Source: Candidatus Micrarchaeota archaeon (GTDB lineage: Archaea > Micrarchaeota > Micrarchaeia > Micrarchaeales > CABMGC01). Taken from it: a stretch of DNA of 63,098 nucleotides. The notes under the pieces are model-generated. The model saw nothing but the letters and a program-made list of their open reading frames with translations. It made no database searches and was not told where the DNA came from. The stretch spans positions 1 through 63,098 of the forward strand of contig JAJZLT010000016.1 in the NCBI GenBank assembly GCA_021803245.1, read 5' to 3'. Positions 1-63,098 of the stretch are shown here, one piece after another; positions within the stretch are counted from its first letter, which is position 1, and each line of letters opens with the position of its first letter. The translations under genes and the position numbers were made by a program.

Positions 1-211
1 TGCGGGAACGAAGCTGCAGGAAAATTATGCGGCATGGAAGGGAGCGCTCTTCCGTTCATCAGTCTTTGCAATCAGAAATAGGGGGTGTTAGGTGAATGGG
101 GATCTGGTGGGACAATAATTAGCACCTAACACCTATTGGTTGATGTAAAAAGCCAGATATATAAGCATTACTGTGAATAGGGTTTCGACAAACAGGATTG
201 TTATTTTGAAG

Positions 212-283
212 GGCCTTAGCCGGGATTCGAACCCGGACCTGGGGATCCACAGTCCCCTATGCTAGCCATTACACCACTGAGGC
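212..283 (-). tRNA. tRNA-His (anticodon GTG)
   Basis: The reverse complement folds as a cloverleaf. Acceptor GCCTCAG/CTAAGGC has one C-A mismatch. The D loop carries GG. Anticodon stem GGGGA/TCCCC with loop CTGTGGA. T arm CCGGG-TTCGAAT-CCCGG, discriminator C. No encoded CCA, and the nucleotide at -1 is T, not G. Confidence 0.8.
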
Positions 284-357
284 ATTTGAAGTAACTTGAA
301 TGTATATGTATAGAATAATAAATAGGCAGTGCAGGATTTATAGAATAAGCGTATAGA

Positions 358-2130
358 CTATGGCGTAGGACCCTGATTCCTGTCCATCCTGTCCGTTATG
401 GACCCATCATGATGCGTGCTTTGACTGCTCTTGCTTTTCCTTTGTGCTTCAAACTCCTCGTCGCGTAATTTTTCCAATCTTTCTTCGGCACGGACTTCAG
501 CATCCATTTCAGCGCCTATCTTTCTCATTTTATATTCAGGACTTTGTGGCTTTAAATGGCTTTTATACCAATAATATATGCCTCTTTTGCTTCCTTCTGT
601 CAATTTTACATAAAACATAAATTCGTTATATTCTTTATATTGCCTTGCCTTTCTTGCTTCACTTAGCACTGCTTCTATTGGCTTTTTTTGAAAGTATTGA
701 TTATCTTCCCATGGATATCGTCCCGGTACTACCAATGTTTCTCTGGCATTTTTGGGTGGCACTTGTTCTCTTACTCTACTTTCGTATTTTTGGGTTAATA
801 AATCACGGTCTCTTGAGGAATCTTCTGTCTTTTGCGCCTTTTCTATACGTTTATATTCGAAGAATTCTGGGCTACCTGGCATATTTTTTGCCTTATATCT
901 GAAAAGAATTTCAGAATTTTCCTTTGAGTAGGCTTCAATATAAGCTGCAGTTAAATTTCCAGTAACGCCTTCCGCAGCCCCATTGTCCAACAACAATTTT
1001 GTTATTCTATCCCTTCTATGGGCTATAGAAAAGAAGATTGGTGGAGCTTCTATATAAGTTGTGTGGTCTGGTAGTTCGCGTATATATGCCGGGGATCGCT
1101 TGTATATATCTGCCCCGTATAGTATATACAATTTTGCACTTTCTATATCATTGTCTTCTATTGCCTGCACTAGATAAGATTTTCCATAACTTAATTCTTC
1201 TCTGTTTATGTCCCCTCCTGCCCGTAACAATAGTCTTACTGTTTCAAGGGTTTCAGTTTTGCCTAATGGAATATAGTCAGGCTCGTACAACTCAGTTTTC
1301 TTTGCTTTGTCAATAGCAGCTTCTATTTCTAAGCGCCTTCTTAAAAGGGCGTGTCTCAATGCACTCTGTATGTTATGCATTAGCGGCTTTACCTGGCTCT
1401 CCTGAAGCAGCAATCTTACTTTTTCATGCCTGCCTGCACCTGAAGCTACGGTCAATGGCGTTTTATAGCTTATGCCTAATGGATCTCCGTATTTGTACTT
1501 TTTCATGAATACTCTTTGGTATTTGTCATCTCCAAGCCACCTGCTTCGCATCCTTCCCCGGTAGTAATATGCATGGTTTACTAATCCACCCTCTACTACT
1601 TTCTCCTTAAATTTTTCTATCTCGAATTTAGATTGGCTTAGCTTCTCAATCTTATCAGGATGGGAAGGGTCCTTTGGTAGTAGATTACGCCTGCGCCTTA
1701 ATCTATAGAGATACGCTCCTGCAAGAAGACTAGTACCTGCGGCTCCGATGATTACGGCATCTTGCGCAGACCTGTCTTTTCCTATTCCTAAATCACGCAT
1801 CACTTCTTTTATCGGTTTGTATTTTTCTGCCTCTTTGAGTATGCCCGATGCGTTGGTTTCGACTTTCTTTATAATGCCATTATTCTTGCCACCAGTTGCA
1901 TGCACGACGGCCGTAGAATTAAAAACCTTGCTGTTTGTTTGCTGTGCGCTGCCTGTAGCGGTAAAAGCGGCCATCGATGATAGGGAAATTGCAGCCATTG
2001 CTAAAGAGGCGTTTATTGCCCTTCTTAGATTATGAGGCGTGGATCCTCTTACCTCGATGTCTCTTCTCAGTTTGCTTAGTTGATTTGCCTTTGAAGCGCA
2101 GCTTGCTGCATGCGGTAGTGTAGCTTTCAT
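358..2130 (-). CDS. Ankyrin-repeat protein with N-terminal hydrophobic/RR-containing segment and a second hydrophobic segment (590 aa)
   Basis: ANK-like motifs TVRLLLRAGGDIN, AKLYILYGADIY and ITKLLLDNGAAEG. N-terminus RRAINASLAMAAISLSSMAAFTATGSA. Shares the module EKYKPIKEVMRDLGIGKDRSAQDAVIIG with the next gene. Confidence 0.7.
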   Translation of the reverse strand: MKATLPHAASCASKANQLSKLRRDIEVRGSTPHNLRRAINASLAMAAISLSSMAAFTATGSAQQTNSKVFNSTAVVHATGGKNNGIIKKVETNASGILKEAEKYKPIKEVMRDLGIGKDRSAQDAVIIGAAGTSLLAGAYLYRLRRRRNLLPKDPSHPDKIEKLSQSKFEIEKFKEKVVEGGLVNHAYYYRGRMRSRWLGDDKYQRVFMKKYKYGDPLGISYKTPLTVASGAGRHEKVRLLLQESQVKPLMHNIQSALRHALLRRRLEIEAAIDKAKKTELYEPDYIPLGKTETLETVRLLLRAGGDINREELSYGKSYLVQAIEDNDIESAKLYILYGADIYKRSPAYIRELPDHTTYIEAPPIFFSIAHRRDRITKLLLDNGAAEGVTGNLTAAYIEAYSKENSEILFRYKAKNMPGSPEFFEYKRIEKAQKTEDSSRDRDLLTQKYESRVREQVPPKNARETLVVPGRYPWEDNQYFQKKPIEAVLSEARKARQYKEYNEFMFYVKLTEGSKRGIYYWYKSHLKPQSPEYKMRKIGAEMDAEVRAEERLEKLRDEEFEAQRKSKSSQSTHHDGSITDRMDRNQGPTP

Positions 2131-2261
2131 GAATTAATCCCTTCGATCTTACTATATTAACATTGCTACAGAAATATTGATTTTTCTTTAATATACTTGG
2201 TGTATTTTAAATAGATTGTAAATTTTCCGATGGAGCAGCTTTAAATACGCTTTTAATGTTA

Positions 2262-3239
2262 TCAATAGCCAAAAGTTTCTATGGCTGCATTTATCAATGA
2301 TTCTGCCTTCTGATAGGCTACTGCCGCGGCTGCATGCATTCCGATTTCATTGAGTACCTCGATGAATTCGTTCATCTGTTTAACTGCTTCGTTTCTTGAA
2401 AGGCTTTCTCTCATCATTTTTTCAGGCATCATATTCGTTACCACATATTCTATGGCAGATATGCCGTTTTTATCGGTAGCCAATGGATTAGCACCGGCCT
2501 CTATCAATGCTAATGCAACAGTGGGCATTGATGCGTGCATCAAAGGCGTGAAGTCGCTTGAGAAGCGACGTTGAGTGTAATAGTTTTTATCGGTAAATGA
2601 ACCAATTCCGTACCCGAAATTCACAGGGCCATAATGCCTGTTTACATCGGCTCCTTTTCGAATCATTTCTATAACTCCATTCACCGATCCATTTTCGATG
2701 GCCTTGGTTAATTTTCGGTCTAAGCCACTTTTTTTCATTTCAGAATTATCTGAATCTTCATATTTGTGCCTAAGCAGCCGTCTCTTGACAGGATGATATC
2801 TTCTTCTTAGTGTTTCCTCTGCGCCAATTACGCCTAATGCGGCTATGCCAAGTATAATTTCATCCTGTGCCGTCTTGTTCTTGGCAAGTCCTAGTTTTCG
2901 CATTATTTCTTTTACTGGCTTGTACTTCTCTATGCTGTTCAGGGTTTCTGATGCCCAATTTTCTTTTTCTTTTGCAGCACTATGATCTTCTTTGGCTCCT
3001 GTTTTAGGCCTATTTGTTGTTTCAACTGACTTGACCATTACCGCTGCAGGCTGCTGCCTGTACAATTCACGGAACGAAGGCGCAAAGGACGCTGTGAGTG
3101 AAGCTGCAATCATGGATGATGCAAACGTTTTTGAAATTTTATTCTTAACATGAACAGCGCTGCTTTCTTTTCTCTGCAATGCTGCAGCTAGTTGTGATGC
3201 ATTATTACGTTCATCTGCATGTACACGATTTACTCCCAT
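2262..3239 (-). CDS. Ankyrin-repeat protein, paralogous N-terminal module to 358-2130 (325 aa)
   Basis: ANK motifs VIEMIRKGADVN and TPLMHASMPTVALALIEAGANPLATDKNGISAIEY. Shared module EKYKPVKEIMRKLGLAKNKTAQDEIILG. N-terminal hydrophobic stretch. Confidence 0.7.
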   Translation of the reverse strand: MGVNRVHADERNNASQLAAALQRKESSAVHVKNKISKTFASSMIAASLTASFAPSFRELYRQQPAAVMVKSVETTNRPKTGAKEDHSAAKEKENWASETLNSIEKYKPVKEIMRKLGLAKNKTAQDEIILGIAALGVIGAEETLRRRYHPVKRRLLRHKYEDSDNSEMKKSGLDRKLTKAIENGSVNGVIEMIRKGADVNRHYGPVNFGYGIGSFTDKNYYTQRRFSSDFTPLMHASMPTVALALIEAGANPLATDKNGISAIEYVVTNMMPEKMMRESLSRNEAVKQMNEFIEVLNEIGMHAAAAVAYQKAESLINAAIETFGY

Positions 3240-3271
3240 GATTTAACCCCTCATATTCGCTATGGCGATTT

Positions 3272-4483
3272 CTAGGCCTCTTCTATTTCTTGTTTTATAT
3301 ACTGCGCCAGTGAAGAGGCTTCTGCCTGCCTGCCAATTTTGCCGTCTAACACAGACGCCAGCACGTATGGGATATTATTTACAAGCTGTCCTGTTCCCCT
3401 AAACTGATTTTTTTCATCTGCATTATAATTATTAACTTCATACTTTACTGCATCTCTTGCCAGATTCTGCAGGACTTTTTCTCGAGCTTTGCGCGAAGCT
3501 TCAGCAGTATTATCAGTAGCATATGGCTTTGCAAGAGCATCCATTAGCGTATCTATAAAAGAGCTCAGCTCCTCTTTTGTGGGGAGATATGCTATGGTTG
3601 ATGCCCCCCAGTACCATTTATACTGATCTTTGGAATATGCAGGAGGGCCTGCTTTTAAAGCAGGGCTTGCCAGTTCTATTGCTGTCATCAGCAATGTCTT
3701 GCCATTTTTATCCATTATGTCCGCTTCCGCGCCATGCTCCAGGTAAGCCTTCGCAGTTTCCAGGTGCCCCCACCTTACGCTCTTAAACAAGGAATCGTGG
3801 TCAGTTGCTGTGGCAGCCCTCTTATTCAGTTCTGACTTTACTGCTGCAAGCTCTGCAGACAGGAGCAAAACAGGTATTGCATCGTTGTTCTTCATGTCAA
3901 AGAAATTCATCCTGTCAAAGGCCCGGCGCCCCTCATTGTTAACTGCATTAATATCTGCGCCGCGTGAGATCAAAGAGTATGCTTTGTCCATATCGCTTGC
4001 TATGGCCCCAGGTATAAGCCAGCGGTTATCCCCGAGTTTTTTAATATCATTCACTACTGAAGTTATAGTGCGGAAGAGCTCTGTCTCGCCTCTGCTGTCC
4101 TTTGCATCTATGCCGTGCTCATGATGTATCGTAATTGGCAGAAGTTGCAATGGACCACGCTGTGCAGTTTCAGAAGGCGAATTTAAAATTTTATTGCTCG
4201 GCGTTTCTTCCGCGCCAGGCATGCCTGACATGTATCTCAGGTGGTTTGCAAGCCATGGATTTCTCTCCGACCAATCGCGTTCTTGCTCTTCCGGGCTTTG
4301 GCGGTAATGCGGCTGCGGAAGCACTATGGGCTGCGTTCTCTTGATTCCTTCTTCATTGGAAAGGGCATTGCTCCTGCGCAGCAGCCTCTTTAACCGCGAT
4401 GCTCCGGCACTCCTGGTTTCGCCCATGCCTGAAGCGCCGATTGTTGTATTGGCTCCTGGCTCCTTTTCTTTCCTGCTCCTCAT
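3272..4483 (-). CDS. Soluble ankyrin-repeat protein (403 aa)
   Basis: ANK motifs AYSLISRGADINAVNNEGRRAFD and ETAKAYLEHGAEADIMDKNGKTLLMTAIE. No TM segment seen. Confidence 0.75.
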   Translation of the reverse strand: MRSRKEKEPGANTTIGASGMGETRSAGASRLKRLLRRSNALSNEEGIKRTQPIVLPQPHYRQSPEEQERDWSERNPWLANHLRYMSGMPGAEETPSNKILNSPSETAQRGPLQLLPITIHHEHGIDAKDSRGETELFRTITSVVNDIKKLGDNRWLIPGAIASDMDKAYSLISRGADINAVNNEGRRAFDRMNFFDMKNNDAIPVLLLSAELAAVKSELNKRAATATDHDSLFKSVRWGHLETAKAYLEHGAEADIMDKNGKTLLMTAIELASPALKAGPPAYSKDQYKWYWGASTIAYLPTKEELSSFIDTLMDALAKPYATDNTAEASRKAREKVLQNLARDAVKYEVNNYNADEKNQFRGTGQLVNNIPYVLASVLDGKIGRQAEASSLAQYIKQEIEEA

Positions 4484-4580
4484 CTTACCCTATTGTATGC
4501 ATCTTTCCAGATATATAGCTTTTTGGGAGTTAGAAATTGTCGTCTGAATCATTTACTGATCCTTTTATAAATCAGTATGT

Positions 4581-4590
4581 CTTTTATATC
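4581..4590 (+). promoter_or_regulatory. TATA-like box about 25 nt upstream of the GTG start at 4614 (possible leaderless transcript)
   Basis: CTTTTATATC sits in the 130-bp divergent intergenic region. A second TTTTATAAAT lies at 4563-4572. Confidence 0.3.
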
Positions 4591-4613
4591 ATCTAAGGCA
4601 TAATTGTACTGGT

Positions 4614-6716
4614 GTGCTGGTGTTTTTCGCATTTGCTGTATTGCTCTCTATTGGCGCGATAAATGCGCTGATACCTATAATTATAATACTGATACTTATA
4701 GCTGCTGCGGCTGGCTCTACCAGGGGATACAGCATCTTTGCAATATTGGGCATAGGCACAATTGCAGGAATGGGGCCAAGCGGAAAAGGCAGCATGGCTG
4801 GGAAAGGAAGCTATCCTTTCAGATCCATTCTTGATCCGAATATAAGAGGGCCCAGGAAGTCTCCAGAGGCTAAGAAGAGGAAAGCAGAGAGGAAAGAGAA
4901 GGCAAAAAAGGAAGAAGAAATTCGCAGGAGCAGACCTTTGCCTTTAGGAGCGCCAACGCCTAAAAGATCACTAAAACCATGGCAGAAGAGGACCATTAAG
5001 GTAGCAAGATGGGCAGTTGCACCCGCAATAGTTGGCAGTGGCATTGTAGTTTATCAGAAAGGCTTGGCAGTGGCTAGAAGGATAGCGAGGTCAGCGAATC
5101 CGCAGGACAAGCGGGATGCCAGATCTGCAAGGACAGGAGTAGCAACGGACCGGCTTAGCAGAAGCCTTGACTCACGGAAAGCCCCACAGTATAAACCAAA
5201 TACCACTCCAGGAGCGCCTCCTGGAAGCGGGATGGTTACAAACAGATTGAGCACAGAGAATAGGGAAATTATAAGAAGAATATTAGATGCCAGAAGTAGG
5301 GGAATAGGAGCAGTGCCTACAAGCGCCATTGGGGTTGGGGCAGGGACTGAATTAAGGAGGGCTGCCCTGGCACTTAAAAACCGCCAATTCAAGGTGGCCA
5401 ATACGCACCTAAACAATGTTTCCAAGATAGTGAGCCATAACCTGCAGCAGAGGCAGCTAAATGCAGTTTCCGGAAAGGCTTTGCAGGAAAGGCAAAAACT
5501 CCTGAAGGACATGAATGAAGCAAACGAAATAGGAAAGGGACGCACTGCGACAAGAGGAGGGACTACTTACACAGGAGCAGATGTAGGTGCTGCAAAAACT
5601 ATATGGGGCTCTCTTGCGATGACTGGAATTGCGAAGCTTAGAGGAGACAAATATGGATCTGATTTATATAAGAGAGATGCTCTTGCGCAGCTTAAGGTTA
5701 GGAGCGCAGAGGGTGGCCTTGCACTCTCCGATAGGCTCAGGCATGGAGTAACTGATAAAAAAGGCAGTGTAACCATGGGTCCGCTTCATCAGCAAATAGG
5801 AAGAGCGGCAAGGCAAGAAAAAGCTGGCGAAAACACCAGAGCAAGGGAAAAACACCTGCGTGAGCTTGAAATGTTTCTGTATGGCTCTGTAGGACAGATT
5901 GGAGCTTTCGAAAAGATGTATGGAGTCACTAATCCAGGCAAAGTAGTTAAGTTGAGAGAGAGGGTAAAAGCCGAACAGGCAATTGCAGATTACAAATATA
6001 GTGGAGATCCGGCTGCACTGACAGCGATGAATAGCGCTAAAACGTCAGGAATTATCAGTGATCAGGAATACAATAAAGCCGTTATCGCAGGCCCGTATTC
6101 ATTTACGAGAAAAGAGTATGAATCGCAGACAGAGAAAAACAAAAATGCCATGGAAAACGTTTTGCAGATTGAGATTGGAAGGATAGCATTTGCACAGGAT
6201 AAACTTGCGCACGGCGAAATAACACATGATGTTTATGAAAAAGAGATGGGCAAGATACAGAAGGAGCAGAACCTTCTCAGTAAGCTCGCATATGAGCATT
6301 CACGGCTAACCTCAGGAAACCCTCCTGGAAGGATAGAGGTAGGCTTTAAGCGCAAAATTGGACCGGAAGGAGGGGTAGAGGCGAACGGGCTTCTGCCTAC
6401 CATAAAAATAAACCCGCGCCAGACCGGCACAAGCGGCGTGGCACAGCGGTTGTTTGAGTTTCATAGGAATGTAAATACTATTAACAAGCTAAAAGAAAGG
6501 GGCGACAGAGAATTCTTGCCCCCGACCAACGGCATATTGAATGCTTCTGGAAGATGGCGCAATGAAAACGTTACCAAGTACCACTCCTTTGAAGTTGGCA
6601 GTGCGCCTGCGATGAATAGGAGTGTGTATGAAATAGGGGAAGGAAAACATGTTGAATACCAATTAAGGCGCAGGAGGGTAGTGCCTCTGCCTCACTGGGA
6701 GAGGAAAGAGACATGA
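4614..6716 (+). CDS. Membrane-anchored, extremely basic (K/R-rich), partly coiled-coil protein of unknown function (700 aa)
   Basis: Long ORF with an N-terminal hydrophobic hairpin (LLSIGAINALIPIIIILILIAAAAG ... IFAILGIGTIAGMG), a third hydrophobic segment (WAVAPAIVGSGIVVY), then a K/R/E-rich sequence. First gene of the plus-strand locus. Confidence 0.6.
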   Translation: MLVFFAFAVLLSIGAINALIPIIIILILIAAAAGSTRGYSIFAILGIGTIAGMGPSGKGSMAGKGSYPFRSILDPNIRGPRKSPEAKKRKAERKEKAKKEEEIRRSRPLPLGAPTPKRSLKPWQKRTIKVARWAVAPAIVGSGIVVYQKGLAVARRIARSANPQDKRDARSARTGVATDRLSRSLDSRKAPQYKPNTTPGAPPGSGMVTNRLSTENREIIRRILDARSRGIGAVPTSAIGVGAGTELRRAALALKNRQFKVANTHLNNVSKIVSHNLQQRQLNAVSGKALQERQKLLKDMNEANEIGKGRTATRGGTTYTGADVGAAKTIWGSLAMTGIAKLRGDKYGSDLYKRDALAQLKVRSAEGGLALSDRLRHGVTDKKGSVTMGPLHQQIGRAARQEKAGENTRAREKHLRELEMFLYGSVGQIGAFEKMYGVTNPGKVVKLRERVKAEQAIADYKYSGDPAALTAMNSAKTSGIISDQEYNKAVIAGPYSFTRKEYESQTEKNKNAMENVLQIEIGRIAFAQDKLAHGEITHDVYEKEMGKIQKEQNLLSKLAYEHSRLTSGNPPGRIEVGFKRKIGPEGGVEANGLLPTIKINPRQTGTSGVAQRLFEFHRNVNTINKLKERGDREFLPPTNGILNASGRWRNENVTKYHSFEVGSAPAMNRSVYEIGEGKHVEYQLRRRRVVPLPHWERKET

Positions 6717-6800
6717 GGCTAGCCCATGGAGATCAATTTAGGTGCTTGGACTTTGGCGATAGGCTCTTCCTGAAGCATCTCCACTCTCTTCATAGATATC

Positions 6801-6812
6801 TAATTATATAAT
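6801..6812 (+). promoter_or_regulatory. TATA-like box about 25 nt upstream of ATG 6832
   Basis: TAATTATATAAT is centred about 25 nt before the start codon. There is a 115-nt gap after the preceding gene. Confidence 0.3.
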
Positions 6813-6831
6813 TTGCCATAGATATAGCACT

Positions 6832-8085
6832 ATGCGCCTAGCCAGTAGCATTTCCAGGGTCCTACTTTTCATGCTTTTCTTTCTTGGCATAGCTAACGCG
6901 TGCAGTGCAGCAGCGAACACAGCAGGATTTAATTTATCCTCTATTAACAATGGAAGCGGGCTGGAACTCTCTTTCATCGCACTTCTTATCTCAGTAGACG
7001 TGATAGCGATCGGTTGGATTGCAAACAAGATCCTACCTTCCATAGGCATAGCAGGCTGGCTGCCGAGAGAGTACTGGGAATTTACTAAATCTGCAATTCT
7101 GGTAACTGTGATCTTCTCAGTGATAGCGTTCGTAAGCGGGCTCTCCTTGCTTCTCGGAGGAGTCACTCCGCCCACTGCAGGAGCAGCACAGACATATGCT
7201 GCAAATGCAAATGCACTGGTCTACCAGTCTGAGACTTATCTTTGCACAGTTGACAACTCCCTCCAGGCTTCAATGGCAAACGTAGTCACGCTCTCTTTCG
7301 GATTGGGCGAAGTGAACGGAGCATATGGCGCCGTAGGTTCCTTTGCTGATGGGCAGGGCGGAAATCCCGGCTCGTATGCGGGCCTTGCGCTCTTCTATCA
7401 GGGCATACCGATCCCGCCTGTTCCACTGCCAGGATTTTTCGGGCTACTTCCGGAATTCAGGTCAGGCATAAACTTTGTCATACTCAGCAACTTCATGCTC
7501 GGCTCGAACTTCGTCTTCCACAGCCAGTTTGTCTCATTCATAAACGATGCGCTTGTCTTCCTGGCCTTCCCGATGGCCCTCTTCTTTATCTCTGAAGAGA
7601 AGCTGCTCCCCCTGCTTGTGCTTATAGGGCTCAACGTGCTCATACCAATCGGCCTTGTCTTCCGCTCTTTCCCGTTCCTGCGGAACATAGGGGGAACTCT
7701 GGTGGCGCTCGGCATAGGCGTTTCGCTCATCTGGCCATCGCTGCTGCTGCTGATCAATGTGCCGCTTACTGGTTACTTCAAGCCATTGCTCTATGACACC
7801 ACCTCATCAAGCACAGCGTTCTCAAACAGCTGCCCCGGCTTCTTCGCCATTATATGCAACGGAGTAAACACGCTCTTCACCGGAACATTCTACGGTTTTG
7901 ACAGCATAGACAATATTTATCCGGATATCAACTTCCTTATGAAAAATGAGCTCTTTATAATATTCCAGCAGTATGTGCTCTTCATGATAGACCTGGTAAT
8001 CTTCTTCCCGCTCACCGATGCAATAGCGAGAACACTCGGAGGCACAATCAGGCTTCAGCTCGGAAAGAGGTTTAAGCTGGTGTAG
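6832..8085 (+). CDS. Polytopic membrane protein, paralog 1 of 6 (signal-peptide-like N-terminus)
   Basis: Motif VFRSFPFLRNIGGTLVALGIGVSLIWP. N-terminus MRLASSISRVLLFMLFFLGIANAC. Many hydrophobic segments. Confidence 0.8.
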   Translation: MRLASSISRVLLFMLFFLGIANACSAAANTAGFNLSSINNGSGLELSFIALLISVDVIAIGWIANKILPSIGIAGWLPREYWEFTKSAILVTVIFSVIAFVSGLSLLLGGVTPPTAGAAQTYAANANALVYQSETYLCTVDNSLQASMANVVTLSFGLGEVNGAYGAVGSFADGQGGNPGSYAGLALFYQGIPIPPVPLPGFFGLLPEFRSGINFVILSNFMLGSNFVFHSQFVSFINDALVFLAFPMALFFISEEKLLPLLVLIGLNVLIPIGLVFRSFPFLRNIGGTLVALGIGVSLIWPSLLLLINVPLTGYFKPLLYDTTSSSTAFSNSCPGFFAIICNGVNTLFTGTFYGFDSIDNIYPDINFLMKNELFIIFQQYVLFMIDLVIFFPLTDAIARTLGGTIRLQLGKRFKLV

Positions 8086-8087
8086 AT

Positions 8088-9260
8088 ATGATAGGCCTAT
8101 TCTCGTTTGCAAACTTCATGCTCGCTGCCACGACTACTTACCAGGCTACCTGCTCCTATGCATATCTGAACCAGGCCGGCTGGATAAACATAAACATGCT
8201 TGTTGTACTGGCATTCATGCTTATTGCATCGCTGATATATGCGATAAGCTCGCTGCTTCCTGCTTCGAAGAGCGAGAGGGCCAAGGGCCTTGTGAAATTT
8301 GAATTGGTGCAGGGCGTAATAAGCGTTCTGCTCATAGTGGCCATACTTTCCTTCGCAGATGTTACGTGCAATGCAGGCGCAGCGCTTATGGGTCCGTACA
8401 GCGGATATCAGGATCCATTCCAGTACTCGCATTTCTATCTAGGAACCCTTGTCTTTACCACAGGCGTCTCGCTTATTTCGAGCTTGTGGTCGCAGGGAAT
8501 AATACTGCTGGTGGACGGAAACCTGGTAGGCGACTTCCTAAGCAGCATTCCGCTGGGCCATCTTAGTCTAGGCCCATTCAGCGGTGAATTTGGCATAGGT
8601 GAAGAAGCCACATATGTCTTTTTCGAATACAACGGAATACTCACGCAGGTCTTCTCGGTCATCGTAGTGCTTACTTCCGGAATACTGGTCATCGTATTCC
8701 TTATCCTGCCTGCGGTAGAGCAGCTCGCCCTTGGTGTTGTGCTGCCCGTGGCTATCATAATGAGATCGCTTTCATTTACCGGGCCCAGGCTGCGTGAGGC
8801 TGCCAATTCATTCATCGCTCTTGCTCTTGCCTTCTATTTCGTCTTCCCCATGACAATAGTTATGGACAGTTATATTGTAGGATGGCTCTACTGCACCAAC
8901 GGAACGACATGCAATCCTTATTCAGGCTATCTTGGTTCATATCCGCTGAGCAATCTGCCGGTAAGCCCGCTCTTCAAGCAGACAAGCGAGACAACATTAG
9001 GCCTTGGCGCGCCGCTGAGTATTTACAGCGCAGAGGTAAGCGGAAATGGAGGCATAGGAAGCATGCTGACGCAACTGCTTGAGGGCCTGGTAAGGCTGCC
9101 TGCGCTTGTGCAGAATTTTATACCTTCTGTGGCAGAGTACGTCTTCCAGGGCGTTATGCTTTTAGGGCTTGACCTTGCAATAACAGTCGGATTTGCAATA
9201 GGTCTTACAAAGAGCTTTGCTGCAGCTTCAAGTTTTATGCATATTGGCCCGGTGCTTTGA
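8088..9260 (+). CDS. Polytopic membrane protein, paralog 2 of 6 (most divergent)
   Basis: Starts 2 nt after the previous stop, with GGTG upstream. Degenerate motif IMRSLSFTGPRLREAANSFIALALAFYFVFP. Same TM layout as the other paralogs. Confidence 0.75.
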   Translation: MIGLFSFANFMLAATTTYQATCSYAYLNQAGWININMLVVLAFMLIASLIYAISSLLPASKSERAKGLVKFELVQGVISVLLIVAILSFADVTCNAGAALMGPYSGYQDPFQYSHFYLGTLVFTTGVSLISSLWSQGIILLVDGNLVGDFLSSIPLGHLSLGPFSGEFGIGEEATYVFFEYNGILTQVFSVIVVLTSGILVIVFLILPAVEQLALGVVLPVAIIMRSLSFTGPRLREAANSFIALALAFYFVFPMTIVMDSYIVGWLYCTNGTTCNPYSGYLGSYPLSNLPVSPLFKQTSETTLGLGAPLSIYSAEVSGNGGIGSMLTQLLEGLVRLPALVQNFIPSVAEYVFQGVMLLGLDLAITVGFAIGLTKSFAAASSFMHIGPVL

Positions 9261-9311
9261 AATGGATGATACTGCAAGATTTAACGGGGCATGCAAATTG
9301 GTGGGGCTACG

Positions 9312-10766
9312 ATGAGGTCATCTGTACTGCTTATACTGTTATGCGCTCTGCTCCTGCCTTTCCTTATCACATCCACAGCGGCTGCCGCGCCCCAGACCAA
9401 AACCACCATAACAAATGCAAATGTGCTAAACCAGTGGCTAAGTGTTATAATGATAGCGGTGCTGGCCAGCGTGCTGCTGCTTATCTTTTACTATGTTGCA
9501 GGATACCTTCTCAATAATGCGCAGATAAAGACAACTGCAATCAACGAGATCCAGCAGGCTTTCGGCACAGCAGTGGCAGTCTTTATAATAATAGCTGCAC
9601 TTGATTTTGTAGGGAATGCGGTTTTCTCTAGTACAAATCTCGTGCCTCCTTCGACCATAAGCAACATCTGCACTACCTTGACTGGCGCTAATCTGGATTT
9701 TGTGAAAAATGCTGCACCTAATGGATATTACACGCCTACAAACACTCTCTGCAATGGCATTATAAGCAAGGCCAAAAGCGGCACTCTCAGCGTCTCAAAT
9801 TCCATCGACTATGGCTTAGGGGCCTCTTACATAATAATAGCCAACATAACCAACCAGAGCCTCACTAATCTGAATGCGGTCTACATTTTCGAGAGCTATA
9901 CCGGATTCTTGACCGCACTGAACCCCACGGCAAGCGTTTGCATACCTAATGATATCTGCCTGACTGAAGGTGTGCCGGCCTTCTACGCTTCTATCAGCTA
10001 TGCACCTTTTGCCGCTTATGGAACTCTTAGGGGAGTTGTCTTTCCTGTAGCCTCGCAATCAGAGATGATTTTTTACATGAGTCTGCTGGAGGAGATGGCG
10101 ATACTGCTTATGCTTTACGCATGGCCATATATACTCGCTGCGGGCATAATACTGCGCGCGTTTACTTTTACCCGGCGGGCAGGCGGGCTTATCATTGCCT
10201 TGGTGCTCTCTGCCCTGATTATCTTCCCGCTGATAATGCTTTTTGAGTACTCCTCTCTTACTAATCCGCATATAGTGCCGGTAGGTGCGAATGAGATAAC
10301 CGTAAATGCGATAAGCAATAGCATTGCGCTTAAAGGATTACCCGTTGGAAAAACCAACACCCCTGCAAACGTAATAGATTACAGCTCCGGCACCATAAAC
10401 TTCTTCTCCTTCCCGCGCGCAGACTACGTGCTTAATTACGAAGGCTGCTGGCCCGGCACGTCAATGCTTACCAGGGAAGCGGAGATAGTAGGAGGTTATG
10501 CCATACCGGGTTACGGGGAATTTCTCACCCTCTCAACTGTGCTCGGATCGTTCACTGGATCGGTGCCTGCTGTGCCCTTCACAAATTGCAACTGGCCCAA
10601 TGTAATACACTCGCTCTTTGCGCTTGAAAACCTCTATGGAATACTCTCAGTGATAGGAATAATAGTGCCAATACTCAATCTCCTGCTTGTGCTTGGCAGC
10701 GCCAGAAGCCTATCATTCCTGCTTGGCGGAGACATGAATATCTTTGGGCTTGGGCGCTTGTTGTAG
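9312..10766 (+). CDS. Polytopic membrane protein, paralog 3 of 6
   Basis: Motif ILRAFTFTRRAGGLIIALVLSALIIFP. I prefer the ATG at 9312 (MRSSVLLILL..., GGTGGGG upstream) over the track start at 9291. Confidence 0.8.
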   Translation: MRSSVLLILLCALLLPFLITSTAAAAPQTKTTITNANVLNQWLSVIMIAVLASVLLLIFYYVAGYLLNNAQIKTTAINEIQQAFGTAVAVFIIIAALDFVGNAVFSSTNLVPPSTISNICTTLTGANLDFVKNAAPNGYYTPTNTLCNGIISKAKSGTLSVSNSIDYGLGASYIIIANITNQSLTNLNAVYIFESYTGFLTALNPTASVCIPNDICLTEGVPAFYASISYAPFAAYGTLRGVVFPVASQSEMIFYMSLLEEMAILLMLYAWPYILAAGIILRAFTFTRRAGGLIIALVLSALIIFPLIMLFEYSSLTNPHIVPVGANEITVNAISNSIALKGLPVGKTNTPANVIDYSSGTINFFSFPRADYVLNYEGCWPGTSMLTREAEIVGGYAIPGYGEFLTLSTVLGSFTGSVPAVPFTNCNWPNVIHSLFALENLYGILSVIGIIVPILNLLLVLGSARSLSFLLGGDMNIFGLGRLL

Positions 10767-10774
10767 GTTTGACC

Positions 10775-11989
10775 ATGAAAAAATACGCGCTCGCACTGCT
10801 CTTTGCCTTTTTCGTATTAGCTTCGCCTTCACTCGACATGGCGTCACCTCCCGCTACAATAGGTAGCACATACTGCACGCCCATCTTTACGCCTAGCAAA
10901 GCAGTAGTCTCTACTTCATTCGTGCTAAGCCCCGGCTCTGTGCCAATACACGGTACTTTTGGCGGGGTGATAAGCATAGCCCTCCTCATAGTGCTGATGG
11001 TGTTTACTGTAATAGCACTCGTATATGGGGTAGGAGTAGCTTTCAGAATAGACAAGCTTATTAGATTCGGTCGCGCCGAGCTTCTTGAATCGTTTGCGAA
11101 CGTAGTGATAATAGTAGTAATAGCGTTTGGGGTAGGAACCATACTAGGCGCAGCGTCTTTCCTTGCCAACCTGGGCTCGCTTAATGTGGTTGCTCCTTCA
11201 TCCGGTTTTTCCACAGGCGTGCAGGGTTTCTATACCAACACATGCATAAACATCTTCAACAACGTCATAATAACCAGCTTATTTGACATGGTAGGAGGCC
11301 TTGCTAACGCTGTCGTCTACGAGATACTTGACGACTTCCAGCTAACTTTCGTGCCAGGGGGCTACATTTCCTATGTTGTACCTGGTTTTGAGGTCCAGCC
11401 ATTTCAGGGAATAGGCCCAATAGTCTCGCTGACCTTCGTTGAGACCTCCACATTTACAGCATTCATTATGACAGGATTGGGCATAATCTTCATGCTTTTT
11501 GTCATTTATTACCTTTTCCCTGTCTTCCTTTATTTGGGGATAGTGCTCAGGTCATTCCCATGGACGAGACCGGCAGGAGGTGCGCTTATAGCGATATTCG
11601 TCTCGTTTTACATCTTCTTCCCCGCCCTACTCTATCCTTTCACTACCTTCGGCAGTAGCGTCAGTAACATATACTGCAATGGCTCTTCATCGCACGGAGG
11701 AACCACTTCAACCACCGGGAGTCCAGTTCCGGATATCTGCAGCTCAAATAATATTACGCATTACATCGCTACTGGGGGCATAGATGCCTTGCTGGCCCTT
11801 TTGGGCAACATTAACGCCGCATTCAACAGTAATGTAGAGATATATGCGAGCATGGTAGCCGCATTCGCGATTGAGTTTATAGGATTTGCCATAGCATTTC
11901 TTATATCCTACGACCTGCTGGAGGTTTTTGGAGACCTGTTCGGCTCGCCTTCGCTGCAGGCGAATAGAATACTGAGTAGATTGATATGA
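10775..11989 (+). CDS. Polytopic membrane protein, paralog 4 of 6
   Basis: Motif VLRSFPWTRPAGGALIAIFVSFYIFFP. ATG at 10775 (MKKYALALLFAFF) is preferred over the TTG at 10769. Confidence 0.8.
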   Translation: MKKYALALLFAFFVLASPSLDMASPPATIGSTYCTPIFTPSKAVVSTSFVLSPGSVPIHGTFGGVISIALLIVLMVFTVIALVYGVGVAFRIDKLIRFGRAELLESFANVVIIVVIAFGVGTILGAASFLANLGSLNVVAPSSGFSTGVQGFYTNTCINIFNNVIITSLFDMVGGLANAVVYEILDDFQLTFVPGGYISYVVPGFEVQPFQGIGPIVSLTFVETSTFTAFIMTGLGIIFMLFVIYYLFPVFLYLGIVLRSFPWTRPAGGALIAIFVSFYIFFPALLYPFTTFGSSVSNIYCNGSSSHGGTTSTTGSPVPDICSSNNITHYIATGGIDALLALLGNINAAFNSNVEIYASMVAAFAIEFIGFAIAFLISYDLLEVFGDLFGSPSLQANRILSRLI

Positions 11990-13185
11990 TGCTTTTGCCT
12001 TTTCTCTTGCCTGGGGGATATGCGCTTGCTGCCAACGGATGCTCAGCCACAGGCGGTGCGGCAAGCCTGGCCAACTATATTACCGCACCATGCGGGGCAT
12101 GGTTCCCTATTGCATTGATAGCCGTACTGATGGTGATAGGGCTTATGGCCATAATATATGGCCTGAGTGAATTCATAGGAAGGAATGATATAAAGACGTG
12201 GGTCAGGGTAAAGATTTATGACGCGCTGCTTTCTATAGTCTTTATACTCATCTTTGCTGCATTCGGCACGCTCTTATTTACGATACCTGTAGCATCAACC
12301 CTGCAGAGCGTGAAGCTCTTCCCTGGAAGCGGGGGAAGCACGCCTTCTGAATGCGCAGCCCAATCGCCTACGAAAGTAAACAACCTTTATTCGGTAGCGT
12401 CGTGCGACATGTTCCTCTTCAACTTTTACGAAGCGAACCTAAACTTATATATATTCTATAGCTTTCTTCTTACTTCTGCAGTATCCCCATCGATAGGATT
12501 CGCGCTCAGTTTTGGGCCAGGCTCGCTAAGCAGCGGAGGCAGCACAGGCAGCCTTGCAGGCAGCGTAGGAATCGGTGCTTCAGGCATTGAGATCTTCCCG
12601 CAATACGCGTCTTATAAATTCCTTGGGCCGGTGCTCGACCTTTTCTATGGCCTGATACTGCTGAATCAGGTTCAGCTTATACTTATCGCAGCTTCCGGGT
12701 TAATCTTCTCCATCTTTATGGCACTTGGACTGATTGCAAGGGCTTTTGTGATAACGCGCACGTTCGGTGGCGCGATGATAGCATTTGCAATAGGAATAGG
12801 ATTTATCTACCCTCTTCTTGTTTCGATAAACTATGGCTTTCTTGTATATGCGCTCTCTACAAACACGCTGAGTTCTCTTGTAAATTTCTCAAGCGGAACC
12901 TTTGCGTTTTTTGGCGTGCCTCTGATGTTTATTAATCTGATAGCAAGCCTGACAACAGGCCTCGTTGGTTCTGCCCTCTCATTCTTTTCTGTTGGCAGTT
13001 CGGCATATACTCAAGTGGTAAGCGTATTTCCTGCCGCCCTCTTTGAGTACTTCGGCCTTGTGATTTCAGGGCTTATGTTCATACCTGTGCTTGAGCTTGT
13101 GCTTGTCGACGTCTTCATCATAGACTTCTCGCAGGCGATAGGGGAACGCATGGACCTCCTCTCGCTATTTACGAGGCTGCTGTGA
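11986..13185 (+). CDS. Polytopic membrane protein, paralog 5 of 6
   Basis: ATGA start/stop overlap with the previous gene. Motif IARAFVITRTFGGAMIAFAIGIGFIYP. Confidence 0.8.
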   Translation: MMLLPFLLPGGYALAANGCSATGGAASLANYITAPCGAWFPIALIAVLMVIGLMAIIYGLSEFIGRNDIKTWVRVKIYDALLSIVFILIFAAFGTLLFTIPVASTLQSVKLFPGSGGSTPSECAAQSPTKVNNLYSVASCDMFLFNFYEANLNLYIFYSFLLTSAVSPSIGFALSFGPGSLSSGGSTGSLAGSVGIGASGIEIFPQYASYKFLGPVLDLFYGLILLNQVQLILIAASGLIFSIFMALGLIARAFVITRTFGGAMIAFAIGIGFIYPLLVSINYGFLVYALSTNTLSSLVNFSSGTFAFFGVPLMFINLIASLTTGLVGSALSFFSVGSSAYTQVVSVFPAALFEYFGLVISGLMFIPVLELVLVDVFIIDFSQAIGERMDLLSLFTRLL

Positions 13186-13195
13186 GCTGATTTGC

Positions 13196-14275
13196 ATGAG
13201 GAGAATACTTGTTTATCTCATCCCGCTTTCGCTTCTTCTAATCAGCATAGCCCACTCCTCTTACTTCTCCACTTACTGCGCACCAGTAAGCACTGCTGCT
13301 ACAGGCTTTAATGTCAACGCGCTCGCGCCTTGGTACTGCAGCCAGATAAACCAGACTCTCGCCAGCGACTGGAGCTACTGGGAGCCAATTGCGTTTGCCG
13401 CAATCATGTTCTCGCTTGCAGTAGGAATAATAATATGGACCTTCGGAGGGCTCCTGCGAAACGAGCGGTTGAGGACGTTTGGCCTTGGCGAGCTTTATGA
13501 GGCGTTCGCAACCGCCGTAATAGTAGTGCTGTTTCTCTTCATCTCTGCAGTTATGCTCGGCCTGCTTCCCAGCGTCGTGGTAGGCAACATTAACCCGTAC
13601 AGCACATCGCTTAACTACATAGCAGGCACAATAAATTCTGTGCAGCAGGAGGTTTACAGCGCCTTTTATATAGAGGTTCTTGACCGATATTATTCCAGCA
13701 TAAGACTTCAGGTATGCATACTTGCTGTTTGCAAGGGCATACCGGAAACTTTCACATATATAATAAACTATCTTTACTATATCCCGGCTTTCACCATAAT
13801 AGACCTGCTGCTTGACGGGATCATGCTGCTGTACGGCGAATTCTACCTGATACAGATCTTCCTTTACATGGCCATACCGGTCTTCCTCATTCCAGGCATA
13901 ATACTTCGCGCGATAATGCCTACGAGGGGCATAGGCGGCATGATGATAGCTATTGCAATAGGCTTTTACGTTATAATGCCTATCCTCTTTGCAACTGCGT
14001 ACGCCTTCAGCGCAAAGCAGCTGATAAACCAGTTTGATGCGAATACGGCACAGTTCCAGCAGTATGGGCAGGGTACAGGTGCACAGATAAACGCCCTTAC
14101 CCCGTCTTCGCCGCTGATAGAGACGCTGACAAACATACAGAGCCAGATGGGAAGCTTCTGGCTTGCAGTTGTTTTCTGGCCTTCGCTCATAATAGGCATA
14201 TGCTACGAGATTATAATTCAGATAGCAGAATTCATAGGAGGCATGGCGCAGGGCTCAGGAAGGATGAGGATATAG
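13196..14275 (+). CDS. Polytopic membrane protein, paralog 6 of 6
   Basis: Motif ILRAIMPTRGIGGMMIAIAIGFYVIMP. N-terminal signal-like MRRILVYLIPLSLLLISIAHS. Confidence 0.8.
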   Translation: MRRILVYLIPLSLLLISIAHSSYFSTYCAPVSTAATGFNVNALAPWYCSQINQTLASDWSYWEPIAFAAIMFSLAVGIIIWTFGGLLRNERLRTFGLGELYEAFATAVIVVLFLFISAVMLGLLPSVVVGNINPYSTSLNYIAGTINSVQQEVYSAFYIEVLDRYYSSIRLQVCILAVCKGIPETFTYIINYLYYIPAFTIIDLLLDGIMLLYGEFYLIQIFLYMAIPVFLIPGIILRAIMPTRGIGGMMIAIAIGFYVIMPILFATAYAFSAKQLINQFDANTAQFQQYGQGTGAQINALTPSSPLIETLTNIQSQMGSFWLAVVFWPSLIIGICYEIIIQIAEFIGGMAQGSGRMRI

Positions 14276-14336
14276 CCGTAATTGGCACTTCCCTGCGTTA
14301 ATTTAATAAGCTTTCCAGTTTATTCTTAATTGATCG

Positions 14337-15176
14337 GTGTTCGTGTTGGCACTTAACCTGCAGCTCCTGCTCTTTGTGATACTCGTAGGAGCAGGAATAG
14401 TTGTTGCTGTCTTCATCTACGCTGTTCCGTCCCCTGTGCTTTCGCCGATTCTGGCAGTAATAACACTCGTAATTGCTGTCTTCGCTTTCGCCACTAAATA
14501 CTATACGTACCTGATGGTGCCTGCACTGAAGATGAAAGGCAGAACCATAGTGCTCAGCGCAGACGAACCGTTTATCATAGCGCCCAATAACGCCGCAATA
14601 TTGATGCATGAGGGACAGGAGGTTTACGCGAGCGCGTTCGTAAAAATTCCGCTTTACAGGTCTGCCACCGAGATGAGCAATGATGAGAAGCTCGATTTTG
14701 CGCGCCTCTTCTCGAGGATGACTACGCTCAGCAAGACACCTGTCAAGATCTCTTCGCAGATGCACGTGATAAACAAGGATGAATATATTACAAGCATAAG
14801 GAACAAGCTTAACGAGGCCCAGGAGCGATACGCCACGCTTGGGGCGAAGCCCGGGGGCAGCAAGGCAAGCAATGACAGAATAAAAGGCGAAGTCACCATG
14901 TGGAAGAACCTCATGGACAATGTCAGCGCCTCGCAGGCACATGCACTCACTATATATGCAATGGTCAGCGCTATGGGCGGCAATGAGGAGGAAGCATTGA
15001 CTATTGTCAATCAGCAGGCAGAGGATTTTGCTGCAGGAGTTAGCGCCATATTCGGAGTAAGTGCATATGTAGTGAAAGGCATCGAGCTTCTTACATTCAT
15101 AGAGCCGGACCACATGATACCGGTAGAGACGGTGACTGAAAGGCTTAAGGAGAAGGCTACAGAAGAGGCGCTATAG
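14337..15176 (+). CDS. 2-TM protein with soluble domain, paralog A (VirB3/VirB4-N-terminal-domain-like architecture, inferred)
   Basis: N-terminal hydrophobic hairpin followed by a roughly 200-aa soluble domain. Aligns by eye with the next gene. Confidence 0.65.
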   Translation: MFVLALNLQLLLFVILVGAGIVVAVFIYAVPSPVLSPILAVITLVIAVFAFATKYYTYLMVPALKMKGRTIVLSADEPFIIAPNNAAILMHEGQEVYASAFVKIPLYRSATEMSNDEKLDFARLFSRMTTLSKTPVKISSQMHVINKDEYITSIRNKLNEAQERYATLGAKPGGSKASNDRIKGEVTMWKNLMDNVSASQAHALTIYAMVSAMGGNEEEALTIVNQQAEDFAAGVSAIFGVSAYVVKGIELLTFIEPDHMIPVETVTERLKEKATEEAL

Positions 15177-16001
15177 ATGGACGAGTATACCATAATGTAC
15201 TTATCGATTTCAGGCATACTCATATTCATCGTTATTGCAGGCTATGGCGCATACGGCTCATTTGCACCGTTCGTGATCGTCTTGGCCATACTTGCCATGC
15301 TACTTATACTCTTGCTTAATTATGCCGACTTCGTGATCTTCCCGGTTATAACGCAGGTGCTTGGAATAAAGGTGCTCCTCTGGAAGGATTACATGGTGCC
15401 CAAGACAGAGAACTGCGTGATAAAATACACTAAAGGGCTGTACTACGCGCAGGGCTATCTCTCGGCAAACATTTATAACTACATCTTCGCTGCGGAAAAC
15501 ATAAACCAGGAAGAAGATGCAGGCATAATCAGCGGTGCAGATAAATGGGAGAGGATAGTTATGAGCATAGACTTTCCGTTCAAGTTTAATGTAGTTTCAC
15601 TCGCAGAAGAATTGCAGAAGCACAGGGAAGAGCTTGAAGGCAGGCGCGGTTTCCTGCAGTTTCAGATGTCGCGGGAAATGAGCAGCGGCAATCCAAACAC
15701 TCTGACAATACAGGAGATGCAGAAGAAGATAAATATAATACAGGCAAGGATAGACAGGATCTCGGCAGGAGAAAGGCCGGTGAAGACGATAATGTACATA
15801 GAAACAGTTGCAGTCGGAGTCAGCGAGAAAGAGGCCACAGATAACCTTACCAATCAGCTAAACAAGCTGATTACAGTGTTCAATTCATTCGACCTGAGCA
15901 TAATGCGCGTAACGGGAAGGGAGATGCATATACTCAACAAACTTAACTATAGGATTATGGACTTTGACCTGCTTAACAGACAGTTCCAGCTGCAAAAATA
16001 A
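15177..16001 (+). CDS. 2-TM protein with soluble domain, paralog B
   Basis: ATG lies immediately after the previous stop. Same layout as paralog A. KTIMYIETVAVGVSEKEATDNLTNQLNKLITVFNSF aligns with ALTIYAMVSAMGGNEEEALTIVNQQAEDFAAGVSAIF in A. Confidence 0.65.
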   Translation: MDEYTIMYLSISGILIFIVIAGYGAYGSFAPFVIVLAILAMLLILLLNYADFVIFPVITQVLGIKVLLWKDYMVPKTENCVIKYTKGLYYAQGYLSANIYNYIFAAENINQEEDAGIISGADKWERIVMSIDFPFKFNVVSLAEELQKHREELEGRRGFLQFQMSREMSSGNPNTLTIQEMQKKINIIQARIDRISAGERPVKTIMYIETVAVGVSEKEATDNLTNQLNKLITVFNSFDLSIMRVTGREMHILNKLNYRIMDFDLLNRQFQLQK

Positions 16002-16040
16002 ATGAAATATATTTAAGCTTTGAAAGCCAAGTGCATTTGT

Positions 16041-17555
16041 ATGTCGATTGTGCGTATCCAGAACGTAATGAGCAATGAGCTCTCGAAGAGAATCTTCGTC
16101 ACCAGACCTCCGGAGCCGCCTTACGAGTTTCTGCTCAATGACCCTACAGATTCGATCTTTATAGGTATAACCAAGCTCTTTGGAGTGCCATTTACGTGGA
16201 ATTTTGCGAATCTTGCGAACCCGCACATATCCGTAGTAGGAATTACCGGATCTGGAAAGAGCTTTTTTGTGAAGACCTTCCTGACCAGAGCCAGCTTCGT
16301 CTGGAATACAAATGCAATAATAGTCGACTGGGCAGGCGAATACATAGCTTGGGTAAGGAATAGCGGTGGCGTGGTAGTCTCGCTTGCTAAAGGGGACTAC
16401 ATGAACCTGATGGACCTCTCTGGCACAAAGCCCCTCGACCGAGTAAAGCAGATTATGAATGCCTTTGACATACTTACAGACATCTCTGATTTCCCTGAGC
16501 AGCGGAGGCTTACCGCAGAAGCGATGGAGCAGGCTTATCTGAATGCAGGATTCGGGCTTGCAACACTTCCGGATCCGAGGAGGGAGGTGCCAACGCTCAA
16601 GGATGTTACAAAGCTGCTTGAAGAGAAACTGCAGGAAGGCACATACCAGTATCCTGCAGAGCTGGAAAATACAATTTATAGGTTAAGGCAGTTCTCCAGG
16701 GAAGGGGAGGACTATTTCGCCAAGAAGAGCACAATAGACCTCGGCAAACTTGCCACCTCCGGTCTGGTAGACATAGACCTTTCCGGACTCCCTGATGAGA
16801 AGTTCAGGGCCATGGCTGCTCTCTTCATTCTTCAGACGCTAGAAGTGATAATGCGCGCTGAAGGATGGAGCTCAAACAAGGGATTAAAGGCGCTGGTGGT
16901 CCTTGACGAGGCCTGGAAGATAGCCAACGACGAGAGGAGTGACGCCATAACGATAATAAGAGAGGGCAGGAAGTATCAGTTCGGGCTCATAGTAGCATCT
17001 CAAAATCCAACAGATATAAATGAGGCCATCTTCTCTAACGTAGGCACTACAATAATGCTCAAGATAAAGTTTGAGAAATTCTTGGACTACCTGCAGGGTT
17101 CGCTCAACTTCTCTGCTTACATAAGGAAAGAAATAGGCAATTTCGGGGTTGGGCAGGCTGCCGTTGACATGTCCTTTAACACGTCTGTCCAATTTCCCAA
17201 TGTCTTCGTAATCGAGAGGATAGTAGGGGAAGTGCCGCTTGATACCTACACCATAACCATAGGAGACATACTCACGCCATCTGAGCAGGAACAGAAAACT
17301 ATACCTAAGGATTATTCCTTTGAGAGGATAGACATGAGCTCAAAATTCGTAGATGCGGGCTTCAGCGCAGAGGCAATACAGAAGATATTCAAAGGCATGG
17401 ATAGCAGGGGGAGGATAATTGACATAAGGGCTATGATGCAGATACTCTCTGCCGAGAATATTGACAAGAATGTCATGGTTTCATTCTTAAGAGGCATAGG
17501 CCTCTCTGACACGCTGATAACACGGGTCTTCGGATACCTGGCAGCGCAGATGTGA
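16041..17555 (+). CDS. P-loop ATPase of the FtsK/HerA/VirB4 superfamily (DUF87/AAA_10-like)
   Basis: Walker A VVGITGSGKSFF, Walker B LVVLDEAWKI, and REGRKYQFGLIVASQNPTD. ATG at 16041 is preferred over the TTG at 16020. Confidence 0.85.
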   Translation: MSIVRIQNVMSNELSKRIFVTRPPEPPYEFLLNDPTDSIFIGITKLFGVPFTWNFANLANPHISVVGITGSGKSFFVKTFLTRASFVWNTNAIIVDWAGEYIAWVRNSGGVVVSLAKGDYMNLMDLSGTKPLDRVKQIMNAFDILTDISDFPEQRRLTAEAMEQAYLNAGFGLATLPDPRREVPTLKDVTKLLEEKLQEGTYQYPAELENTIYRLRQFSREGEDYFAKKSTIDLGKLATSGLVDIDLSGLPDEKFRAMAALFILQTLEVIMRAEGWSSNKGLKALVVLDEAWKIANDERSDAITIIREGRKYQFGLIVASQNPTDINEAIFSNVGTTIMLKIKFEKFLDYLQGSLNFSAYIRKEIGNFGVGQAAVDMSFNTSVQFPNVFVIERIVGEVPLDTYTITIGDILTPSEQEQKTIPKDYSFERIDMSSKFVDAGFSAEAIQKIFKGMDSRGRIIDIRAMMQILSAENIDKNVMVSFLRGIGLSDTLITRVFGYLAAQM

Positions 17556-17556
17556 T

Positions 17557-17856
17557 TTGACGACTGGAACATTTATAATAAGCAGGATAGAGCTTGAACG
17601 GGTGCTTACCGGGCTAGGAGTCAGTACGCAAAAGATCGAAGGCCTCGTTTCTGCGCTCAACAAGATGCACAGGCATTCGAATGCGGTGGCGTTCGTAGGC
17701 ATGCTCCAGAAGACCGGGCTAAGACAGCCTGAGATAGCGAATATATTAAGGAGGATAGGGATAGACGATGTTACTGTTACAAATATCTTTAACTCTCTTG
17801 ACGAGGAGAGGATAAAGAGCGCATTTGGCAGGATTGTGGAACTGAAGGTGGAATGA
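17557..17856 (+). CDS. Small helical-repeat protein related to the C-terminal tail of the ATPase
   Basis: Three copies of a G-[ILV]-x-x3-[IV]-x3-[ILF] module (GLGVSTQKIEGLV, KTGLRQPEIANIL, RIGIDDVTVTNIF). These resemble DAGFSAEAIQKIF and GIGLSDTLITRVF in the ATPase tail. TTG start. Confidence 0.5.
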   Translation: MTTGTFIISRIELERVLTGLGVSTQKIEGLVSALNKMHRHSNAVAFVGMLQKTGLRQPEIANILRRIGIDDVTVTNIFNSLDEERIKSAFGRIVELKVE

Positions 17857-18257
17857 TGCAGGCCAAGAAGCAGCACACATACTGCATGGTATGCGGAAAG
17901 GAGAAAACAGGCATCTCTGTCAAGGAGGATTATGTTATAGACATTATAAGGTGGTTCAAGAAGACAGTGCTCAGGTCCGAAAGCCACAACCTGCTTGTAG
18001 TATGCAAAGAGGATTACCCAGTATATAAGAAATACAGGAAGAGGTTCGTATCAAGGCAGCGGATCTATATAGTGCTTGGCGTTCTTTTCGTAATCTTTGG
18101 CATGATTATCTCGCCGTTTATAACCACGCTGCTTTATATGCTTGCGCTTCTTCTTTTCCTGTACCTCCTCTCCCTGATAAATTATGTGCCTGCACTGGAT
18201 CTGATGAAATATAAGGAAGGCAAGAAAACCGTAGGCAAGAAGAAGGATGCACTGTGA
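17853..18257 (+). CDS. Zn-ribbon-like N-terminus plus two C-terminal TM segments (134 aa)
   Basis: ATGA overlap with the previous gene. CMVCGKEK ... VVCKEDY, then hydrophobic IYIVLGVLFVIFGMIISPFITTLLYMLALLLFLYLLSLI. Confidence 0.55.
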   Translation: MMQAKKQHTYCMVCGKEKTGISVKEDYVIDIIRWFKKTVLRSESHNLLVVCKEDYPVYKKYRKRFVSRQRIYIVLGVLFVIFGMIISPFITTLLYMLALLLFLYLLSLINYVPALDLMKYKEGKKTVGKKKDAL

Positions 18258-18278
18258 GTGCAAAAATGCCAGGCTCTC

Positions 18279-18286
18279 TTTTTTTT
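18279..18286 (+). terminator. T8 run inside a short inverted repeat, candidate archaeal terminator ending the 6832-18257 operon
   Basis: ATGCCAGGCTCTCTTTTTTTTGGCAT lies 22 nt after the stop codon. Confidence 0.35.
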
Positions 18287-18405
18287 GGCATGGAAAGCCT
18301 TTATAGCTTGACTTCCAAATAATACCGTTTTTTCTCCTATTCGAGAAATAAAACAGTATATAAACTTTAGGATATACCAATTATCATTGATGAGATTGTG
18401 GTCTT

Positions 18406-19131
18406 GTGGCTGAAGATGTAAATATTACTCCACGGGTTGAGAAAGCAGAGTTCCAAGCGCATATTACTGGAAGTATGCAGGATTTGGCTGCAGAGATCAA
18501 GAAAGTACCTTTTTATTCTGTAAGCGTTTCTGAAAATGAGCTTTTTGCCGTGATGGTAGAGAGCAGGAATATAAAGAAGAGGCCATACCTATTTCACATC
18601 ATGCACTTTTCTGAGAACAAGCTTACGCTTATATATTCGATAGTGCAGGATAGCAGCGAAGACATGAGACGGGCTACGGTGCTCAGATATGCCTCCTCTT
18701 TGCTTTCTATGGTCTCAGACCGTTGTCAGGTCGACCAGGGCTCTTTCTATCAGTACATTGACTCTGTGCTTGGAAACATACTGACCGGCATTTCGCAGCC
18801 ATTCAGCGCACTTTTCAATAAGTACGGTTCGCTTGTCTCGGAGTATAGGGAAGTGAAGAGGATAAATCTAGAGCTTTCAGCCTCAAACAGGAATCTCACG
18901 CTGCAAAGCTCGAAGCTGGATGAAGAGAACAAGAAACTCAATGCACAGCTGGAGAAGCTGGAGACATATTCTGACGAATCGCTCATGGCCATGGTGCAGG
19001 ATTGGCTGGAGGTGCACAACAGCACCATAGAGGTTAATGATTTCGCGAAAAACCACGGCATCTCTGCGCCGCGGGTGGAGCAGATACTTGATAAGATGGT
19101 TTCGAGGGGTTATCTGGAACTGAAGAGCTGA
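18406..19131 (+). CDS. Cytoplasmic coiled-coil protein with C-terminal wHTH-like region (241 aa)
   Basis: GTG start. Heptad-like LELSASNRNLTLQSSKLDEENKKLNAQLEKLE. C-terminus FAKNHGISAPRVEQILDKMVSRGYLELK. Confidence 0.55.
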   Translation: MAEDVNITPRVEKAEFQAHITGSMQDLAAEIKKVPFYSVSVSENELFAVMVESRNIKKRPYLFHIMHFSENKLTLIYSIVQDSSEDMRRATVLRYASSLLSMVSDRCQVDQGSFYQYIDSVLGNILTGISQPFSALFNKYGSLVSEYREVKRINLELSASNRNLTLQSSKLDEENKKLNAQLEKLETYSDESLMAMVQDWLEVHNSTIEVNDFAKNHGISAPRVEQILDKMVSRGYLELKS

Positions 19132-19135
19132 GCTT

Positions 19136-19282
19136 ATGGAATATAAATTTGTCGTAAACAAGCAGTACAAATACATGCGCATATACAATATAGTAAAGAA
19201 GGTCAGCGGAAACCCCAATATAATCTCAAAGGCAATACAGTCGCTTGTTGACAAATACATAGTCAAGAAGAAACCGCTTTGA
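19136..19282 (+). CDS. Possible 48-aa lysine-rich small protein (not in the ORF track)
   Basis: Hand translation gives MEYKFVVNKQYKYMRIYNIVKKVSGNPNIISKAIQSLVDKYIVKKKPL. It exactly fills the gap between two genes. Confidence 0.3.
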   Translation: MEYKFVVNKQYKYMRIYNIVKKVSGNPNIISKAIQSLVDKYIVKKKPL

Positions 19283-19299
19283 CATTCACACTGGTCTTT

Positions 19300-21693
19300 A
19301 TGCCGTCTAAAAAGTTAATAGTTGCGATAATAATTATCGTGGCTGTGCTTGCAGCAATAATGTATTTGTACTTGAGGAACGCCCTATCCATAGCGTCAAT
19401 AATAGGCCAGTATGGCATAAAGCCGACCGGCCGCATAAGCGAGCTTATAGGCGTATCTCAGACTGGCATCGCCAGCTACAATAATGCCCAGTCGTTTGTC
19501 TCATTTGGGATAGTGCACTACAATCTGACCAATGCAAGCTACATGAATCTTTCACTGATTACGTACAAGAATAATCCTGTGCAGCAGATATACCTGCTTG
19601 ACACAGGAAGCTCGTGCATGAACTGCATAAACGACCAATCGCTTTATGTTGCGCTTCTTGCTGATCTGAAGAAATATGATGCTGTGCAGAATAGCAGCTA
19701 CGTACATTACATCACATTCAGCGAACTGGGCGGGATAGTAAACAACTCCATAATAATAATACCATCCGGGCTGATGCCTGCAAGCCTGCTGCCTGGAACA
19801 GGCTTCAACTCAAGCGGAAGCAACATTACCATAATTAACATGCTTAACAGGGGAGACACAATAATATACATAGGCAGAAACTTCTCACAGATGGATAACA
19901 ATGGAGAGGTTTATATCACACCATCAGTAACAAGCGGATATCTGAATGCTACAGGGTTGGAGAGCACGGCTTTCCCGCCAGGCATAAATACATCGATAAA
20001 TGGCTCGCGCCTCTATTTCAATTCTTCTCAGTTTCAGTTTCTGAAAGGGAAACTGTACGGGCCGCTGAGCTACGTTGCTGCTGAAAACGGAAGCATTGTG
20101 TCATTTGGCAACTATCCCAGCTATGCATGGCAGAATATAAGCGCAGCCGCAAGCGACCTTTCCACGGTGCTCATGCAGCGCTTTTGGATGACCACCTTCC
20201 TTATAGGAAACGACAACCTTAACTTCAGCGCTGAAGTCTACGGAAACCATAGGAGCGTGGGAGGCTTCACTGACATAATATCGCTGCAGAAAACTCTTGG
20301 CCTGGCAAATTCCTCGCTTGTCAAGTCGCTTGTCAGCGGCTCATATTCCATGCTATATATAAAGACCGGAAACTACAATGGCTCCAGGACAACATATACA
20401 GAAATCCCTGTGACAATAACCCTTTCCAACAGCGCTCTCTTCAGCCTTCCTGCAGTAATTGGCGCAACTTCTACTGTGCCCATATACGTAAACCTGCTGA
20501 ACAAGTCATTGAATTCTGTCGCCTTCCATATCGATGTGTATACCTCTACGCTAGGCTACGTCTACAGCATACCGATAGGCTTCTTTAACACTTCGCTTGA
20601 GATAGTGAAGTATTACAATTTCAACCTGCCTACAGGCTATTACATTGGCTTCCTCAGGAGCATTTATGGGCAGAGCTACGGCAGCGTACTGTTCCAGGTG
20701 CTGGGCCTGAACGTCACCCCGATAAATTTGAACTTCCAGAAAGGGGTGTTCGCTTTTGAAATTTACAGCGACGGGCAGCCTGTGAACGAAGTGCCTTACC
20801 AGATCAGCATCAACAATGCATATCCTGAGAACGGAACTGTGAAAGATGGCATTATAAACTACTCCCTGCCTAAAGGCGTGCAGATCGCCCACGGCAATCA
20901 GGTATTCACTTTTTACACTCTTAACAGTACTTATACATACTCCGTGCTCTATGCCTCGCCGACGCAAATCTCGCCGTTCTACATTGAAGTTGCGATTGCC
21001 CTTGTTGCAATAATACTGCTCAACCTCGTGGCCAAGGCTCCTACGCGGGATGAGTATTATGTAGATGTGCCCACATTTCCGCCTAATACGAAGACAGAAG
21101 TCAAGGTGGATTCCAGCGCTATCATCAACCTTTTTGACACGGTAAATTATTACTATCACTGGAAATACATGCCTCTCACAGCCGAAGAGATAAAGAGCGG
21201 CATAGGGAGCAATCTGAGGTACAACAGCATGCCTATCTCAATAACCCTGCAGAATACACTTGAGGTGCTTGACAGGCTGTCCGTAAGCGGGAGCCTGGAT
21301 TCAAAATACGGATACTACATGCCTAAGAGGTGGAGGGACTCTTCCGGCCGTGATATAGAATACCTTGTGGTCTTCAGGAAGCTCAGGGATTATTGCGTTT
21401 CGCATGCGATGCTCTTCACAGAGATAGATTCAATTGAAAATGCTGACATGCTCGTAACCAAGGGCGGCATCCAGACGTATGTGTTCATATATTCGGCACT
21501 TTCCAGTACAAGGAAGATACATATCTCTTCCGGCAACAGGGCCGTGCTTGTATTTATAGACCAGGAAAGGAAAGCAGAATTCCTAGACAGGCTTTATGCT
21601 GCGGAAGGCAATGATGCTGAGCTTATGAAGATGGGCATAGCATGCTCGTACATAAAGCTGATAAGCACAGAAAACCTGGACCAGATAATTTAG
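19300..21693 (+). CDS. Large bitopic surface protein: N-terminal TM, about 540-aa sequon-rich ectodomain, second TM, about 210-aa cytoplasmic domain
   Basis: ATG at 19300 (MPSKKLIVAIIIIVAVLAAI) is preferred over the TTG at 19279. I count about 23 N-x-S/T sequons in the ectodomain. Second TM is FYIEVAIALVAIILLNLVA. Confidence 0.7.
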   Translation: MPSKKLIVAIIIIVAVLAAIMYLYLRNALSIASIIGQYGIKPTGRISELIGVSQTGIASYNNAQSFVSFGIVHYNLTNASYMNLSLITYKNNPVQQIYLLDTGSSCMNCINDQSLYVALLADLKKYDAVQNSSYVHYITFSELGGIVNNSIIIIPSGLMPASLLPGTGFNSSGSNITIINMLNRGDTIIYIGRNFSQMDNNGEVYITPSVTSGYLNATGLESTAFPPGINTSINGSRLYFNSSQFQFLKGKLYGPLSYVAAENGSIVSFGNYPSYAWQNISAAASDLSTVLMQRFWMTTFLIGNDNLNFSAEVYGNHRSVGGFTDIISLQKTLGLANSSLVKSLVSGSYSMLYIKTGNYNGSRTTYTEIPVTITLSNSALFSLPAVIGATSTVPIYVNLLNKSLNSVAFHIDVYTSTLGYVYSIPIGFFNTSLEIVKYYNFNLPTGYYIGFLRSIYGQSYGSVLFQVLGLNVTPINLNFQKGVFAFEIYSDGQPVNEVPYQISINNAYPENGTVKDGIINYSLPKGVQIAHGNQVFTFYTLNSTYTYSVLYASPTQISPFYIEVAIALVAIILLNLVAKAPTRDEYYVDVPTFPPNTKTEVKVDSSAIINLFDTVNYYYHWKYMPLTAEEIKSGIGSNLRYNSMPISITLQNTLEVLDRLSVSGSLDSKYGYYMPKRWRDSSGRDIEYLVVFRKLRDYCVSHAMLFTEIDSIENADMLVTKGGIQTYVFIYSALSSTRKIHISSGNRAVLVFIDQERKAEFLDRLYAAEGNDAELMKMGIACSYIKLISTENLDQII

Positions 21694-21791
21694 GATAACA
21701 CATAGCGCTATATTAATAGCTGAGAAGGGCTTGCCAGTGGCTTAAGGCGGCGTTATGCTTCCGATTTTTGCCTGCCGGTGCATGAATTGCG

Positions 21792-23504
21792 TCAATCCTC
21801 TTCTTCCCTTTCTGCTCCGCCCTTTTTCTCCTTCCTCTCTTTGCCGTTATCGTTCTCTTCGCCTTCAGGTACAGTATCCTGTTGGATATCAGGCGCCTCA
21901 AAAAGCGATTTATACTTTCTCTCTATAAGAGATTTTAGCTGTTCTTCTATCTTTTCCTGCTTTATCGCAGTGATATCGCTCAGGTCTTTTGAGAGCTGGC
22001 TGACATAGCGCATTATTGTCTTGTATCTTGATTCCTGCGCCTTCATGTTCCTTACGCCGCTTATGTACCGCTGCACTGTCCTGCCGCAGTCCATTACTGC
22101 AAGCTTTATTTCCTCTATTATCTCTTCTTCCTGGGCTATGGCCTGCTTTCCCACCCCTGAGTACGGAACATAGACGCTCGAAACGTTTACCATGACGCTT
22201 ATTGGCTCCTCATCGAAATTCGCTATCCCGTACCTCTTCCATTGTATTGTCTTTACAGCATCAGTTATAGCGCAGTTTGAAGCGTCAAAGAGAAGTGGAA
22301 CCTTGTTTGCAAATCTTAGCACATTTCCTTCCGCGAGCGGAGATTCCTCGCCCAGCGGTCTTGTCTCGTCGGTTTTCTTCTCCTTGACCTCCTTGCCTGC
22401 GCCGCCGCCGTAGGCTATGCCTGCTTCTACCACAAAGGGCACGCCGCCCTTGAAGACCTTCGGCTTCCTCTCTATGACGCTCTGGAAGGTAGGATTAAGT
22501 ATATTCTTTATCGCAACGCCCATCTGCTTCTCTCCTATGGTGGAGAGCGAATCGAGTTCCGGGGCGATCCATTTTATCTGCTTGAATGCTCTTACAAGCT
22601 TCTCTGCATCGTCCCATTTCATCTGGTGCGGGTCCATCTCGAAATTTATCCCCTGCTCCACCGCCTTTAACTCGGCAATCTTTCCCTGGCTGATCCTTGA
22701 AAATGTCTCCATGAGAAAAGCGGATAATTTTCTGCTCTCGCTCCTATGCGCAAACTCTATCAGGTCATTTGTGCCTATGCCCAATGGATGCGGCTTTATC
22801 TGCTTGGGCTTGCTCGGCATCTCCTCGGTGCTGCGCATGAAGATGATCTCCTTCCCTTCAGGGTCGAGCAGCTTTATGCTTGCATGCGGATTGGAGAGCG
22901 CAGTCCTTTTAAGATATTCATATACGCCGTGATCGCTGTTCTCGTATTTCACATCTCCGAATTCGCCGTAGATGGAGGTTCCATGCATCCCTTCCTTTGC
23001 CCCGGAGTTTGCCATGCCGCTTATTATGGGCTTATTGCCTTTTATGTCGATGGTTATATCGCATTCATACCCTTCCTTCGATGTAAATGCGCTGACGTGT
23101 ATTGGCTTGCCGGTGGTGATTTGCGAATATAAGGTACACCCGGACGCCCCGATGCCCTGCTGCCCGCGCTGTTGCACATATCTGTTGAATTTTGTGCCGG
23201 CAAGAACAGTGGCGAGGGCCTTGCCTACATGCTTTGATGGTATTCCGGGCCCATTATCGCTGACTTTTACAGAATACTTGTCTTCGTCCAGCTGCCTGAT
23301 CTCTACGGAGATCTCAGGAAGTATGCCTGCTTCTTCGCACGCATCCAGGCTGTTGCTTACGTACTCATGCACTATTGTTGTGAGCGAACGCACCCTGCCC
23401 GAATAGCCCAGCATCTGGCTGTTTCTCCTGAAGAATTCAGAGATGGAGTGTTCCTTGAACTGTTTGAAAATTTCATCTGCAGATACCTGCTTGTCTTCAG
23501 CCAA
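21792..23504 (-). CDS. top6B: DNA topoisomerase VI subunit B
   Basis: GHKL ATPase motifs (LTTIVHEYVSNSLDACEEAG, DNGPGIP, GQQGIGASG) and typical Top6B length and layout. Confidence 0.9.
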   Translation of the reverse strand: MAEDKQVSADEIFKQFKEHSISEFFRRNSQMLGYSGRVRSLTTIVHEYVSNSLDACEEAGILPEISVEIRQLDEDKYSVKVSDNGPGIPSKHVGKALATVLAGTKFNRYVQQRGQQGIGASGCTLYSQITTGKPIHVSAFTSKEGYECDITIDIKGNKPIISGMANSGAKEGMHGTSIYGEFGDVKYENSDHGVYEYLKRTALSNPHASIKLLDPEGKEIIFMRSTEEMPSKPKQIKPHPLGIGTNDLIEFAHRSESRKLSAFLMETFSRISQGKIAELKAVEQGINFEMDPHQMKWDDAEKLVRAFKQIKWIAPELDSLSTIGEKQMGVAIKNILNPTFQSVIERKPKVFKGGVPFVVEAGIAYGGGAGKEVKEKKTDETRPLGEESPLAEGNVLRFANKVPLLFDASNCAITDAVKTIQWKRYGIANFDEEPISVMVNVSSVYVPYSGVGKQAIAQEEEIIEEIKLAVMDCGRTVQRYISGVRNMKAQESRYKTIMRYVSQLSKDLSDITAIKQEKIEEQLKSLIERKYKSLFEAPDIQQDTVPEGEENDNGKERKEKKGGAEREEED

Positions 23505-23508
23505 TAAA

Positions 23509-24009
23509 TCAACCCTTTAGCCTAAAATCGCGCCGCTTGCGCTCCATTATCCTGTATGCTTTTTTGTGCGTGCCGCCCTTCAGCAGAACATTAAGGGCAG
23601 TAACAGCTATATCTATTTGCTCGACAGTGCCTATTACTCCGATAGTGTTTCCGTATATTGAAATTGATGCGCCGCTTACTTCCTGCATGTACTCCTTTGT
23701 CCTGCCGTTTCTTCCTATAACCCTTGCCTTTATTCTTCTTATCTGCGCCTCGTTTCTGAACAAATCCTTCAGATATACATACTTTGAGAAGTAGTCTTCC
23801 AGAAGAAGCTTTTCGGCCACCTTCATCTCAAATCCTCTCCCAAACGCCTGAATCACATTCTTCGCGTTGTATTCCTCGTATCCTGGTCCGCTTATCAGCA
23901 CAAGATTCTCTTCTTTGAGTTCCACTTTGCATCCGAGAGACTTGCTAACTTCATGCAGCATGCCTGCAAGCTCCTTTGCCCTTTTGTGGGGTATCAATAT
24001 TTGCTCCAT
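23509..24009 (-). CDS. KH-domain RNA-binding protein (aDim2/Pno1-like, COG1094 type)
   Basis: Two KH-like units. ARVIGRNGRTKEYMQEVSGASISIYGNTIGVIG. Confidence 0.7.
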   Translation of the reverse strand: MEQILIPHKRAKELAGMLHEVSKSLGCKVELKEENLVLISGPGYEEYNAKNVIQAFGRGFEMKVAEKLLLEDYFSKYVYLKDLFRNEAQIRRIKARVIGRNGRTKEYMQEVSGASISIYGNTIGVIGTVEQIDIAVTALNVLLKGGTHKKAYRIMERKRRDFRLKG

Positions 24010-24216
24010 TAAACCACAGGATTAGAGGCAATTTTATTATCGCAGCAAACTTCTTTATACATTATGCATCAGCACTTTACTTTACGCCGGTTTTATTGCA
24101 GCTTGGAGAAATCATATGCTTTGATGCACCCGCCACGGGCAACAGTACTTATAGCCAGGTACATCTTTCTTGTCAGATTAAACGTATCGATGCCAGTGGT
24201 GCTGGATCAGTAAAAA

Positions 24217-24867
24217 CTACGGAGGGCTCTTTAAATGCACAGGCAAAGCTACTGACGCAGTATAAAGCGCAACTACGCTTGCCAGGAAGATAAAGATCGA
24301 GAAAAGGATCACAAGCAGTATCCACGCAGAGCTCTTATTCTTTACCTTTGCTTCTGCCCTGTCTACCATTATTGTCAGCGGCCATCCCAATATCCCGGAT
24401 ATTCCAAAGAGGAGGAAAAGGCCAAGTACTCCGAGTGGAGACTGGGAGAGACGCAGATTGTACGCACTCGTGCCGTATATTATTGACATTATGCCCAATA
24501 AAAATCCCATGAAGCCGATGTACTGTATCTTCATGCCCTTGTATATGGACCATGCGCCTCCTATAAAAAGAAGGCCAACCAGTACGAATATATCATAATA
24601 AAGGATGTTATAGCTGCCAGGCAGTGGCCATGTGAACTGTCCGTAAAGGCTCGAGATGAAGGCATAGAAGCCCAGGAGCGCAAGCGGAATTGCACCGGAG
24701 CTTATTGCTGCTTCTGCGGATTTGCCTTTCCTGTACAAAAATATGCCGTGTATTATTATGTATAGAAGCGTGAGGCCCATGAAGCCTAGCGCAAAGAGTT
24801 GCGATGTTAGAATGTCAATATATGTCATAAAAAGGTAATGACTTAAAGCTTTAAAAAGCTTAGCCAT
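24217..24867 (-). CDS. Integral membrane protein, about 6 TM, unknown function
   Basis: Continuous hydrophobic segments and no catalytic motifs that I recognise. Confidence 0.6.
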   Translation of the reverse strand: MAKLFKALSHYLFMTYIDILTSQLFALGFMGLTLLYIIIHGIFLYRKGKSAEAAISSGAIPLALLGFYAFISSLYGQFTWPLPGSYNILYYDIFVLVGLLFIGGAWSIYKGMKIQYIGFMGFLLGIMSIIYGTSAYNLRLSQSPLGVLGLFLLFGISGILGWPLTIMVDRAEAKVKNKSSAWILLVILFSIFIFLASVVALYTASVALPVHLKSPP

Positions 24868-25132
24868 CAGGGCGCTATTTTACATAACTGGGTAATTATC
24901 TACAACTGCAAAAACCTAAGACAAATAAGTAGTGCATACGCCTGGATCGCATATTCTGCCTATGCTGCTGCGCGCAATCATGGAGATTTGAAGTTAGCAA
25001 AATTTCCTGCAGCTTAAAATCGAGGTCAATAAAGCCCAGTTTCTTGCAGGATTATGGCCTACGCTTTGCCTCTCGTCGCTTATTATATAGAGCCATGCGG
25101 ATTGAGAAAGATTTAAATACTTTTACATTCCT

Positions 25133-25220
25133 ATTATGATTCAATCATGATTCTTTCATGAAGTGTCCCTGTAAGGTTCATGGATGCTTCATGAAACGTT
25201 CATGTATGGTTCATGGAAGA
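25133..25220. promoter_or_regulatory. Eight-unit, 11-bp-phased degenerate tandem array (consensus TTCATG-N5) upstream of a wHTH gene
   Basis: Units start at 25133 attatg, 25144 atcatg, 25155 ttcatg, 25166 tccctg (degenerate), then 25177, 25188, 25199 and 25210, all ttcatg. Confidence 0.6.
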
Positions 25221-25238
25221 TTGTTGCTGGATGATAAA

Positions 25239-25754
25239 ATGGCTAGGCGCGGGGGACAGATAGAAAAGGAAATCAGGCACCTTAGAGAGGAGATACAGAA
25301 CCTCGCCACAAGAAAAAACACTATAGAGCAGGTAGCTGAGTCCGAAAGCGTGCCTTCGTCGCTTATAAAGTACATGACTGAGGAGCGGGAGAGGACAAAC
25401 AAGCTGCTGGCAAGCATAATGGAAAAAGTGAATGCCCTGCAGAAAGAGCTTGATACGCTGTACGGCGGAGAAGCGCAGGAGCAGCAGTATGCCGAGCAGC
25501 TGCAGGATAGCAGGGAAATACCGCTCTCTGAACTTGACACAAAGATCTTGAATTTTGTACAGTTGAAGGGGATGGTCTGCGCAGATGACGTTAGAACTTT
25601 TATGAAGTATAACGGTAGAAATGCCGCGTGCGCAAGGCTGAACAAGCTGCATAAAGATGGGCTTGTGGACAGGATCCAACTAGGTCACAAGGTTTATTAC
25701 AAATATGATGCTGGCAAGACGACCAATACGCTCATTATATCACCTCCACAGTAG
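25239..25754 (+). CDS. Coiled-coil plus C-terminal winged-helix (MarR/TrmB-like) DNA-binding protein
   Basis: ILNFVQLKGMVCADDVRTFMKYNGRNAACARLNKLHKDGLVDRIQLGHKVYYKY. ATG at 25239 (MARRGGQ) is preferred because the track's 25158 start lies inside the 11-bp array. Confidence 0.6.
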   Translation: MARRGGQIEKEIRHLREEIQNLATRKNTIEQVAESESVPSSLIKYMTEERERTNKLLASIMEKVNALQKELDTLYGGEAQEQQYAEQLQDSREIPLSELDTKILNFVQLKGMVCADDVRTFMKYNGRNAACARLNKLHKDGLVDRIQLGHKVYYKYDAGKTTNTLIISPPQ

Positions 25755-25850
25755 ATCTAAGGCCCGCGCAAGCGGGCCTTCTCTTCCTTTCCAATGGGCG
25801 TCTTTTTTATCGGCAGTTAGTGATAAAAGCTTTTCATTGGTAGTTTATTC

Positions 25851-26819
25851 ATGGACAATGTTTTTGTGCTATCCCATGCAAGCGATATCGACGGAGTAGC
25901 CAGTGCTGCGCTGATAAAGATAAGATTCGATGTGCCGCTGAAGAACATCTATTTCTCCACCTATTCTGAAGATGGATTGAAGTATGCAAAAGAACATATG
26001 CGGGCAAATGAAGTAAAGTGCCCTGTGCTCTTCATAACGGACATGGGTATCAATGAAAGGCTCACTGCTTTCTTTAAGGAGATATTGGAAAAATTCAGGG
26101 CTGAAAACGGGATGGTAATCTGGCTGGATCATCATATATGGTCTGATAAAGATATACGCGAAATTGCCGGCAAGTGCGATATCGCCATAGTGGGAGAGAA
26201 TCCGAAGTACTGCGCTACAGAAATAACCCGGAAGTTCCTTGGCCTTGAAGACATGTTTACCAAAAAACTGGCAGGAATAGTCCATTATTCTGACTTCAAC
26301 ATCACACCTAAAGACAGAGAAAAATACGATTTAATAGGAACATATGCCATCGCCATAACATATTACAATACGTTTGATTCGTGGAGCGGGAAGGTCGGCA
26401 GACTAAGAAAAATTACTGCGACGCTTGCTTCAGGAAGGCTTGCAAACGCTGCCATTAAGCGCGACAGGAAGATATTCGAGAGGCAGAACAATGCAAGGAT
26501 AAAAGCGATGCTCAAGAGCCTGCATTATCTTGGAAGCTATGCCGCCCTTGGATTTGCCGAAGACGTACAATCTACGCAAGCCTGCGCCGCGATAATGAAG
26601 GCGGGCGGGCGTGACGTAGGCATATACGTGAATACGAAAAGGGGCAAGGGAAGCATAAGAAGCGTGAAGCGAGACATTTCGGTGCTTGCAAGGAGGCTTG
26701 GCGGCAATGGACATCCGCACGCTGCCGGTTTCCAGATAGACACAAGGAAGTTTGACCTTGAAAATGAGGAAGGAAGGGAGAAGCTTCTAAAACTCATTGA
26801 AATGAAACTGAAGAAGTGA
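25851..26819 (+). CDS. DHH/DHHA1 family phosphoesterase (NrnA/RecJ-like)
   Basis: Motifs HASDIDGVAS, ITDMG, LDHH, and GGNGHPHAAGF (DHHA1). Confidence 0.8.
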   Translation: MDNVFVLSHASDIDGVASAALIKIRFDVPLKNIYFSTYSEDGLKYAKEHMRANEVKCPVLFITDMGINERLTAFFKEILEKFRAENGMVIWLDHHIWSDKDIREIAGKCDIAIVGENPKYCATEITRKFLGLEDMFTKKLAGIVHYSDFNITPKDREKYDLIGTYAIAITYYNTFDSWSGKVGRLRKITATLASGRLANAAIKRDRKIFERQNNARIKAMLKSLHYLGSYAALGFAEDVQSTQACAAIMKAGGRDVGIYVNTKRGKGSIRSVKRDISVLARRLGGNGHPHAAGFQIDTRKFDLENEEGREKLLKLIEMKLKK

Positions 26820-26832
26820 AGGCATCAGGAAG

Positions 26833-28041
26833 TCAGAGAAGCGTACCGTATCCTGCAAGCCGCCATCTCTGCCCATAATTCCTGAGCACGGATATCTTCG
26901 ATTTCGGCTCTATGCATGCCGCATGGTTAAGGCTTATTCCAAGCTTGTTCCGCTTTATTGTCTGCACATATCCGACGACGGTTCCTGTGCCTATGCCAAG
27001 TATCAGAGGCTCGTTTGCCCTGAAGCCCTGCTTTGGAAGGTCAGTTCTGTTTAGGGAGAGGTAATTTAAAGTTATGTTACTCTCTGTTTCCGGAAGCTTT
27101 CCGGCTTTTCCTACAATCTGCCCGACGAGGCCGTCTGCCTTTGTGAACGAAGGGTCTGTTTCAGTGCCTATCGCTATCAAGCCTCCAGGAATAGCCTCTT
27201 CTAGCCTTGATGAGCCTGCAGAGAGGCCCTCTATCTTTGTGAAGATGGGCTCGTACTGCTCCCTCTTGCCTTTTTCCCTTGACGTGTTTATGCCCGGCCT
27301 TATCTCTATTTCGTCGCCTACCTTGAACTTGCCTTTTATTATGGAGCCGCCAACAACTCCGCCGACAAGCTTCTCGATAGGAGTGCCCGGTTTGTTTACA
27401 TCGAATGATCTCGCTACGTACATGATTGGATCAGCATTCAGGTCTTTCTTAGGCACCTCTATATTGGCTATTTCAGCGAGCAACGCATCTATGTTTATGC
27501 CTTTGTTGGCCATAACCGGAACTATCTTGGCATTCTCTATGACACTGCCCTTCAGGAATGCTTTTATCTGCTCATAGCTCTTCTGCGCCTGCTCCCTGCC
27601 CACAACGTCTATCTTTGTCTGGACCACTATAACTTTGCTTATTCCAAGCGCATTTATTATCATCAGATGCTCGCGCGTCTGCGGCATAGGCACAGGTTCT
27701 GACGCTGCAATCACAAATAGCGCTGCATCTATTATGCTTGAGCCTGCTATCGCAGTTGCCATAAGTGTCTCATGCCCCGGAGCATCAAGCAGAGAGATCC
27801 TCCTGACTGGTTCGGGCTTTGAGCCGTCCGGGCAGACGTCCGCAGTGGTATAGACTGCAGAATCGCCGGTGCCACACCTGCTTATCAGCGTGTCAGCATA
27901 TCCTAGCTTTATTGTCATGCTCCTCTTGACGCTCTCGCTGTGGATATCTGTCCACTGGTGCGTAAGCGCATACGTGAGCGTGGTCTTGCCGTGATCGACA
28001 TGCCCAAGCGTCCCTATATTCAATTCACTCTGTTTGATCAT
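26833..28041 (-). CDS. eif2g: Translation initiation factor aIF2 subunit gamma
   Basis: NIGTLGHVDHGKTTL, DAPGHE, and the Zn-knuckle region. ATG at 28041 (MIKQSELNIG) is preferred and removes the overlap with the upstream gene. Confidence 0.9.
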   Translation of the reverse strand: MIKQSELNIGTLGHVDHGKTTLTYALTHQWTDIHSESVKRSMTIKLGYADTLISRCGTGDSAVYTTADVCPDGSKPEPVRRISLLDAPGHETLMATAIAGSSIIDAALFVIAASEPVPMPQTREHLMIINALGISKVIVVQTKIDVVGREQAQKSYEQIKAFLKGSVIENAKIVPVMANKGINIDALLAEIANIEVPKKDLNADPIMYVARSFDVNKPGTPIEKLVGGVVGGSIIKGKFKVGDEIEIRPGINTSREKGKREQYEPIFTKIEGLSAGSSRLEEAIPGGLIAIGTETDPSFTKADGLVGQIVGKAGKLPETESNITLNYLSLNRTDLPKQGFRANEPLILGIGTGTVVGYVQTIKRNKLGISLNHAACIEPKSKISVLRNYGQRWRLAGYGTLL

Positions 28042-28045
28042 GCAC

Positions 28046-28468
28046 TCATTTGCCTTTTCTAATATACTCCAATACTGTTGCCCTGGTGAAGCTGTCAAGC
28101 TTGAGCTTCAGAGCTGCCCGGGGCTTCTGCCAGACGTATCCCTGTATCTCATCACCATCTATCTTTACCTTGCTGCTCCTGGCTAAACAGAGAATGTCAA
28201 GAAATATATAATGCCTCTTTTTATAAAACCCTTTCGGATATATTGCTTCGTGCATCATCAGGAGCTTAATGGGCTTCAGGTTGATTCCCACCTCTTCCTT
28301 GGCTTCCCTTACCACCGCAGTATTTGCATCTTCTCCAAGCTCTATATGGCCCCCTGGCACCGTAATAACTCCCGGCCATTTGTATGACCTCACGAAGAGC
28401 ATCTCTCCCTTTCTGTTCAATATGAAAGCTCCGACTACAGGCTCGGGATATCTCTGAGTCATATACAA
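28046..28468 (-). CDS. NUDIX hydrolase
   Basis: Nudix box GGHIELGEDANTAVVREAKEEVGI. Confidence 0.85.
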   Translation of the reverse strand: MYMTQRYPEPVVGAFILNRKGEMLFVRSYKWPGVITVPGGHIELGEDANTAVVREAKEEVGINLKPIKLLMMHEAIYPKGFYKKRHYIFLDILCLARSSKVKIDGDEIQGYVWQKPRAALKLKLDSFTRATVLEYIRKGK

Positions 28469-28682
28469 GTAATTCGAGTTGAATGGCTAAATTACTTTTG
28501 GTGATAAGGGGGATTCCCTGTGAAGTTTCCCCTGCAAATGAATTTGTAAAAAGGGATCTGAAAGCCAAGAAGGAGAAATTGGGCCATTTCCAAGACAACG
28601 TATGATGATAATATGATAGTGCCATTGAGCAAGATTGGGATATGGCAGCAGCGTCTTTGCGGAGATGGCCTGAATTCTCTTT

Positions 28683-29072
28683 TCATTCGGCAGGCTTCTC
28701 CTTCGGCTTGAAGAGCTCCTCTGCGCTCTTCTGCCCGTACTCCGCTATTACAGTGTTTATCTGAACAGTGTCTGCGCTTATGGTGTTACCCCTTACAAGC
28801 TTCTTTGCGCGGTAGCCTTTTGACCTTACCCTCATGCCTGTGCCGAACCTTAGCAGGGACCTTGACTTGCCTATTCCGTCTATCTCGCTTCTTGATGGTG
28901 CTCCTGAGCTGTCGCTCATTCCGGTTATCTTGAGCTTGAAGCCATCTAAGCCTGCAGGCGAGCCATCAATAACATCGCCTATCTTGCTGCCGATAAGCCT
29001 TGCCTCTGCTTCTTTCTGCACTTCAAGCTGCGCAGTTTTCCCTAGTTTCGGATCTGAAAATACTATTTGCAT
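28683..29072 (-). CDS. rps6e: 30S ribosomal protein S6e
   Basis: MQIVFSDPKLGKTAQLEV ... GFKLKITGMSDSSGAPSR ... RAKKLVRGNTIS is a typical archaeal S6e. Confidence 0.85.
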   Translation of the reverse strand: MQIVFSDPKLGKTAQLEVQKEAEARLIGSKIGDVIDGSPAGLDGFKLKITGMSDSSGAPSRSEIDGIGKSRSLLRFGTGMRVRSKGYRAKKLVRGNTISADTVQINTVIAEYGQKSAEELFKPKEKPAE

Positions 29073-29084
29073 CAAATTCACCAA

Positions 29085-31244
29085 TTATCTATACATATTC
29101 TCGGGTTCATCCTTGAACCGCTTTATTCTCTCCGTTACTTCTTTTGGTATTGCCGGTTTTACCTCCCTTAGCGCCTTCTCGAAATCAGCATTTGTTATTG
29201 CATCGCGCTTCGCCCTTATTGCATTCATGCCGGCTTCCCTGCATATGTTCTCTATCTCTGCGCCGGTGTAGTTTTCGGTCAGGCTTGCAAGGTCCTCCAG
29301 TACTACTGTCTTATCGAGCGGCATCCTGCGCGTATGGACCTTGAAGATAAGTAACCTGGCCTCCTGATTAGGCATCGGTATGTCTATAATCTTGTCAAAC
29401 CTTCCCGGCCTGAGGAGCGCAGGATCTATGTCTTCAGGCCTGTTTGTGGCAGCCAGCACAATCACGTTCTTGAGTTCCTGCAGGCCGTCCATCTCTGTAA
29501 GAAGCGTATCAACGACCCTCTCTGAAACACGCGAGTCATTGTCAAAACCGTCGCGTGATTTTGCAATTGCATCTATCTCGTCTATGAAGACTATGCATGG
29601 CGAAGCCTGCCTCGCTTTTCTGAAGATCTCGCGTACCGTCTTCTCGCTCTCGCCTACGTACTTGCTCAGCACCTCAGGTCCTTTTATAGATATGAAGTTT
29701 GCTTCGCGTTCGGTGGCTACAGCCTTTGCAAGAAGGGTCTTGCCTGTGCCCGGAGGGCCTACCAGAAGGATTCCCTTTATCGCCCTTATGCCCATCTTTT
29801 CGAATACTTCCGGCTGCTTTAGCGGCAATTCGACAGCCTCGCGCAGCTCCTCTTTGGCCTTATCAAGCGCACCGATGTCTGACCAGTGCACGTTGGGCCT
29901 CTCAACGAAGACCTCGCGCAGCGCGCTTGGCTGTATGTTCCTGAGCGCATCCATGAAGTTCTCGCGGACCACTTTAAGGTTCATCAGTATCTCTGAAGGT
30001 ATGGACTGCTTGTCTGCTATCTTAGGAAGCAGGGAACGCAGAGTCGACATCGCAGCCTCTCTTACAAGAGCGTTAAGGTCAGCTCCAGTATATCCGTGGG
30101 TTATGTCCGAGAGCTCATCTATGCTCACATCCTTGCCAAGAGGCATGTTCCGCGTATGTATCTGCAGTATTTCCTTTCTGGCATTTCTGTTAGGCACGCC
30201 TATCTCTATTTCCCTGTCGAATCGGCCTGGCCTTCTTAAAGCAGGATCGATAGCTTCTGGCCTGTTGGTAGCTGCAAGAATTATCACCTGACCCCTTGGA
30301 GGCATCCCATCCATGAGTGTGAGCAGCTGCGAAACCATCCTTCGCTCCACTTCGTTAGTGGCTTCCTCGCGCTTTGGAGCTATCGCATCTATCTCATCCA
30401 TGAAGATTACTGTAGGCGCCTTCTCATTCGCATTCTTGAAAATCTCCCTTAGTTTCTCCTCGCTCTCGCCTACGAATTTGCTCACAAGCTCAGGGCCTGA
30501 GATTGAGATGAAATTGGCATCGCTTTCATTGGCAACCGCCTTTGCAAGAAGGGTCTTGCCTGTGCCCGGAGGGCCGTAAAGGAGCACGCCTTTGGGCGGC
30601 TCGATTCCAAGGCGCTCGAAGAGCTCCGGATATCTTATCGGAAGTTCCACCATCTCCCTTATCTTCTGCTTGGCATCGTCAAGACCTCCGATATCTTCAT
30701 AATGGACATCTGCTATCTTTACCAGCGATTCTGAGACAGGCTCTTCCTTGACAGTAAGGTTAGTAAGGTTCGTAACGCGCACTATTCCGTGCGGAGCAAC
30801 CTGGACTACAAGGAAATTGAAGACCAGGCCGAACATCGGTATTGGAATGGAATCGCCTTTTGTCAGCGGTCTGCCCTCAAGCCTGCGCTTCGCATACTCT
30901 GAAAAATCCGGAGAGAGAGGCGGACGCTGGCTCGGAGGCGGGGCTATCACCACGCGCTCAGCATCCTTTACCTCGGCTTTTGAAATAAAGACTTTGTCTC
31001 CTATCCCAACGCCAAGATTCTGGCGCAGGTATCCGTCTATCCTTACAAAACTCAGGCCCTCATCGCTTGGATGGGACTGGAAGACTATTGCTGCAGAGGA
31101 TTTTATCTTCCCCTTTATCTCTATTATGTCTCCTGAAGTGACATTGAGCAGTTTGCGTGATTTTGAATCTATTCTAGCTATGCTTCGTCCTGAGTCTGTT
31201 ACCAGAGCATCAGCAACAGTAAGCTCTATTGAATTGGTAGCCAT
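29085..31244 (-). CDS. cdc48: Cdc48/VCP-type AAA+ ATPase (two AAA domains plus N domain)
   Basis: Two [15 protein letters not shown] Walker A motifs, two DEID Walker B motifs, SRH regions and an N-terminal double-psi barrel-like region. Confidence 0.95.
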
Positions 31245-31510
31245 TTAATATCACCAGTTAGTAAATACTCTCTCATTTAATCTGCTTATTAAACTTATAT
31301 ATACCTTGTGCATTGGCAGCAGAGGCTATTTTCCATTTAGATGAAATTTTGCTTTTAAGACCGCCTTTGAAATGCTGTTTTTATTTGCTGACTCTCCGCT
31401 TATTCAGGAAAGATAGTATTCGACAATTTAGAAAATCAGGTGCAACCGGTAGTTTTCATAAATGTGAAATTAGATTGTTGAACAAACCTGCGATGCCTTT
31501 GACAGCTTAT

Positions 31511-32005
31511 TCATCTTCTGGCTGGCATCATTGCAGCCTTCATATGAACGCCCAGCTCATATCTCCATTTTATCAGGTTTTCAAAATCGTCTCCTTCCAT
31601 TTCGATGCCTTTGATTAACGCTGCCTTGAGCGCTCTGTTGGCTGCTGCTAGCGCCCGCTCCCCAAGCATTTCCTTTTTTGCTGCACTTGATTCCCTTGCG
31701 ATGGCCTCTTTGAACAGCATTGCGGCTTCAACATAGCGTGACATGGCAACACCTGCTAGCTCTTTCCTGATATTGCCATCCTTGCGCAGGAGAGGCACGG
31801 GTATGGAAAATGAGGCCTTCATCACTGCCTTGGCAGACTCCAAGACCAGATAGCCCCTTGTTTCAGGATTCTTATCCAATTTCCTGGAATCGGCGTACTT
31901 AGAAGCGCTAACATCCAGCAAGGTACTGTAAGTGGCATCTCTTTCAGCTTGTATTCTGTAATTTATTTGACTGCGTTTCATTCTCTCTGCCTCTTTGTAT
32001 ATCAC
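31511..32005 (-). CDS. Hypothetical helical protein (164 aa)
   Basis: Only the ORF and coding-like composition support it. No motif recognised. Confidence 0.4.
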   Translation of the reverse strand: MIYKEAERMKRSQINYRIQAERDATYSTLLDVSASKYADSRKLDKNPETRGYLVLESAKAVMKASFSIPVPLLRKDGNIRKELAGVAMSRYVEAAMLFKEAIARESSAAKKEMLGERALAAANRALKAALIKGIEMEGDDFENLIKWRYELGVHMKAAMMPARR

Positions 32006-32276
32006 GCTTTTGTTTTTTCATGATATTTATGGCTTTCCTGCTTTACCCCAAAGCCTCCACGTTGATGCCCATACTTTAAGCTGTAAAACTCATAAACGAT
32101 GATTTGATGAGGAATTGCCCCAACCATTCACACACCGATCTTGATTCCGAATTCACGCATATTGGCCTTATCTTCAGCTGCGGCATAATCTGCTAAATAT
32201 TAAATACCTTTCGATGTATAATGATATCTGGAAGGCTAGTTCTATAGCTCTCTTTATACTTTAGTAAGGCGTTTAT

Positions 32277-32429
32277 ATGGGAAAGTTTCCAATGGCAGAT
32301 GAATCGCTCCTCAGGATAGCAGTGTGCAGGAAGTGCAAGTCCAGGAACAAACTTGGAGCTGAGAAGTGCCGGAAATGCGGTTCTAGATTTCTTAGGCCGA
32401 AGAGGAAGGAGAGCAGGGTCAAGAAATAG
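32277..32429 (+). CDS. rpl40e: 50S ribosomal protein L40e (50 aa, below the ORF-track cutoff)
   Basis: Hand translation gives MGKFPMADESLLRIAVCRKCKSRNKLGAEKCRKCGSRFLRPKRKESRVKK, with the CxxC...CxxC zinc ribbon typical of L40e. Confidence 0.8.
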   Translation: MGKFPMADESLLRIAVCRKCKSRNKLGAEKCRKCGSRFLRPKRKESRVKK

Positions 32430-32453
32430 GCTTGATTTTTAAACTGTGATTAT

Positions 32454-32675
32454 ATGGCAGAGTTGTCACCGATTGAAAATATAGTAGTGCAGGCTATGAA
32501 GGACATAGGCGCTACGAGCGAAGAGAAGAAGAAGACAGCGGACGATATTGCAAAGAAGTGCAACAGGCCCAAGAGCATGGTAAATAATGCGCTTGTGAGC
32601 CTGATGCAGAAGAGCGTAATCAAGCGCGTTGCAAGAGAGAAGGCATCCGGGTACTACGTAATAGCTGGCGCCTAG
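32454..32675 (+). CDS. Small winged-helix DNA-binding protein (73 aa)
   Basis: ADDIAKKCNRPKSMVNNALVSLMQKSVIKRV is a wHTH-like pattern. Confidence 0.5.
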   Translation: MAELSPIENIVVQAMKDIGATSEEKKKTADDIAKKCNRPKSMVNNALVSLMQKSVIKRVAREKASGYYVIAGA

Positions 32676-32684
32676 GTACATCTT

Positions 32685-33608
32685 ATGGCTGAGAACGAGG
32701 CCGACTCGATAGAGTTCATTGCAGACTGCAGCAGCTGGTTCGTGAAGTACTCCAAGGAAATAGGCAGCAGCACCAAGCCTGTTGAAGTGTCAAGGTTCCT
32801 TGCAGAGATAAGGAGAAGCCTGGATGTCAGGGCATTCGCTTTTTTCGAGATAGATTTTGACGTGCTGAATAGCGCAGCTTCAGGCATCGTTGCAGGCACG
32901 AAAGGCCTGGGCGCCCTCGCTAATGCATACAAAAAGGTTAGTGCAGGCGAAGGGAAAGGGGCCGTAGAGAAAGCCGTAAAGGGAAATGAGCTTATGAAAC
33001 CCTTCGCAAATGCTTATCTCTTCAGAAGGGTGCTTGATGAGCTTGGGATTGATTACTCTCTGGATCCGGATAAAAAGGAGGTATTTGGAAATTGTGGCGA
33101 CGATGCGAAGGAAGCAAATCCTCCAAGGTACATCTCCTCGAAAATGCATCTGGAGGGATCGAAAACCCCATCTAATGTTATCTCGTTCCTTGCCAAGTAC
33201 GGAAAGTGGATCTCGATAAAGAAGATGAACGTAAGGAATGATACAAAACCGGAAGAGATTGCGGCGCAGCTTGCCTCAATACTATTGACTGTTGATAAAA
33301 AGATGTTTGAATATACGGGCATCGATATGAATCTGCTTGATGCTTATGTTGCATCCTTGGGAAAGATGAGAAAGAGCGCAGCTAATCTGGAGAAACTTGT
33401 CAATATACTTGATTCTGAGGAGGCTAAGGCGAAGATAAAGAATGCAAGCAGGAATGGCTCTGGCCTGGAAGAGGTATCAAGGATATATCTTTTCAGGCAG
33501 CTTCTTGGCGCCATGAAGCTTAATTTTGACCTGAATGCAGATGAACTTACTTCGGTATACCCCAATCTGAAGATCCCTATGCCACCTGGCAGGAAGCCTA
33601 AGAAATAG
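32685..33608 (+). CDS. Hypothetical protein with internal duplication (307 aa)
   Basis: ANAYLFRRVLDELGIDYSLDPD aligns with SRIYLFRQLLGAMKLNFDLNAD, and KPVEVSRFLAEI aligns with KPEEIAAQLASI. Confidence 0.5.
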   Translation: MAENEADSIEFIADCSSWFVKYSKEIGSSTKPVEVSRFLAEIRRSLDVRAFAFFEIDFDVLNSAASGIVAGTKGLGALANAYKKVSAGEGKGAVEKAVKGNELMKPFANAYLFRRVLDELGIDYSLDPDKKEVFGNCGDDAKEANPPRYISSKMHLEGSKTPSNVISFLAKYGKWISIKKMNVRNDTKPEEIAAQLASILLTVDKKMFEYTGIDMNLLDAYVASLGKMRKSAANLEKLVNILDSEEAKAKIKNASRNGSGLEEVSRIYLFRQLLGAMKLNFDLNADELTSVYPNLKIPMPPGRKPKK

Positions 33609-33615
33609 TGCTTGC

Positions 33616-34251
33616 ATGAATAATGAGAGGCAACCACCAATTGGAAAAGTACTCATTCTTGTCAGGCACGGAGAGAGCGTTGCAAATGTTTCAGGAATAC
33701 TCAGCTCCGGGCTTGACCGTTACCCTCTGACAAATGAAGGCAGGATGCAGGTAGAGAGAGTCGCAGCCAAAATTGAAAATATTGAGGTTGATAACTTTTA
33801 TACCAGCCCCGTCCTTCGTGCATTGGAAACCTCTGAGATAATATCGGAACACACGGGCATCAGGCCCGAGGTAAACCCGCTTCTTGTGGAGAGAAATTTT
33901 GGCAAGCTGGAGGAATGGAATTTTGGCACAAGAGCAGCGCTTGAAAGGCAGAATATTATGCAGATAGAGAACAATTATCCCGATATGGAGCCATGGAAGA
34001 GCATAGAAGCGAGGATGGAAAGGTTTGTCAGGGGAACTAAGGATGGAGTAAGCTTGGCAGTAACGCATATGGATCCCATAAAGGCTTTGCTGAGCCTGAT
34101 ACTTGAAAGGGATGAAGCCGAAATGCGCGGAGTCAACCCGGGAAACGCCTCGATAACCGCGATAGATTTGCGCAAGAAAGGCTTTGACAGCGTGCTTTGC
34201 ATAGGCAGCCATTTTCTTCCGAAAGCTCTTCTCAAGGATAGCGTTAAATAG
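33616..34251 (+). CDS. Histidine phosphatase family protein (phosphoglycerate-mutase-like)
   Basis: LVRHGESVAN (RHG motif), a later TSPVLRALET, and VTHMDP. Confidence 0.8.
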   Translation: MNNERQPPIGKVLILVRHGESVANVSGILSSGLDRYPLTNEGRMQVERVAAKIENIEVDNFYTSPVLRALETSEIISEHTGIRPEVNPLLVERNFGKLEEWNFGTRAALERQNIMQIENNYPDMEPWKSIEARMERFVRGTKDGVSLAVTHMDPIKALLSLILERDEAEMRGVNPGNASITAIDLRKKGFDSVLCIGSHFLPKALLKDSVK

Positions 34252-34292
34252 ATAAGCGCGTTATCATTAATCAGGTTTTCTTATTTTATCCT

Positions 34293-34365
34293 GGGGAGTT
34301 AGGCTAGTCTGGCAGGCTTTCAGCCTTGGGCGCTGAAGACTCGTGTTCAAATCACGAACTCCCCG
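34293..34365 (+). tRNA. tRNA-Pro (anticodon TGG)
   Basis: Acceptor GGGGAGT/ACTCCCC. Anticodon stem TCAGC/GCTGA with loop CTTGGGC. T arm TCGTG-TTCAAAT-CACGA. Discriminator G. Confidence 0.9.
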
Positions 34366-34398
34366 ATTCTTTTTGGGATATGAAAGCAGGCAGGAAAA
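34347..34398 (+). repeat. Direct repeat copy 1 (tRNA-Pro 3' end plus 33 nt downstream), att-like
   Basis: tcaaatcacgaactccccgattctttttgggatatgaaagcaggcaggaaaa matches 35785-35836 at 45 of 52 positions by hand alignment. Confidence 0.75.
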
Positions 34399-34536
34399 CA
34401 GGTATTTTCTTAAGAGTACTGTGCAATTATTATTTTGGCAGGGTTTGTTATCCAAATTTCGTATTTATCGGCTTATATTTAAATATTTCGACTTTTTACG
34501 AAATATATAAAAATAGTAAGATTTAAAATAAGAAAT

Positions 34537-35142
34537 ATGAACAGGCAGGAGATTGTTTACAGATATGTAGCCTGCGGCTACATTGATGGTAGGAAAAAGT
34601 TCACACAGCTTGAGATATCAAATGCTCTGAGATTGTCACTAAGTACAGTAAATGGCGCGGTAAAGAACCTCGAAGAAATAAACGCGGTAAGGATAAATAT
34701 GCGGTCGTTTGAGGTTATCTCGCTGGAAAGACTGCTGCTTTACTGGGCTACAAAAAGAAAATTTGCAAAAGATATTGCATATCAGACAAGAGTAGATGCA
34801 CCTGTCAGGGAAATAGAACGAGGCATGCCTGAGGACATAGCATTTACGTGCTACACGGCATATAAGCTTATCTTCAATGACGTGCCTGCAGATTACAGTG
34901 AAGTGTACGCATACGCTACTGAAGACAGCTTAAATGAGATAAAAAGACGGTTTGCGAAAGTGGACGGCCCGTCTAACCTAGTTGTGCTATCCTCAGATGA
35001 AAATATGGAAGGCATGATAAAAAACAAACTGCTAGAACATTCTTCGGTATGCAAAGCGCAGCTATTCGCAGACCTTTGGAATATTAAAGCATGGTATGCA
35101 AGGGACTTTGTAGAAGCACTTGAAAAAAAGCTGGGAATATGA
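34537..35142 (+). CDS. wHTH protein, putative antitoxin/regulator (AbiEi-like architecture)
   Basis: N-terminal FTQLEISNALRLSLSTVNGAVKNLEEINAV (wHTH). ATGA overlap with the downstream nucleotidyltransferase-fold gene. Confidence 0.5.
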   Translation: MNRQEIVYRYVACGYIDGRKKFTQLEISNALRLSLSTVNGAVKNLEEINAVRINMRSFEVISLERLLLYWATKRKFAKDIAYQTRVDAPVREIERGMPEDIAFTCYTAYKLIFNDVPADYSEVYAYATEDSLNEIKRRFAKVDGPSNLVVLSSDENMEGMIKNKLLEHSSVCKAQLFADLWNIKAWYARDFVEALEKKLGI

Positions 35143-35768
35143 AGGAATTCTGGAACAGCGAGATTACGAATGCGAGTTGGGTTAAGCTGCAGGAGATCAG
35201 CAAAGAGTTTGAGTTTACACTTATAGGTGGCTGGGCAGTATACTTATACACAAAACTGCAGAAATCAAAAGACATAGACATTGTGATTGACTATACCGTA
35301 CTTAGGACTCTTGAGAGCAGGTATAGAATAGACAAGAACGAGAGGCTTAGGAAGTATGAGATTAAAGGCGGCCTTTTTGATATAGATGTTTACCTTCCGG
35401 GTTATTCTGATCTTGCCTTACCTGCAAAAGATCTCTTGGGCAAATATAGAACGAGAGTGGAGGGTTTCAGCGTGCCAGTACCAGAAGCGCTGGTACTTCT
35501 GAAACTTGGAGCCGCATCTGACAGGCTGACAAGCCAGAAAGGTGACAAAGATGCAATTGATATACTTGGTCTTTTATTTTACTCTGGAATAGACATGGGC
35601 AAGTTGAGAGATATTGCAGAAAGGCATAATCTGCTGCAACATATACTGCTATTAAGAAATGTTTTGAAAGACTTTAGGCAGGAGAATTTTGTGTATCTTA
35701 ACCTGAATGCAGCAAGCTTTTCTAAGCTGAAGCGCAAGTATGCTGAAGTTATAGAGAAGAACTTATGA
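35139..35768 (+). CDS. Nucleotidyltransferase-fold protein (AbiEii/DUF1814-like or related minimal NTase), putative toxin
   Basis: The GGWAVYLYTKLQKSKDIDIVID motif fits the G-G-x-A...S-x-D-x-D pattern of pol-beta-fold NTases. Confidence 0.5.
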   Translation: MKEFWNSEITNASWVKLQEISKEFEFTLIGGWAVYLYTKLQKSKDIDIVIDYTVLRTLESRYRIDKNERLRKYEIKGGLFDIDVYLPGYSDLALPAKDLLGKYRTRVEGFSVPVPEALVLLKLGAASDRLTSQKGDKDAIDILGLLFYSGIDMGKLRDIAERHNLLQHILLLRNVLKDFRQENFVYLNLNAASFSKLKRKYAEVIEKNL

Positions 35769-35784
35769 TATTTGCGTATAACTG

Positions 35785-35836
35785 TCAAATTACGGACTCT
35801 CGGATTCTTTCTGGAATATGAAAGCAAGCAGGAAAA
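35785..35836 (+). repeat. Direct repeat copy 2 (degenerate tRNA-Pro 3' fragment plus flank), att-like
   Basis: tcaaattacggactctcggattctttctggaatatgaaagcaagcaggaaaa. Confidence 0.75.
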
Positions 35837-35880
35837 TTGGAAGTACATATTTATTAAACCTAAGATATCAATCTTTATTT

Positions 35881-36429
35881 ATGGAAAAGAGGACAGTTTT
35901 CATTATTATTATGGCAGCACTTGTTATACTGAATTTGTTCAGGATTGGATTTAATCCTGCAGCACTCCTTATTTTAATTATTATCATGGCAATTGTAATG
36001 ATCTCAGTGCTTGTATATCAGCGGATGGTAGAAAAGATGGTTTCCGAAACTAAATTGATAGATGGCAAGCAGGCAATTTATGCCGCTCCTGCTAAACTCG
36101 AGGGCGAAGAGATTGACAGGTCAGGTATTGGTCTTGCCGGTTATTTGTATTTAACTGACTCGGATATAAGATTCAGATTAACTCCGGGAAATGCCAAATA
36201 TCTAGAAAGACATCCCCAACAAGAGATTAAGTTTGACATTCCTTTGGACCAGATCGTTAAGTACAGCAAAACACCAATGATAGGGCTTGGCGCAGAGGGT
36301 TTTTTGATAGCAACCTCTCGGAGGGAGTATAAGTTCCTAATACCAAAAGCAGATGAATGGATCCGGAAAATTGAGGCGGAAAAGCAAAAAATTCCATCTG
36401 AACTTCCATCTGTTAATAAATCTGATTAA
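35881..36429 (+). CDS. Membrane protein with two N-terminal TM segments and a bacterial-PH/GRAM-like domain
   Basis: ATG at 35881 (MEKRTVFIIIMAALVIL) is preferred because the track start overlaps the repeat. YLYLTDSDIRFRL and REYKFLIP are typical of bPH/GRAM-like folds. Confidence 0.55.
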   Translation: MEKRTVFIIIMAALVILNLFRIGFNPAALLILIIIMAIVMISVLVYQRMVEKMVSETKLIDGKQAIYAAPAKLEGEEIDRSGIGLAGYLYLTDSDIRFRLTPGNAKYLERHPQQEIKFDIPLDQIVKYSKTPMIGLGAEGFLIATSRREYKFLIPKADEWIRKIEAEKQKIPSELPSVNKSD

Positions 36430-36571
36430 TTAGCAGATTTTATTAGCAAAACCAAGGAGAAGGACATTTTCTTACAGCCAATAGAGTTAGTATTATCTGA
36501 TTTGTGGATTAGAATATAGGAATATGCCGGATTTATTCTTGGATTGATTTTTAACCGTTTAATAGAGGGAA

Positions 36572-37177
36572 TTGGATAGCATGGTTTTGTTCTCAGGATA
36601 TTTGGTGTTTCTAGCCGCATTCGCATCGCTGGCCAGCGGAGGCGTATACATATATGCAATGTTGAAAGGGAGCGCCAAGCCAAACAGGATAACGTGGCTG
36701 ATGTGGACCATAGCCCCCTTAATTGCATCGGCAGCGGAAGTTTCAAGCAAAGTAGGGCTGGCAGTAATACCTATTTTCATAAACGGATTTACGCCTTTGC
36801 TAATATTTTTGTCGTCTTTTGCGGTAAAAAAGGCTTACTGGAAGGTAAGAAAATCGGATTATGTCTTTGGCCTCTTATCCGCCGCAGCCATCCTGCTATG
36901 GTATATAACAAAGGCACCGGATATAGCGATATTATTCTCTATCGCTGCCGACGGACTGGCAGGAATGCCAACCATCATTAAGGCGCGGCGAAACCCTAAA
37001 ACAGAATCGATTTGGATATATGCCTCGGGAGCCTTTTCCGCCATTACCGCTTATACGGCAATCAATGTATGGACTTTTTCGGCTTATGCATTTCCAACAT
37101 ACCTTCTTATTTTAAATTTGATAATTATATTTACTGTCAAACATGGAAAGGCATCAAAATGGCTGAATAGTGAATGA
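36572..37177 (+). CDS. Integral membrane protein (about 6 TM), unknown function
   Basis: Hydrophobic throughout, with coding-like composition. Confidence 0.55.
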   Translation: MDSMVLFSGYLVFLAAFASLASGGVYIYAMLKGSAKPNRITWLMWTIAPLIASAAEVSSKVGLAVIPIFINGFTPLLIFLSSFAVKKAYWKVRKSDYVFGLLSAAAILLWYITKAPDIAILFSIAADGLAGMPTIIKARRNPKTESIWIYASGAFSAITAYTAINVWTFSAYAFPTYLLILNLIIIFTVKHGKASKWLNSE

Positions 37178-37353
37178 CGGCAATAAATGCTGCAGGGGAG
37201 CGTGCAATTTATTGCTTCTTTTATTTAAAGAAGCTGCCATTTGTCGTAATATAACCCAGATGCCAGCTAGGCAGATACATATAGGAAATCCTATAGATTT
37301 AAATACTTGCAGTTTACAATATATGATGTCCTATATTGTTGGCTGGTGGATTT

Positions 37354-38301
37354 ATGGCATTGGAAGAATTTGAAAACAAGATAACAAGAGCAGTGGAAGA
37401 GCTGTACGAGAGCGTTGTTACTATAAGGAGCATCAGGGCACGAAGAGAGCATCCATTCAGTAGCGCGCCAATTCATGGAGCCGGATCAGGGTTTATAGTG
37501 GATTCTAAAGGCTACGTAGTTACAAACTATCATGTTGTTGAAGGGGCAGGAAGAGTCGACGTTGTAACTAAGGATGGAAAGGCGTATTCTGGAGATATTA
37601 TAGGGGCAGACCAGGAAACTGATGTGGCTCTGATAAAGATAGCTGGGAAAGGCTTGCATGCAGCAAAGCTGGGCGATTCCGAGAAGCTGAAGGTAGGCCA
37701 GTTTGCGCTAGCTATAGGGAATTCGCTCGATATGCCGGGCGGTGCAACGGTTTCTGTAGGCGTGGTAAGCGCACTGGGGAGGCCGCTCCCATGGGCTGAT
37801 TTCATCTTCGAAGGACTGGTTCAGACCGATGCGGCGATAAATCCGGGCAACAGCGGAGGCCCGCTTGCAGACTCCGAAGGAAATGTAATAGGTATTAATA
37901 CGGCCATGGTGCCGTTTGCTCAGGGAGTGGGCTTTGCAATACCGATAAATACGGCAAGATGGGTAATGGACCAGATCTTGAAGAATGGCAGGGTTATAAG
38001 GCCTGCACTCGGCATTTCTGTGCTGAACATGAATCATGAACTTGCCATAAGATTCGGCGTTCCTGCGGAATCTGGAGTGATAGTTGCAGATGTGCTTCAA
38101 GGAGGGCCTGCAGATGCCTCCGGATTGAGGCCAGGAGATATAATACAGAGGATAGGAGGATATGAAATCAGGGATATAAAGGGGCTCCTTGTTGCCCTCT
38201 CAAAAATACTTATACAAAAAGGTGTAAGTGTAGAATTCTTAAGGAACGGCAGGAGAATGGAGGCGCTGATAAAACCAGTGGAGAGGCCTATAGAGAACTG
38301 A
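37354..38301 (+). CDS. HtrA/DegP-family serine protease with PDZ domain
   Basis: GSGFIVDSKGYVVTNYHVV (His), DVALIKI (Asp), GNSGGPL (Ser), and C-terminal PDZ (GVIVADVLQGGPADASGLRPGDII). Confidence 0.9.
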   Translation: MALEEFENKITRAVEELYESVVTIRSIRARREHPFSSAPIHGAGSGFIVDSKGYVVTNYHVVEGAGRVDVVTKDGKAYSGDIIGADQETDVALIKIAGKGLHAAKLGDSEKLKVGQFALAIGNSLDMPGGATVSVGVVSALGRPLPWADFIFEGLVQTDAAINPGNSGGPLADSEGNVIGINTAMVPFAQGVGFAIPINTARWVMDQILKNGRVIRPALGISVLNMNHELAIRFGVPAESGVIVADVLQGGPADASGLRPGDIIQRIGGYEIRDIKGLLVALSKILIQKGVSVEFLRNGRRMEALIKPVERPIEN

Positions 38302-38359
38302 TAGGATGATAGGCAGAGCATCGTGAAGGCGCGCCTGGCCAACAATTAGGAGTACTTGC

Positions 38360-38484
38360 GGCATGCGAATATGTTAGTATTGGAAAGAGCCTGCCTGAAA
38401 GATAACAGCATAAAGCCAGGAACTTTCATCAGGGCAAAAATCCTGACTGCAGAATCACCTTTATATGAGGCAGGCTCGCATGCC
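38360..38484. ncRNA. Candidate structured RNA or DNA element (nested long-range helices)
   Basis: GGCATGCGA (38360-38368) and AGCCTGCCT (38388-38396) are both complementary to the contiguous AGGCAGGCTCGCATGCC (38468-38484). Inner hairpins are TGAAAG...CTTTCA and CAGG-GCAAAAAT-CCTG. Confidence 0.25.
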
Positions 38485-38590
38485 ATTCCTCGCACTATTT
38501 CAGGCTAATATATATTTATGTGATGCGCAGTGTTGCCGCATGAAATGGCGTGTTTTATAAAGGTGCATTACCAATATTCATTGTGGTTTA

Positions 38591-38764
38591 ATGGCAAAAC
38601 TCTATAGATGCCTGAACTGTGGAGATGCAGTAAGCGGGAGGGCCTTCTATTGCGATGGATGCAGCGGATATGTCTGCACTAATTGCGTAGTGTCGCAGGA
38701 CGGCGCCGAATACACATGCCCGAACTGCGGAAGCAGCGTTCAGCAAATGGTCGTGCAGAGTTGA
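38591..38764 (+). CDS. Small four-CxxC zinc-ribbon protein (57 aa, below the ORF-track cutoff)
   Basis: Hand translation gives MAKLYRCLNCGDAVSGRAFYCDGCSGYVCTNCVVSQDGAEYTCPNCGSSVQQMVVQS. Confidence 0.5.
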   Translation: MAKLYRCLNCGDAVSGRAFYCDGCSGYVCTNCVVSQDGAEYTCPNCGSSVQQMVVQS

Positions 38765-38830
38765 CTTTGAATTTACATTGTAAAACAGGTTATGCGAGGT
38801 TAGCCGTCTTTATCTCTTATCGATGGGGCC

Positions 38831-39808
38831 ATGAAACATATAGATCCGCATGTGCATTGCAGAGACTGGGAGCAGTCGTATAAGGCAACTATAAGGTCGG
38901 TTACTGAAACCGCAAGGAGCCAGGGGATAGTGGCATTTGTGGATATGCCTAATACTAGCCCGAGCATAACCAACGAAGAGCTTGTAAAGCGCAGGCTTGA
39001 TACCGCCAGGAAGGAAGGCTGTCTTGAGGGCTACTACCTTTACATAGGTGTTACCAACGACCCAAGCCAGATAAAAGAGGCAGCAAGGATAGCAGAAACT
39101 AATCCAAGAGTGGCTGGAATCAAGATGTTTGCCGGCAGGTCTACAGGGAGCCTTGCCATTACAGACGAAAAGGCACAAGCGCAAGTGTATCGGGTTCTCT
39201 CTGATGCAGGATACGAAGGAGTGCTGGCAGTCCACTGTGAGAAGGAAAGCCTGTTCAAGCCGGAACTTTGGGACCCCTCCAGGCCATATACGTGGAATCT
39301 TGCAAGGCCTCCTGAAGCGGAAGTGGAATCAGTAAGGGATCAGATAAGATTTGCCGCTGAAGCAGGAATGGGCGCGCATCTGCATATTCTTCACGTAACC
39401 GTGCCTGAAGCAGTAGAGTTGATAAGCGATGCACGCGGCGCTATGAAGATAAGCTGCGGAGTTACGCCGCACCACCTTACCATTTCAACAGATGAGATGC
39501 AGGACGCTTCCGGGCTCGTATACAAGGTAAATCCGCCCATAAGGGAACCAGGATATACTGAAGAGCTTGTCAGATTACTCAGGGAAGGGAAGATAGACTG
39601 GATTGAAACCGATCACGCACCCCATGCGCCTGCGGAGAAGGTTTATGACCCTTCCAAATCCCCTACACAGTATATGTCTGGAATTCCCAGTATGAACTCC
39701 TATTCATTATTCCTAAAGAGCCTTTCAAAGCAGGGATTCACGCGTGACAAGATAGAGCGGCTTACATATTCCAACATTAAAAATGTGATAAGGAAGATAA
39801 CTGAATAA
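38831..39808 (+). CDS. pyrC: Dihydroorotase (short form lacking the N-terminal composite domain)
   Basis: DPHVHCRD, MPNTSP, IKMF (carbamyl-Lys position), HCE, HILHVT, TPHHL, NPPIR and ETDHAPH. Confidence 0.8.
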   Translation: MKHIDPHVHCRDWEQSYKATIRSVTETARSQGIVAFVDMPNTSPSITNEELVKRRLDTARKEGCLEGYYLYIGVTNDPSQIKEAARIAETNPRVAGIKMFAGRSTGSLAITDEKAQAQVYRVLSDAGYEGVLAVHCEKESLFKPELWDPSRPYTWNLARPPEAEVESVRDQIRFAAEAGMGAHLHILHVTVPEAVELISDARGAMKISCGVTPHHLTISTDEMQDASGLVYKVNPPIREPGYTEELVRLLREGKIDWIETDHAPHAPAEKVYDPSKSPTQYMSGIPSMNSYSLFLKSLSKQGFTRDKIERLTYSNIKNVIRKITE

Positions 39809-39823
39809 GGAAAGAATGGTTTT

Positions 39824-40657
39824 ATGAGAATCTTAATAACTAAGATGCATGGACTTGGAAACAGCTACCTCATAATGGAGGATTTGGAGAGATCGCTTGA
39901 ACAGTATTATCAGGCATTGTCTAAGAAACTCTCCAGCAAAGATTACGGCATTGGCTCGGATGGTATGCTTGTGGTAAACAATAGCAAAAGCAAAATTGCA
40001 AAGTACAGGATGCGTGTCTTTAATCCTGATGGAAGCGAAGCAGAGATGTCAGGAAATGGGGCCAGGATCTTTGGAAGCTATCTCTACAGGAAGAAGCTCG
40101 TAGAAGATATGTGCACTGTAGAAGCCGGAGGTAGCAACGGCGGCAGGTTGCTAAGTGTAGAAATAGAGAATGAGGAGTATGTGGGCGTTGACGTAGGCGA
40201 GGCAAGGCTGCTGGGTGAACTGTCCGTACTGGCTGGAAAGCGCAGACTGAAAGGAAGCGTAGTCAATGTGGGAAACCCGCATTTTGTGGTATTTGTGGGG
40301 GACGAAAATAATGCGTTTGACGATGCACTAAAATATGGCAGATTAATAGAGACAAGCAAGGCATTTGCACCTGCAGGCACAAATGCGGAATTTGTTTTTG
40401 TGTCTGGAAGGCATGACCTCTCAATGGGAGTATGGGAGCGTGGAGTTGGCGTGACTTCCTCTTGCGGAAGTGGAGCCTGCGCAGCAGCATATGCCGCTGT
40501 CAAAAAGAATTTGGTGGAGAATCCTGTTCAGGTCAAAGTTGCCGGAGGCATTCTTGTGGTAAGGGCCGGGGAGAAAAAGGTGTTCCTCTCAGGCCCAGTA
40601 GAATACATTATGGAATGCAGGATTGATACTGAGGATATACTTCCGCATAAGACGTAA
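39824..40657 (+). CDS. dapF: Diaminopimelate epimerase family protein (first catalytic Cys replaced by Ser)
   Basis: MHGLGNSY, FNPDGSEAEMSGNGAR, VNVGNPHFVVFV, ERGVGVTSSCGSGACAAA. Confidence 0.8.
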   Translation: MRILITKMHGLGNSYLIMEDLERSLEQYYQALSKKLSSKDYGIGSDGMLVVNNSKSKIAKYRMRVFNPDGSEAEMSGNGARIFGSYLYRKKLVEDMCTVEAGGSNGGRLLSVEIENEEYVGVDVGEARLLGELSVLAGKRRLKGSVVNVGNPHFVVFVGDENNAFDDALKYGRLIETSKAFAPAGTNAEFVFVSGRHDLSMGVWERGVGVTSSCGSGACAAAYAAVKKNLVENPVQVKVAGGILVVRAGEKKVFLSGPVEYIMECRIDTEDILPHKT

Positions 40658-41007
40658 TTCTTTACGGCATTTGCGCATGTCGCTTCTCCATTGGCTTCGC
40701 ATGTCCCATATTGGCAAGCGTATATCATTCGCTATGTATTCCTGTCCTTCTTTACAAATATACGCGGCTTATCCTCTTTCTCCGTAATCGCAACATGCCA
40801 TAACATTGTATCCAGCATTAAACAGGAAAAGGTAAAGCCGGAGTCTTATGGGATTGGAGTGGCGGTGAAAGAATGGGGCGGGTAGGGATGAGAATAGTAT
40901 ATTATCCTTCCACGCCATACCAAAACCCAGTATATATTTCTCTTTTGCAATTTATATACTGTTTGAAAATTTGCAATTGGTTTGGCAAAACGTGTTATTT
41001 TGTAAAT

Positions 41008-42066
41008 TCATGCTCTCTGAAAAGTTTCTTCTCCAAAATCAGCAATCCATGCAACCTTATTGTACTCCTTGCGTATGTCGACATTCCTTATCGGGATCCT
41101 GCCAAGAAGCACATCGCTTACCTCAGCATAATCGATCTTTATGCCGTTCTCCGCAAACAGCCTTTTATGATATCGGATATCGGCTTTGTATGCAATATCG
41201 CTATTATCGAAGACACCGAGCGTGAAGAAGTCGTAGTTGCCTATCAGGGGTGCACAGATAAGATACCTGCTTAAGAGAGGGTTCTCATCGTCGCTCATGA
41301 AGGCGAGGCGTGCGCGCGCGGACTCATTCTCATACTCTTCCGAGAGCGTGTAGCTGCTGAAGAACGTCATAAACGAAATGCCCTTTATCAGGCTCATGGT
41401 TATTGTTGGCCTTTTTATGTAGCCCAGCTCTATAAGCTTGTAATAGTTGTATTTTACGGTGTTAAAATGCATTCCCAATTCCTTTGAAATTTGTTGGAAG
41501 GACATTCTGGAATTTTCATTTAGAAGCCTTAGTATCGACTTGTATTTGCCGTCTATTCTGGATTTTGATATTGCCTCATCGCGTACCGGGAAGAATCCAA
41601 GCTGCCTGTGCACGACTTCCGACTGCCTCCACTCGGTGTTATACTCGCCTAGCAATATTCTCATGCTCCTGTCCCATTTTACGTAATCCCTGGAGGAGAA
41701 TGCATTTGCATAAATCACCATATCGTACGCGCCTTTCGTAGCAAACGCCAGCTGCGGAACATATGATTTGAGAAGCAATTCTTTTATTTTCCCGTAATCA
41801 GACGGCTTCTGCCTGAATCTCACAGCGATCAAGTGCGGGTTCGAAAACCCAAGCATGCGCTCATCCATTTCCAGAGTATACTTCATGCCAAGCCCGCTTT
41901 GCAGTTTGGAAAGCCTCTCCTTGGCGGTGGGCCGGGATATGCCTGTCTTTGCGGCTATCTCCATAACGGGCATGCGTGCATTTTCAGAGAGCAACCTGGT
42001 AATTTTTCTTGAGACAATGCTATAGTCCTTGTTAAAGCGGCTCTGAATCTTGTACTCCTCTGACAT
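41008..42066 (-). CDS. Double Lrp/AsnC-type HTH transcriptional regulator
   Basis: Two HTH units: KITRLLSENARMPVMEIAAKTGISRPTAKERLSKL and ILRLLNENSRMSFQQISKELGMHFNTVKYNYYKL. Confidence 0.7.
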   Translation of the reverse strand: MSEEYKIQSRFNKDYSIVSRKITRLLSENARMPVMEIAAKTGISRPTAKERLSKLQSGLGMKYTLEMDERMLGFSNPHLIAVRFRQKPSDYGKIKELLLKSYVPQLAFATKGAYDMVIYANAFSSRDYVKWDRSMRILLGEYNTEWRQSEVVHRQLGFFPVRDEAISKSRIDGKYKSILRLLNENSRMSFQQISKELGMHFNTVKYNYYKLIELGYIKRPTITMSLIKGISFMTFFSSYTLSEEYENESARARLAFMSDDENPLLSRYLICAPLIGNYDFFTLGVFDNSDIAYKADIRYHKRLFAENGIKIDYAEVSDVLLGRIPIRNVDIRKEYNKVAWIADFGEETFQRA

Positions 42067-42155
42067 AAGATTATATGGAAGCCAATCATTATAATACTTT
42101 CAAAATAACTAAAATTAACATCTAAATTGCATAATAATGGAGCGTTTAAATTAAT

Positions 42156-43439
42156 ATGCAGATGATTAACCTTATGCAGATAAAATTAAGGGCATACTTA
42201 TTCATAACATTCTCGCTGGTTGGAGGGGCTCTCTTTCCACTGGCGTTAAAGGTAGCAGATAACAACGGAATCAGCATATTCGCTTTTATGTTCATGGCCT
42301 ACCTTATAGCGGCTCCGGCTTCCCTGCTCCTCGTACTTGCCCGGAAGAAAGCCGCCAAGCTGAGAGGCTATCTGATGAATCCCAAGGAATTCCTTCTGAT
42401 AGGGACGATGGGTTTTCTGAGTGTTGCATTTGCCGACTATGGGCTTATCTACGCGGAGCAATTTGTAAGCGCTTCACTGGCAACTGTTATATACAGGATG
42501 CAGCCGCTGCTAATGCTGCTTTTCCTGCCCATTCTGCTCAAGGAAAAGGTATCGAAGATACAGATAGCTGCACTTGCGATAGCATTTGTAGGCATTTACA
42601 TCGCATTGACCGGAGGCAGTTTTTCTGTCTTTTCAGGCGCAAATGAGTTAACCATAACATTCCTCGTTTTTATGACTTTGATTGTCTCGTTCTCCACAGT
42701 TTTTCTGAAACGGTATACCTCAGATATGGAAAGCTCCATGTTTATGTTTAATATAGTAGCCCTTGCCATAGCTTCTTTCCTCTTTATTTACAGCGGTGCT
42801 GCCTTTCCGATACTGAATCCAGGCACATTTGCAGCACTTCTTTATATAGGCATTATTGCGAATATAGCGGTGCCGTTCTTCTATTACAGCTCCTTCAGGG
42901 TGCTGAAAACCACATTCGTTACAAATCTTTACTTCCTCTCCCCATTTATAACAATACTTTTTGCAGGGTTGCTTTTGAACGAACCCATTTATGCCTATTA
43001 CCTGATCATAGCAGTATTGGTAGCTATTGGCATATCCATACAGCGGCTGGATAAGAAAGGGGGCACCTATGTTTCCAGGGGCAGCAAGGCAGCAGAGAAC
43101 TATCTTCAGATATTTGACGTTACAAGCGCATTCACGAACACCAAAGTTGGTGCGATAGATACAACTATGCGCGGCAGCGGGAGGGTATTGGCAGTGAAGC
43201 TTGATAGCAGATCCTACGAGAGGATAAAGGAAGAGGTAAGGAAAGAGCTGGAGAGACTAGGCCGGCCTCTCTTTATTTATACCAATTCCGATGGGCATCT
43301 TGTAAGTGAAGAGGAGAATAAGTTTATATCCGACATACTTGAAGTAAGGGAAAATGAGACTGTGCTTATGAGCGCAGGAAATCCCGAAGAAAGCGAGAGA
43401 CTGTTTGACGATGTAAACAACAGGCTTCTTGGGGATTGA
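42156..43439 (+). CDS. EamA/DMT-family transporter with an approximately 130-aa C-terminal cytoplasmic extension
   Basis: Ten hydrophobic segments arranged as two five-TM halves, then a charged soluble tail. Confidence 0.7.
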   Translation: MQMINLMQIKLRAYLFITFSLVGGALFPLALKVADNNGISIFAFMFMAYLIAAPASLLLVLARKKAAKLRGYLMNPKEFLLIGTMGFLSVAFADYGLIYAEQFVSASLATVIYRMQPLLMLLFLPILLKEKVSKIQIAALAIAFVGIYIALTGGSFSVFSGANELTITFLVFMTLIVSFSTVFLKRYTSDMESSMFMFNIVALAIASFLFIYSGAAFPILNPGTFAALLYIGIIANIAVPFFYYSSFRVLKTTFVTNLYFLSPFITILFAGLLLNEPIYAYYLIIAVLVAIGISIQRLDKKGGTYVSRGSKAAENYLQIFDVTSAFTNTKVGAIDTTMRGSGRVLAVKLDSRSYERIKEEVRKELERLGRPLFIYTNSDGHLVSEEENKFISDILEVRENETVLMSAGNPEESERLFDDVNNRLLGD

Positions 43440-44321
43440 CTATTCAAGGCCGCTGATAGCGCGCGCAATGTCCGGGGAGACATCGAATACGCTCGCACTT
43501 TCATACGGCACTGTGTTCGACCCGTATATCTTTGAGACTCCTGCATTTTTCAACTTTCCATAGGCGTCGTTAACCATTAGGAGATGCGCTGCCGCAGCGA
43601 AAATATCTTTAGCGCCGTTTGCCTTAAGCAGCCTGGCTGCTGCCACGATTGTTCCGCCGGTTGTTATCATATCGTCAACTATAACCGCCACTTTGCCTTC
43701 TGGATCCTTCCTTAACGATTCTACTATCTTAACCTCGCCTGTCTTCCTATCCCTTTCCTTATCTATGTAATCGCATTCGCATCCCAATTCCTCTGCAAGC
43801 GACATTGCACGCGGATAACTGCTCCTGTCAGGAGCGAGCACGAATGGCTCATCCACATCTTTCCTTAGTTTCTCAGCCAGCGGCCTTGTCATCCCTATCA
43901 AGGCAACCTTACCTCTGAAAATTGTCTCCAGGTCAGGCTTATGTGGCTCTACTGTTACCAATGAGCCTATCCCCGCATTATCGAAGAGCTTCAGCACAGT
44001 CTTTATGCTTACCGGCTCGCCGTCGCTAAATTGCTTGTTCTGCCTCGCATAGGCAAGGTACGGAACAACAGCAGTTATGCTCTTTGCGCCCATCGCTTTT
44101 ACCGTATCGGCCATGAGGAGCAGCTCAATTATGTGTTTGTCCTGCGGCTGGTATGTTGACTGCACTATTACCACGTTATCGGGATCATGAAGCTCGGGTA
44201 TCCGCAGATATGATTCGCTGTCAGGGAAGATCTTATGCTCTGTGGAGAGATACTCACTTCCCAATATTCTTGCAACCTCTCTGCCTATGCCATTGCCTGC
44301 CGGGCCGTCTATTATTATCAT
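43440..44321 (-). CDS. prs: Ribose-phosphate pyrophosphokinase
   Basis: VVPYLAYARQ and the PRPP loop VIVDDMITTGGT. ATG at 44321 (MIIIDGPAG) is preferred. Confidence 0.9.
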   Translation of the reverse strand: MIIIDGPAGNGIGREVARILGSEYLSTEHKIFPDSESYLRIPELHDPDNVVIVQSTYQPQDKHIIELLLMADTVKAMGAKSITAVVPYLAYARQNKQFSDGEPVSIKTVLKLFDNAGIGSLVTVEPHKPDLETIFRGKVALIGMTRPLAEKLRKDVDEPFVLAPDRSSYPRAMSLAEELGCECDYIDKERDRKTGEVKIVESLRKDPEGKVAVIVDDMITTGGTIVAAARLLKANGAKDIFAAAAHLLMVNDAYGKLKNAGVSKIYGSNTVPYESASVFDVSPDIARAISGLE

Positions 44322-44322
44322 A

Positions 44323-44790
44323 CTATTTCCTTTTGCTGAATTTTTTCTCAATATTATTTATTTTCTCTATTCTTCTCTTGTGCCTCTCTTCCTCGCTGAA
44401 GCCATTCTTCAGCCAGGCCTCCACAATCTTCTCTGCCATCTGTGGTCTTACAAACCTCTCGCCCATGCATAATACATTAACATTGCCGTGTTCTTTAGCA
44501 ACTACCGCAGATGCCTTGTTCCAGCAGACTGCCGCATGTATGCCCGGAATCTTATTTGCAGCTCTGTCCATGCCCTGGCCGGAGCCGCAGAGCAGTATGC
44601 CTTTGCCTTTAGAATTAAGCACCTTCCTGCAGACCTTGAGTGCGTAATCCGGATAATCATCTTCCTTGTTGTAAGAATATGGGCCCATGTCCTCTACACT
44701 ATAGCCTGCCTGCTTCAGAAACCTGCCTATTTTGTTTTTGAGGTTAAACCCGGCATGATCGCTGCCTATGTAGATTCTTGTCGAAGCCAC
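44323..44790 (-). CDS. rpiB: Ribose-5-phosphate isomerase B (RpiB/LacA family)
   Basis: IGSDHAGFNLK and CGSGQGM. Confidence 0.85.
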   Translation of the reverse strand: MASTRIYIGSDHAGFNLKNKIGRFLKQAGYSVEDMGPYSYNKEDDYPDYALKVCRKVLNSKGKGILLCGSGQGMDRAANKIPGIHAAVCWNKASAVVAKEHGNVNVLCMGERFVRPQMAEKIVEAWLKNGFSEEERHKRRIEKINNIEKKFSKRK

Positions 44791-44858
44791 TTTAACCTCC
44801 AGTCAATATAGAGAAAGCAGTATTTTAATATCTTGCGGGTTATCCGCGGCCGCCGAGG

Positions 44859-45551
44859 CTATTGCTTCTTAGCCATCTCTTTTATTTTTAGTACTATGCC
44901 GTAGTACCTTTGCGCTCCCTTTGAAAAGGCCCTTATCCTCTTTGACCTAAGCTCAAGATTCGAATTAAGCAGCGAGATCTCGCCCTTTTTCAGGAATCTC
45001 AGCAAGCTGCCTCTCCGCCTTGCAATCTCCTTTGATATGACCTCGGCTTCTCTCCTTTCCTTGTCTGACTTTACTGCGAGCGTGCTGGCTCTGTGCTCCA
45101 GTTTATGTATATGGTCATTAAGATGCTTCTCGACAGTGTCTGCATCTTTGGCCTTGAGGGTAAGCCCTGCAACAAAATAGCTCAGCGAATCAGGATCATG
45201 CGTGTACTTATAAGCGGCAGTTGCCGCCTCTATGGACGAGAGGTACCTCTGCAACTCGTCCCTCTCCATCTTTTTGGCATGTGCAATTACATTTGGCATG
45301 CACATGTATTCATACTCCAGTGTACCAAGCAGATTGTGCATCCTTGTCGCATGCTCCTCCAGCGCCGTTATTGCGACCGGCTTTGTACTTCCCTGCTGGG
45401 CCTTTCCTGCCCAATTTTCCTTGACCACCTGCCTCAGTATGTTTGTATAGAAATTATCTCTCTGCTGCGGCATCTGGATTTTTTCAATAGCCTTCTCTTG
45501 GGGCTTCTTTACGCTCTCACCAACAGAGCGTACCAGGGTTTCTACCATCAT
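44859..45551 (-). CDS. Hypothetical helical/coiled-coil protein (230 aa)
   Basis: Only the ORF supports it. Confidence 0.4.
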   Translation of the reverse strand: MMVETLVRSVGESVKKPQEKAIEKIQMPQQRDNFYTNILRQVVKENWAGKAQQGSTKPVAITALEEHATRMHNLLGTLEYEYMCMPNVIAHAKKMERDELQRYLSSIEAATAAYKYTHDPDSLSYFVAGLTLKAKDADTVEKHLNDHIHKLEHRASTLAVKSDKERREAEVISKEIARRRGSLLRFLKKGEISLLNSNLELRSKRIRAFSKGAQRYYGIVLKIKEMAKKQ

Positions 45552-45560
45552 GAATCTCCT

Positions 45561-47282
45561 CTACAGGGATATAAATGATCTGCTTTTGGATTCATCCAGT
45601 TTAAAGAATCCTCTCCCTTCAAGCTGGACTACGTCGCCAATGGTAAGTTTATCAACATATCCTTCTATAAACCCTACTGTTCTTTTTATGCTATCCTCAT
45701 TGAAGTTGTCGCCTGAAAGCAGATCCCCTATGTTGATAAGCACGCAGCTGCGGTAGTTGCCTTCGTTCAGCCAAACAATGCGCGTATAAGGTTCCTGAGG
45801 CTGCGCATACTCGGCTTCTATCGAGCCGTTGATTACTTTAGTCACTTTGACAGTAAAGAGATCCATCAGCTTGAGTATGGCGCCCTCCTTTACGCTTTCT
45901 GCTGAGGCTTCGTCTATCATGAAAACATTGTTTAGCAGATACTCCCTCTTTTCATGGTTTCCGCCTGTGTTCGCTTCCATGCTGACCTTTTTATTCTCTT
46001 CAGGTATGGACTTCACAATCAGGCTTATGGGCTTCTCCACGAAGAAGAGCCTCTTTGCGTTTTTCTCTATGAGCCTGCGATTTATGCTCAACAGCGCCTC
46101 TATGCTTGAGACGCTCTCCGACTTTCCCATGCCAAAGCTAAGCGCAAACTCCCTGATGGCTTCTGGCTTTACGCCTCTCTTTCTCAGGGCAGCTATTGTC
46201 GCAAGTCTTACGTCATCGAAACCGGATATGCGCCCATCTTTTATCATTTCCCTTATCTCCCTCTTTGAGGTAACGTTGTTTGCTATCTCTACTATTGCGA
46301 AGCTGGTTATTCTCGGCTTCCTGAGGCCAAGGGCATCAAGAATAGCGTAGTATAGATTGTCCCTCATCTCATACCGCTTGTCCCTGAGGGTGTCTGTTAT
46401 TCCGTTTATTGAATCCATGATTGGAGTGCAGAAGTCGTATGTAGGCCAGACAGAATACTTGTCTCCCTGGCGGTAATGCCAGGCTTTCTTTATCCTGAAA
46501 AGGGTGGGATCGCGCATCGTGGTATTTATCGCTTTCATATCTGAGTTGAAACGCAGTATTGCTTCGTTCTCATTGAATTCCTTTTTCATCATCTTGTTCC
46601 AGAGCTCCGCGTTCGTGCTTACTTTCTGCGCCTTGTGCTCGCATGGTATTCCGGATGCCCTGCCTTCCTTTATCTTATCCCCATTGCATAAGCACACATA
46701 TGCTTTGCCACCATCAATCATGGCCTGTGCGTAGTTGTACAGCATAGGTATGCTATCGCTCGCGTAGTATTCCTTGTCGAATTTGACTCCGAGCCACTCC
46801 AGGTCCACTTTGATCGCATCTACAAACTCCTGTTTTTCATTCTCGGCGTTTGTATCGTCAAAGTAAAGCAGCAGTTTCCCTTCGTAGATGCTCCTGAGCG
46901 TGTCTTCTATAAATATTGCTTTGGCATGGCCGAGGTGCAGGTAGCCGCCTGGTTCCGGAGGAAACCGGGTAATGAATTTGCCTTTTTCTGCTCCTGGTAT
47001 CGAGAAGTTATGCTTTGACGAACTCTCCGCCTTTGCCTGCCTTTCGGCTTCAAACTCTTCCATGTAGGAGCTCGCTTCGCGCGCTATCCCTTCTTTGCCC
47101 AGCATGTTTACTTCTTCAACGATCCTCCCGACTTCCTCAGAGAGCATTTGCCTTTCATTTTTGAGTTCGGGAAATTTTGACAGTATCTTTCCAATCACAG
47201 CGCCTGCGTGCGCGGCGCCGTAGTCTGATGCATTTTTTAATGCTATCTTCCTTATTTCACGCCTTAGCGCCTCGCTTTCCAT
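45561..47282 (-). CDS. gltX: Glutamyl-tRNA synthetase (archaeal type)
   Basis: RFPPEPGGYLHLGHAKA (HIGH region), a class I catalytic core and archaeal-type length. Confidence 0.9.
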   Translation of the reverse strand: MESEALRREIRKIALKNASDYGAAHAGAVIGKILSKFPELKNERQMLSEEVGRIVEEVNMLGKEGIAREASSYMEEFEAERQAKAESSSKHNFSIPGAEKGKFITRFPPEPGGYLHLGHAKAIFIEDTLRSIYEGKLLLYFDDTNAENEKQEFVDAIKVDLEWLGVKFDKEYYASDSIPMLYNYAQAMIDGGKAYVCLCNGDKIKEGRASGIPCEHKAQKVSTNAELWNKMMKKEFNENEAILRFNSDMKAINTTMRDPTLFRIKKAWHYRQGDKYSVWPTYDFCTPIMDSINGITDTLRDKRYEMRDNLYYAILDALGLRKPRITSFAIVEIANNVTSKREIREMIKDGRISGFDDVRLATIAALRKRGVKPEAIREFALSFGMGKSESVSSIEALLSINRRLIEKNAKRLFFVEKPISLIVKSIPEENKKVSMEANTGGNHEKREYLLNNVFMIDEASAESVKEGAILKLMDLFTVKVTKVINGSIEAEYAQPQEPYTRIVWLNEGNYRSCVLINIGDLLSGDNFNEDSIKRTVGFIEGYVDKLTIGDVVQLEGRGFFKLDESKSRSFISL

Positions 47283-47288
47283 CTTTAT

Positions 47289-47903
47289 TCAGCCTTTGAG
47301 AAGTTTCATGCTGTATATGGAGCCATTCTGCGTAACCAGCGCAAGTATCCTGACGCTTATGCTGTTGGAGGGGCTGGAATTAAGCTGCTGGAGCACTGTC
47401 CCCTTTCTGAAGCTTGCAGGAACAAGAAGGTTATAACTTTGTGAATTTATTACAAGGCTTATCGTAGGCGGAACTGTGACTATCGCGCCGCCGTAGAACT
47501 TCGTGCAGTTAAAATAAGCCTGGCCCATGTTTTTGGCCATGTATCCGTAGAGCTGCTGGCCGGTCATATTCCCGGATTGCGAAAGCGCCAGCAGTATGGA
47601 ACTTGAATTGACAGAGGAATAGAATAGGGTGTCGTTGTCAGAGAGCGGCGCTACTGCAGCTTTGACTGCATTTATTGCAGGAATGGCATTTGGCGTGCAT
47701 ACGGAAGTCGCCAGAAGCGTATAGTTGTATCCGATTACAACAGTATTTGCATTGCCTGAAGCATACGTTGTTTGCGGAACAGTGGTGGTCGACGCCACAG
47801 TAGTTGTGGCTGAGCCTGTGCCTCCGAATGCCGCGTATGAAGTAAGGAAGGCTACGGCTAAAAAGAGGAGCACTATGAATTCTATTGCGCGTTTTTTGTC
47901 CAT
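47289..47903 (-). CDS. Secreted/surface protein with a class III (type IV pilin-like) signal-peptide-like N-terminus
   Basis: MDKKRAIEFIVLLFLAVAFL, followed by a T/S-rich linker (TGSATTTVASTTTVPQTT) and several N-x-S/T sequons. ATG at 47903 is preferred. Confidence 0.5.
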   Translation of the reverse strand: MDKKRAIEFIVLLFLAVAFLTSYAAFGGTGSATTTVASTTTVPQTTYASGNANTVVIGYNYTLLATSVCTPNAIPAINAVKAAVAPLSDNDTLFYSSVNSSSILLALSQSGNMTGQQLYGYMAKNMGQAYFNCTKFYGGAIVTVPPTISLVINSQSYNLLVPASFRKGTVLQQLNSSPSNSISVRILALVTQNGSIYSMKLLKG

Positions 47904-48044
47904 CGTAAACACATCCGAACCAGGAAAGCTGCTTTCCACTAAGATAGAAACATATAAATTACAGAGCAAACTTAGATAAATGTATTTTTAAGATATTATT
48001 CGGTTATTCCATACTTTAAAACTTTCTATTTGAGACGTGATTAA

Positions 48045-48740
48045 ATGAGTTTCAGCGATGGAGATTTCGTAAAGATACAGTACAATTTATGGAGGGCTTC
48101 GGACGGCGAGCTTATACAGACAACAGACAGAAAATTGGCTGAGGAAAAGGGAATATACAAAGAAGACAGGAAATACACGCCGCAACTGGTAGTTGTAGGA
48201 AAAGGAAACCTGCTAAAAAGCATTGATGCTGTGCTGAAAGAGATGAAGATAGGCGAGGAAAAGAAGGTAGAACTTGAAGCCAAAGATGCTTATGGGGAGA
48301 GAAGCAAGGACCTTGTGCAGGTAATGCCTCTTTCTGAGTTCAGGAAGAGAGATATGGATCCTTATCCAGGCATGCAGGTAGACCTTGATGGAACTATAGC
48401 GACAGTAGTGAGCGTCAACTCTAGCCGCGTTATGGTAGATGCAAATCACCCGCTTGCAGGACAAAAGCTTGCTTACGAGATAAAAGTTGTAGAAAAGGTA
48501 GAAAAGGAGGGCGAGAAAATCAAGGCGTTGGCTGAATCATACGATCTTTCTGCAGAAGGCGTTGAGGCATCTTCAGGGACGGTAAAAGTAAGATTCGGCG
48601 CAGAAATTAAAAAGGATGCCGATTATTTCTTGAACAAATCAAGGTTCACTGCAGCAGTTATGGAGTATATGCCTGAAGTGAAGAAGGTAGTGGTGGAAGA
48701 GGAGTACGCAAGGGAGAAATCCGAAAACAGCAAAGATTAG
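48045..48740 (+). CDS. FKBP-type peptidyl-prolyl cis-trans isomerase (long archaeal SlyD/FKBP26-like)
   Basis: GDFVKIQYNLW ... VVVGKGNLLKSIDAVLKEMKIGEEK ... NHPLAGQKLAYEIKV. Confidence 0.85.
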   Translation: MSFSDGDFVKIQYNLWRASDGELIQTTDRKLAEEKGIYKEDRKYTPQLVVVGKGNLLKSIDAVLKEMKIGEEKKVELEAKDAYGERSKDLVQVMPLSEFRKRDMDPYPGMQVDLDGTIATVVSVNSSRVMVDANHPLAGQKLAYEIKVVEKVEKEGEKIKALAESYDLSAEGVEASSGTVKVRFGAEIKKDADYFLNKSRFTAAVMEYMPEVKKVVVEEEYAREKSENSKD

Positions 48741-48760
48741 AAGCGTAAAGTAAAGCAGCT

Positions 48761-48949
48761 TCAGTCGTTTATGTTAAGGGCGTATGTCCCATTTACCTTG
48801 ATATCTAGCTTCTTTGCGAGTTCTGATTTTTCATAGTCAAGGATTACTATATAGCCATTCCATTTGGATGTAAGGTCGGACTTGCCGCAGATAGGGCAGA
48901 CATCCCCCTGCGCTATTATTACCCTGCAAGCTCTGCACGCTTTTTCCAT
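48761..48949 (-). CDS. spt4: Transcription elongation factor Spt4 / RNA polymerase subunit E''
   Basis: CRACRVIIAQGDVCPICG zinc ribbon, then WNGYIVILD. Conserved position downstream of rpoE'. Confidence 0.85.
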   Translation of the reverse strand: MEKACRACRVIIAQGDVCPICGKSDLTSKWNGYIVILDYEKSELAKKLDIKVNGTYALNIND

Positions 48950-48962
48950 ATATACTACCTAT

Positions 48963-49550
48963 TCACTTCCTCCTTGGCCCGCGTTTTTCCTGAGGTTTCT
49001 TGGCAGGGACCTTTGGCTCTTTTAGCCACTCTGGCTTTCCAAGGCCCTCTGGCCTCATTGTAAGCGCTATCTTTGTATCCTTTATGTTGTTCTTCATGCT
49101 TACTGTTGAAACTTTTGCATAGACATTGTCCCCCTTCTTCAAGCTTCTTCCGGTATTCCTCAGCACGAACATTGCGGATTTCCTGTCGTAATTTATGAAA
49201 TCGTTCGTTATCTGCGAAAGATGCACAAGGCCATCGAGCGGTCCCAGCCTTACGAAGGCGCCGAATTCAACCAGCTCGGAAACTTCTCCTTCGACTACTT
49301 CATTAACCTCAAGATTGAATGCAAGCACGTCAAACCGCACGTCATGGTGGGTAGACGGGTCTCCAGGCAGGATCACTCCGTCACTTATGTCACGGATGTT
49401 GAAGACTGATAGTATCACGCCTATATCCTTGTCCAGCGTCCTCTCGTACTTGCTCTTGAGTATCCCGTATGCAGCTTCATTGAGATCCTCTCCGAAATGG
49501 CTGGGAGGCAAGCTTATTGTATCCTTTACGCTGTATATGTAGTACAACAT
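48963..49550 (-). CDS. rpoE1: DNA-directed RNA polymerase subunit E' (Rpo7) with S1 domain
   Basis: GEVSELVEFGAFVRLGPLDGLVHLSQI (S1 domain) and a typical N-terminal Rpb7-like domain. Confidence 0.9.
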   Translation of the reverse strand: MLYYIYSVKDTISLPPSHFGEDLNEAAYGILKSKYERTLDKDIGVILSVFNIRDISDGVILPGDPSTHHDVRFDVLAFNLEVNEVVEGEVSELVEFGAFVRLGPLDGLVHLSQITNDFINYDRKSAMFVLRNTGRSLKKGDNVYAKVSTVSMKNNIKDTKIALTMRPEGLGKPEWLKEPKVPAKKPQEKRGPRRK

Positions 49551-49600
49551 TTCACCCTAATAAATAGCATTATATTATTGTGACTAGAATTTATAAAACT

Positions 49601-49972
49601 TTACTTAATGTATCCCTGTATGCTAAGACTGAACGTTTTTATCCCTTTTTCCTTCAGTTTCCTCCTTAATGCAGTATCATTGGTGCAGACGTCGAATTTA
49701 AGCGTAAAAGCCTTCCTTAGTATCCAGGAATCGACATATCCCTGGCCATCCTCAACTTCTATGCCATGCTTCCTGATTAACTCCAGGCCGGCCCTGGCAT
49801 ATTTTGCGTATCTTCCTCTGCTTGAACCTATTCCTTTAAGCTCGTTGACTACGCCTTCGGACACGACCGGCTTGTATGAAGGCTCATATGCAAGTATTGC
49901 ATTGAAGACGTCAGATCGGTGGGAGAGTCCGAATATTATAGAGCTCGTATCCACTATGATGAACTGCGGCAT
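49601..49972 (-). CDS. PIN-domain protein (Fcf1-like, COG1412 type)
   Basis: IVDTSSII with an N-terminal acidic residue, CTNDTALRRKLK, and the conserved archaeal neighbourhood with rpoE'-spt4. Confidence 0.75.
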   Translation of the reverse strand: MPQFIIVDTSSIIFGLSHRSDVFNAILAYEPSYKPVVSEGVVNELKGIGSSRGRYAKYARAGLELIRKHGIEVEDGQGYVDSWILRKAFTLKFDVCTNDTALRRKLKEKGIKTFSLSIQGYIK

Positions 49973-50043
49973 AGGTTTATATAAGCTTAATTAAATATAA
50001 AAAATGGTAAATTAAGCTTAGCTTCAGGAATCTGGTTTATTTG

Positions 50044-50913
50044 ATGTTTACTCTATGGCACTTTATAGTATCGGTAATTTTGGGCCTAGTCCAGGGCATT
50101 TCCGAGTGGCTGCCAGTTAGCAGCAAGACGCAGGTGCTCCTCGCATCCTCTTATTTATTGCACCTTACGTATTCTCAGGCTTATACTTTTGGACTCTTTA
50201 TGGAGATAGGCACTGTCTTTGCCGCCATAGTATACTTCAGGAAAGAGATATGGTCATTGATACGCGTCATACTGCTTAGAGGCACAGAACACGAAAAGAA
50301 ATTGTTTGTATACGTGCTCCTGGCAACGGTAATGACCGGCATAATAGGCGCTCCCCTTTATCTCTTTGCAGATTCTTTGAAGGCAATACCGCTGTACCTT
50401 CCCATGATAATAATAGGCATCGTGCTTATAGCTGATGCTTTCTTCATAAGGCATTCGCGCCGCAGGCAGCGGGAGGGATACAACACCAGGAAGTTCGAAA
50501 ATCTGGGCCTGAAGGATTACATAATAATAGGCATTATGCAGGGCATTGCGGCCCTGCCGGGTGTCAGCAGGTCCGGAATAACTACAAGCACCATGTTTCT
50601 AATGAAAATAGAGCCTGATGAGGCATTCAGGCTCTCTTTCCTGATAGGCATCTTCGCCTCCGTAGCTGCATTCGGACTGACTGTTATCGTAAGCCACCAG
50701 AACGTATCTGCTGCGCTTGCCGGAATAGGGCTCGCAGGAATTGCAGTGGCGATAGTTGTTTCCGCAATCTTCAGCATCTTCTTCATAGATTTCCTGATAA
50801 AGATAGCAGGCAGGTCCAGGATAGTTTATCTTGTTGCTGCACTCGGAATCCTTGCAATCGCAAGCGGGATAATGCTGGCCTTTGTGCCTGCCTGGGCTGC
50901 TGCGGCATCTTGA
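50044..50913 (+). CDS. uppP: Undecaprenyl-diphosphate phosphatase (BacA/UppP)
   Basis: GLVQGISEWLPVSSKTQ and PGVSRSGITTS. Confidence 0.9.
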   Translation: MFTLWHFIVSVILGLVQGISEWLPVSSKTQVLLASSYLLHLTYSQAYTFGLFMEIGTVFAAIVYFRKEIWSLIRVILLRGTEHEKKLFVYVLLATVMTGIIGAPLYLFADSLKAIPLYLPMIIIGIVLIADAFFIRHSRRRQREGYNTRKFENLGLKDYIIIGIMQGIAALPGVSRSGITTSTMFLMKIEPDEAFRLSFLIGIFASVAAFGLTVIVSHQNVSAALAGIGLAGIAVAIVVSAIFSIFFIDFLIKIAGRSRIVYLVAALGILAIASGIMLAFVPAWAAAAS

Positions 50914-51040
50914 CTTTGCTGCATTTACAGACCATTTGTCCCTGACTGGGAAAGGGTTATATTTGTATTACTGCAGACTTTATACAGGAGTGCGGATCTT
51001 GCCATAATTACCTTTGTTATGCGCTAACGATTAACAGGGC

Positions 51041-51454
51041 ATGTTTAGTATGGAAATGGATATGTATGCTGAGACCCTCATTGAAGCTTATGAGCACCCA
51101 CAGAATAAGGGTGCCCTTGAAAAGCCGGCAGTTTCAATGGATGAGGAGAACATCTCATGCGGTGACAAGATAACCGTTTATTTGGAGGTAGACGCCGGGC
51201 GCATAAAGGAAATAAAATTCCAGGGTTCAGGATGCATCATCTCGATGGCTTCTGCTGAGCTGCTTATAGACGAGCTCAGGGGAAAAACCCTGGGCGATGT
51301 AAAATCGATGACAAAAGAAGACCTGCTAAAGATAATAAATATAGATCCTGGGCCGGTAAGGATGCACTGCGCTACTCTTGCGCTGCGCGCAATTAAAAAA
51401 GCCGTTTTCGCATATCTTCATGAGCCGCTGGACTCTTCCACGAAGGAACTTTAG
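51041..51454 (+). CDS. IscU/SufU-type Fe-S cluster scaffold protein
   Basis: HPQNKG, NISCGDKITVYL, GSGCIISMASA and HCATLALRAIKKA. Confidence 0.8.
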   Translation: MFSMEMDMYAETLIEAYEHPQNKGALEKPAVSMDEENISCGDKITVYLEVDAGRIKEIKFQGSGCIISMASAELLIDELRGKTLGDVKSMTKEDLLKIINIDPGPVRMHCATLALRAIKKAVFAYLHEPLDSSTKEL

Positions 51455-51457
51455 GCT

Positions 51458-52171
51458 CTATTCGATCTTTATCTCAATTCTCTTCCTGTGCGCGCCCTTG
51501 TTCTCAAAGCTGCTCAGCTTTATGGCCCCTATTTCGCTCGTATTCCTTACATGGGTGCCTCCGTCAGCCTGCAGATCGACTCCCTCTATCTCGACTATGC
51601 GGATATTTGCAAGGCTCTTAACCAGCTCCTCTCCGGGCTGTGTCCTGACCAGACCTGGAAAGGATGCCGCCTCTTCTTTCGCAAGCAGCCTTGAAGTCAC
51701 CGCATGCCCCTCATCTATTATAGACTGCGTTTCTTCCACGATCTTGATGCCCAATTCGCGGTTGAGCTGCGGAAAATCAAAGTCTATGTGGGCTTTGTCA
51801 GGATAGAGCATGTTTCCGGTAGACTTCCCCCCGTATTTTTTAAGCACAAGAGAGCTTAGTATGTGGATTGTTGTGTGGTATTTCATGAGCGAATATCTTC
51901 TTTTCCAATCTATCTTCCCGATTGCCCTGCCGCCCGGCTTTATGTCTCCGCTTTTATCTAGTATATGCACGATGTCGTCTCCTGATTTCCTTACATCGTC
52001 GACTTTGTAAGGCATGCCGTCCACTAAAAGCTCTCCAGTGTCATTGGCCTGGCCGCCGCCTGTTGGATAGAATGCAGTTTTGTCAAGAACTACGCCCTCG
52101 GGGCCCGCGCTGACTACGCTTGCCTCGAAGTCCTTTATATATGCATCTTTCCAGTACAATCTCTCCGTCAT
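51458..52171 (-). CDS. alaX: Alanyl-tRNA editing protein AlaX (AlaX-M type)
   Basis: TAFYPTGGGQANDTG, HTTIHIL and DGGTHV. Confidence 0.85.
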   Translation of the reverse strand: MTERLYWKDAYIKDFEASVVSAGPEGVVLDKTAFYPTGGGQANDTGELLVDGMPYKVDDVRKSGDDIVHILDKSGDIKPGGRAIGKIDWKRRYSLMKYHTTIHILSSLVLKKYGGKSTGNMLYPDKAHIDFDFPQLNRELGIKIVEETQSIIDEGHAVTSRLLAKEEAASFPGLVRTQPGEELVKSLANIRIVEIEGVDLQADGGTHVRNTSEIGAIKLSSFENKGAHRKRIEIKIE

Positions 52172-52445
52172 GGAATCACGCGAAATGAAAATCAGAGACT
52201 CTCTTTTTCATCACAATTCAGAAATACCTCGTCTCATCATCTTAGTAATAATGTATTGGCATAGCTATTAACTTTTCCGGCTAGTCTGCACAGAACAGGA
52301 ACGAGCAGGCAGCATGCAGGCATGGCTATTATCCTTTCACTTCTGCCTGTCCTGCCGGTAGTGAGAATAATAGCAGGATTTCTCTTTGCGCAAAGGCGCA
52401 TATAATAGCATGTTGCGCTGCCTGCGGCGCGTGCTCGGATATTGT

Positions 52446-53657
52446 TCAGCGGTTCGCGAGGCTTTTCTGGTAAATCAGGTGTTTGAGCAGCGTGCTGTTC
52501 TTTATCCATGCATTAACAGGTATATCCATCTTCTTTGAGACGTAGTTGAGAACGCCCTGCAGGCTCTCCATTACCATCGGCTCCCTTTTCAGTGCCTGCC
52601 TTACATGCTCCCTGACGTTCCATACGCCGACAGGCATTATATAGCCGGAGTGCACCTCGCGCAGTATCAGGACCTTCGCCTGCCTCTTGAGCTTTTCAAG
52701 AAGCTCGCCGACTGCGAGCCTCGCCGCATAGTAGCATCCGCCTATCTCGGCATAGGTCTTCCTGCCAGTGTAAGGTTCATAGGATGCGCCCATGTCTATG
52801 GTGGTGCTGTCAAGGTTCCACGTAGTATTCGGATACCATGCCTCTATAGACTCGTACTCCCACGAACCAGGCACCATTATTATCAGCCATCTGTTGTCAA
52901 GGGCGAGATTCTCAAACACCCGTATCGCATCTACCTCAGGATAGCTCTTTATGGACTCCAGCTTGTGCTTTGACAATGTATCATCAGTTGCAGTTATGCT
53001 CCATCTTGTCGGTACGAATTTTCTTCTGCCTCCTTTACCCAGCAGGCCCGCGGCAAGAGCTTTCTGTATCTTGGAGACCACCAGGCCTTTTTCGTAAAGC
53101 TCTATTATCGCATTGCTTGCTCCCAGATCCGTATCCAGATATGCGCTTTCAATATCCCTGTCTGCGCGCACGTTTCCCAGATTCATAGATGTAAGCTTGG
53201 CGCTTGGTCCGAAAGGCTGGCTATGCTCATCGAAGCTCACCCGTGATTCAGGCTTTTTGGACAGCCGCACATCCACTTCGGTGAACTTCTCCGCCAGTGC
53301 TATCTCCTTCACCATCTCTTCGATGCGGCCATTGTCCACATTGTTTATTCTTGTGAGATGCATGCCGCGTATGAGCATTGAACGCATCTCGACTATTTCA
53401 GGTATTGTTTTTCCGACCCACTTCTCGGGCATGCCCATAAAGGAGGTATCGCCTATTCTTGGCGGCACTAGCGGGCCTATGTACACATTGGGATATCCGT
53501 ACCTGCCCACAAAAATATCCGGCGGTGATGAACCGTAAAGCTCATTGCCCTTTATCAGCTCAACCGCTTTTGACCGGTAATAGCGCTTGAGGAATTTTGA
53601 ATCGCGCATATTCCTGTAGACGGAATACGAGCTTACGATATCATAAGGCTGCTGCAT
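52446..53657 (-). CDS. nreA: Archaeal Nre-family DNA repair protein
   Basis: SPPDIFVGRYGYPNVYIGPLVPP and GGCYYAARLAV are characteristic of NreA. Confidence 0.8.
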   Translation of the reverse strand: MQQPYDIVSSYSVYRNMRDSKFLKRYYRSKAVELIKGNELYGSSPPDIFVGRYGYPNVYIGPLVPPRIGDTSFMGMPEKWVGKTIPEIVEMRSMLIRGMHLTRINNVDNGRIEEMVKEIALAEKFTEVDVRLSKKPESRVSFDEHSQPFGPSAKLTSMNLGNVRADRDIESAYLDTDLGASNAIIELYEKGLVVSKIQKALAAGLLGKGGRRKFVPTRWSITATDDTLSKHKLESIKSYPEVDAIRVFENLALDNRWLIIMVPGSWEYESIEAWYPNTTWNLDSTTIDMGASYEPYTGRKTYAEIGGCYYAARLAVGELLEKLKRQAKVLILREVHSGYIMPVGVWNVREHVRQALKREPMVMESLQGVLNYVSKKMDIPVNAWIKNSTLLKHLIYQKSLANR

Positions 53658-53837
53658 GCATGGAACTTAGATTATGAACTTTATAAAAGTTGGCAGACAA
53701 GTCGTTTGTTGCGATATAACCCTTGAAGTACACACTGCCATCTTTATCTCGCTGCCCCGCGTACACGAAATAGGATGCATTGCTTTTGGCCCATGTACGC
53801 AAAAGCCTTTTCACTGGAAGTTTTTATCACGCGGAAG

Positions 53838-54437
53838 CTACTTTATGAGATCGGACAGCAGCTCATACGCCTTCAGCGTATCGCTTCTGCTTATCACAAG
53901 TATTGTCTGGGTATAGCAGGATATCAGTTCAATGAGGTTTATGTCGTGCTCAGCAAAGAGCGATGTCACAAATGCCATTACTCCGGAAACGCTTTCTATC
54001 TTCTCAGCCGAATTTATTATTATCGCAGAGCAGTTTTCATATGACTTGATTATGCTCTGCCTCTGCTTCTGCCCAAGAGCATGTGCCCTGTTCTTTTCGG
54101 TAAGGTAAACATAGTAGGATTCTATCTTTACCTTAGCCGTATTCTGTATCTCCAGATCTGCGTTTGTTATGAGTACAGCTATGCCCTCCAGCAGGGTAAG
54201 GGTATTGTACTTTAACACCGACATTGCGCGCATCTCTATATTCTGCCTGTTCTTCTTTATTGTTTCAAAGTATCTTCTTATGGCAGCCTTTACGGCCAGA
54301 TAGTCCTTTATGCCAAGCTCCCTTGCTATTATGCGGGCCATTGCACTCTGATTGGCTACTCCGTTCTCCAGCGCCTCGAGCAGATATGGCTTGTTCTTGA
54401 GATACAAGCGCACGACATTCGCTATTGACATGAGCAT
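53838..54437 (-). CDS. HTH plus ACT-domain putative amino-acid-responsive regulator
   Basis: N-terminal NQSAMARIIARELGIKDYLAVKAAIRRY. C-terminal ACT-like GVMAFVTSLFAEHDINLIELISCYTQTILVI. Confidence 0.5.
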   Translation of the reverse strand: MLMSIANVVRLYLKNKPYLLEALENGVANQSAMARIIARELGIKDYLAVKAAIRRYFETIKKNRQNIEMRAMSVLKYNTLTLLEGIAVLITNADLEIQNTAKVKIESYYVYLTEKNRAHALGQKQRQSIIKSYENCSAIIINSAEKIESVSGVMAFVTSLFAEHDINLIELISCYTQTILVISRSDTLKAYELLSDLIK

Positions 54438-54540
54438 ATTTGCAAACTAAAGTATAAAAATGTATCATTTAGGACTCTTAAGGCACAAATTGTACCAAAT
54501 ATGTCGCAATATTTATATATAAAAAGAGCGCATTTTGAAT

Positions 54541-55122
54541 ATGAGAAATATGTTGGCTCAGATTGAAACGGCGAAAAAACCGCTTGAAGCATATGCCGTA
54601 ACAGCCGCGCATAAGAAAGACCTGGCAGGAATACTGCGGCTAGTCAACGGAGAGGCGGAAAAATCCGGAGCTGTGCTTGGAGTTACAAAGAGAGAGGTAA
54701 AGGCATGGATACGTGGAAGGAAGCTCTTTGGGATTAAAAATAGGGGGCTCTCGTTTGTTGCGAAGACACCTGACGGCACCGTAATAGGCCACCAGGCCAT
54801 GCATGTATGGCCCGAAAGCGGATGGTGGGAGCACAGGGCAGTGGTAACCGCCGAAGCTTACCGATCAAATGGAGTGAATGCCTCTATCACTGCTGCACTA
54901 ATGGCAAAAGTAGCCGAGAAGGACCCTGATTCTACCATTGTATCCTTGAAGAATTCAGCATCTAACGGGCGGAGGATACTGGACCAGCTTGGTTTTACAA
55001 GAGTCGATGACCACTCCAAGATTCCCAGCGAGATATTCTCAATAGGCACAGGAGGGAAATGGGAGGTTTTTACTGCGGCAGCACGTGACGTAAAGGAGAA
55101 TCTGACTAAACTGAAGCATTAA
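54541..55122 (+). CDS. GNAT-family N-acetyltransferase
   Basis: VIGHQAMHVW ... HRAVVTAEAYRSNGVNASITAAL ... GRRILDQLGF is a GNAT-like motif A region. Confidence 0.6.
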   Translation: MRNMLAQIETAKKPLEAYAVTAAHKKDLAGILRLVNGEAEKSGAVLGVTKREVKAWIRGRKLFGIKNRGLSFVAKTPDGTVIGHQAMHVWPESGWWEHRAVVTAEAYRSNGVNASITAALMAKVAEKDPDSTIVSLKNSASNGRRILDQLGFTRVDDHSKIPSEIFSIGTGGKWEVFTAAARDVKENLTKLKH

Positions 55123-55131
55123 AAGACCGAA

Positions 55132-56271
55132 ATGATAAAGCGAATATAGGAGGTAGAGGCCATATCTGAACAATCATTAGTACGTACCTTCTGCAGGCTG
55201 GCATCAATACCTTCGCCAAGCGGCAGGGAGCTGGATGTAGGCAGGCATATACTATCGCTATTGGAAGCAGACGGAATAAACGCCGGATTCGATGATTCTG
55301 GAAAGAGAACCGGCAGTAATTCAGGAAACCTGATAGCAAGAATAGAAGGAGCGGGAAGGCACATAATGTTCATTGCACATATGGACACGGTGGAGACAGG
55401 CAGTGAAGCAGTTAGACCTATAGTAAGCAATGGAAAGATATACACAGATGGAAGCACTATACTCGGGGCTGACAACAAAAGCGCAATAGCTGCATTGCTG
55501 GAAGCGATGCATGCAATGAAAGGAATGAAGAACATGCCCGGTGTAACCGCGGTTTTCTCAACAGGGGAAGAAGAAGGGGAGATGGGCGCAAAGCATCTTG
55601 ATATAAACGGAATTGACTATGCTTTTGTGATAGAAGGCATAGGAAAGCCAGGAATATTCGTGAATAAAATACTGGGGCATGCCCAATTCGAAGTTGAGAT
55701 TATGGGAAGGGCAACCCATGCAGCCAAAGAACCGGAAAAAGGAAGGAATGCGATTAAAGCGGCAGCTCTGGCAATATCAAAGTTCAGGCTTGGCAGGCGC
55801 AGCAATGGCGACACGCTGAATGTCGGAGCCATATCAGGAGGCACGTTTACCAATGTCGTCCCTGCAAAAGCAGCATTTACCGGAGAAGTAAGGTCCTTTA
55901 ACAGACTAAATATGGAAAACATGCTAAGGCGAACCGAAGCTGTTGTTGCTGAATGCTGCAGAATTACGCATTGCAAATACGCATTTAAGATAAAGAGCAA
56001 TGAAATTGTGGATCCATTCTCAGTAAGCCAGCGCTCCAGAATATTCAGCATCGCCAAGGCAGCAGCAAAAGCAGGAGGCATGCGGTTTGAGGCGGAGAAG
56101 CTTTATGCCACAACCGAAGCAAATGTGCTTGCAAAAAAGGGCGTAGAGACGATATGCATGTTCGGCGGCGGGGCTGCGCCACATTCGGTTTCAGAGAGCT
56201 TGCTTGTAGAGGACATGGTAAGGCTGAAGAGCCTGATAGTAGCTGTAGCGAAAAGTGCAAACAAATATTAG
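55132..56271 (+). pseudogene. M20-family metallopeptidase (PepT/ArgE-like) with an in-frame TAG at codon 6 (55147-55149)
   Basis: The frame reads MIKRI-TAG-EVEAISEQSLVRTFCRLASIPSPSGRELDVGRHILSLLEADGINA... The conserved SPSGxE N-terminal motif lies upstream of the track's TTG start at 55261. Downstream motifs FIAHMDTV and GADNKSAIAA follow. Confidence 0.6.
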
Positions 56272-56304
56272 TTATAATGTTTTATGGTTAAAAAGGTGTT
56301 GATT

Positions 56305-57582
56305 ATGGCTAGAAAAAAAGTTGTATTGGCTTACAGCGGCGGCCTTGACACTTCAGTAATATTGAAGTGGCTTGTTAACAAAGGCTTTGATGTCATCTGC
56401 TTTGTAGGAAACATCGGGCAGCAGGAAGACTTTGAATATGTGCGCAGAAAGGCCCTTAAGACCGGAGCCTCGAAGGTTTTCATTGAAGATTTAAGGGAGG
56501 AGTTTGTAACGGATTTTATTTATCCTGCCATGATGGGAGATGCAATTTATGAGGGGAGATACCTGCTTGGCACGTCGCTTGCAAGGCCGCTGCTGGCCAA
56601 GAAGCAGATGGAGATAGCCCATGAAGAAGGGGCGGAATATGTCGCGCACGGAGCAACGGGAAAAGGAAACGATCAGGTGAGGTTTGAGCTTAGTTACTAT
56701 GCGTTGGATCCTGACATAAAGGTTATCGCGCCGTGGAAGGATCCCGAATTCCTCTCGGAGTTCAACGGAAGGAGCGACATGATCGCTTATGCGAAGAAGT
56801 ATGATATACCGATTAAAGCTACAAAGAGCAAGCCTTACAGCGAAGACGAGAATCTGATGCATATAAGCCACGAGGCAGGCCTTCTGGAAGACCCGCTCTT
56901 CAGGCCTTACGAGAGCATCTTTAACCGGACGGTAGATCCGAGGGAAGCCCAGGACAGCGAGACAGTGCTTGAGATATACTTTAAGAATGGGCTGCCTAGC
57001 AAAGTAGTTAACAAAAAGACCAAAGTAACAAAAACCAGGCCGCTTGAGCTCTTTCTGTACCTGAATGAAATGGGAAGCAAAAACGGCATAGGGAGAGTAG
57101 ACATGGTCGAGAACAGGTATATAGGAATAAAATCAAGGGGAGTATATGAGACGCCGGGAGCCACCATTCTCTGGGAGGCGCACAGGGATCTTGAGGGTAT
57201 AGCAATGGACAAGGAGGTTATGCATCTCAGGGACATGCTGATACCCAAGTTTGCCGAGCTTATATACAACGGCTTCTGGTTCTCTCCGGAAATGGATTTT
57301 CTTATGAGTGCATTCAGCAAGACGCAGGAAGCCATAGATGGCAGGGTTATTGTGCGGCTTTTCAAGGGGTCTGTGAACGCTGTTGCCAGGGAATCTTACA
57401 TAAACTTATACAACCAGAAGCTCTCAAGCATGGATGAAAAAGGCGGATTCGATGCCACTGACTCTAAAGGATTCATAAACATAAACGCGATAAGGCTCAA
57501 GGCTCACAACCGCGCCCTGAAGCAGAAGAATCCTTATGAATGGAGAGGCAAGCTGCTGGGAAGCCTGAGAGGATCCAGATGA
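56305..57582 (+). CDS. argG: Argininosuccinate synthase
   Basis: [27 protein letters not shown] and [23 protein letters not shown]. Confidence 0.95.
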
Positions 57583-58763
57583 AGCTGTGGGATAAGGGAT
57601 ATAAAATAGACAGGGAGGCAGAAGATTACGCTGTCAGCAACAACTACCTGCTGGATCAGGCGCTTGTAAAGTATGACTGCATTGCATCAAAGGCGCATGC
57701 AGAGATGCTGGGCAGGATAGGAATCCTGAGCAGGGAGGAGGTAAGGGTGCTGGGCCTGGCGCTGGACGAGATAATAGAGCTGGACAGGAAAGGAAAGTTC
57801 ATTATTGAGAAAAGCCAGGAAGACTGCCATACGGCAATAGAGAATTATCTTACCGGAAAGCTTGGTGACACTGGAAAAAAGATACACACGGCAAGATCGA
57901 GAAATGACCAGATACAGGCTGCGCTGAGGCTGTATTACAAGGATGAGCTGCTTAGGTCGAAAAAGATGGTGCTTGGGCTCATAACTGATGTAAAAGGCTT
58001 TGCCAGGAGGAATGGCAAGGTAAAGATTCCGGGTTTTACGCACAGCAGAAAGGCCATGCCCTCTTCCATGGGGATGTGGAGCGGTGCACTTGCAGAGGCT
58101 CTGATGGATGATATCAAGCTGCTCGATGCTGCAACAGATCTGATAGACCAGTCGCCGCTTGGGACCGGGGCAGGATACGGCCTGCCGCTTTATGTGGACA
58201 GGGCATATGTTGCAAAGAGGCTCAAGTTCAGAAAAATCCAGAAAAATCCAATCTATGTTCAGAACAGCAGGGGCAAGTTCGAAGCAACTATTGTGCATGC
58301 GCTTTCGCAGATAATGTTCGACCTCAACAAAACTGCCCAGGATGTCATAACCTTCAGCATGCCCGATTTCGGCTATTTTGTAATACCGGACGAGCTTACG
58401 ACAGGCAGCTCCATAATGCCCCAGAAGAAGAATCCCGACATACTTGAGGATGTGAGGGCAAACTATCATGTCATCAATTCCTATGAGTTCAGGATAAAGG
58501 GAGTCATAGGAAACCTCCTTTCAGGATACAATACGGACTTATGGCTCACAAAGGAGCCGGTGATGAAAAGCTTCGACGTTACTGACAGGAGCCTTTCGGT
58601 GATCGGCCTGCTCTTTAGGAAGCTCGGGGTGGACAGAAAGAAGTGTGCTGCTGCCATGACAGAAGAGCTTTATGCGACTGAAAAAGCTTATAAGATGGTC
58701 AAGGAGGGGAAGCCTTTCAGGGACGCTTACAAGGCGGTTTCAAAGGAGTATAAAAAGCAGTAG
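57579..58763 (+). CDS. argH: Argininosuccinate lyase
   Basis: ATGA overlap with arg[10 protein letters not shown], and [12 protein letters not shown] (fumarate-lyase signature). Confidence 0.9.
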
Positions 58764-58781
58764 CCCCATATTCATTCTGTT

Positions 58782-59237
58782 GTGACACCGATGCAGGTTC
58801 TTGGACATGTTGCAGGTCTAAAGAAGAAGATAGATTCAAAGCTAGAGGAGATACTGAGAAAAAGCACATTCAGGGTTGAAGCTGGGCGTTTCGCCTACGC
58901 GAAGGTCAGGTCAGCTCCTGCCGAAGGCAACCACTTCATGATAGTCAAGGACAATTCCGAGATAACAGTTGTGACTGGGGAGGAAAATCTAAGGTATCTT
59001 GATTTGATAGAGCGAAATAAGGACACGTACGCACTGATAATGCTGAATGCTTACCTTCCTTTTTACTCAACCGGATTCATTGCGGCAGTGAGCGATGCCA
59101 TTGCCAGCACCAACAACAACGTGCTTGTAGTTTCTACATATTCAAGGGATTACATCCTCGTAGACATAAATGCTGTTGATGCTGCCAGGAGTGCGCTTGC
59201 TGCACTCGGCCTTACAGAAGTTGTCAGAAGGGAATAG
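58782..59237 (+). CDS. ACT-like small-molecule-binding domain protein
   Basis: Two-lobed pattern (FAYAKV ... FMIVKDNSEITVV; GFIAAVSDAIASTNNNVLVVSTYSRDYILV) resembles ACT/CASTOR-type domains. Confidence 0.4.
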   Translation: MTPMQVLGHVAGLKKKIDSKLEEILRKSTFRVEAGRFAYAKVRSAPAEGNHFMIVKDNSEITVVTGEENLRYLDLIERNKDTYALIMLNAYLPFYSTGFIAAVSDAIASTNNNVLVVSTYSRDYILVDINAVDAARSALAALGLTEVVRRE

Positions 59238-59281
59238 CGCACAAGTATAAATTTTTCATTGTATACCAAATAAGTGTTCGC

Positions 59282-60376
59282 ATGCAGGAATCAATCTTGT
59301 ATAGCAGGATAAAACGCGTGCTTAGCCTGTGCGACGGCGTGGACAAGATACTGATAGCCAATACAAATGGCATGGACCCCAATTTCCTCTATTTCACAGG
59401 ATTTGCAAGCGGGCTGTTCGAATATAGTTATCTGATACTTGGCAATGAAGGTGCCAAGCTTATAACTTCAAAGCTCGAATATGAGACTGCAAAAGAGCAG
59501 GCTGTTCCGGGGCTGGAGGTCCTGAACTTCGACGAGTATGAACAAGGGCGTAGGTTCGTTGAGGCGGAGCTCTCAGGAAAGACCATAGGAATAAACGGCG
59601 CTTTCCTTCCATATAACTCTTACAACTCAATAGAAGAGCGTTACAGGCCAGGCAGGCTCGTTGATATCTCCAGAAGCCTTGCACAGGCCAGGCTTGTTAA
59701 GGATGATGAGGAGATAGGGAGCATAAGGAAAGCGGTAAACATAACAAAATGGGCAATGGTATTAATACAGAAAGAGCTGAAGGAAGGAGTGACTGAGATA
59801 GAAATTGCTTCAAAATTCGACAGCATTTCAGGGTCTCTTGGATCCAAAGAGCCATCGTTCAGCACTATAGTCTGCTTCGGCAAGAATGCTGCACTTCCGC
59901 ATCACTCTCCTGACAGCACAACGCTTAAATATGGAGATATAGTGCTGATAGATGCAGGGGCCAAGATAAACAACTACTGCTCGGATATAACAAGAACCAT
60001 TATTTTTGGTGACGACAAGGAAAAGATAGACGATTACATCAGGAAGGAAGATATGATAAGAACGGTAAAGGAGGCGCAGCTGGCTGCAATACGGGCTATA
60101 AAGGCAGGCGTAAAGGGCAAAGTAATACATAACATTGCAAGTGAATATATAGATACGGCCAGAGGAGGAGTGTACAAAGGCACATTTATACATTCTCTTG
60201 GCCATTCAGTAGGATTGGAGGTGCATGATGGGCCGGGCTTTTCACCGCTTGCTGAACAGGAAGTGGAAAAGAACATGGTGATTACTGTAGAACCAGGCAT
60301 ATACCTGCCTGGTTTCGGAGGAGCACGCATAGAAGATGATGTGCTTATAACAGAGAATGGAGCCGAAATACTGTGA
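59282..60376 (+). CDS. M24-family Xaa-Pro dipeptidase/aminopeptidase P
   Basis: Pita-bread metal ligands in context: DIVLIDAGAKINNYCSDITRT, HSLGHSVGLEVHD, VITVEPGIY, ARIEDDVLIT. Confidence 0.9.
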   Translation: MQESILYSRIKRVLSLCDGVDKILIANTNGMDPNFLYFTGFASGLFEYSYLILGNEGAKLITSKLEYETAKEQAVPGLEVLNFDEYEQGRRFVEAELSGKTIGINGAFLPYNSYNSIEERYRPGRLVDISRSLAQARLVKDDEEIGSIRKAVNITKWAMVLIQKELKEGVTEIEIASKFDSISGSLGSKEPSFSTIVCFGKNAALPHHSPDSTTLKYGDIVLIDAGAKINNYCSDITRTIIFGDDKEKIDDYIRKEDMIRTVKEAQLAAIRAIKAGVKGKVIHNIASEYIDTARGGVYKGTFIHSLGHSVGLEVHDGPGFSPLAEQEVEKNMVITVEPGIYLPGFGGARIEDDVLITENGAEIL

Positions 60377-60693
60377 CATCCTCCCACCCGTTAACGGCAT
60401 GGGCTTCCCGAACTAAACAACGATGATATTATGAATGAAAAAGTTTATATGCCTTTCAGGCAAAATCATACTATACGCTGGGACACAGCGGAATCCGAAA
60501 GGATAAATTTCGTAGATGGGAACATAAGACGTGGAATCCAACCATGCAAATCCGATGAAGCGAGAACATACCGAACTAAACAACGATATGAAGTCATAGC
60601 CTCCGATGGTATAAGGAGGCATCTTACTTCTCTGCAGTTCGCTTTCATCCCACCGCTAAAGCGTGTGGGATTTCCCGCTCACTTTGTTAAACT
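60377..60693. ncRNA. Hairpin-rich, repeat-containing non-coding region (candidate unclassified structured RNA)
   Basis: Hairpins: CCCACCCG-TTAA-CGGCATGGG, GCCT-TTC-AGGC, CGCTG-GGACA-CAGCG, ATCC-GAAA-GGAT (GNRA loop), GCCTCC-N10-GGAGGC, CCCACCGC-TAAA-GCGTGTGGG. A 17-nt direct repeat CCGAACTAAACAACGAT occurs at 60408 and 60571. Confidence 0.3.
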
Positions 60694-60766
60694 GGGGAGT
60701 TAGGCTAGTCTGGCAGGCTTCCAGATTCGGGTTCTGGAGACTCGTGTTCAAATCACGAACTCCCCG
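60694..60766 (+). tRNA. tRNA-Pro (anticodon CGG)
   Basis: Identical to the tRNA at 34293-34365 outside the anticodon arm. Anticodon stem CCAGA/TCTGG, loop TTCGGGT. Confidence 0.9.
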
Positions 60767-60795
60767 TTTTTATTTGCCTTTTTATTACGAAGCGC

Positions 60796-61605
60796 TTAGA
60801 GCTTTGAGTACTCTGATGGTTTGGCTTTCTTTAATGTCAGCTTGTAAATGTAAGATGTGCAGGCCTGCCACCACGATGCTGAGAAATCAGCAAGTATGAA
60901 AATTATTGGAAGGACGTACCATGCCGAAGGAGTTCCGGCTAACAGGCCTTCGACTATTACAGCAACAGCTAGAGGCAGGGAAACTGCCACATTTACAGAC
61001 ATTACAGAAAGCGATTGCCCGCTTAGAAAGAGCCAGCTTCTGTTCAGCGCCTTGTCTCTTTTGACATTCTTGTCATGAAGAAAGTTCACTGCAATAGAGG
61101 AATCAAGGTTCAATATGTAAAGCATCAGCGTTACAACGAAGACCAGGAGAAAGGCAATAGCGTAAAGCAGGCTTGAGCTCAGGCTTTTTGCCAGCACAAG
61201 AAGTATCAGGAAGAACGCCGGTACCAGCGGCTCAAGATAGATAAGTGAAATCACCATCGAGTCAGTGTAACCTGCTGCGGCTGAACCCGTGACTCTTGAT
61301 TTGGAGGCGGCAGCGAGGGGAGCGGCTATGAATATCTCAAGAACAAAGAATGCCAGAGTGTACAGAATAATGTGCAATAATGATGAAGAGCGCAGCAGAG
61401 CGAATGCATAAAACGCAAAAATAATGCTCCCAGGTATGTTAAGAATAAAGGATGAAGGCTTCGAGGCTGCCAGCTTTATCCCATTCCAGACAGAATCTGC
61501 AGAAGAGATGTTCGGAGCTACTATGCGCGTGCTGTCAAGCTCGCTTACATCCTCGCTGAAGGTATGCTCGGTTATCTTTTTCCTCTCAGCTTCTGTTATT
61601 GGCAT
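60796..61605 (-). CDS. Integral membrane protein (about 6 TM), unknown function
   Basis: Multiple hydrophobic segments in a long ORF. Confidence 0.55.
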   Translation of the reverse strand: MPITEAERKKITEHTFSEDVSELDSTRIVAPNISSADSVWNGIKLAASKPSSFILNIPGSIIFAFYAFALLRSSSLLHIILYTLAFFVLEIFIAAPLAAASKSRVTGSAAAGYTDSMVISLIYLEPLVPAFFLILLVLAKSLSSSLLYAIAFLLVFVVTLMLYILNLDSSIAVNFLHDKNVKRDKALNRSWLFLSGQSLSVMSVNVAVSLPLAVAVIVEGLLAGTPSAWYVLPIIFILADFSASWWQACTSYIYKLTLKKAKPSEYSKL

Positions 61606-61617
61606 TTTATCTTTCTA

Positions 61618-62022
61618 TTATTTGTCAAGCGGCAGAACGATAGTAGGCTTGTTTGATGAAGTACTGCCTGCTTTAGTTCCTACGTACTTTACCGCTGTGC
61701 CTATCGCCGTTACTTCCATCCAGCTGCCCATTGGTATTACGCTTAGCTTGACTTCCACTACACCATCAGCGCCAAGCTTGGCAGCTTCGTCCTTCATCCT
61801 TCCAAGGGCAAGCTCTCTTGCATTGTACATAAGCTCGGTTATCTGGGGAACCTCTCCCTTTGACATGCCTTTCATAGCGCTTCCGAGGCCGCCGACCACC
61901 CCCATGCTGTATACTGAATTTCCCAATACAAGGCCCAGAGGCATCCAGCCTTTATCCATCAGCAGCCAGAAATCCGCTGTACTGAGATCGCTTGTAAACA
62001 CATTGTTGTTTGTAGAAGCCAT
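61618..62022 (-). CDS. YbjQ/UPF0145 (DUF74) family protein
   Basis: GNSVYSMGVVGGLGSAMKGMSKGEVPQITELMYNARELALGRMKDEAAKLGADGVV is typical of the family. Confidence 0.75.
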   Translation of the reverse strand: MASTNNNVFTSDLSTADFWLLMDKGWMPLGLVLGNSVYSMGVVGGLGSAMKGMSKGEVPQITELMYNARELALGRMKDEAAKLGADGVVEVKLSVIPMGSWMEVTAIGTAVKYVGTKAGSTSSNKPTIVLPLDK

Positions 62023-62088
62023 ACTTATACCCAGTTGATATTTGTTATACAGCTTTAAATATATTCCTCATCTATTATCCTTGATAGC

Positions 62089-62661
62089 ATGCCCTCCCTT
62101 TTAAGAGCTGTTTTGGCAGGATTTGGAACACTGCTCTTGATAAGTGGCCTTGTTGCGATCTCCGCGCAGGCATGGCTGGCAGGCTTAATCCTTCTTTTTT
62201 TTGGAGTCGTGCTTTTGTATGTTGGATTCGCACTGTACGTAGCACCTAATTTCAGATCCCTATATACGCGGACATCCAGAGTGCAGATGCAGCAGTACAG
62301 AATGCATAGAGCCGGCAGCTTTTCAGGCTACGGCAATTTTCAAAGCCCGGGAACGCTGAACTCCTATCAAAATCAATTTCAAAATCAGGGTGTTGTGGGA
62401 CAGAGGAGCGGATTCGGCATCGGCGCTTCAGGAATGCAGAATAGAAGAAAGAGTGCGTGGATTATACTTATAATAGGGGTTCTTTTTCTTGTATTTGGCT
62501 ATGCGATTGGAGCATGGATTTCGTTTATTTACGGATTGATACTGACTTATTCTGGCATAAGGCTTTTGGGTAATCCTGGAGCCAGCCTCAACTACAGGCA
62601 GGTCCGAATGAATATGGCCCCGATAGTTCCTGCAGCAAGCCAGGACGATGGGCTGGGTTAA
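62089..62661 (+). CDS. Membrane protein (two TM pairs flanking a Q/N/G-rich loop), unknown function
   Basis: Hydrophobic N- and C-terminal hairpins with a low-complexity middle (NSYQNQFQNQGVVGQRSGFG). Confidence 0.45.
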   Translation: MPSLLRAVLAGFGTLLLISGLVAISAQAWLAGLILLFFGVVLLYVGFALYVAPNFRSLYTRTSRVQMQQYRMHRAGSFSGYGNFQSPGTLNSYQNQFQNQGVVGQRSGFGIGASGMQNRRKSAWIILIIGVLFLVFGYAIGAWISFIYGLILTYSGIRLLGNPGASLNYRQVRMNMAPIVPAASQDDGLG

Positions 62662-62803
62662 TCTGGTAGGATGCGATTAAGCCGCAGGATCATTTACAGT
62701 TTATTCCAGATGCAGCTTTTTGCCATGAAGAACTTCAATTAAGAAGTAATTAAAAAGAAAAGAAAATAATAAATAAAATAATAAGTTTTGAGCTTAAGTA
62801 GAT

Positions 62804-62980
62804 TCAGGCTTCCTTTATGGCTGCTTTTACCTTTGCTGCAAGAGGCGCGTCTATGTTGGTTATGTTATGCGCTTTCCTTGCGTGGTTTGCCACCTTCTTC
62901 ATGAGAGCGTCCTCATTGCTCGCCTGGGCCTCGAATCCGCAGTCCATCCCGATGTCTTTGCATGCAAATTTTTTGGACAT
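62804..62980 (-). CDS. DUF1059 small protein
   Basis: MSKKFACKDIGMDCGFEAQASNEDALMKKVANHARKAHNI. The internal ATG at 62980 is preferred over the track's window-edge start. Confidence 0.7.
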   Translation of the reverse strand: MSKKFACKDIGMDCGFEAQASNEDALMKKVANHARKAHNITNIDAPLAAKVKAAIKEA

Positions 62981-63098
62981 TTTTACACCACTAAGCCCTA
63001 TGGTATTTGGTTTATAAATAGCAATGCCTGCTTGTGGAAGCGTATTTATTGCTTCCGATTTTGCAAAAGCATAAATAAGCAGTATTGTTGGCTTCATT

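Follow-up and report, generated by a model that had tools for sequence, protein, structure and literature searches.

What place do three neighbouring ankyrin-repeat (ANK) genes have beside a conserved membrane machine in an archaeal genome? The 63,098-nt stretch of DNA analysed here (the window) comes from a metagenome-assembled genome of Candidatus Micrarchaeota, a tiny symbiotic archaeon of the DPANN. In the original prediction, the products of the trio (P1, P2, and P3) were taken for cargo or surface-exposed interaction modules of the adjacent machine. The rarity of such proteins in archaea, on which that prediction drew, is borne out by a survey in which 11% of archaeal strains had an ANK protein, with more than one present in just four species (PMC3932732).

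The three tandem minus-strand ORFs are present as described, and profile searches agree with the ANK assignment. P1 (358–2130, 590 aa) exceeds the Pfam cut-offs for Ank_2 (30.5 bits, cut-off 27.3) and Ank_3 (24.4 bits, cut-off 22.3), its top PDB match has E = 2.8e-8 over residues 224–368, and all matches listed are ANK proteins or DARPins, which are designed ANK proteins. Similarly, P3 (3272–4483, 403 aa), which is without an anchor segment, passes Ank_4 (31.8 bits, cut-off 22.7) and has a top PDB match with E = 1.1e-14 over residues 154–270. P2 (2262–3239, 325 aa), in which 180 N-terminal residues paralogous to P1 are followed by two to three weak repeats (residues 164–273; 2421–2750), is a probable ANK protein and a weaker case than the other two; its top Pfam model, Ank, stays under the cut-off (18.5 bits against 21.1), while ANK proteins account for all 18 of its PDB matches with E ≤ 1, and the best of these (E = 1.9e-4) covers two regions (164–201 and 230–273). 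The same matching pattern is reproduced by the sister-lineage orthologues of P1–P3. With the Pfam clan Ank (PF00023, PF12796, PF13606, and PF13637) the three proteins share 33-residue helix-turn-helix repeats and the signatures TPL.. and ..A...G....V.LLL..GAD.N, and their sequences match ANK proteins and DARPins of solved structure. They differ from it in having only ~2–4 recognisable, degenerate repeats with long insertions (P2 being sub-threshold), in the fusion of these repeats to an orphan membrane-anchor module (P1 and P2) or to N- and C-terminal regions without a family (P3), and in lacking homologues beyond one Micrarchaeota species. AlphaFold2 models had mean pLDDT values of 44 and 37, too low to use.

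P1 consists, in order, of a basic N-region with an RR motif, a signal/anchor segment, a short loop with the EKYKP motif, a TM segment with a polybasic stop-transfer, about four irregular ANK repeats (residues 224–385; 976–1461, placed by Pfam and PDB alignments and motif positions) with a ~45-aa insertion behind the first, and a charged C-terminal region of ~190 aa. The signal-like, RR-containing start foreseen for one of the proteins is that of P1 (NLRRAINASLAMAAISLSSMAAFTATGSA). Here a moderately hydrophobic h-region after NLRR (AINASLAMAAISLSSMAAFTATGSA, residues 38–62; 1945–2019; Kyte-Doolittle peak 1.53), flanked by four K/R residues on its N-terminal and one on its C-terminal side, may serve as a signal peptide or as the first TM segment; its counterpart in P2 is weaker and without RR. 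An N-terminal module common to two of the proteins was also correctly recognised, as P1 and P2 align by BLASTP over 183 residues (29% identity, E = 2e-13), a stretch that contains EKYKP[IV]KE[IV]MR.LG..K...AQD and, behind it, a hydrophobic segment. The motif (EKYKPIKEVMRDLGIGKDRSAQD, P1 residues 102–124, 1759–1827; P2 residues 104–126) forms the core of an orphan module: when the N-terminal region of P1 and P2 was searched as a profile against 1.84 billion representative proteins, the two orthologue clusters were the only matches, and P1 found only its own orthologue among 5.8 billion proteins. P1 and P2 would have arisen by tandem duplication.

The topology of P1 and P2 was read from hydropathy and the positive-inside rule alone, on hydrophobic segments that are weak (Kyte-Doolittle 1.05–1.5). 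In P1, the TM segment (VIIGAAGTSLLAGAYLY, residues 126–149; 1684–1755; peak 1.36) is followed by RLRRRRN, with five K/R within the next 15 residues; in P2, the second segment has just 13 apolar residues ahead of EE and is followed by RRRYHPVKRRLLRHK, with eight K/R behind it. By the positive-inside rule, this polybasic flank would make the ANK domains of both proteins cytoplasmic and membrane-tethered, within the cell that encodes them. The module may accordingly be pictured as a signal/anchor, a short exposed loop with the invariant EKYKPxKExMRxLG..K...AQD, a TM segment, and a polybasic stop-transfer, most likely holding the ANK domains to the archaeon's own membrane from the cytoplasmic side. 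Surface exposure of the ANK modules, as originally suggested, is at odds with this charge distribution. A role on the cell surface in host adhesion or recognition would suit the resemblance of the P1 N-terminus to a signal peptide with RR, as well as the host-attached lifestyle inferred from DPANN biology, but it is very improbable, because everything behind the TM segment, the ANK region included, is predicted to lie inside, P3 is without an export signal, and each ANK region has a single N-x-S/T sequon, compared with the many of the 804-aa protein encoded at 19279–21693, which is clearly extracellular. Extracellular ANK domains are, moreover, unusual. The P1 loop holds two N-x-S/T sequons, in line with the predicted topology.

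P3 was expected to be soluble, and by hydropathy its first 200 residues are free of hydrophobic segments; the sole weak internal peak (1.13) lies at residues 201–219. A variable N-terminal region of ~120 aa, which is probably disordered, precedes the ANK core (residues 124–270; 3674–4114) and a C-terminal domain of ~130 aa without a family match. Among 5.8 billion proteins, P3 found only orthologues, at 99, 91, and 81% identity. At least three diverged N-terminal alleles exist, one of them a mosaic in which the N-terminal 160 aa are swapped. P3 would be a soluble cytoplasmic ANK protein, and all three proteins most likely work intracellularly as adaptors for protein-protein interactions.

The neighbouring plus-strand cluster begins with G700 (4614–6716, 700 aa, GTG start at 4614), a very basic protein with an N-terminal TM segment and no family match, which is not of the ANK family. 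A G700-like gene opens the cluster in nearer relatives, and in the window's clade it replaces, as a single gene, the usual pair of ~630 and ~250 aa. The machine itself (6832–17555) comprises six paralogous polytopic membrane proteins, two ~275-aa proteins with two TM segments each, and an ATPase (16020–17555, 511 aa); this order of genes is shared by 31 species-level loci of Micrarchaeota. The earlier description of this locus as VirB4-like holds at the level of the DUF87/HerA-VirB4 superfamily (Pfam DUF87, AAA_10, and TraG P-loop matches) and fails at the level of specific models, the ATPase scoring 60–67 bits against NCBIfam CedB and CedD (cut-offs 600–700) and 31.5 bits against VirB4_CagE (cut-off 643). 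No N-terminal VirB4 domain is reported by Pfam, the protein falls short of the ~790 aa of the VirB4_CagE model that it partly matches, and it shows no greater closeness to VirB4 than to HerA. The cluster resembles the Ced/Ted DNA-transfer systems and other systems with VirB4/HerA-FtsK ATPases in pairing a DUF87/AAA_10/TraG-type P-loop ATPase with polytopic membrane proteins, and differs in the length and the scores of that ATPase. To our knowledge, six paralogous membrane proteins are a feature of neither Ced systems nor T4SS. The head-to-head arrangement proposed for the trio and the ATPase locus applies to P3 and G700, which diverge from 130 bp (4484–4613), and not to the ATPase, which is encoded 11.5 kb away from the trio.

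On its outer side, the ANK insertion is bordered by a minus-strand tRNA-His (GTG) gene (211–283, ARAGORN), which has a sister-lineage counterpart of 100% identity and is inferred to have been the machine's upstream neighbour ancestrally. Two relatives (L028 and L029) have a minus-strand tRNA-His that adjoins the G700-like gene on its upstream side without any intervening gene, in two others (L022 and L024) the two are separated by a single, unrelated plus-strand gene, and in the window this place is taken by the three ANK genes. Because the content between tRNA-His and the cluster varies in these four relatives, the trio appears to fill a variable tRNA-adjacent slot. When all ORFs of the 31 species-level loci were searched by phmmer with an ANK consensus and P1–P3, ANK genes within 10 kb of the machine were found only in the window and its sister lineage (L025), and precomputed Pfam tables for five related contexts contained no Ank match; within that distance, the anticipated co-occurrence of ANK genes with the ATPase locus is confined to these two. 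The junction resembles tRNA-adjacent genomic islets in that its content differs among related genomes and its genes are low in GC3, strain-variable, and mosaic. It differs in that neither an integrase nor a direct repeat of ≥14 nt involving the tRNA was found to document the insertion route, and ORF and family scans of positions 1–5000 showed no other mobile-element genes.

A foreign or lineage-specific origin, hinted at earlier for the first gene from hand-counted GC, gains from a full count that agrees with those figures: 60-nt lines in 481–1200 have 27–45% GC (mean 36.8%), which places this segment in the lowest 0.4% of the contig's 720-nt windows. The hint, to which the missing homologues beyond the species and the tRNA-His-adjacent insertion also contribute, extends to P2, with GC3 values of 0.355 (z = −2.7) in P1, 0.362 (z = −2.6) in P2, and 0.463 in P3 against a contig reference of 0.516 ± 0.06. 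Compared with the sister lineage, dN/dS is 0.41 in P1, 0.32 in P2, and 0.22 in P3 (dS 0.28–0.46), against 0.02–0.13 in the machine core and 0.21 in G700; the trio has the highest dN/dS in the region. The ANK genes are under purifying but relaxed selection. Windowed dN/dS is lowest (0.13–0.17) at P1 residues 101–175, which include the motif and adjoining segments, and exceeds 1 only at a frameshift in the sister allele, with no robust value >1 in any window.

Taken together, these results give a somewhat better than even chance to the explanation that the trio is a small, fast-evolving, species-specific set of ANK adaptors, inserted between tRNA-His and a Micrarchaeota-wide membrane machine with which it has no conserved partnership. 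The adjacency would then mirror an insertion hotspot, a simpler account than a functional link, and the proposed link between the ANK proteins as cargo and the machine finds no support once synteny proves not to be conserved. Delivery of the ANK proteins by the VirB4-like machine into a host archaeon, where they would bind host proteins, is accordingly unlikely. It would fit a DPANN symbiont, the enrichment of ANK proteins, rare in archaea, in host-associated microbes (PMC3932732), the higher dN/dS of the trio relative to the machine core, the diverged and mosaic P3 alleles, the head-to-head placement with the first machine gene over a conserved intergenic region, and the proposal that VirB4/TraG-like ATPases in another DPANN group export effectors (PMC10266531). 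Against it, ANK genes occur within 10 kb of the machine in none of the 30 other species-level loci, the tRNA-His hotspot accounts for the adjacency, soluble cargo would not be expected to contain a TM segment flanked by polybasic cytoplasmic residues, as P1 and P2 do, the ATPase of the machine is no nearer to VirB4 than to HerA, and selection lacks robust values above 1. Bacterial T4SS ANK effectors (Ank proteins of Legionella and Coxiella, AnkA of Anaplasma, and Wolbachia ANK proteins) are comparable as ANK proteins of an obligate symbiont and as a lineage-specific, fast-diverging tandem family near a VirB4-superfamily ATPase gene. They differ in that the hosts here would be archaea and not eukaryotes, a defined T4SS is absent, P1–P3 have no recognisable translocation signal, two of the three look membrane-anchored with ANK inside, and the machine association is not conserved.

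An accessory role, with the ANK proteins as a lineage-specific add-on to the machine, for example as tethered adaptors or assembly chaperones for G700 and not as cargo, accords with their predicted cytoplasmic, membrane-tethered ANK domains, the 93% conservation of the divergent promoter region, the similar divergence of G700 and the ANK genes (78–84% aa identity), and the exchange of the two-gene pair for G700 in the window's clade. This too is improbable, since G700-type loci (L019, L022, L024, L028, and L029) function without ANK neighbours, and the matching rates may reflect no more than weak constraint on both. The genes might instead be passenger DNA, recently acquired or duplicated at the tRNA hotspot and decaying without a current role, as could be read from the split of sister-lineage P1 into 452 aa and a second ORF in four independent assemblies, the low GC3 and high dN/dS, the absence of homologues outside the species, and a P2–P1 spacer that is only 64% identical between lineages and rich in indels (34 gap columns). 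However, dN/dS far under 1 at a dS of ~0.3–0.46, the strongest constraint on the motif, TM segment, and ANK cores, the intact P2 and P3 in all alleles, and a P1 unchanged in all six window-type assemblies make such decay doubtful.

Promoter elements were read off the sequence itself. P1 is probably under its own promoter, with a TTAATATA box ~26–33 nt upstream of its ATG in the P2–P1 spacer (2131–2261), and P3 and P2 are probably co-transcribed, being separated by 32 nt with a GAGG-like sequence 10 nt upstream of the P2 ATG. The divergent spacer carries a separate TATA-like box for each direction, AGCTATATATCT on the minus strand ~27–38 nt upstream of the P3 ATG, and TTTATAAA and TTTTATAT ~25–45 nt upstream of the G700 GTG. 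This spacer is more conserved between the lineages than both flanking genes (84–85% identity), which is compatible with a local functional link and counts against the hotspot explanation; the same applies to G700, which evolves as fast as the ANK genes.

Open reading frame calling placed three minus-strand genes, P1 (358–2130, 590 aa), P2 (2262–3239, 325 aa), and P3 (3272–4483, 403 aa), exactly where three tandem ankyrin-repeat (ANK) genes had been predicted, with a minus-strand tRNA-His gene (211–283) lying just beyond P1. Against Pfam, ANK models were matched above their cut-offs by P1 (Ank_2, 30.5 bits, cut-off 27.3; Ank_3, 24.4 bits, cut-off 22.3) and by P3 (Ank_4, 31.8 bits, cut-off 22.7); the best model for P2, a probable ANK protein, is also Ank, at 18.5 bits and under the cut-off of 21.1. 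The same pattern is seen in the orthologues of P1–P3 in the sister lineage MAS3.bin71, where the P2 orthologue scores 17.6 bits with Ank. Among PDB sequences, P1 has an ANK match at E = 2.8e-8 over residues 224–368, with ANK or DARPin proteins making up all of the listed matches; P2 has a best match of E = 1.9e-4 over residues 164–201 and 230–273, with ANK proteins accounting for 18 of the 18 matches at E ≤ 1; and P3 aligns over residues 154–270 with ANK proteins of both designed and natural origin (E = 1.1e-14), all of the 60 listed being named ANK or DARPin except two fusion constructs. These alignments span two to four consecutive repeats, and each of the three proteins has two to four recognizable repeats, some with long insertions. 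AlphaFold2 models had a mean pLDDT of 44 for P2 (single sequence) and 37 for P1 (three-sequence alignment) and were unusable, and the ANK fold is therefore backed by sequence only. Scans of P1–P3 against PHROGs, PADLOC, and NCBIfam gave no match pointing to a phage or defence origin, with PHROGs and PADLOC yielding weak matches at the ANK regions only and NCBIfam a single, sub-threshold non-ANK match for P2.

The distinctive N-terminal module that two of the proteins had been said to share is real: P1 and P2 can be aligned over their first ∼180 residues (29% identity, E = 2e-13), and the alignment contains the invariant motif EKYKP.KE.MR.LG..K...AQD. In both proteins, a basic N-region is followed by a moderately hydrophobic first segment (P1 residues 38–62, after NLRR), a Ser/Thr/Asn-rich loop of ∼65 residues with the motif at its end, a second hydrophobic segment (P1 126–142, P2 128–140), and a highly basic run, which reads RLRRRRN in P1 and RRRYHPVKRRLLRHK in P2. 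The hydrophobic peaks are modest (Kyte-Doolittle 1.05–1.5). The RR-bearing, signal-like N-terminus of P1 was also found and may be a Tat (twin-arginine) signal peptide, the marks of which are an S/T-R-R-x-F-L-K-like motif, a moderately hydrophobic h-region, and an A-x-A cleavage site. P1 has an RR in the motif NLRRAINAS, an h-region (Kyte-Doolittle 1.53), GSA|QQ, and an n-region of 37 residues; P2, its paralogue, has no RR. By hydropathy, neither an anchor nor a signal-like segment is present at the N-terminus of P3, in agreement with its earlier description as soluble. Profile-profile comparison of P3 with P1/P2 gave nothing past one ANK repeat (probability 1.2%) and does not show common ancestry.

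Relatives of the three proteins are very few. Word-indexed searching across 5.8 billion proteins returned one orthologue of P1 (84% identity) and one chance ANK match, and orthologues of P3 at 99, 91, and 81% identity, again with one chance ANK match; a profile of the N-terminal 190 residues of P1/P2, searched exhaustively with HMMER against 1.84 billion representatives, found two orthologue clusters only. As judged from these searches, the family is restricted to one species-level lineage, and P1–P3 are new, very narrowly distributed ANK repeat proteins with a putative anchor module that is without relatives. No published description of P1–P3 or of the neighbouring cluster came up in literature searches on VirB4 or ankyrin in Micrarchaeota or DPANN archaea. 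The window is an entire contig of 63,098 bp from a metagenome-assembled genome of a Candidatus Micrarchaeota, a DPANN lineage. Its sequence is also present in NCBI GCA_027343065.1, several ENA assemblies, one Logan assembly, and one JGI metagenome, and it also encodes topoisomerase VI subunit B, aIF2-gamma, and CDC48. Position 357, just 3′ of the P1 stop, is A in the window and G in all six of the other window-type assemblies.

On the other side of P3 lies a plus-strand cluster of membrane-protein and ATPase genes (4614–17555), referred to here as the machine. It opens with G700, a basic, membrane-anchored protein of 700 aa (4614–6716, GTG start at 4614), which faces P3 head to head across the predicted 130-bp divergent region, and it continues with six distantly paralogous polytopic membrane proteins sharing an R..P..R..GG-type motif, two ∼275-aa proteins each with two N-terminal transmembrane (TM) segments, and an ATPase of 511 aa (16020–17555). 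The locus had been called VirB4-like, which is correct for the wider HerA-FtsK/VirB4 superfamily but not for the VirB4 family. The Pfam matches of the ATPase are to the P-loop models DUF87, AAA_10, and TraG only, with no N-terminal VirB4 domain in the Pfam report; it scores 31.5 bits with TIGR00929 VirB4_CagE (cut-off 643.1), falls far under the cut-offs of the CedB, CedD, VirB4, and HerA models, and has a stronger PDB match to HerA (E = 3.3e-11) than to VirB4 (E = 6.5e-7). Homologues of the first membrane protein of the cluster occur in Micrarchaeota, and the gene order is identical in five of their contexts. In a wider scan with one genome per species, the order is kept in 31 species-level loci, 29 of them named as a Micrarchaeota taxon, and except for the ATPase the conserved genes have no Pfam or NCBIfam assignment. 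The conserved cluster starts either with a pair of ∼630- and ∼250-aa proteins or with a single G700-like protein, and it includes small ORFs of ∼100 and ∼125 aa. An unidentified 21-nm barrel-like docking structure is reported from the envelope of Micrarchaeon ARM-1 (PMC11329633), and the conserved cluster might be connected with it. Two further genes lie downstream of the ATPase (18406–21693). The first encodes a coiled-coil protein of 241 aa that ends in a winged-helix region and has weak EAP30/PCI-like matches; the gene in the equivalent position of locus L021 has a weak CdvB_HTH match. The second encodes a protein of 804 aa, in which a TM segment at the N-terminus precedes a large, presumably extracellular domain with many N-x-S/T sequons, then another TM segment and a tail in the cytoplasm. 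Either protein, or both, may be part of the machine.

The interval between tRNA-His and the first machine gene, termed the slot, varies among relatives. In four relatives with a G700-like first gene, a minus-strand tRNA-His likewise stands immediately upstream of the cluster; the slot of two of them (L028 and L029) holds no gene, and that of the other two holds one plus-strand gene unrelated to ANK (L022, 7355–7987; L024, 1299–2354), whose product starts with a signal-like segment (RR-bearing in L022) and carries a TM anchor at its C-terminus. This content suggests a cassette-like variable site beside the machine, which in the window species is taken by the three ANK genes, and the simplest reading of the ANK trio would be an insertion into a variable site next to a tRNA. 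The two plus-strand slot proteins share, by eye, a C..P..F.DC..LS motif. No mark of an integrated mobile element was seen at the tRNA gene: positions 1–5000 contain neither an integrase, the three ANK genes being the only long ORFs, nor an att-like direct repeat of at least 14 nt involving the tRNA at 211–283. An inverted repeat at 85–134, GGTGTTAGGTG ... CACCTAACACC, was noticed by eye near the end of the contig, immediately beyond tRNA-His, and could represent a terminator or a hairpin linked to recombination. The low G+C content counted by hand for part of P1 in the original prediction was correct, with 481–1200 averaging 36.8% and ranking in the lowest 0.4% of windows on the contig. Third-position G+C (GC3) is 0.355 in P1 and 0.362 in P2 (z scores of roughly −2.6 to −2.7 in a set of 59 genes) and mildly low in P3 (0.463) and G700 (0.435).

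Symbionts classically employ ANK proteins, and three such genes beside a secretion-like locus therefore looked like a lead on the way in which DPANN archaea recognize and exploit hosts, with the trio proposed as cargo or surface-exposed modules of the machine. The reading that we slightly favour is that P1–P3 are species-specific ANK adaptors, two membrane-tethered and one soluble, whose genes were inserted at a hotspot that lies beside the machine by chance. P1 and P2 would be tethered to the inner membrane face via their orphan module, and P3 would be soluble. By the positive-inside rule, the basic flanks of the hydrophobic segments place the loop of P1 and P2 outside and everything past the second segment, including the ANK repeats, in the cytoplasm, an inference from sequence with which ANK domains displayed on the surface seem very improbable. 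That P1–P3 are effectors of the machine is doubtful. In favour of it, the organism is an obligate symbiont, the three genes diverge fast, and ANK proteins are rare in archaea, being found in 11% of strains (PMC3932732), but no specific prediction of an effector role was borne out here. When every ORF of the 31 loci was searched with an ANK consensus and with P1–P3, the window and the sister lineage were the only two with ANK ORFs closer than 10 kb to the machine, and the gene-order map showed variable upstream neighbours that are never ANK genes outside these two; apart from the sister lineage, the supposed co-occurrence in related genomes was thus not seen in these loci. Of ANK effectors of type IV secretion systems, one would expect a conserved genomic or phyletic association with the secretion machine, and translocation into the partner cell that depends on the ATPase or coupling protein and on a recognizable signal. 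To our knowledge, no archaeal model of such a signal exists. It is also unlikely that P1–P3 are cytoplasmic accessory factors of the machine.

An equally unlikely alternative is that P1–P3 are decaying passenger genes. In the sister lineage, four independent assemblies have a frameshift that splits P1 into an ORF of 452 aa and a second one, and a comparison of the window with that lineage over 18 kb gave dN/dS values of 0.41 for P1, 0.32 for P2, 0.22 for P3, and 0.21 for G700, against 0.08–0.13 for the membrane paralogues and 0.02–0.04 for the ATPase and both ∼275-aa proteins. P1–P3 are under purifying but relaxed selection, with the motif and TM stretch forming the most constrained part of P1/P2 (dN/dS 0.13–0.17). 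The dS is uniform across the 18 kb (0.28–0.48), and the ANK genes and the cluster therefore share their history since the lineages split. The 130-bp divergent region is 93% identical between the lineages, above either flanking gene, and contains separate TATA-like boxes, one per direction; P2 begins 32 nt after P3 with a GAGG-like sequence before its ATG, and P1 has its own TATA-like box. Positive selection was considered and rejected, as windowed dN/dS exceeds 1 only at the sister P1 frameshift, where the alignment is unreliable. A broader scheme is improbable, in which the trio are strain-variable specificity factors or effectors of the machine, the machine is perhaps the basis of the ARM-1 docking structure (PMC11329633), and the slot is a cassette site for lineage-specific host-interaction genes (ANK genes here, signal-peptide and TM proteins in L022 and L024). 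Under the favoured reading of species-specific adaptors, the pairing of ANK genes and machine would be a local accident of a variable slot, which spares effector experiments unless localization data revive the idea; the value of the trio would lie in a documented orphan, membrane-anchored ANK family arising within a single Micrarchaeota species, and the conserved machine and its variable upstream slot would be better study targets than the ANK genes.

A mosaic P3 allele occurs in a further contig (L065, ERZ27237454 k141_222500, equivalent to window 1–4468), where the N-terminal 160 residues form a third variant that is 77% identical with the window protein and 82% with that of the sister lineage. 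This contig is identical to the window until ∼3990, after which the 5′ 470 nt of P3 differ by ∼15% and are close to neither known lineage, and its last 80 nt correspond to window 4710–4789 inverted, either through a genuine inversion or through an error of assembly. Comparison of window 1–18050 with the sister lineage (L025) and with locus L007 located a sharp identity break that separates the window lineage from MAS3.bin71, ∼48 bp beyond window position 1 (∼12179 in the window-type assembly L001). On the side of tRNA-His encoding pyruvate kinase, an 827-aa protein, and a CLC channel, nucleotide identity is 99.7–100%, and on the ANK–machine side it is 83–94% (dS ∼0.3–0.48) for at least 18 kb from tRNA-His; it is at this junction that the window contig stops, as do several others. 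The idea that the ANK–machine block is an unusually divergent island was dropped, as the uniform dS may equal the genome-wide distance. The sole stretch of the contig with GC3 comparable to that of P1/P2 is an islet at 34292–37177, directly after tRNA-Pro (34292–34366), which contains four tandem genes of ∼200 aa (GC3 0.35–0.45) encoding a winged-HTH protein, a DUF6036 nucleotidyltransferase, and two proteins without a family match, the first two of which look like a toxin-antitoxin-type pair.

Follow-up and report, generated by a model that had tools for sequence, protein, structure and literature searches.

A conserved, chromosomally fixed gene block of Micrarchaeota that probably encodes a remodelled T4SS-like (Ced/Ted-like) membrane translocation machine

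Described systems related to the locus studied here include Ced and Ted, in which VirB2-like, VirB6-like and VirB4-like proteins form a common arrangement and CedA1 is related to the N-terminus of CedA (Beltran et al., PMC9905601). CedB and CedD have N-terminal domains (NTDs) that are homologs of the VirB4 NTD (PMC11868833). We analysed a window of 63,098 nt from a Micrarchaeota (DPANN) genome and found in it a 17-kb, operon-like block of 14 co-directional genes between positions 4614 and 21693 (Table 1). A literature search found no publication on this block.

Table 1. Genes of the block, with their positions in the window
Gene	Product	Length (aa)	Position	Strand	Basis
g1	Membrane-anchored polybasic protein, pI 10.4	700	4614..6716	+	composition, pI
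g2	VirB6/CedA-like polytopic paralog 1 of 6	417	6832..8085	+	hhalign vs g3-g7 98.2-99.4%
g3	VirB6/CedA-like polytopic paralog 2 of 6	390	8088..9260	+	hhalign 96.4-98.2%
g4	VirB6/CedA-like polytopic paralog 3 of 6	491	9291..10766	+	hhalign 96.4-99.2%
g5	VirB6/CedA-like polytopic paralog 4 of 6	406	10769..11989	+	hhalign 97.7-99.4%
g6	VirB6/CedA-like polytopic paralog 5 of 6	399	11986..13185	+	hhalign 97.4-98.7%
g7	VirB6/CedA-like polytopic paralog 6 of 6	359	13196..14275	+	AF2, Foldseek, hhalign
g8	N-terminal TM hairpin + VirB4-NTD-like domain	279	14337..15176	+	profile comparisons
g9	N-terminal TM hairpin + VirB4-NTD-like domain	274	15177..16001	+	AF2/Foldseek, hhalign
g10	VirB4/CedB-like P-loop ATPase, motor domain only	504	16041..17555	+	Pfam, NCBIfam, PDB
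g11	Free-standing copy of ATPase C-terminal helical domain	99	17557..17856	+	hhalign
g12	Cytoplasmic Zn-ribbon-like N-terminus + C-terminal TM hairpin	134	17853..18257	+	consensus, TM
g13	Soluble: N-terminal domain, coiled coil, C-terminal winged helix	241	18406..19131	+	weak Pfam
g14	Bitopic surface protein	797	19300..21693	+	sequons, TM prediction, conservation

All long ORFs of the block lie on the + strand, as the original prediction had stated, and the − strand ORFs are shorter shadows nested inside them. From g2 to g12 (6832-18257) the genes are separated by gaps of 0-61 nt or overlap by 4 nt; g1/g2, g12/g13 and g13/g14 are spaced by 115, 148 and 147 nt. Four overlaps had been implied, of which those at 11986-11989 (g5/g6) and 17853-17856 (g11/g12) are present, while 8085/8088 is a 2-nt gap and 15176/15177 a direct abutment. 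Homologs suggest later starts for g10, at ATG 16041 (504 aa; the ORF opens at TTG 16020), and for g14, at 19300 (797 aa). A Pfam scan of the window ORFs of at least 150 aa, all but a few of those beyond 54 kb, agreed with the earlier statement that integrase, relaxase, VirD4, PilB/FlaI, FlaJ/TadC and prepilin peptidase are absent. The block itself lacks a coupling ATPase, a relaxase, a VirB1-like hydrolase and a separate gene for a VirB2-like pilin. No protein of the block reached the cutoff of a T4SS model of Pfam or NCBIfam, and PADLOC matched none of eight scanned partner proteins, indicating no known defence system.

The host is a DPANN symbiont, and conservation of the block extends over the sampled phylum; neither point had been recognized in the original prediction. 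The ATPase family of g10 occurs in at least 375 species-level genomes, and nearly all of the best 80 ATPase loci are labelled Micrarchaeota. About 45 independent Micrarchaeota loci share the 13 genes g2 to g14 in strict collinearity, an order that is not due to chance. In 54 loci a convergent top6B follows g14, and the same downstream flank of top6B, a KH protein gene and further housekeeping genes is kept, so the block is not a mobile element. Identity of g10 across Micrarchaeota is 66-75%; in the comparison with top6B it is as conserved (66-74% against 55-71%). The GC content of the block does not stand out from that of the remaining window. The top6B/KH flank and the absent integrase thus bear out the proposal that the block is chromosomally fixed. 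Another proposal, that the machine might handle the neighbouring ankyrin proteins, did not hold: in two other loci (L111 and L113) TRAM/SOD genes or ribosomal protein genes lie upstream of the block, so the ankyrin genes are non-conserved neighbours and nothing ties their products to the machine as substrates.

The Walker A (G74-S81), Walker B (D296-E297) and Arg (R314-K318) motifs reported for g10 are present and invariant across the family, and a C-terminal helical domain follows the motor. Pfam matched g10 to DUF87 (1.6e-14), AAA_10 and P-loop_TraG; the best NCBIfam matches, to CedD, to the VirB4-like family CD1110 and to CedB, all fell far short of their cutoffs. By sequence alone, HerA entries in PDB and PADLOC score equal to or above VirB4. 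However, HerA alignments cover only about residues 240-400, the C-terminal half of the motor, whereas the VirB4 CTD structure 4ag5 aligns over residues 65-341, the whole motor core. Of 2426 plasmid matches, 2106 were on conjugative plasmids, with identity never above 28%, and there was no meaningful match to phages. Two ATPase orthologs contain inteins. Comparison of g10 residues 430-507 with g11 residues 4-81 (hhalign 96.8%, E 2.3e-10) revealed g11 as a free-standing version of the ATPase C-terminal domain, a relationship missed in the original prediction; g11 is present in 78 loci, and its HMM matches many ATPase relatives at their C-termini.

The two 2-TM proteins g8 and g9 are paralogs, as proposed, at the profile level only (hhalign 96.5%, E 7.7e-10, 225 columns), BLASTP giving no match between them. 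The g8 HMM matched residues 4-250 of two ~885-aa ATPases (P0362 and P0398, about E 5e-6) and also a fusion ATPase at locus L084 (2e-6), and g8 aligned with the first 290 aa of the fusion ATPases at 95.9% (hhalign, E 5.4e-9); for g9 the same comparison gave 71.8% and E 3.5e-5. In the AF2 model of g9 (pLDDT 79), residues 3-62 make up a pair of TM helices, alongside an alpha/beta domain. The model's first six Foldseek PDB matches were R388 TrwK/VirB4 chains (8rtb_A, 8rtd_O/T/g/V, 7o41_B), with probability up to 0.97 over 168 columns and E 0.033-0.18, all above 0.01, the matches being given by VirB4 chain and not by the part of VirB4 aligned. These data identify g8 and g9 as the N-terminal module of the ATPase in detached form, which the original prediction had missed.

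That g2 to g7 are six polytopic paralogs was confirmed in all 15 profile-profile pairs (hhalign probability 96-99.4%, E 1e-9 to 5e-21, over 200-336 columns), with pairwise BLASTP E-values down to 4e-9. Each has a one-to-one ortholog across the sampled Micrarchaeota, found at the same position in 34 loci for g2, in 42 for g3 (position-specific), and in 46, 50 and 52 for g4, g5 and g6, respectively. g2 begins with a signal-like N-terminus and contains several TM segments, g4 carries the largest extracytoplasmic insert of the six, and g7 is the most conserved. For g7, which had no Pfam match and no PDB sequence match, AF2 modelled a bundle of long helices (pLDDT 85); among its Foldseek matches, R388 TrwI/VirB6 (7o3v_G/J/I) ranked 6, 9 and 45 (probability 0.85, TM 0.32-0.41, E 0.3-1.2), which alone is not significant.

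The nearest outside relatives of g10 (1e-60 to 1e-66 against the g10 profile) are ~890-aa TM-NTD-ATPase fusions encoded directly after a polytopic protein of 286-307 aa. At L084 and L085 the polytopic protein is itself preceded by an 84-aa 2-TM protein matching its N-terminus in sequence. This trio (84-aa hairpin, polytopic protein, TM-NTD-ATPase) has the same arrangement as Ced/Ted. The superfamily profile of g2 to g7 matched the polytopic neighbour with both conserved motifs in register (E 5.4e-5, 66.5%). g7 alone (E 3e-4) and the motif region of g4 (E 1.3e-3) also aligned to this neighbour; hhalign probabilities were 39-66%, with a comparison alignment of three sequences. These matches point to a weak homology of g2 to g7 with the polytopic neighbour, and the g7 model to a weak resemblance with R388 VirB6.

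g1, correctly described as very basic, combines an N-terminal hydrophobic hairpin of about 70 aa, which is conserved, with a fast-evolving basic tail; its relatives (400-810 aa, pI 10-11.6) are conserved only in the N-terminal ~70 aa, and it had no match in Pfam, NCBIfam or PADLOC. It precedes g2 in the window, L111 and L113, and lies between g7 and g8 in L036, L044, L047, L049, L050, L054 and L059; its presence at both positions indicates that it travels with the system. The Zn-ribbon claimed for g12, which is present in 75 loci, exists as CxxC...CxxC in the family consensus (yCi.CG...lVvC..c), although the copy in the window has Asp at the fourth ligand position. g13 follows g12 in 68 loci and has the expected coiled-coil and winged-helix matches, both weak (coiled-coil families at 133-188; DUF5817_CT, EAP30, PCI and MarR_2 at 204-239), with no significant PDB match. 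The sequon-rich character of g14 was likewise borne out, with 23 N-x-S/T sequons and two TM segments. An N-terminal anchor or signal in g14 is followed by a ~535-aa sequon-rich ectodomain, then a TM segment (ORF residues 567-585) and lastly some 220 aa of well-conserved cytoplasmic domain, in which invariant columns are denser than in the ectodomain; g14 had no Pfam or PDB match.

Given the Ced/Ted-like trio of the fusion relatives, the VirB4-NTD homology of g8 and g9 and the links of g2 to g7, our best reading is that the block encodes a domesticated, remodelled VirB4/VirB6-type (Ced/Ted-like) translocation apparatus. We put at roughly two in three the probability that it is a vertically inherited, chromosomal, strongly remodelled T4SS-like membrane translocation machine of Micrarchaeota. 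The data above show gene content, paralogy, homology links, conservation and chromosomal fixation; the working scheme that follows, with the substrate and direction of transport, the topology and stoichiometry of the machine and any part it plays in symbiosis, is inferred. g10 would assemble, as is usual for VirB4-type motors, into a hexamer on the cytoplasmic side; having lost its membrane anchor and N-terminal domain, it would receive both in trans from g8 and g9, which would dock it to the membrane. g2 to g7 may build a hetero-oligomeric channel or stalk, and g14 is predicted to extend through the pseudoperiplasm and S-layer and to be coupled to the machine by the conserved tail on its cytoplasmic side. 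In the cytoplasm, g1 with its polybasic tail, g11, g12, and g13 with its winged helix may serve as accessory proteins or handle the substrate. The energy of ATP hydrolysis would drive a polymer, by analogy with Ced and bacterial conjugation most likely a nucleic acid, through the membrane of the symbiont where it touches its host.

A narrower possibility, which we hold only tentatively, is Ced-type DNA import or exchange, in which DNA from the host or from other cells would be taken in to serve recombination or to supply nucleotides. CedD and CedB as the best NCBIfam matches of g10, the trio of the outside relatives, the polybasic g1 and the winged helix of g13 are all in keeping with it, as are the absence of relaxase and coupling protein, which Ced also lacks (PMC9905601), and the end of the fusion relatives, where visual inspection suggested a putative wHTH with a nuclease-like 'DILV...EVET' stretch after it. 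Nevertheless, the Ced scores of g10 are about tenfold below cutoffs, the block has no Ups-like or CedA1-like pilin gene and none of the HerA, Rad50 or ParA neighbours of Ted loci, and Ced has no counterpart to the six channel paralogs or g14. We consider it unlikely that the block encodes an envelope or cell-division machine specific to this lineage, one that uses a HerA/FtsK-superfamily ATPase without being a T4SS derivative; such a machine would serve chromosome segregation, membrane remodelling or S-layer assembly. The top-ranking HerA matches, the housekeeping-like conservation beside top6B, the lack of T4SS Pfam matches among the membrane proteins and a weak resemblance of the g13 winged helix to the CdvB/ESCRT-III wH structure 2xvc (E 0.39) would fit it, but the HerA alignments are confined to half of the motor, g8 and g9 match a VirB4-type NTD by profile and fold, and the nearest outside relatives belong to Ced/Ted-like trios, one of them beside an integrase. 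Moreover, only ~55 residues precede the g10 P-loop region in its 511-aa architecture, which we infer to be too short for a HAS-barrel domain, and no NurA or Mre11/Rad50 partner is present, which also speaks against a HerA-NurA repair helicase. An integrated conjugative element or plasmid transfer module with integrase and relaxase outside the window is largely refuted and very improbable: g10 is distantly related to conjugative VirB4/TraC proteins and its L084 fusion-type relative adjoins a tyrosine integrase, but the downstream flank is constant, GC is not anomalous, the ORFs scanned within 63 kb include no integrase or relaxase, ATPase divergence tracks that of top6B, and plasmid and phage matches are distant or not meaningful.

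The domesticated VirB4/VirB6-type apparatus thus remains the preferred reading, and the original prediction that a VirB4/HerA-superfamily motor and many membrane subunits form one conserved system akin to T4SS, Ced and Ted is upheld by the conserved order and the homology links; neither an already known gene order nor the features of a HerA-NurA repair helicase were seen that would have overturned it. In its gene order the block matches neither Ced/Ted nor a known plasmid block. Whereas VirB4, CedB and CedD carry a membrane anchor and an N-terminal domain, g10 has neither. What is new in this block is a VirB4 split into three genes, together with six fixed VirB6-like paralogs and four lineage-specific accessory proteins.

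The ORF map of the window revealed fourteen long ORFs on the + strand between 4614 and 21693 (g1 to g14, hereafter the block), and every − strand ORF within this interval is shorter and nested inside one of them. From g2 to g12, the intergenic distance is 0–61 nt or there is a 4-nt overlap (g5/g6 and g11/g12). The original prediction had claimed four ATGA overlaps; these two are real, whereas the other two proved to be a 2-nt gap (8085/8088) and a direct abutment (15176/15177). The lengths of homologs suggest later starts for g10 and g14. The GC content of the block (0.47–0.50) is inside the range of the remaining window, and the other genes of the window are housekeeping genes (eIF2-gamma, Cdc48, a GlnRS/GluRS-type synthetase, argininosuccinate synthase and lyase, and others). 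The region at about 34000–37200, right after tRNA-Pro (34292–34366), has a GC content of about 0.40 compared with about 0.46 elsewhere and contains four consecutive + strand ORFs of about 200 aa, of which just one has a Pfam match, to a DUF6036 nucleotidyltransferase domain; it may be a small island inserted at tRNA-Pro.

Coordinates of the genes of the block and of the features flanking it
Feature	Coordinates	Strand	Length	Description
tRNA-His	211-283	−		flank of the block
Three tandem ankyrin-repeat ORFs	358-4483	−	590, 325, 403 aa	between tRNA-His and the block
g1	4614-6716	+	700 aa	polybasic protein
g2	6832-8085	+	417 aa	polytopic paralog
g3	8088-9260	+	390 aa	polytopic paralog
g4	9291-10766	+	491 aa	polytopic paralog
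g5	10769-11989	+	406 aa	polytopic paralog
g6	11986-13185	+	399 aa	polytopic paralog
g7	13196-14275	+	359 aa	polytopic paralog
g8	14337-15176	+	279 aa	TM hairpin and VirB4-NTD-like paralog
g9	15177-16001	+	274 aa	TM hairpin and VirB4-NTD-like paralog
g10	16020-17555	+	511 aa as ORF; 504 aa from ATG at 16041	ATPase
g11	17557-17856	+	99 aa	copy of the ATPase C-terminal domain
g12	17853-18257	+	134 aa	Zn-ribbon/TM protein
g13	18406-19131	+	241 aa	coiled coil/winged helix
g14	19279-21693	+	804 aa as ORF; 797 aa from ATG at 19300	surface protein
top6B	21792-23504	−		flank of the block, convergent

The block is a vertically inherited system of the core genome and not a mobile element. Over 1000 database proteins are related to the ATPase g10; in the top 120, the length is about 501 aa and the identity to g10 is 68–75% (99% in one case), and every one that bears a name is labelled Micrarchaeota. 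When a single genome of each GTDB species was scanned, at least 375 genomes had a g10 relative, and the named ones among the best 80 of the g10-type loci are nearly all Micrarchaeota MAGs. A tblastn comparison of g1–g14 with these 80 loci revealed that the order g2-g3-...-g14 is strictly kept in about 45 loci whose flanks are complete, and that every paralog from g2 to g7 has its own ortholog at the same position. On the 3′ side of g14, the convergent top6B is present in 54 loci and a KH-domain gene in 52. The identity of g10 (66–74%) equals or exceeds that of top6B (55–71%). Two g10 orthologs, P0311 (1026 aa) and P0312 (1196 aa), carry inteins with Intein_splicing and LAGLIDADG homing endonuclease domains at different sites, the first following about residue 298 beside Walker B, the second about residue 85 beside the P-loop; the g10 of the window is intein-free. 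Inteins are typical of highly conserved genes.

As the original prediction had stated, no integrase, relaxase, VirD4, PilB/FlaI, FlaJ/TadC or prepilin peptidase was found among the Pfam-scanned ORFs of at least 150 aa in the 63-kb window. A tblastn search of plasmid and phage collections revealed no close relative of the block; there were 2426 weak plasmid matches (23–27% identity among the matches listed), 2106 of which were on conjugative plasmids. A conjugative element or ICE was rejected on the lack of a relaxase, VirD4/TraG, integrase or linked replication genes among the scanned ORFs of the window, the flank kept in those 54 loci and the lack of close plasmid or phage kin. It is very likely that the block is a phylum-wide chromosomal system. 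The proposed link with the neighbouring ankyrin proteins did not survive: in the two other loci with an available upstream flank (L111 and L113), the upstream genes encode TRAM/SOD or ribosomal proteins, and the ankyrin proteins were dropped as substrates of the machine because their genes are not conserved neighbours.

In some Micrarchaeota the block is split or rearranged (loci L013, L015, L051, L063, L022, L027, L031, L037, L043 and L014/L113), with g13–g14 inverted upstream of g8–g12, g10–g14 without g2–g9 upstream, or g10–g12 without g13–g14 downstream. Insertions of 1–2 kb occur between g9 and g10 (L004, L032 and L038) and between g10 and g11 (L023), the spacing being otherwise tight. 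The MAG MAS1.bin30 contains two copies of g8–g14 (L002 and L075), each with an ATPase 74% identical to that of the window, which could mean that the segment is truly duplicated or that two strains share one bin. Micrarchaeota-type blocks were also found under the labels ‘Marsarchaeota’, ‘Saccharimonadales bacterium’, ‘Aquilonibacter’ and ‘bacterium’ (loci L006, L033 and L043; proteins P0059, P0080 and P0136), and contigs with such odd labels are most likely mis-binned.

The Walker A, Walker B and Arg motifs are invariant across the g10 family, which is that of an intact FtsK/HerA-superfamily P-loop motor. Pfam matches of g10 were DUF87, AAA_10 and P-loop_TraG. In NCBIfam, its nearest named families were CedD, CD1110 (Firmicutes VirB4-like) and CedB, followed by TraC and HerA, all far under their cutoffs: below equivalog level for CedD (NF053655, 66.7 bits against 600) and CedB (NF041017, 60.3 against 700), and short of the models for CD1110 (66 against 325), TraC (51 against 567) and VirB4_CagE (TIGR00929, 31.5 against 643). 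The VirB4 CTD structure 4ag5 covers residues 65–341 of g10 with an E-value of 6.5e-7 (3e-8 with the profile). HerA entries gave the best E-values in the PDB search, yet they were confined to the C-terminal half of the motor; a HerA–NurA repair helicase was rejected, given that the neighbours are all membrane proteins or proteins of no known family, with no NurA or Mre11/Rad50 partner, that the stretch ahead of the P-loop region is only about 55 residues long, which leaves too little room for an N-terminal HAS-barrel, and that the HerA models gave 45–49 bits against cutoffs of 800–970. No membrane segment is present in g10. Its last 80 or so residues are homologous to the entire g11 (hhalign 96.8%, E 2.3e-10), which makes g11 a free-standing version of the C-terminal helical domain of the ATPase, a relationship previously unnoticed. 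Pfam and NCBIfam searches with g1–g14 returned generic ATPase matches only. PADLOC gave generic HerA, mad8 and DndH ATPase matches for g10 and none for the eight partners scanned (g1, g7–g9 and g11–g14); as none of these eight matches its models, a known anti-phage defence system was rejected as well.

PF03135, the CagE_TrbE_VirB N-terminal domain (NTD), had no Pfam match on g8, g9 or g10. The NTD is not in g10 itself, and the separate g8 and g9 carry an NTD-like domain. An exhaustive search of 1.84 billion cluster representatives with the g10 profile yielded a graded series of relatives of about 480–515 aa, plus proteins of about 870–980 aa in which the motor starts from about residue 270–310. 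These fusion-type proteins (P0349, P0353, P0362, P0365 and P0398) are the closest non-orthologous kin of g10 (1e-60 to 1e-66 against the g10 profile). The g8 HMM matched the N-terminal 250 residues in two long ATPase relatives, and the N-terminal 290 residues of the fusion ATPases aligned to g8 (hhalign 95.9%, E 5.4e-9) and to g9 (71.8%, E 3.5e-5). These homologies indicate that the TM+NTD module, fused to the motor in relatives, exists as detached copies in g8 and g9. No BLASTP similarity exists between g8 and g9, whose paralogy appears only with profiles (hhalign 96.5%, E 7.7e-10, 225 columns). The six best PDB matches of the AF2 model of g9 (pLDDT 79) were all R388 TrwK/VirB4 chains (E 0.033–0.18, probability up to 0.97, 168 columns; aligned part of VirB4 unspecified). 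The 2-TM hairpin before the NTD in g8 and g9 resembles VirB3–VirB4 fusions. The fused architecture is as in CedB, CedD and VirB4, and CedB and CedD reportedly have NTDs that are structural homologs of the VirB4 NTD (PMC11868833).

A metagenome scan with a 5-sequence alignment returned 30 loci, of which 24 (L087–L110) were discarded as unrelated cytosolic HerA-like ATPases and one (L086, a 1.4-kb fragment) was left out. In the metagenomic fusion-type clusters L083–L085, one polytopic protein of 286–307 aa is encoded directly upstream of the fused ATPase, preceded in L084 and L085 by an 84-aa two-helix protein that visibly matches its N-terminus (“APVPFKDIKQFGSGLMNDA” vs “LPLPKHEWKAHGPDLLWDA”). 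The arrangement in L084 and L085 is a putative VirB2-like/VirB6-like/VirB4-like trio. Homology of CedA1 to the N-terminus of CedA was the basis for viewing Ced/Ted as a domesticated T4SS (Beltran et al., PMC9905601). The surroundings of the fusion-type clusters are mobile or variable: a tyrosine integrase lies directly downstream of the cluster in L084 (12929–14149) and an OLD-family (AAA_15 + TOPRIM) nuclease upstream in L083 (1420–3228). Read by eye, the extra C-terminus of the fused ATPases resembles a wHTH with a nuclease-like motif (‘DILV...EVET’) after it; hhalign gave no signal between this region and g10–g14.

The six polytopic proteins g2–g7, encoded adjacent to the VirB4-like ATPase region in the ORF map, are linked in BLASTP by a common central motif, roughly “LR[SA]F..TR..GG.hIA...h.P”. 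Using family alignments of orthologs from 80 related loci, we found all 15 pairs to be homologous (hhalign 96–99.4%, E 1e-9 to 5e-21, 200–336 columns). None of the six had a Pfam match, TrbL/VirB6 (PF04610) included; 60 g7 orthologs gave no recurrent Pfam match even at E ≤ 1, and the g7 family had no sequence match in the PDB, solved VirB6 included. The AF2 model of g7 (pLDDT 85) is a bundle of very long helices, for which Foldseek returned nothing significant; chains of R388 TrwI/VirB6 (7o3v_G/J/I) ranked 6, 9 and 45 with sub-significant scores (probability 0.85, TM 0.32–0.41, E 0.3–1.2). The polytopic neighbour of the fusion ATPases aligned collinearly to g7 (E 3e-4) and matched the g2–g7 superfamily profile (66.5%, E 5.4e-5, 177 columns), with two motifs in register, one in the N-terminal hairpin and the other central (“PFR.GR.LG / R.F..TR..GG”). 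The 84-aa hairpin protein of L084/L085 aligned weakly to g2, g4, g6 and g7 (E 0.0015–0.017), in the first-hairpin region each time. Taken singly, each of these links is weak; when the ATPase and NTD evidence is added, all lead in one direction.

The relatives of g1 have in common only an N-terminal hydrophobic hairpin of about 70 aa, followed by long tails that are fast-evolving and always strongly basic (pI 10–11.6). The gene is located before g2 (the window, L111 and L113) or between g7 and g8 (at least seven loci), and its recurrence at two sites in the block indicates that it belongs to the system. The g12 family combines a Zn-ribbon consensus (CxxC...CxxC) with a TM hairpin, the fourth Cys being replaced by Asp in the window. 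Weak Pfam matches describe g13 as a coiled coil with a C-terminal winged helix, and in g14 a sequon-rich ectodomain is followed by a TM segment and then by a cytoplasmic domain that is well conserved. No relative of g12, g13 or g14 was detected outside the lineage, 14 g14 orthologs showed nothing recurrent in Pfam, and sequence and profile searches of the PDB gave no significant match for the g7, g9, g13 and g14 families. An S-layer protein was rejected as an identity for g14, since the described SLP (Micr_00292) has PF05123 and g14 has no match to it.

The block encodes a VirB4-type motor, two detached VirB4-NTD-like putative tethers, six putative VirB6/CedA-like subunits, a bitopic glycoprotein-like protein and four accessory proteins, whose genes are co-directional, tightly packed and inherited together. 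We consider it probable (about 0.7) that the block is a translocation machine derived from a T4SS/Ced-like system. In such a machine, a motor hexamer would be tethered by g8/g9 below a hetero-oligomeric channel or stalk of g2–g7. The fixed one-to-one orthology of the six paralogs suggests a non-redundant position for each of them, possibly with one paralog to every motor subunit. The surface protein g14 may form the link between machine and cell surface; an S-layer and a 20–25-nm pseudoperiplasm are found in Micrarchaeota (bioRxiv 10.1101/2021.04.28.441871). The polybasic tail of g1 and the winged helix of g13 are candidates for handling a nucleic-acid substrate. We favour polymer transfer at the symbiont–host interface, which might run in either direction, on the analogy of DNA import by Ced and of the T4SS of Patescibacteria (PMC12102498). 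That the block imports DNA specifically is a narrower reading that we regard as rather doubtful.

Like other DPANN archaea, Micrarchaeota live as obligate episymbionts with reduced genomes. The block fills about 17 kb in a small genome, is conserved to the same degree as topoisomerase VI, is syntenic across hundreds of species and is kin to the only archaeal machines known for moving DNA between cells; its size, conservation, synteny and kinship therefore make it a concrete, testable candidate for a host-interaction or macromolecule-uptake apparatus. In its most elaborate form, which we consider improbable, this reading would make the block an essential, phylum-wide domesticated T4SS derivative at the DPANN–host interface of Micrarchaeota, in which the hexameric motor, tethered by the two detached VirB4-NTD paralogs, would drive a hetero-hexameric ring of six VirB6-like subunits, g14 would bridge the S-layer to the host membrane, and macromolecules of the host (nucleic acids, perhaps also proteins or lipids) would be imported into the symbiont. 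If this elaborate reading is true, the block would be an archaeal counterpart of the T4SS of CPR epibionts with an unprecedented subunit architecture. ARM-1 was reportedly cultured with Sulfolobales (Sakai et al. 2022), and a cultured system is provided by Ca. Micrarchaeum harzensis with Scheffleriplasma (PMC8975820). The block is not mentioned in the M. harzensis co-culture and S-layer papers, and a full-text literature search gave no description of it in Micrarchaeota or any DPANN lineage. For DPANN, the one T4SS-like proposal found deals with giant SPEARE-type proteins of nanohaloarchaea that contain VirB4/TraG-like domains (PMC10266531); their architecture is different.

Several known systems share parts of this organization. 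Like the crenarchaeal Ced (CedA, CedA1, CedA2, CedB, CedD and CedE) and the Ted of Thermoproteales (TedA, TedB and TedC), the block is a chromosomal archaeal system without relaxase or coupling protein and probably a domesticated T4SS derivative; its VirB4-like motor is accompanied by putative VirB6-like polytopic channel proteins, as theirs is by VirB6-like ones. Duplicated motor-associated and channel parts are also found in Ced (CedB/CedD and CedA/CedE; PMC11868833). Unlike in Ced/Ted, the TM+NTD module of the block is split from the motor and duplicated (g8 and g9), there are six fixed channel paralogs rather than one or two, and no separate CedA1/TedC-like pilin gene is present; g1, g11, g12, g13 and g14 have no Ced/Ted counterparts, and the host of the block is a DPANN episymbiont instead of a free-living crenarchaeon. 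With the fusion-type clusters, the block has in common an NTD homologous to g8/g9 and a polytopic neighbour homologous to g2–g7, although those clusters are a compact trio (hairpin, one polytopic protein and a fused ATPase with an extra C-terminal domain).

In a comparison with the inner-membrane complex and stalk of the R388 T4SS (TrwK/VirB4, TrwM/VirB3 and TrwI/VirB6; PDB 7o3v, 7o41, 8rtb and 8rtd), the g9 model has TrwK/VirB4 as its six best PDB matches and the g7 model has TrwI/VirB6 among its first ten, both with sub-significant scores, and the g10 core aligns to 4ag5. However, VirB6 is a homopentamer in R388 as against six distinct paralogs in the block, which, unlike bacterial T4SSs, has no homologs of VirB2, B5, B7–B11, VirD4 or relaxase and no outer-membrane complex. 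The block lies under all curated thresholds tested (VirB4, TraC, CedB, CedD and TrbL/VirB6) and has no separate pilin, coupling protein or relaxase. The T4SS of Patescibacteria/CPR (PMC12102498) is likewise a phylum-wide, chromosomal, relaxase-less VirB4/VirB6 system of an ultrasmall, genome-reduced episymbiont lineage, with a proposed co-option away from conjugation; it is bacterial, of MPF-FATA descent and found by standard VirB4/VirB6 HMMs, whereas the Micrarchaeota block is not recognised by those HMMs and has a different subunit inventory, and the two may be functionally analogous. With the block, Micrarchaeota would join Patescibacteria as a second example of ultrasmall symbionts in whose core genome a machine derived from conjugation became fixed, and the VirB4 split into three genes together with a six-fold fixed VirB6-like expansion bears on how a minimal VirB4/VirB6 core can be rebuilt. 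As a candidate machine, the block would work like Ced/Ted and the inner-membrane core of T4SSs and would share their ancestry, while its architecture differs from that of its known kin in the split motor, the six channel paralogs and the new accessory proteins.

Follow-up and report, generated by a model that had tools for sequence, protein, structure and literature searches.

What could six adjacent genes for polytopic membrane proteins, with no sequence match in Pfam, NCBIfam, PADLOC, PHROG or PDB, be doing together in the genome of a tiny symbiotic archaeon? The genes lie in a 63,098-nucleotide window of a Candidatus Micrarchaeota contig, and no paper was found that describes the six-paralog system.

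Six paralogs in a fixed order

The array consists of six adjacent ORFs on the plus strand (A to F, 6832-14275; Table 1), confirming the six consecutive genes of the original prediction, with the lengths of C and D depending on the start codon chosen. The six motif strings, the N-terminal strings (ANAC-S, ANGC-S, STYC-T/A-P and ATC-S), the segments ELLESFANVV, ELYEAFATAV and IYDALLSIVF, and the tails GRLL, SRLI, TRLL and RMRI, all of which had been quoted for these proteins, are present in the translations. Neighbouring genes of the array overlap or have 0-30 bases between them, an arrangement as in a single operon.

Table 1. Genes of the array and its neighbours (positions in the window)
Gene	Position	Strand	Length (aa)	Description
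U	4614-6716	+	700	ORF directly 5' of the array
A	6832-8085	+	417	ORF; signal-like N-terminus; five TM helices; motif RSFPFLRNIGG...P; tail LGGTIRLQLGKRFKLV
B	8088-9260	+	390	ORF; variant motif RSLSFTGPRLRE, without GG and with a 4-residue insertion
C	9291-10766	+	491 (first ATG) or 484 (second ATG)	Motif RAFTFTRRAGG...P; largest extracellular loops of the six
D	10769-11989	+	406 (TTG start) or 404 (ATG start)	Motif RSFPWTRPAGG...P
E	11986-13185	+	399	Motif RAFVITRTFGG...P
F	13196-14275	+	359	Motif RAIMPTRGIGG...P
G	14337-15176	+	279	N-terminal TM helices (TM region 1-57) and soluble alpha/beta domain
H	15177-16001	+	274	Three N-terminal helices and alpha/beta domain
I	16020-17555	+	511	HerA/VirB4-superfamily P-loop ATPase
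J	17557-17856	+	99	Soluble helical protein
K	17853-18257	+	134	Basic Cys-bearing N-terminus and two TM helices

A to F are genuine, anciently diverged paralogs of one membrane-protein family, which bears out the claim of a single architecture. When profiles built from 35-43 orthologs per copy were compared with hhalign, all 15 pairs matched at 95.5-99.6% probability (E 1e-8 to 1e-24), in alignments running from TM helix 1 to beyond the motif or to the C-terminus, whereas the same profiles scored below 1.5% against the neighbouring membrane-anchored proteins G and H. Pairwise BLASTP and phmmer matches are weak, yet in register at the motif every time. The common motif is R-x-F-x3-R-x2-G-G...P, and 64 family members without exception retain R278, R284 and P302 (numbered as in A); with the in-register matches and significant profile scores, these residues establish a similarity beyond composition. 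The version in B, which had been described as degenerate, is a variant conserved in 39 species (mRs..F.GP.LRe.sN.flAlAiafYfifP) and not a product of decay. Every copy is marked by a conserved signature of its own and by 32-43% identity among its orthologs, with a mean of 33% over the 43 orthologs of A and of 43% for F, the shortest and most conserved copy, whose 122 ortholog clusters are every one hypothetical and without Pfam assignment. At 50% clustering, a search with the family profile retrieved 2989 representatives.

In 37 loci, nearly all labelled Micrarchaeota, the array has exactly six copies, ordered A-B-C-D-E-F, with no gain, loss or reshuffling of copies, and the copies are orthologous by position (84-380 bits to their own position vs 20-45 bits to others). 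Conservation of number and order in relatives had been put forward as a check, and this fixed set speaks, as proposed, against mere redundancy and suits an assembly of several subunits. The operon occurs a single time in each of 44 loci, which come from distinct GTDB species, again nearly all labelled Micrarchaeota, and lie amid housekeeping surroundings that differ between loci; the window also encodes TopoVI-B, eIF2-gamma and CDC48. The array is ancient, and the system is chromosomal and lineage-wide in Micrarchaeota.

The core of the six proteins comprises five TM helices; the Cys-bearing loops are low in charge, the short loops and the tail are basic, and the extracellular loops diverge greatly between copies. 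The N-terminus lies outside the cell, as judged from some members of the family that bear Ig, PKD or TIG domains at this end, and the C-terminus would lie inside. In this topology, a pilin-like TM1-loop-TM2 hairpin would be followed by a large Cys-bearing extracellular loop, then by a three-TM bundle and a basic cytoplasmic tail, with the R-x-F-x3-R-x2-G-G turn predicted to be cytoplasmic and to join TM3 to TM4. The AF2 model of A is all-helical (pLDDT 62).

A split VirB4-like ATPase and pilins of related loci

In most loci, the array adjoins G-H-I; in three related loci (L014, L035 and L045), F is followed by an Exo5-like nuclease and AlaRS in place of G. ATPase I matches DUF87, AAA_10 and TraG P-loop in Pfam, and HerA and the VirB4 C-terminal domain (4ag5) in the PDB, while its best NCBIfam matches (CedD, the CD1110 VirB4-like family, CedB and TraC) are all below cut-off. 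Residues 55-360 of I align to 422-725 of TrwK (hhalign 96.8%), and by sequence I corresponds to the VirB4 C-terminal (RecA-like) domain only. H has 332 ortholog clusters and is 266-278 aa long in 119 of the 120 clusters listed. With its AF2 model (pLDDT 79.4), the best five Foldseek matches are all TrwK/VirB4 chains of the R388 T4SS (prob 0.95-0.99, E 6e-3 to 2e-2) and the sixth reaches only prob 0.33, although the VirB4 match is structurally borderline (E about 6e-3, TM-score 0.31) and sequence profiles gave no confirmation of it. Structures of VirB4 limited to the C-terminal domain, and of HerA, are missing among the 50 H matches listed, a pattern suggesting that the match lies in the N-terminal domain. 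G is a paralog of H (profile comparison 96.5%, E 9e-10), keeps its synteny in 27 loci, and has no family match and no PDB sequence match.

Alignment shows that J duplicates the C-terminal ~75 aa of ATPase I as a separate protein; it is conserved 3' of I in 17 loci, while K, which overlaps J by 4 bases, follows J in five other loci; neither has a match in Pfam. U combines an N-terminal membrane anchor (~100 aa, one hydrophobic stretch) with a tail that is hypervariable and strongly basic (120 K/R vs 64 D/E); its conservation is limited to the first ~100 aa (20 loci), and it has no match in Pfam, NCBIfam, PADLOC or PHROG. Four other loci have a U-like gene 3' of F, between F and G on the plus strand in L024 and L031, and on the minus strand in L018 and L019. 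Both U and K are assigned to the system tentatively.

Upstream of the array in about 25 related loci lie genes for VirB2-like pilins (S), which consist of a signal peptide and two hydrophobic helices with a short basic loop between them. S gives near-threshold matches to both Pfam pilin families (PF04956 and PF18895), with E 1.4e-5 for T4SS_pilin (25.5 bits, cut-off 26.6) and E 2e-4 for TrbC/VirB2, every one of these matches being below the Pfam gathering score. Neither S nor its companion genes (f0 and f2) are present in the 63-kb window or in the fetched parts of its clade's loci. The TM1-loop-TM2 module of B, D and A resembles S: the S profile scored 83-93% against the N-terminus of B (E 9e-6 to 4e-7), the most pilin-like hairpin of the six, and 71% against both the N-terminus of D and the pooled A-F family, with controls at or below 0.5%. 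An MPF_T VirB2 profile likewise scored 50% against the N-terminus of C (E 1.6e-4). Such a relation between hairpin and pilin has also been reported for CedA/CedA1 and VirB6/VirB2 (Beltran et al., PMC9905601). The original prediction had overlooked this genomic context, namely ATPase I, G and H, the pilins of related loci and the hairpin of the paralogs themselves.

Relation to T4SS and Ced/Ted machines

Taken together, ATPase I, G and H, the S genes of related loci and the pilin-like hairpin place the array in a T4SS/Ced-like system. It is reasonably likely that A to F act as subunits of the VirB6/CedA class, probably in a hetero-oligomer, within a chromosomal Ced/Ted-like machine that is lineage-wide. 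The earlier statement that the family belongs neither to VirB6/TrbL nor to a transporter holds for recognisable sequence and fold: VirB6/TrbL gave no Pfam and no PDB sequence match with A-F, an MPF_T VirB6 profile (nine sequences) reached at most 1.7% in hhalign, and in a Foldseek search with the A model, whose pLDDT is only 62, TrwI/VirB6 ranked 26 (E 8.1). The R-x-F-x3-R-x2-G-G...P motif is not known from VirB6. As a functional statement, however, "not VirB6-like" is too strong in view of the T4SS/Ced-like context. VirB6/TrbL (PF04610), exemplified by TrwI of R388, is also a polytopic all-helical inner-membrane protein, its gene adjoins that of a VirB4-type ATPase, its oligomer sits at the base of the apparatus, and its N-terminal hairpin is reported to be related to VirB2 (PMC9905601), as those of B and D are to S. 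Of the seven long helices of TrwI, five are hydrophobic (PMC9259494), and the long-helix count is similar in the A model. VirB6 differs in that a single gene yields a homo-pentamer, in contrast to six fixed paralogs.

The Sulfolobales Ced and Thermoproteales Ted systems, compared here by published description, are, like the machine proposed here, archaeal, chromosomal, domesticated T4SS derivatives without relaxase or coupling protein; in the Micrarchaeota system, homologs of a coupling protein, relaxase, VirB8 or VirB1 were not recognised. Their DNA-import channel proteins, CedA/CedE and TedA, have an N-terminus homologous to the cognate pilin, and the VirB6 relationship of CedA and TedA is only visible with sensitive profile methods (PMC9905601, PMC11868833). 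Ced further provides a precedent for a channel paralog, CedE being paralogous to CedA, and for a divided VirB4 N-terminal domain, which CedB and CedD supply jointly (PMC9905601, PMC11868833). However, Ced has two channel paralogs rather than six, an ATPase domain is part of both CedB and CedD whereas the G/H modules are separate from the ATPase, and the present system belongs to a DPANN lineage with an obligate episymbiont lifestyle. ATPase I itself resembles VirB4/TrwK, CedB and CedD (HerA-FtsK superfamily) in its alignment and NCBIfam matches, as H does in its model, but it lacks the entire VirB4 N-terminal domain (about 420 aa), scores far below the family cut-offs and about as well against HerA models, and has an extra C-terminal helical domain, duplicated as J.

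This last comparison bears on a rather unlikely alternative, in which the machine merely shares a HerA/FtsK-superfamily motor and is T4SS- or Ced-related neither by evolution nor by mechanism, A-F forming an ATPase-energised Micrarchaeota-specific envelope structure such as an S-layer-spanning pore or a host-nanotube docking platform. The equal strength of HerA and VirB4 matches for ATPase I, the lack of detectable VirB6 similarity in A-F and the conserved components U, f0, f2, J and K, for which no known relatives were found, are in keeping with it, as is the unidentified 21-nm barrel-like envelope structure seen by cryo-ET at host-tube docking in a cultivated Micrarchaeon (PMC11329633). However, VirB2-type pilin genes in most related loci, a pilin-like hairpin in the paralogs and an H model match specific to VirB4 are three independent T4SS-type signals that chance poorly explains at one locus. 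It is less probable still that A-F are interchangeable channel or adhesin subunits, each forming its own homo-oligomer for a given host, substrate or condition. The great differences between extracellular loops, the Ig, PKD and TIG domains of some members, typical of surface recognition, and the homo-pentamer of R388 VirB6 (PMC9259494) could be read this way, but host-range cassettes are normally variable, while number and order do not vary over the 37 loci, the spacing is that of a single operon, and each copy maintains its ortholog identity.

That A-F are ordinary solute transporter subunits or isoforms, beside the ATPase genes by happenstance, seems very improbable. A polytopic helical build and a conserved charged motif, intramembrane or in a loop, would suit a transporter, and three related loci lack G-H-I after A-F; against this stand the absence of any transporter family match in Pfam, NCBIfam or PDB, the G-H-I adjacency in most loci, and the large Cys-bearing extracellular loops, Ig-type fusions and pilin-like N-terminal module. 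Hardly credible is an integrated conjugative element or provirus outside the cellular core genome, even though VirB4/HerA-type ATPases, like pilins, are a typical feature of mobile elements and ATPase I has weak PHROG matches, as the operon stands once per locus in 44 species with different housekeeping flanks each time, base composition is even over the region, a Pfam scan covering 358-34251 (ORFs of 150 aa or more) found no integrase, relaxase or replication protein, and the membrane proteins of the cluster have no PHROG or PADLOC match.

A model for the proposed machine

The model favoured here proposes that the six paralogs, in the VirB6/CedA/TedA position, would together serve as membrane platform or channel in a Micrarchaeota-wide chromosomal machine derived from type IV secretion and resembling the archaeal Ced/Ted DNA-transfer systems. 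G, and H with it, may be VirB3-like anchors fused to VirB4-N-terminal-domain-like modules, which could tether a hexamer of ATPase I, as the VirB4 C-terminal domain, beneath the A-F platform. ATP hydrolysis would then drive a macromolecule through the membrane, and by analogy with Ced/Ted and conjugation the leading candidate substrate is DNA. The ATPase may additionally drive assembly of the VirB2-like pilin.

A minimal T4SS has similarly been retained across a reduced-genome episymbiotic lineage in Patescibacteria (CPR), where the chromosomal set of VirB4, VirB3/PrgI, VirB6 and a VirB2-like protein is reported to be essential for epibiotic growth (PMC12102498). That system differs: it is found in bacteria, belongs to the monoderm conjugation type (MPF_FATA), has components that standard HMMs recognise and a single VirB6, and no VirB3-VirB4 fusion was found in it. 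Ancient and non-redundant, in fixed order beside a split VirB4-like motor, A-F probably make up the membrane core of a hitherto undescribed machine for secretion or DNA transfer in these tiny symbiotic Micrarchaeota, and such a machine, if the proposal is true, would be the DPANN counterpart of the bacterial Patescibacteria T4SS.

The six-gene array and its conservation

Translation of the window recovered the six adjacent forward-strand open reading frames of the original prediction at their expected positions, overlapping or separated by gaps of no more than 30 bases. The motif strings, N-terminal cysteine contexts, acidic segments leading into the second transmembrane (TM) helix and basic tails that had been quoted were all found in the translations. 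Pairwise BLASTP and phmmer comparisons among the six proteins, A to F, gave low scores, yet every alignment was in register around the motif R-x-F-x3-R-x2-G-G...P. When profiles built for each copy from 35–43 orthologs in related genomes were compared all against all by hhalign, the 15 pairs without exception gave 95.5–99.6% (E 1e-8 to 1e-24), in alignments running from the first TM helix past the motif or to the C-terminus, whereas the control comparisons with the adjoining membrane-anchored proteins G and H stayed below 1.5%. By this contrast the similarity is genuine and extends beyond composition, and on sequence grounds A to F are true paralogs. All 64 family members compared have R238, R244 and P262 (F numbering); almost as constant are an N-terminal Cys, two Glu opening TM2, the GG that follows the second Arg, and a further, C-terminal GG. 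The motif of copy B had been called degenerate; instead, it is a conserved variant, R..F.GP.LRe.sN, kept in 39 species.

The topology of all six proteins was derived from hydropathy and charge analysis, with an AF2 model of A that is all-helical (pLDDT 62) and agrees in its helix pattern with the hydropathy plan. A signal-like N-terminus, predicted for every copy, holds for A, C, D and F and is missing in B and E; it is usually followed by the conserved Cys. A short basic loop joins TM1 to TM2, at whose head acidic residues stand, and a charge-poor, Cys-bearing loop of 60–143 aa follows, after which TM3 leads through the R-x-F-x3-R-x2-G-G turn into TM4, which ends in the invariant Pro. A second Cys-bearing loop of 44–116 aa separates TM4 from TM5, and a short basic tail closes the protein. 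By the positive-inside rule, the N-terminus and both large loops would lie outside the cell, with the motif turn and the tail on its cytoplasmic side. The extracellular placement of the N-terminus is further supported by the Ig, PKD or TIG domains that some metagenomic family members (P0159, P0169 and P0213) carry there, and such fusions suggest surface exposure and possibly adhesion.

Scanning one genome per GTDB species yielded 44 loci, nearly all labelled Micrarchaeota, Micrarchaeia or Micrarchaeaceae, the closest related one having 93% identity to A. Copy number and order, which the original prediction had raised as features that relatives might share, are indeed shared: exactly six members in the order A-B-C-D-E-F occur in 37 distinct loci (the window counted in), while of the remaining loci seven run off the end of their contig and one is fragmented. 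Each open reading frame matches the window paralog at the same position with 84–380 bits, as against only 20–45 bits for the other paralogs. This fixed order and position-wise orthology indicate that the six-fold duplication is older than the radiation of these organisms and, judging from these loci, no copy has been lost or gained since then. Among 5.8 billion proteins searched by profile, all matches were unnamed or "hypothetical" and lacked Pfam domains, and when 1.84 billion representatives were searched exhaustively with HMMER, 2989 members were found at E ≤ 1e-3. The operon is also carried by entries labelled "Candidatus Saccharimonadales bacterium" or "Candidatus Marsarchaeota archaeon" (L006, DATJMH010000008.1; L041, JAMCZM010000016.1; P0003), which are probably mis-binned or mislabelled Micrarchaeota DNA.

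Of the loci, one lies on a chromosome of 853 kb and another on a 1.05-Mb contig. That the operon could be a mobile element is scarcely credible, since its flanks are housekeeping genes that differ from locus to locus, a setting which instead argues for a place in the core chromosome and on which both the mobile-element and the defence-island readings were rejected. The window itself presents an ordinary chromosomal context, with genes for TopoVI-B, a KH protein, a DHH phosphoesterase, eIF2-gamma, CDC48 and two DUF proteins. On one side of the operon stand ankyrin-repeat genes and a tRNA gene, and on the other a coiled-coil gene, whose L003 counterpart has a weak CdvB_HTH match.

Neighbouring genes

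Features of the window and of related loci (L003, L022, L038)
Feature	Coordinates	Strand	Description
tRNA-His	211–283		precedes the ankyrin-repeat genes
Ankyrin-repeat genes	358–4483	−	three successive proteins (590, 325, 403 aa), directly upstream of operon
U	4614–6716		conserved ~100-aa N-terminal membrane anchor, hypervariable, extremely basic tail
A	6832–8085	+	417 aa
B	8088–9260	+	390 aa
C	9291–10766	+	491 aa, or 484 aa starting at second ATG
D	10769–11989	+	406 or 404 aa
E	11986–13185	+	399 aa
F	13196–14275	+	359 aa
G	14337–15176		paralog of H; N-terminal TM helices, ~200-aa soluble domain
H	15177–16001		paralog of G; N-terminal TM helices, ~200-aa soluble domain
I	16020–17555		P-loop ATPase (Pfam/NCBIfam, hhalign)
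J	17557–17856		99 aa; free-standing copy of last ~75 residues of I (I C-terminus 17190–17555)
Coiled-coil gene	18406–19131		241 aa, C-terminal winged-helix region, after operon
Next gene	19279–21693		804 aa, no Pfam match
DUF981 gene	24217–24867	−	
DUF2666 gene	32685–33608	+	
S (VirB2-like pilin)	L003:4424–4798; L022:6153–6572, 6632–7048; L038:6800–7201		upstream of array
f2	L003:4828–6648		between S and A; ~625 aa, polytopic; 21 loci
f0	L003:6708–7439		between S and A; ~243 aa, polytopic; 32 loci

Upstream of A, approximately 25 of the 44 loci carry, at a distance of 1–4 kb, one or two genes (S), sometimes tandem duplicates, for proteins of 111–190 aa. These have a signal peptide and a Cys, a pair of hydrophobic helices with a short basic loop between them, and a further Cys at the C-terminus. 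Near-threshold Pfam matches to T4SS_pilin or TrbC/VirB2 were obtained for eight of ten S proteins tested, the best at E 1.4e-5 and 25.5 bits against a cut-off of 26.6. By hhalign the S profile also matched the TM1-loop-TM2 modules of B (92.9%, E 4e-7), D (70.7%), A (38%) and the pooled family (70.6%), with a weak signal for those of C, E and F, and reached 55% against a small VirB2 profile, while four other membrane proteins taken as controls gave at most 0.5%. A likeness between N-terminal hairpin and cognate pilin has likewise been reported for CedA/CedA1 and VirB6/VirB2 (Beltran et al. 2023; PMC9905601). The polytopic proteins f0 and f2, encoded between S and A, had no match in Pfam. S and these two are all missing from the 63-kb window, as they are from those parts of its clade's loci that were fetched; U stands there in their place. 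The tail of U holds 120 K/R in 658 aa in the window and varies from 345 to 703 aa among species, and in profile comparison its N-terminus was related to none of S, VirB2, B3, B8 and B10. A U-like gene lies between F and G in L024 and L031, and downstream of F on the minus strand in L018 and L019.

Downstream, the ATPase gene I lies three genes from F, and most of the 44 loci preserve its adjacency to A to F. The best NCBIfam matches of I are CedD, a VirB4-like family, CedB and TraC; it also matches PDB 4ag5, and its Walker motifs read GITGSGKS and VVLDEAWK. Residues 55–360 of I align with 422–725 of TrwK, the VirB4 of R388 (96.8%, E 3e-10 by hhalign), which is the RecA-like C-terminal domain only; with similarity beginning at I residue 55, equivalent to TrwK 422, the VirB4 N-terminal domain is absent from the I polypeptide. 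The paired proteins G and H may supply a counterpart. Their profiles match each other at 96.5% (hhalign), and H, which has 332 ortholog clusters, is unusually tight in length (266–278 aa in 119 of 120 listed, mostly 274 or 275). The best five Foldseek matches of an AF2 model of H (pLDDT 79.4) were TrwK/VirB4 chains of the R388 T4SS, at probabilities of 0.95–0.99 and borderline E-values of 6e-3 to 2e-2, the following match falling to 0.33. As neither HerA structures nor VirB4 structures confined to the C-terminal domain stood among the 50 matches listed, the model would correspond to the VirB4 N-terminal domain. However, hhalign of the H and G sequence profiles against VirB4 gave no support to this structural match, and nothing was gained by pooling G with H or by aligning them to the VirB4 N-terminal domain in greedy or global mode. 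From the modelled fold, the locus looks like a VirB4 split in three, comprising two anchored proteins resembling the N-terminal domain and one motor.

The small helical protein J follows I in 17 loci. Neither J nor the C-terminus of I could be assigned to a consistent Pfam family, even at E up to 1, and a helix-hairpin-helix-like (HhH-like) appearance of their sequences received no support from the Pfam scan. In L014, L035 and L045, F is followed not by G-H-I but by an Exo5-like PD-(D/E)XK nuclease and an alanyl-tRNA synthetase; in the L045 genome an H ortholog lies approximately ten genes further along the same contig.

Relation to known systems and alternative readings

In line with the original prediction, the family has no clean fit to VirB6/TrbL or to a transporter, Pfam, profile and PDB sequence searches all being negative, and for these polytopic proteins to be an ordinary transporter family would be most improbable. 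At E up to 1, A to F gave no VirB6/TrbL match in Pfam or NCBIfam; their hhalign values were at most 1.7% against a VirB6 alignment of the MPF_T class, a shallow profile of nine sequences from Proteobacteria only, and that of the family profile was 0.06% against TrwI, the VirB6 of R388. Searching PDB sequences with the A, G and H profiles (hmmsearch) returned nothing, and with the weak A model (pLDDT 62) Foldseek gave no match below E 1.8, TrwI/VirB6, with solved structures 8rt9 and 7o3j, ranking 26th (8rt9_F) at E 8.1. More broadly, A to F, U, G and H had no meaningful match in Pfam, NCBIfam, PADLOC or PHROGs. An anti-phage HerA defence, in which HerA works with a known effector (Sir2, DUF4297 etc.), was also considered and rejected, as only I matches generic HerA models and no partner protein matches PADLOC. 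When the operon proteins were compared by hhalign with single R388 proteins and with VirB2, B3, B4, B5, B6, B8 and B10 profiles built from nine plasmid loci, only the match of I to the VirB4 C-terminal domain was significant. An envelope machine unrelated to the T4SS, sharing with it just a HerA-type motor, would produce such a result; set beside the pilin-like S proteins and the H model, this reading is unlikely, if worth keeping in view. The relation of Ted and Ced to VirB6 is itself detectable by HHpred alone (PMC9905601), and the negative results for A to F are thus compatible with remote VirB6 homology.

Resemblance to the archaeal DNA-import systems Ced and Ted lies in architecture and gene content. 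Judged by hydropathy and charge, A to F have five or more hydrophobic helices, with a large loop outside the cytoplasm and an N-out/C-in orientation, as in the VirB6/CedA/TedA class, and by analogy of position, topology, pilin-like N-terminus and neighbours they would fill that slot. No VirD4 coupling protein, relaxase, VirB8 or VirB1 was found by Pfam/NCBIfam in the operon and flanking open reading frames of at least 150 aa (358–34251), nor any relative of VirB8 or VirB10 by hhalign; Ced and Ted likewise lack a coupling protein, relaxase, VirB8 and VirB1. Ced also offers a precedent for both channel-subunit paralogs and a divided VirB4 N-terminal domain, CedE being a paralog of CedA, and CedB and CedD together amounting to one such domain (PMC11868833). 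The VirB6 of R388 is a homo-pentamer (PMC9259494), in contrast to the six distinct paralogs here. These could in principle serve as alternative homo-oligomeric subunits, one used at a time, a reading that we consider improbable; all six are kept together in every complete array. The closest functional analogue is the chromosomal T4SS of Patescibacteria, reported to be indispensable for epibiotic growth (PMC12102498). Literature searches that combined Micrarchaeota or DPANN with T4SS, Ced, VirB4 or VirB6, covering about 8 million full texts, turned up no account of the operon or the family. On the reading favoured below, it would be a system of the Ced/Ted/T4SS kind whose channel subunit has expanded six-fold and whose VirB4 is split three ways, in a lineage for which the literature searched describes no such system.

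A model for the operon and its meaning

Taken as a whole, the data are read, with moderate confidence, as a Ced/Ted-like, T4SS-derived machine in which A to F are the VirB6/CedA-class platform or channel, run by a VirB4-like motor. This model proposes that A to F together form one hetero-oligomeric platform or channel, possibly with one copy of each paralog beneath a hexameric motor, that the cytoplasmic R-x-F-x3-R-x2-G-G turns and basic tails touch G, H or I, and that ATP hydrolysis would move a macromolecule or assemble a pilin. As Ced and Ted bring DNA into the cell, and the locus lacks a recognised relaxase or coupling protein, DNA is the best-guess substrate. In a cultivated Micrarchaeon, cryo-ET has revealed an unidentified 21-nm barrel-like envelope structure at which host nanotubes dock (PMC11329633), and a link between this barrel and the operon is speculation. 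A more specific form of the model is quite doubtful: that one each of A to F make a pseudo-sixfold hetero-hexameric ring matching the hexameric VirB4-like motor, in a symbiont-side conduit that is possibly the ARM-1 docking barrel, takes up DNA or another host macromolecule, and belongs to an operon essential for episymbiosis.

Like other DPANN archaea, Micrarchaeota have tiny genomes and rely on physical contact with a host, and to our knowledge no molecular apparatus of this contact has been described. The operon comprises approximately 11 genes over approximately 13 kb in a single order across the lineage, with membrane components that are all unannotated, and this conserved order and absence of annotation make it a prime candidate for a host-contact apparatus. 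If it is Ced/Ted-like and T4SS-derived, domesticated conjugation machinery would reach into DPANN, in parallel to the system of Patescibacteria, and would provide a natural case of a VirB6-class subunit diversified into six specialised proteins, and of VirB4 divided among three genes, a case that may bear on the evolution of symmetry mismatch and channel architecture. The operon also provides concrete gene targets for cryo-ET and proteomics of cultivated Micrarchaeota.
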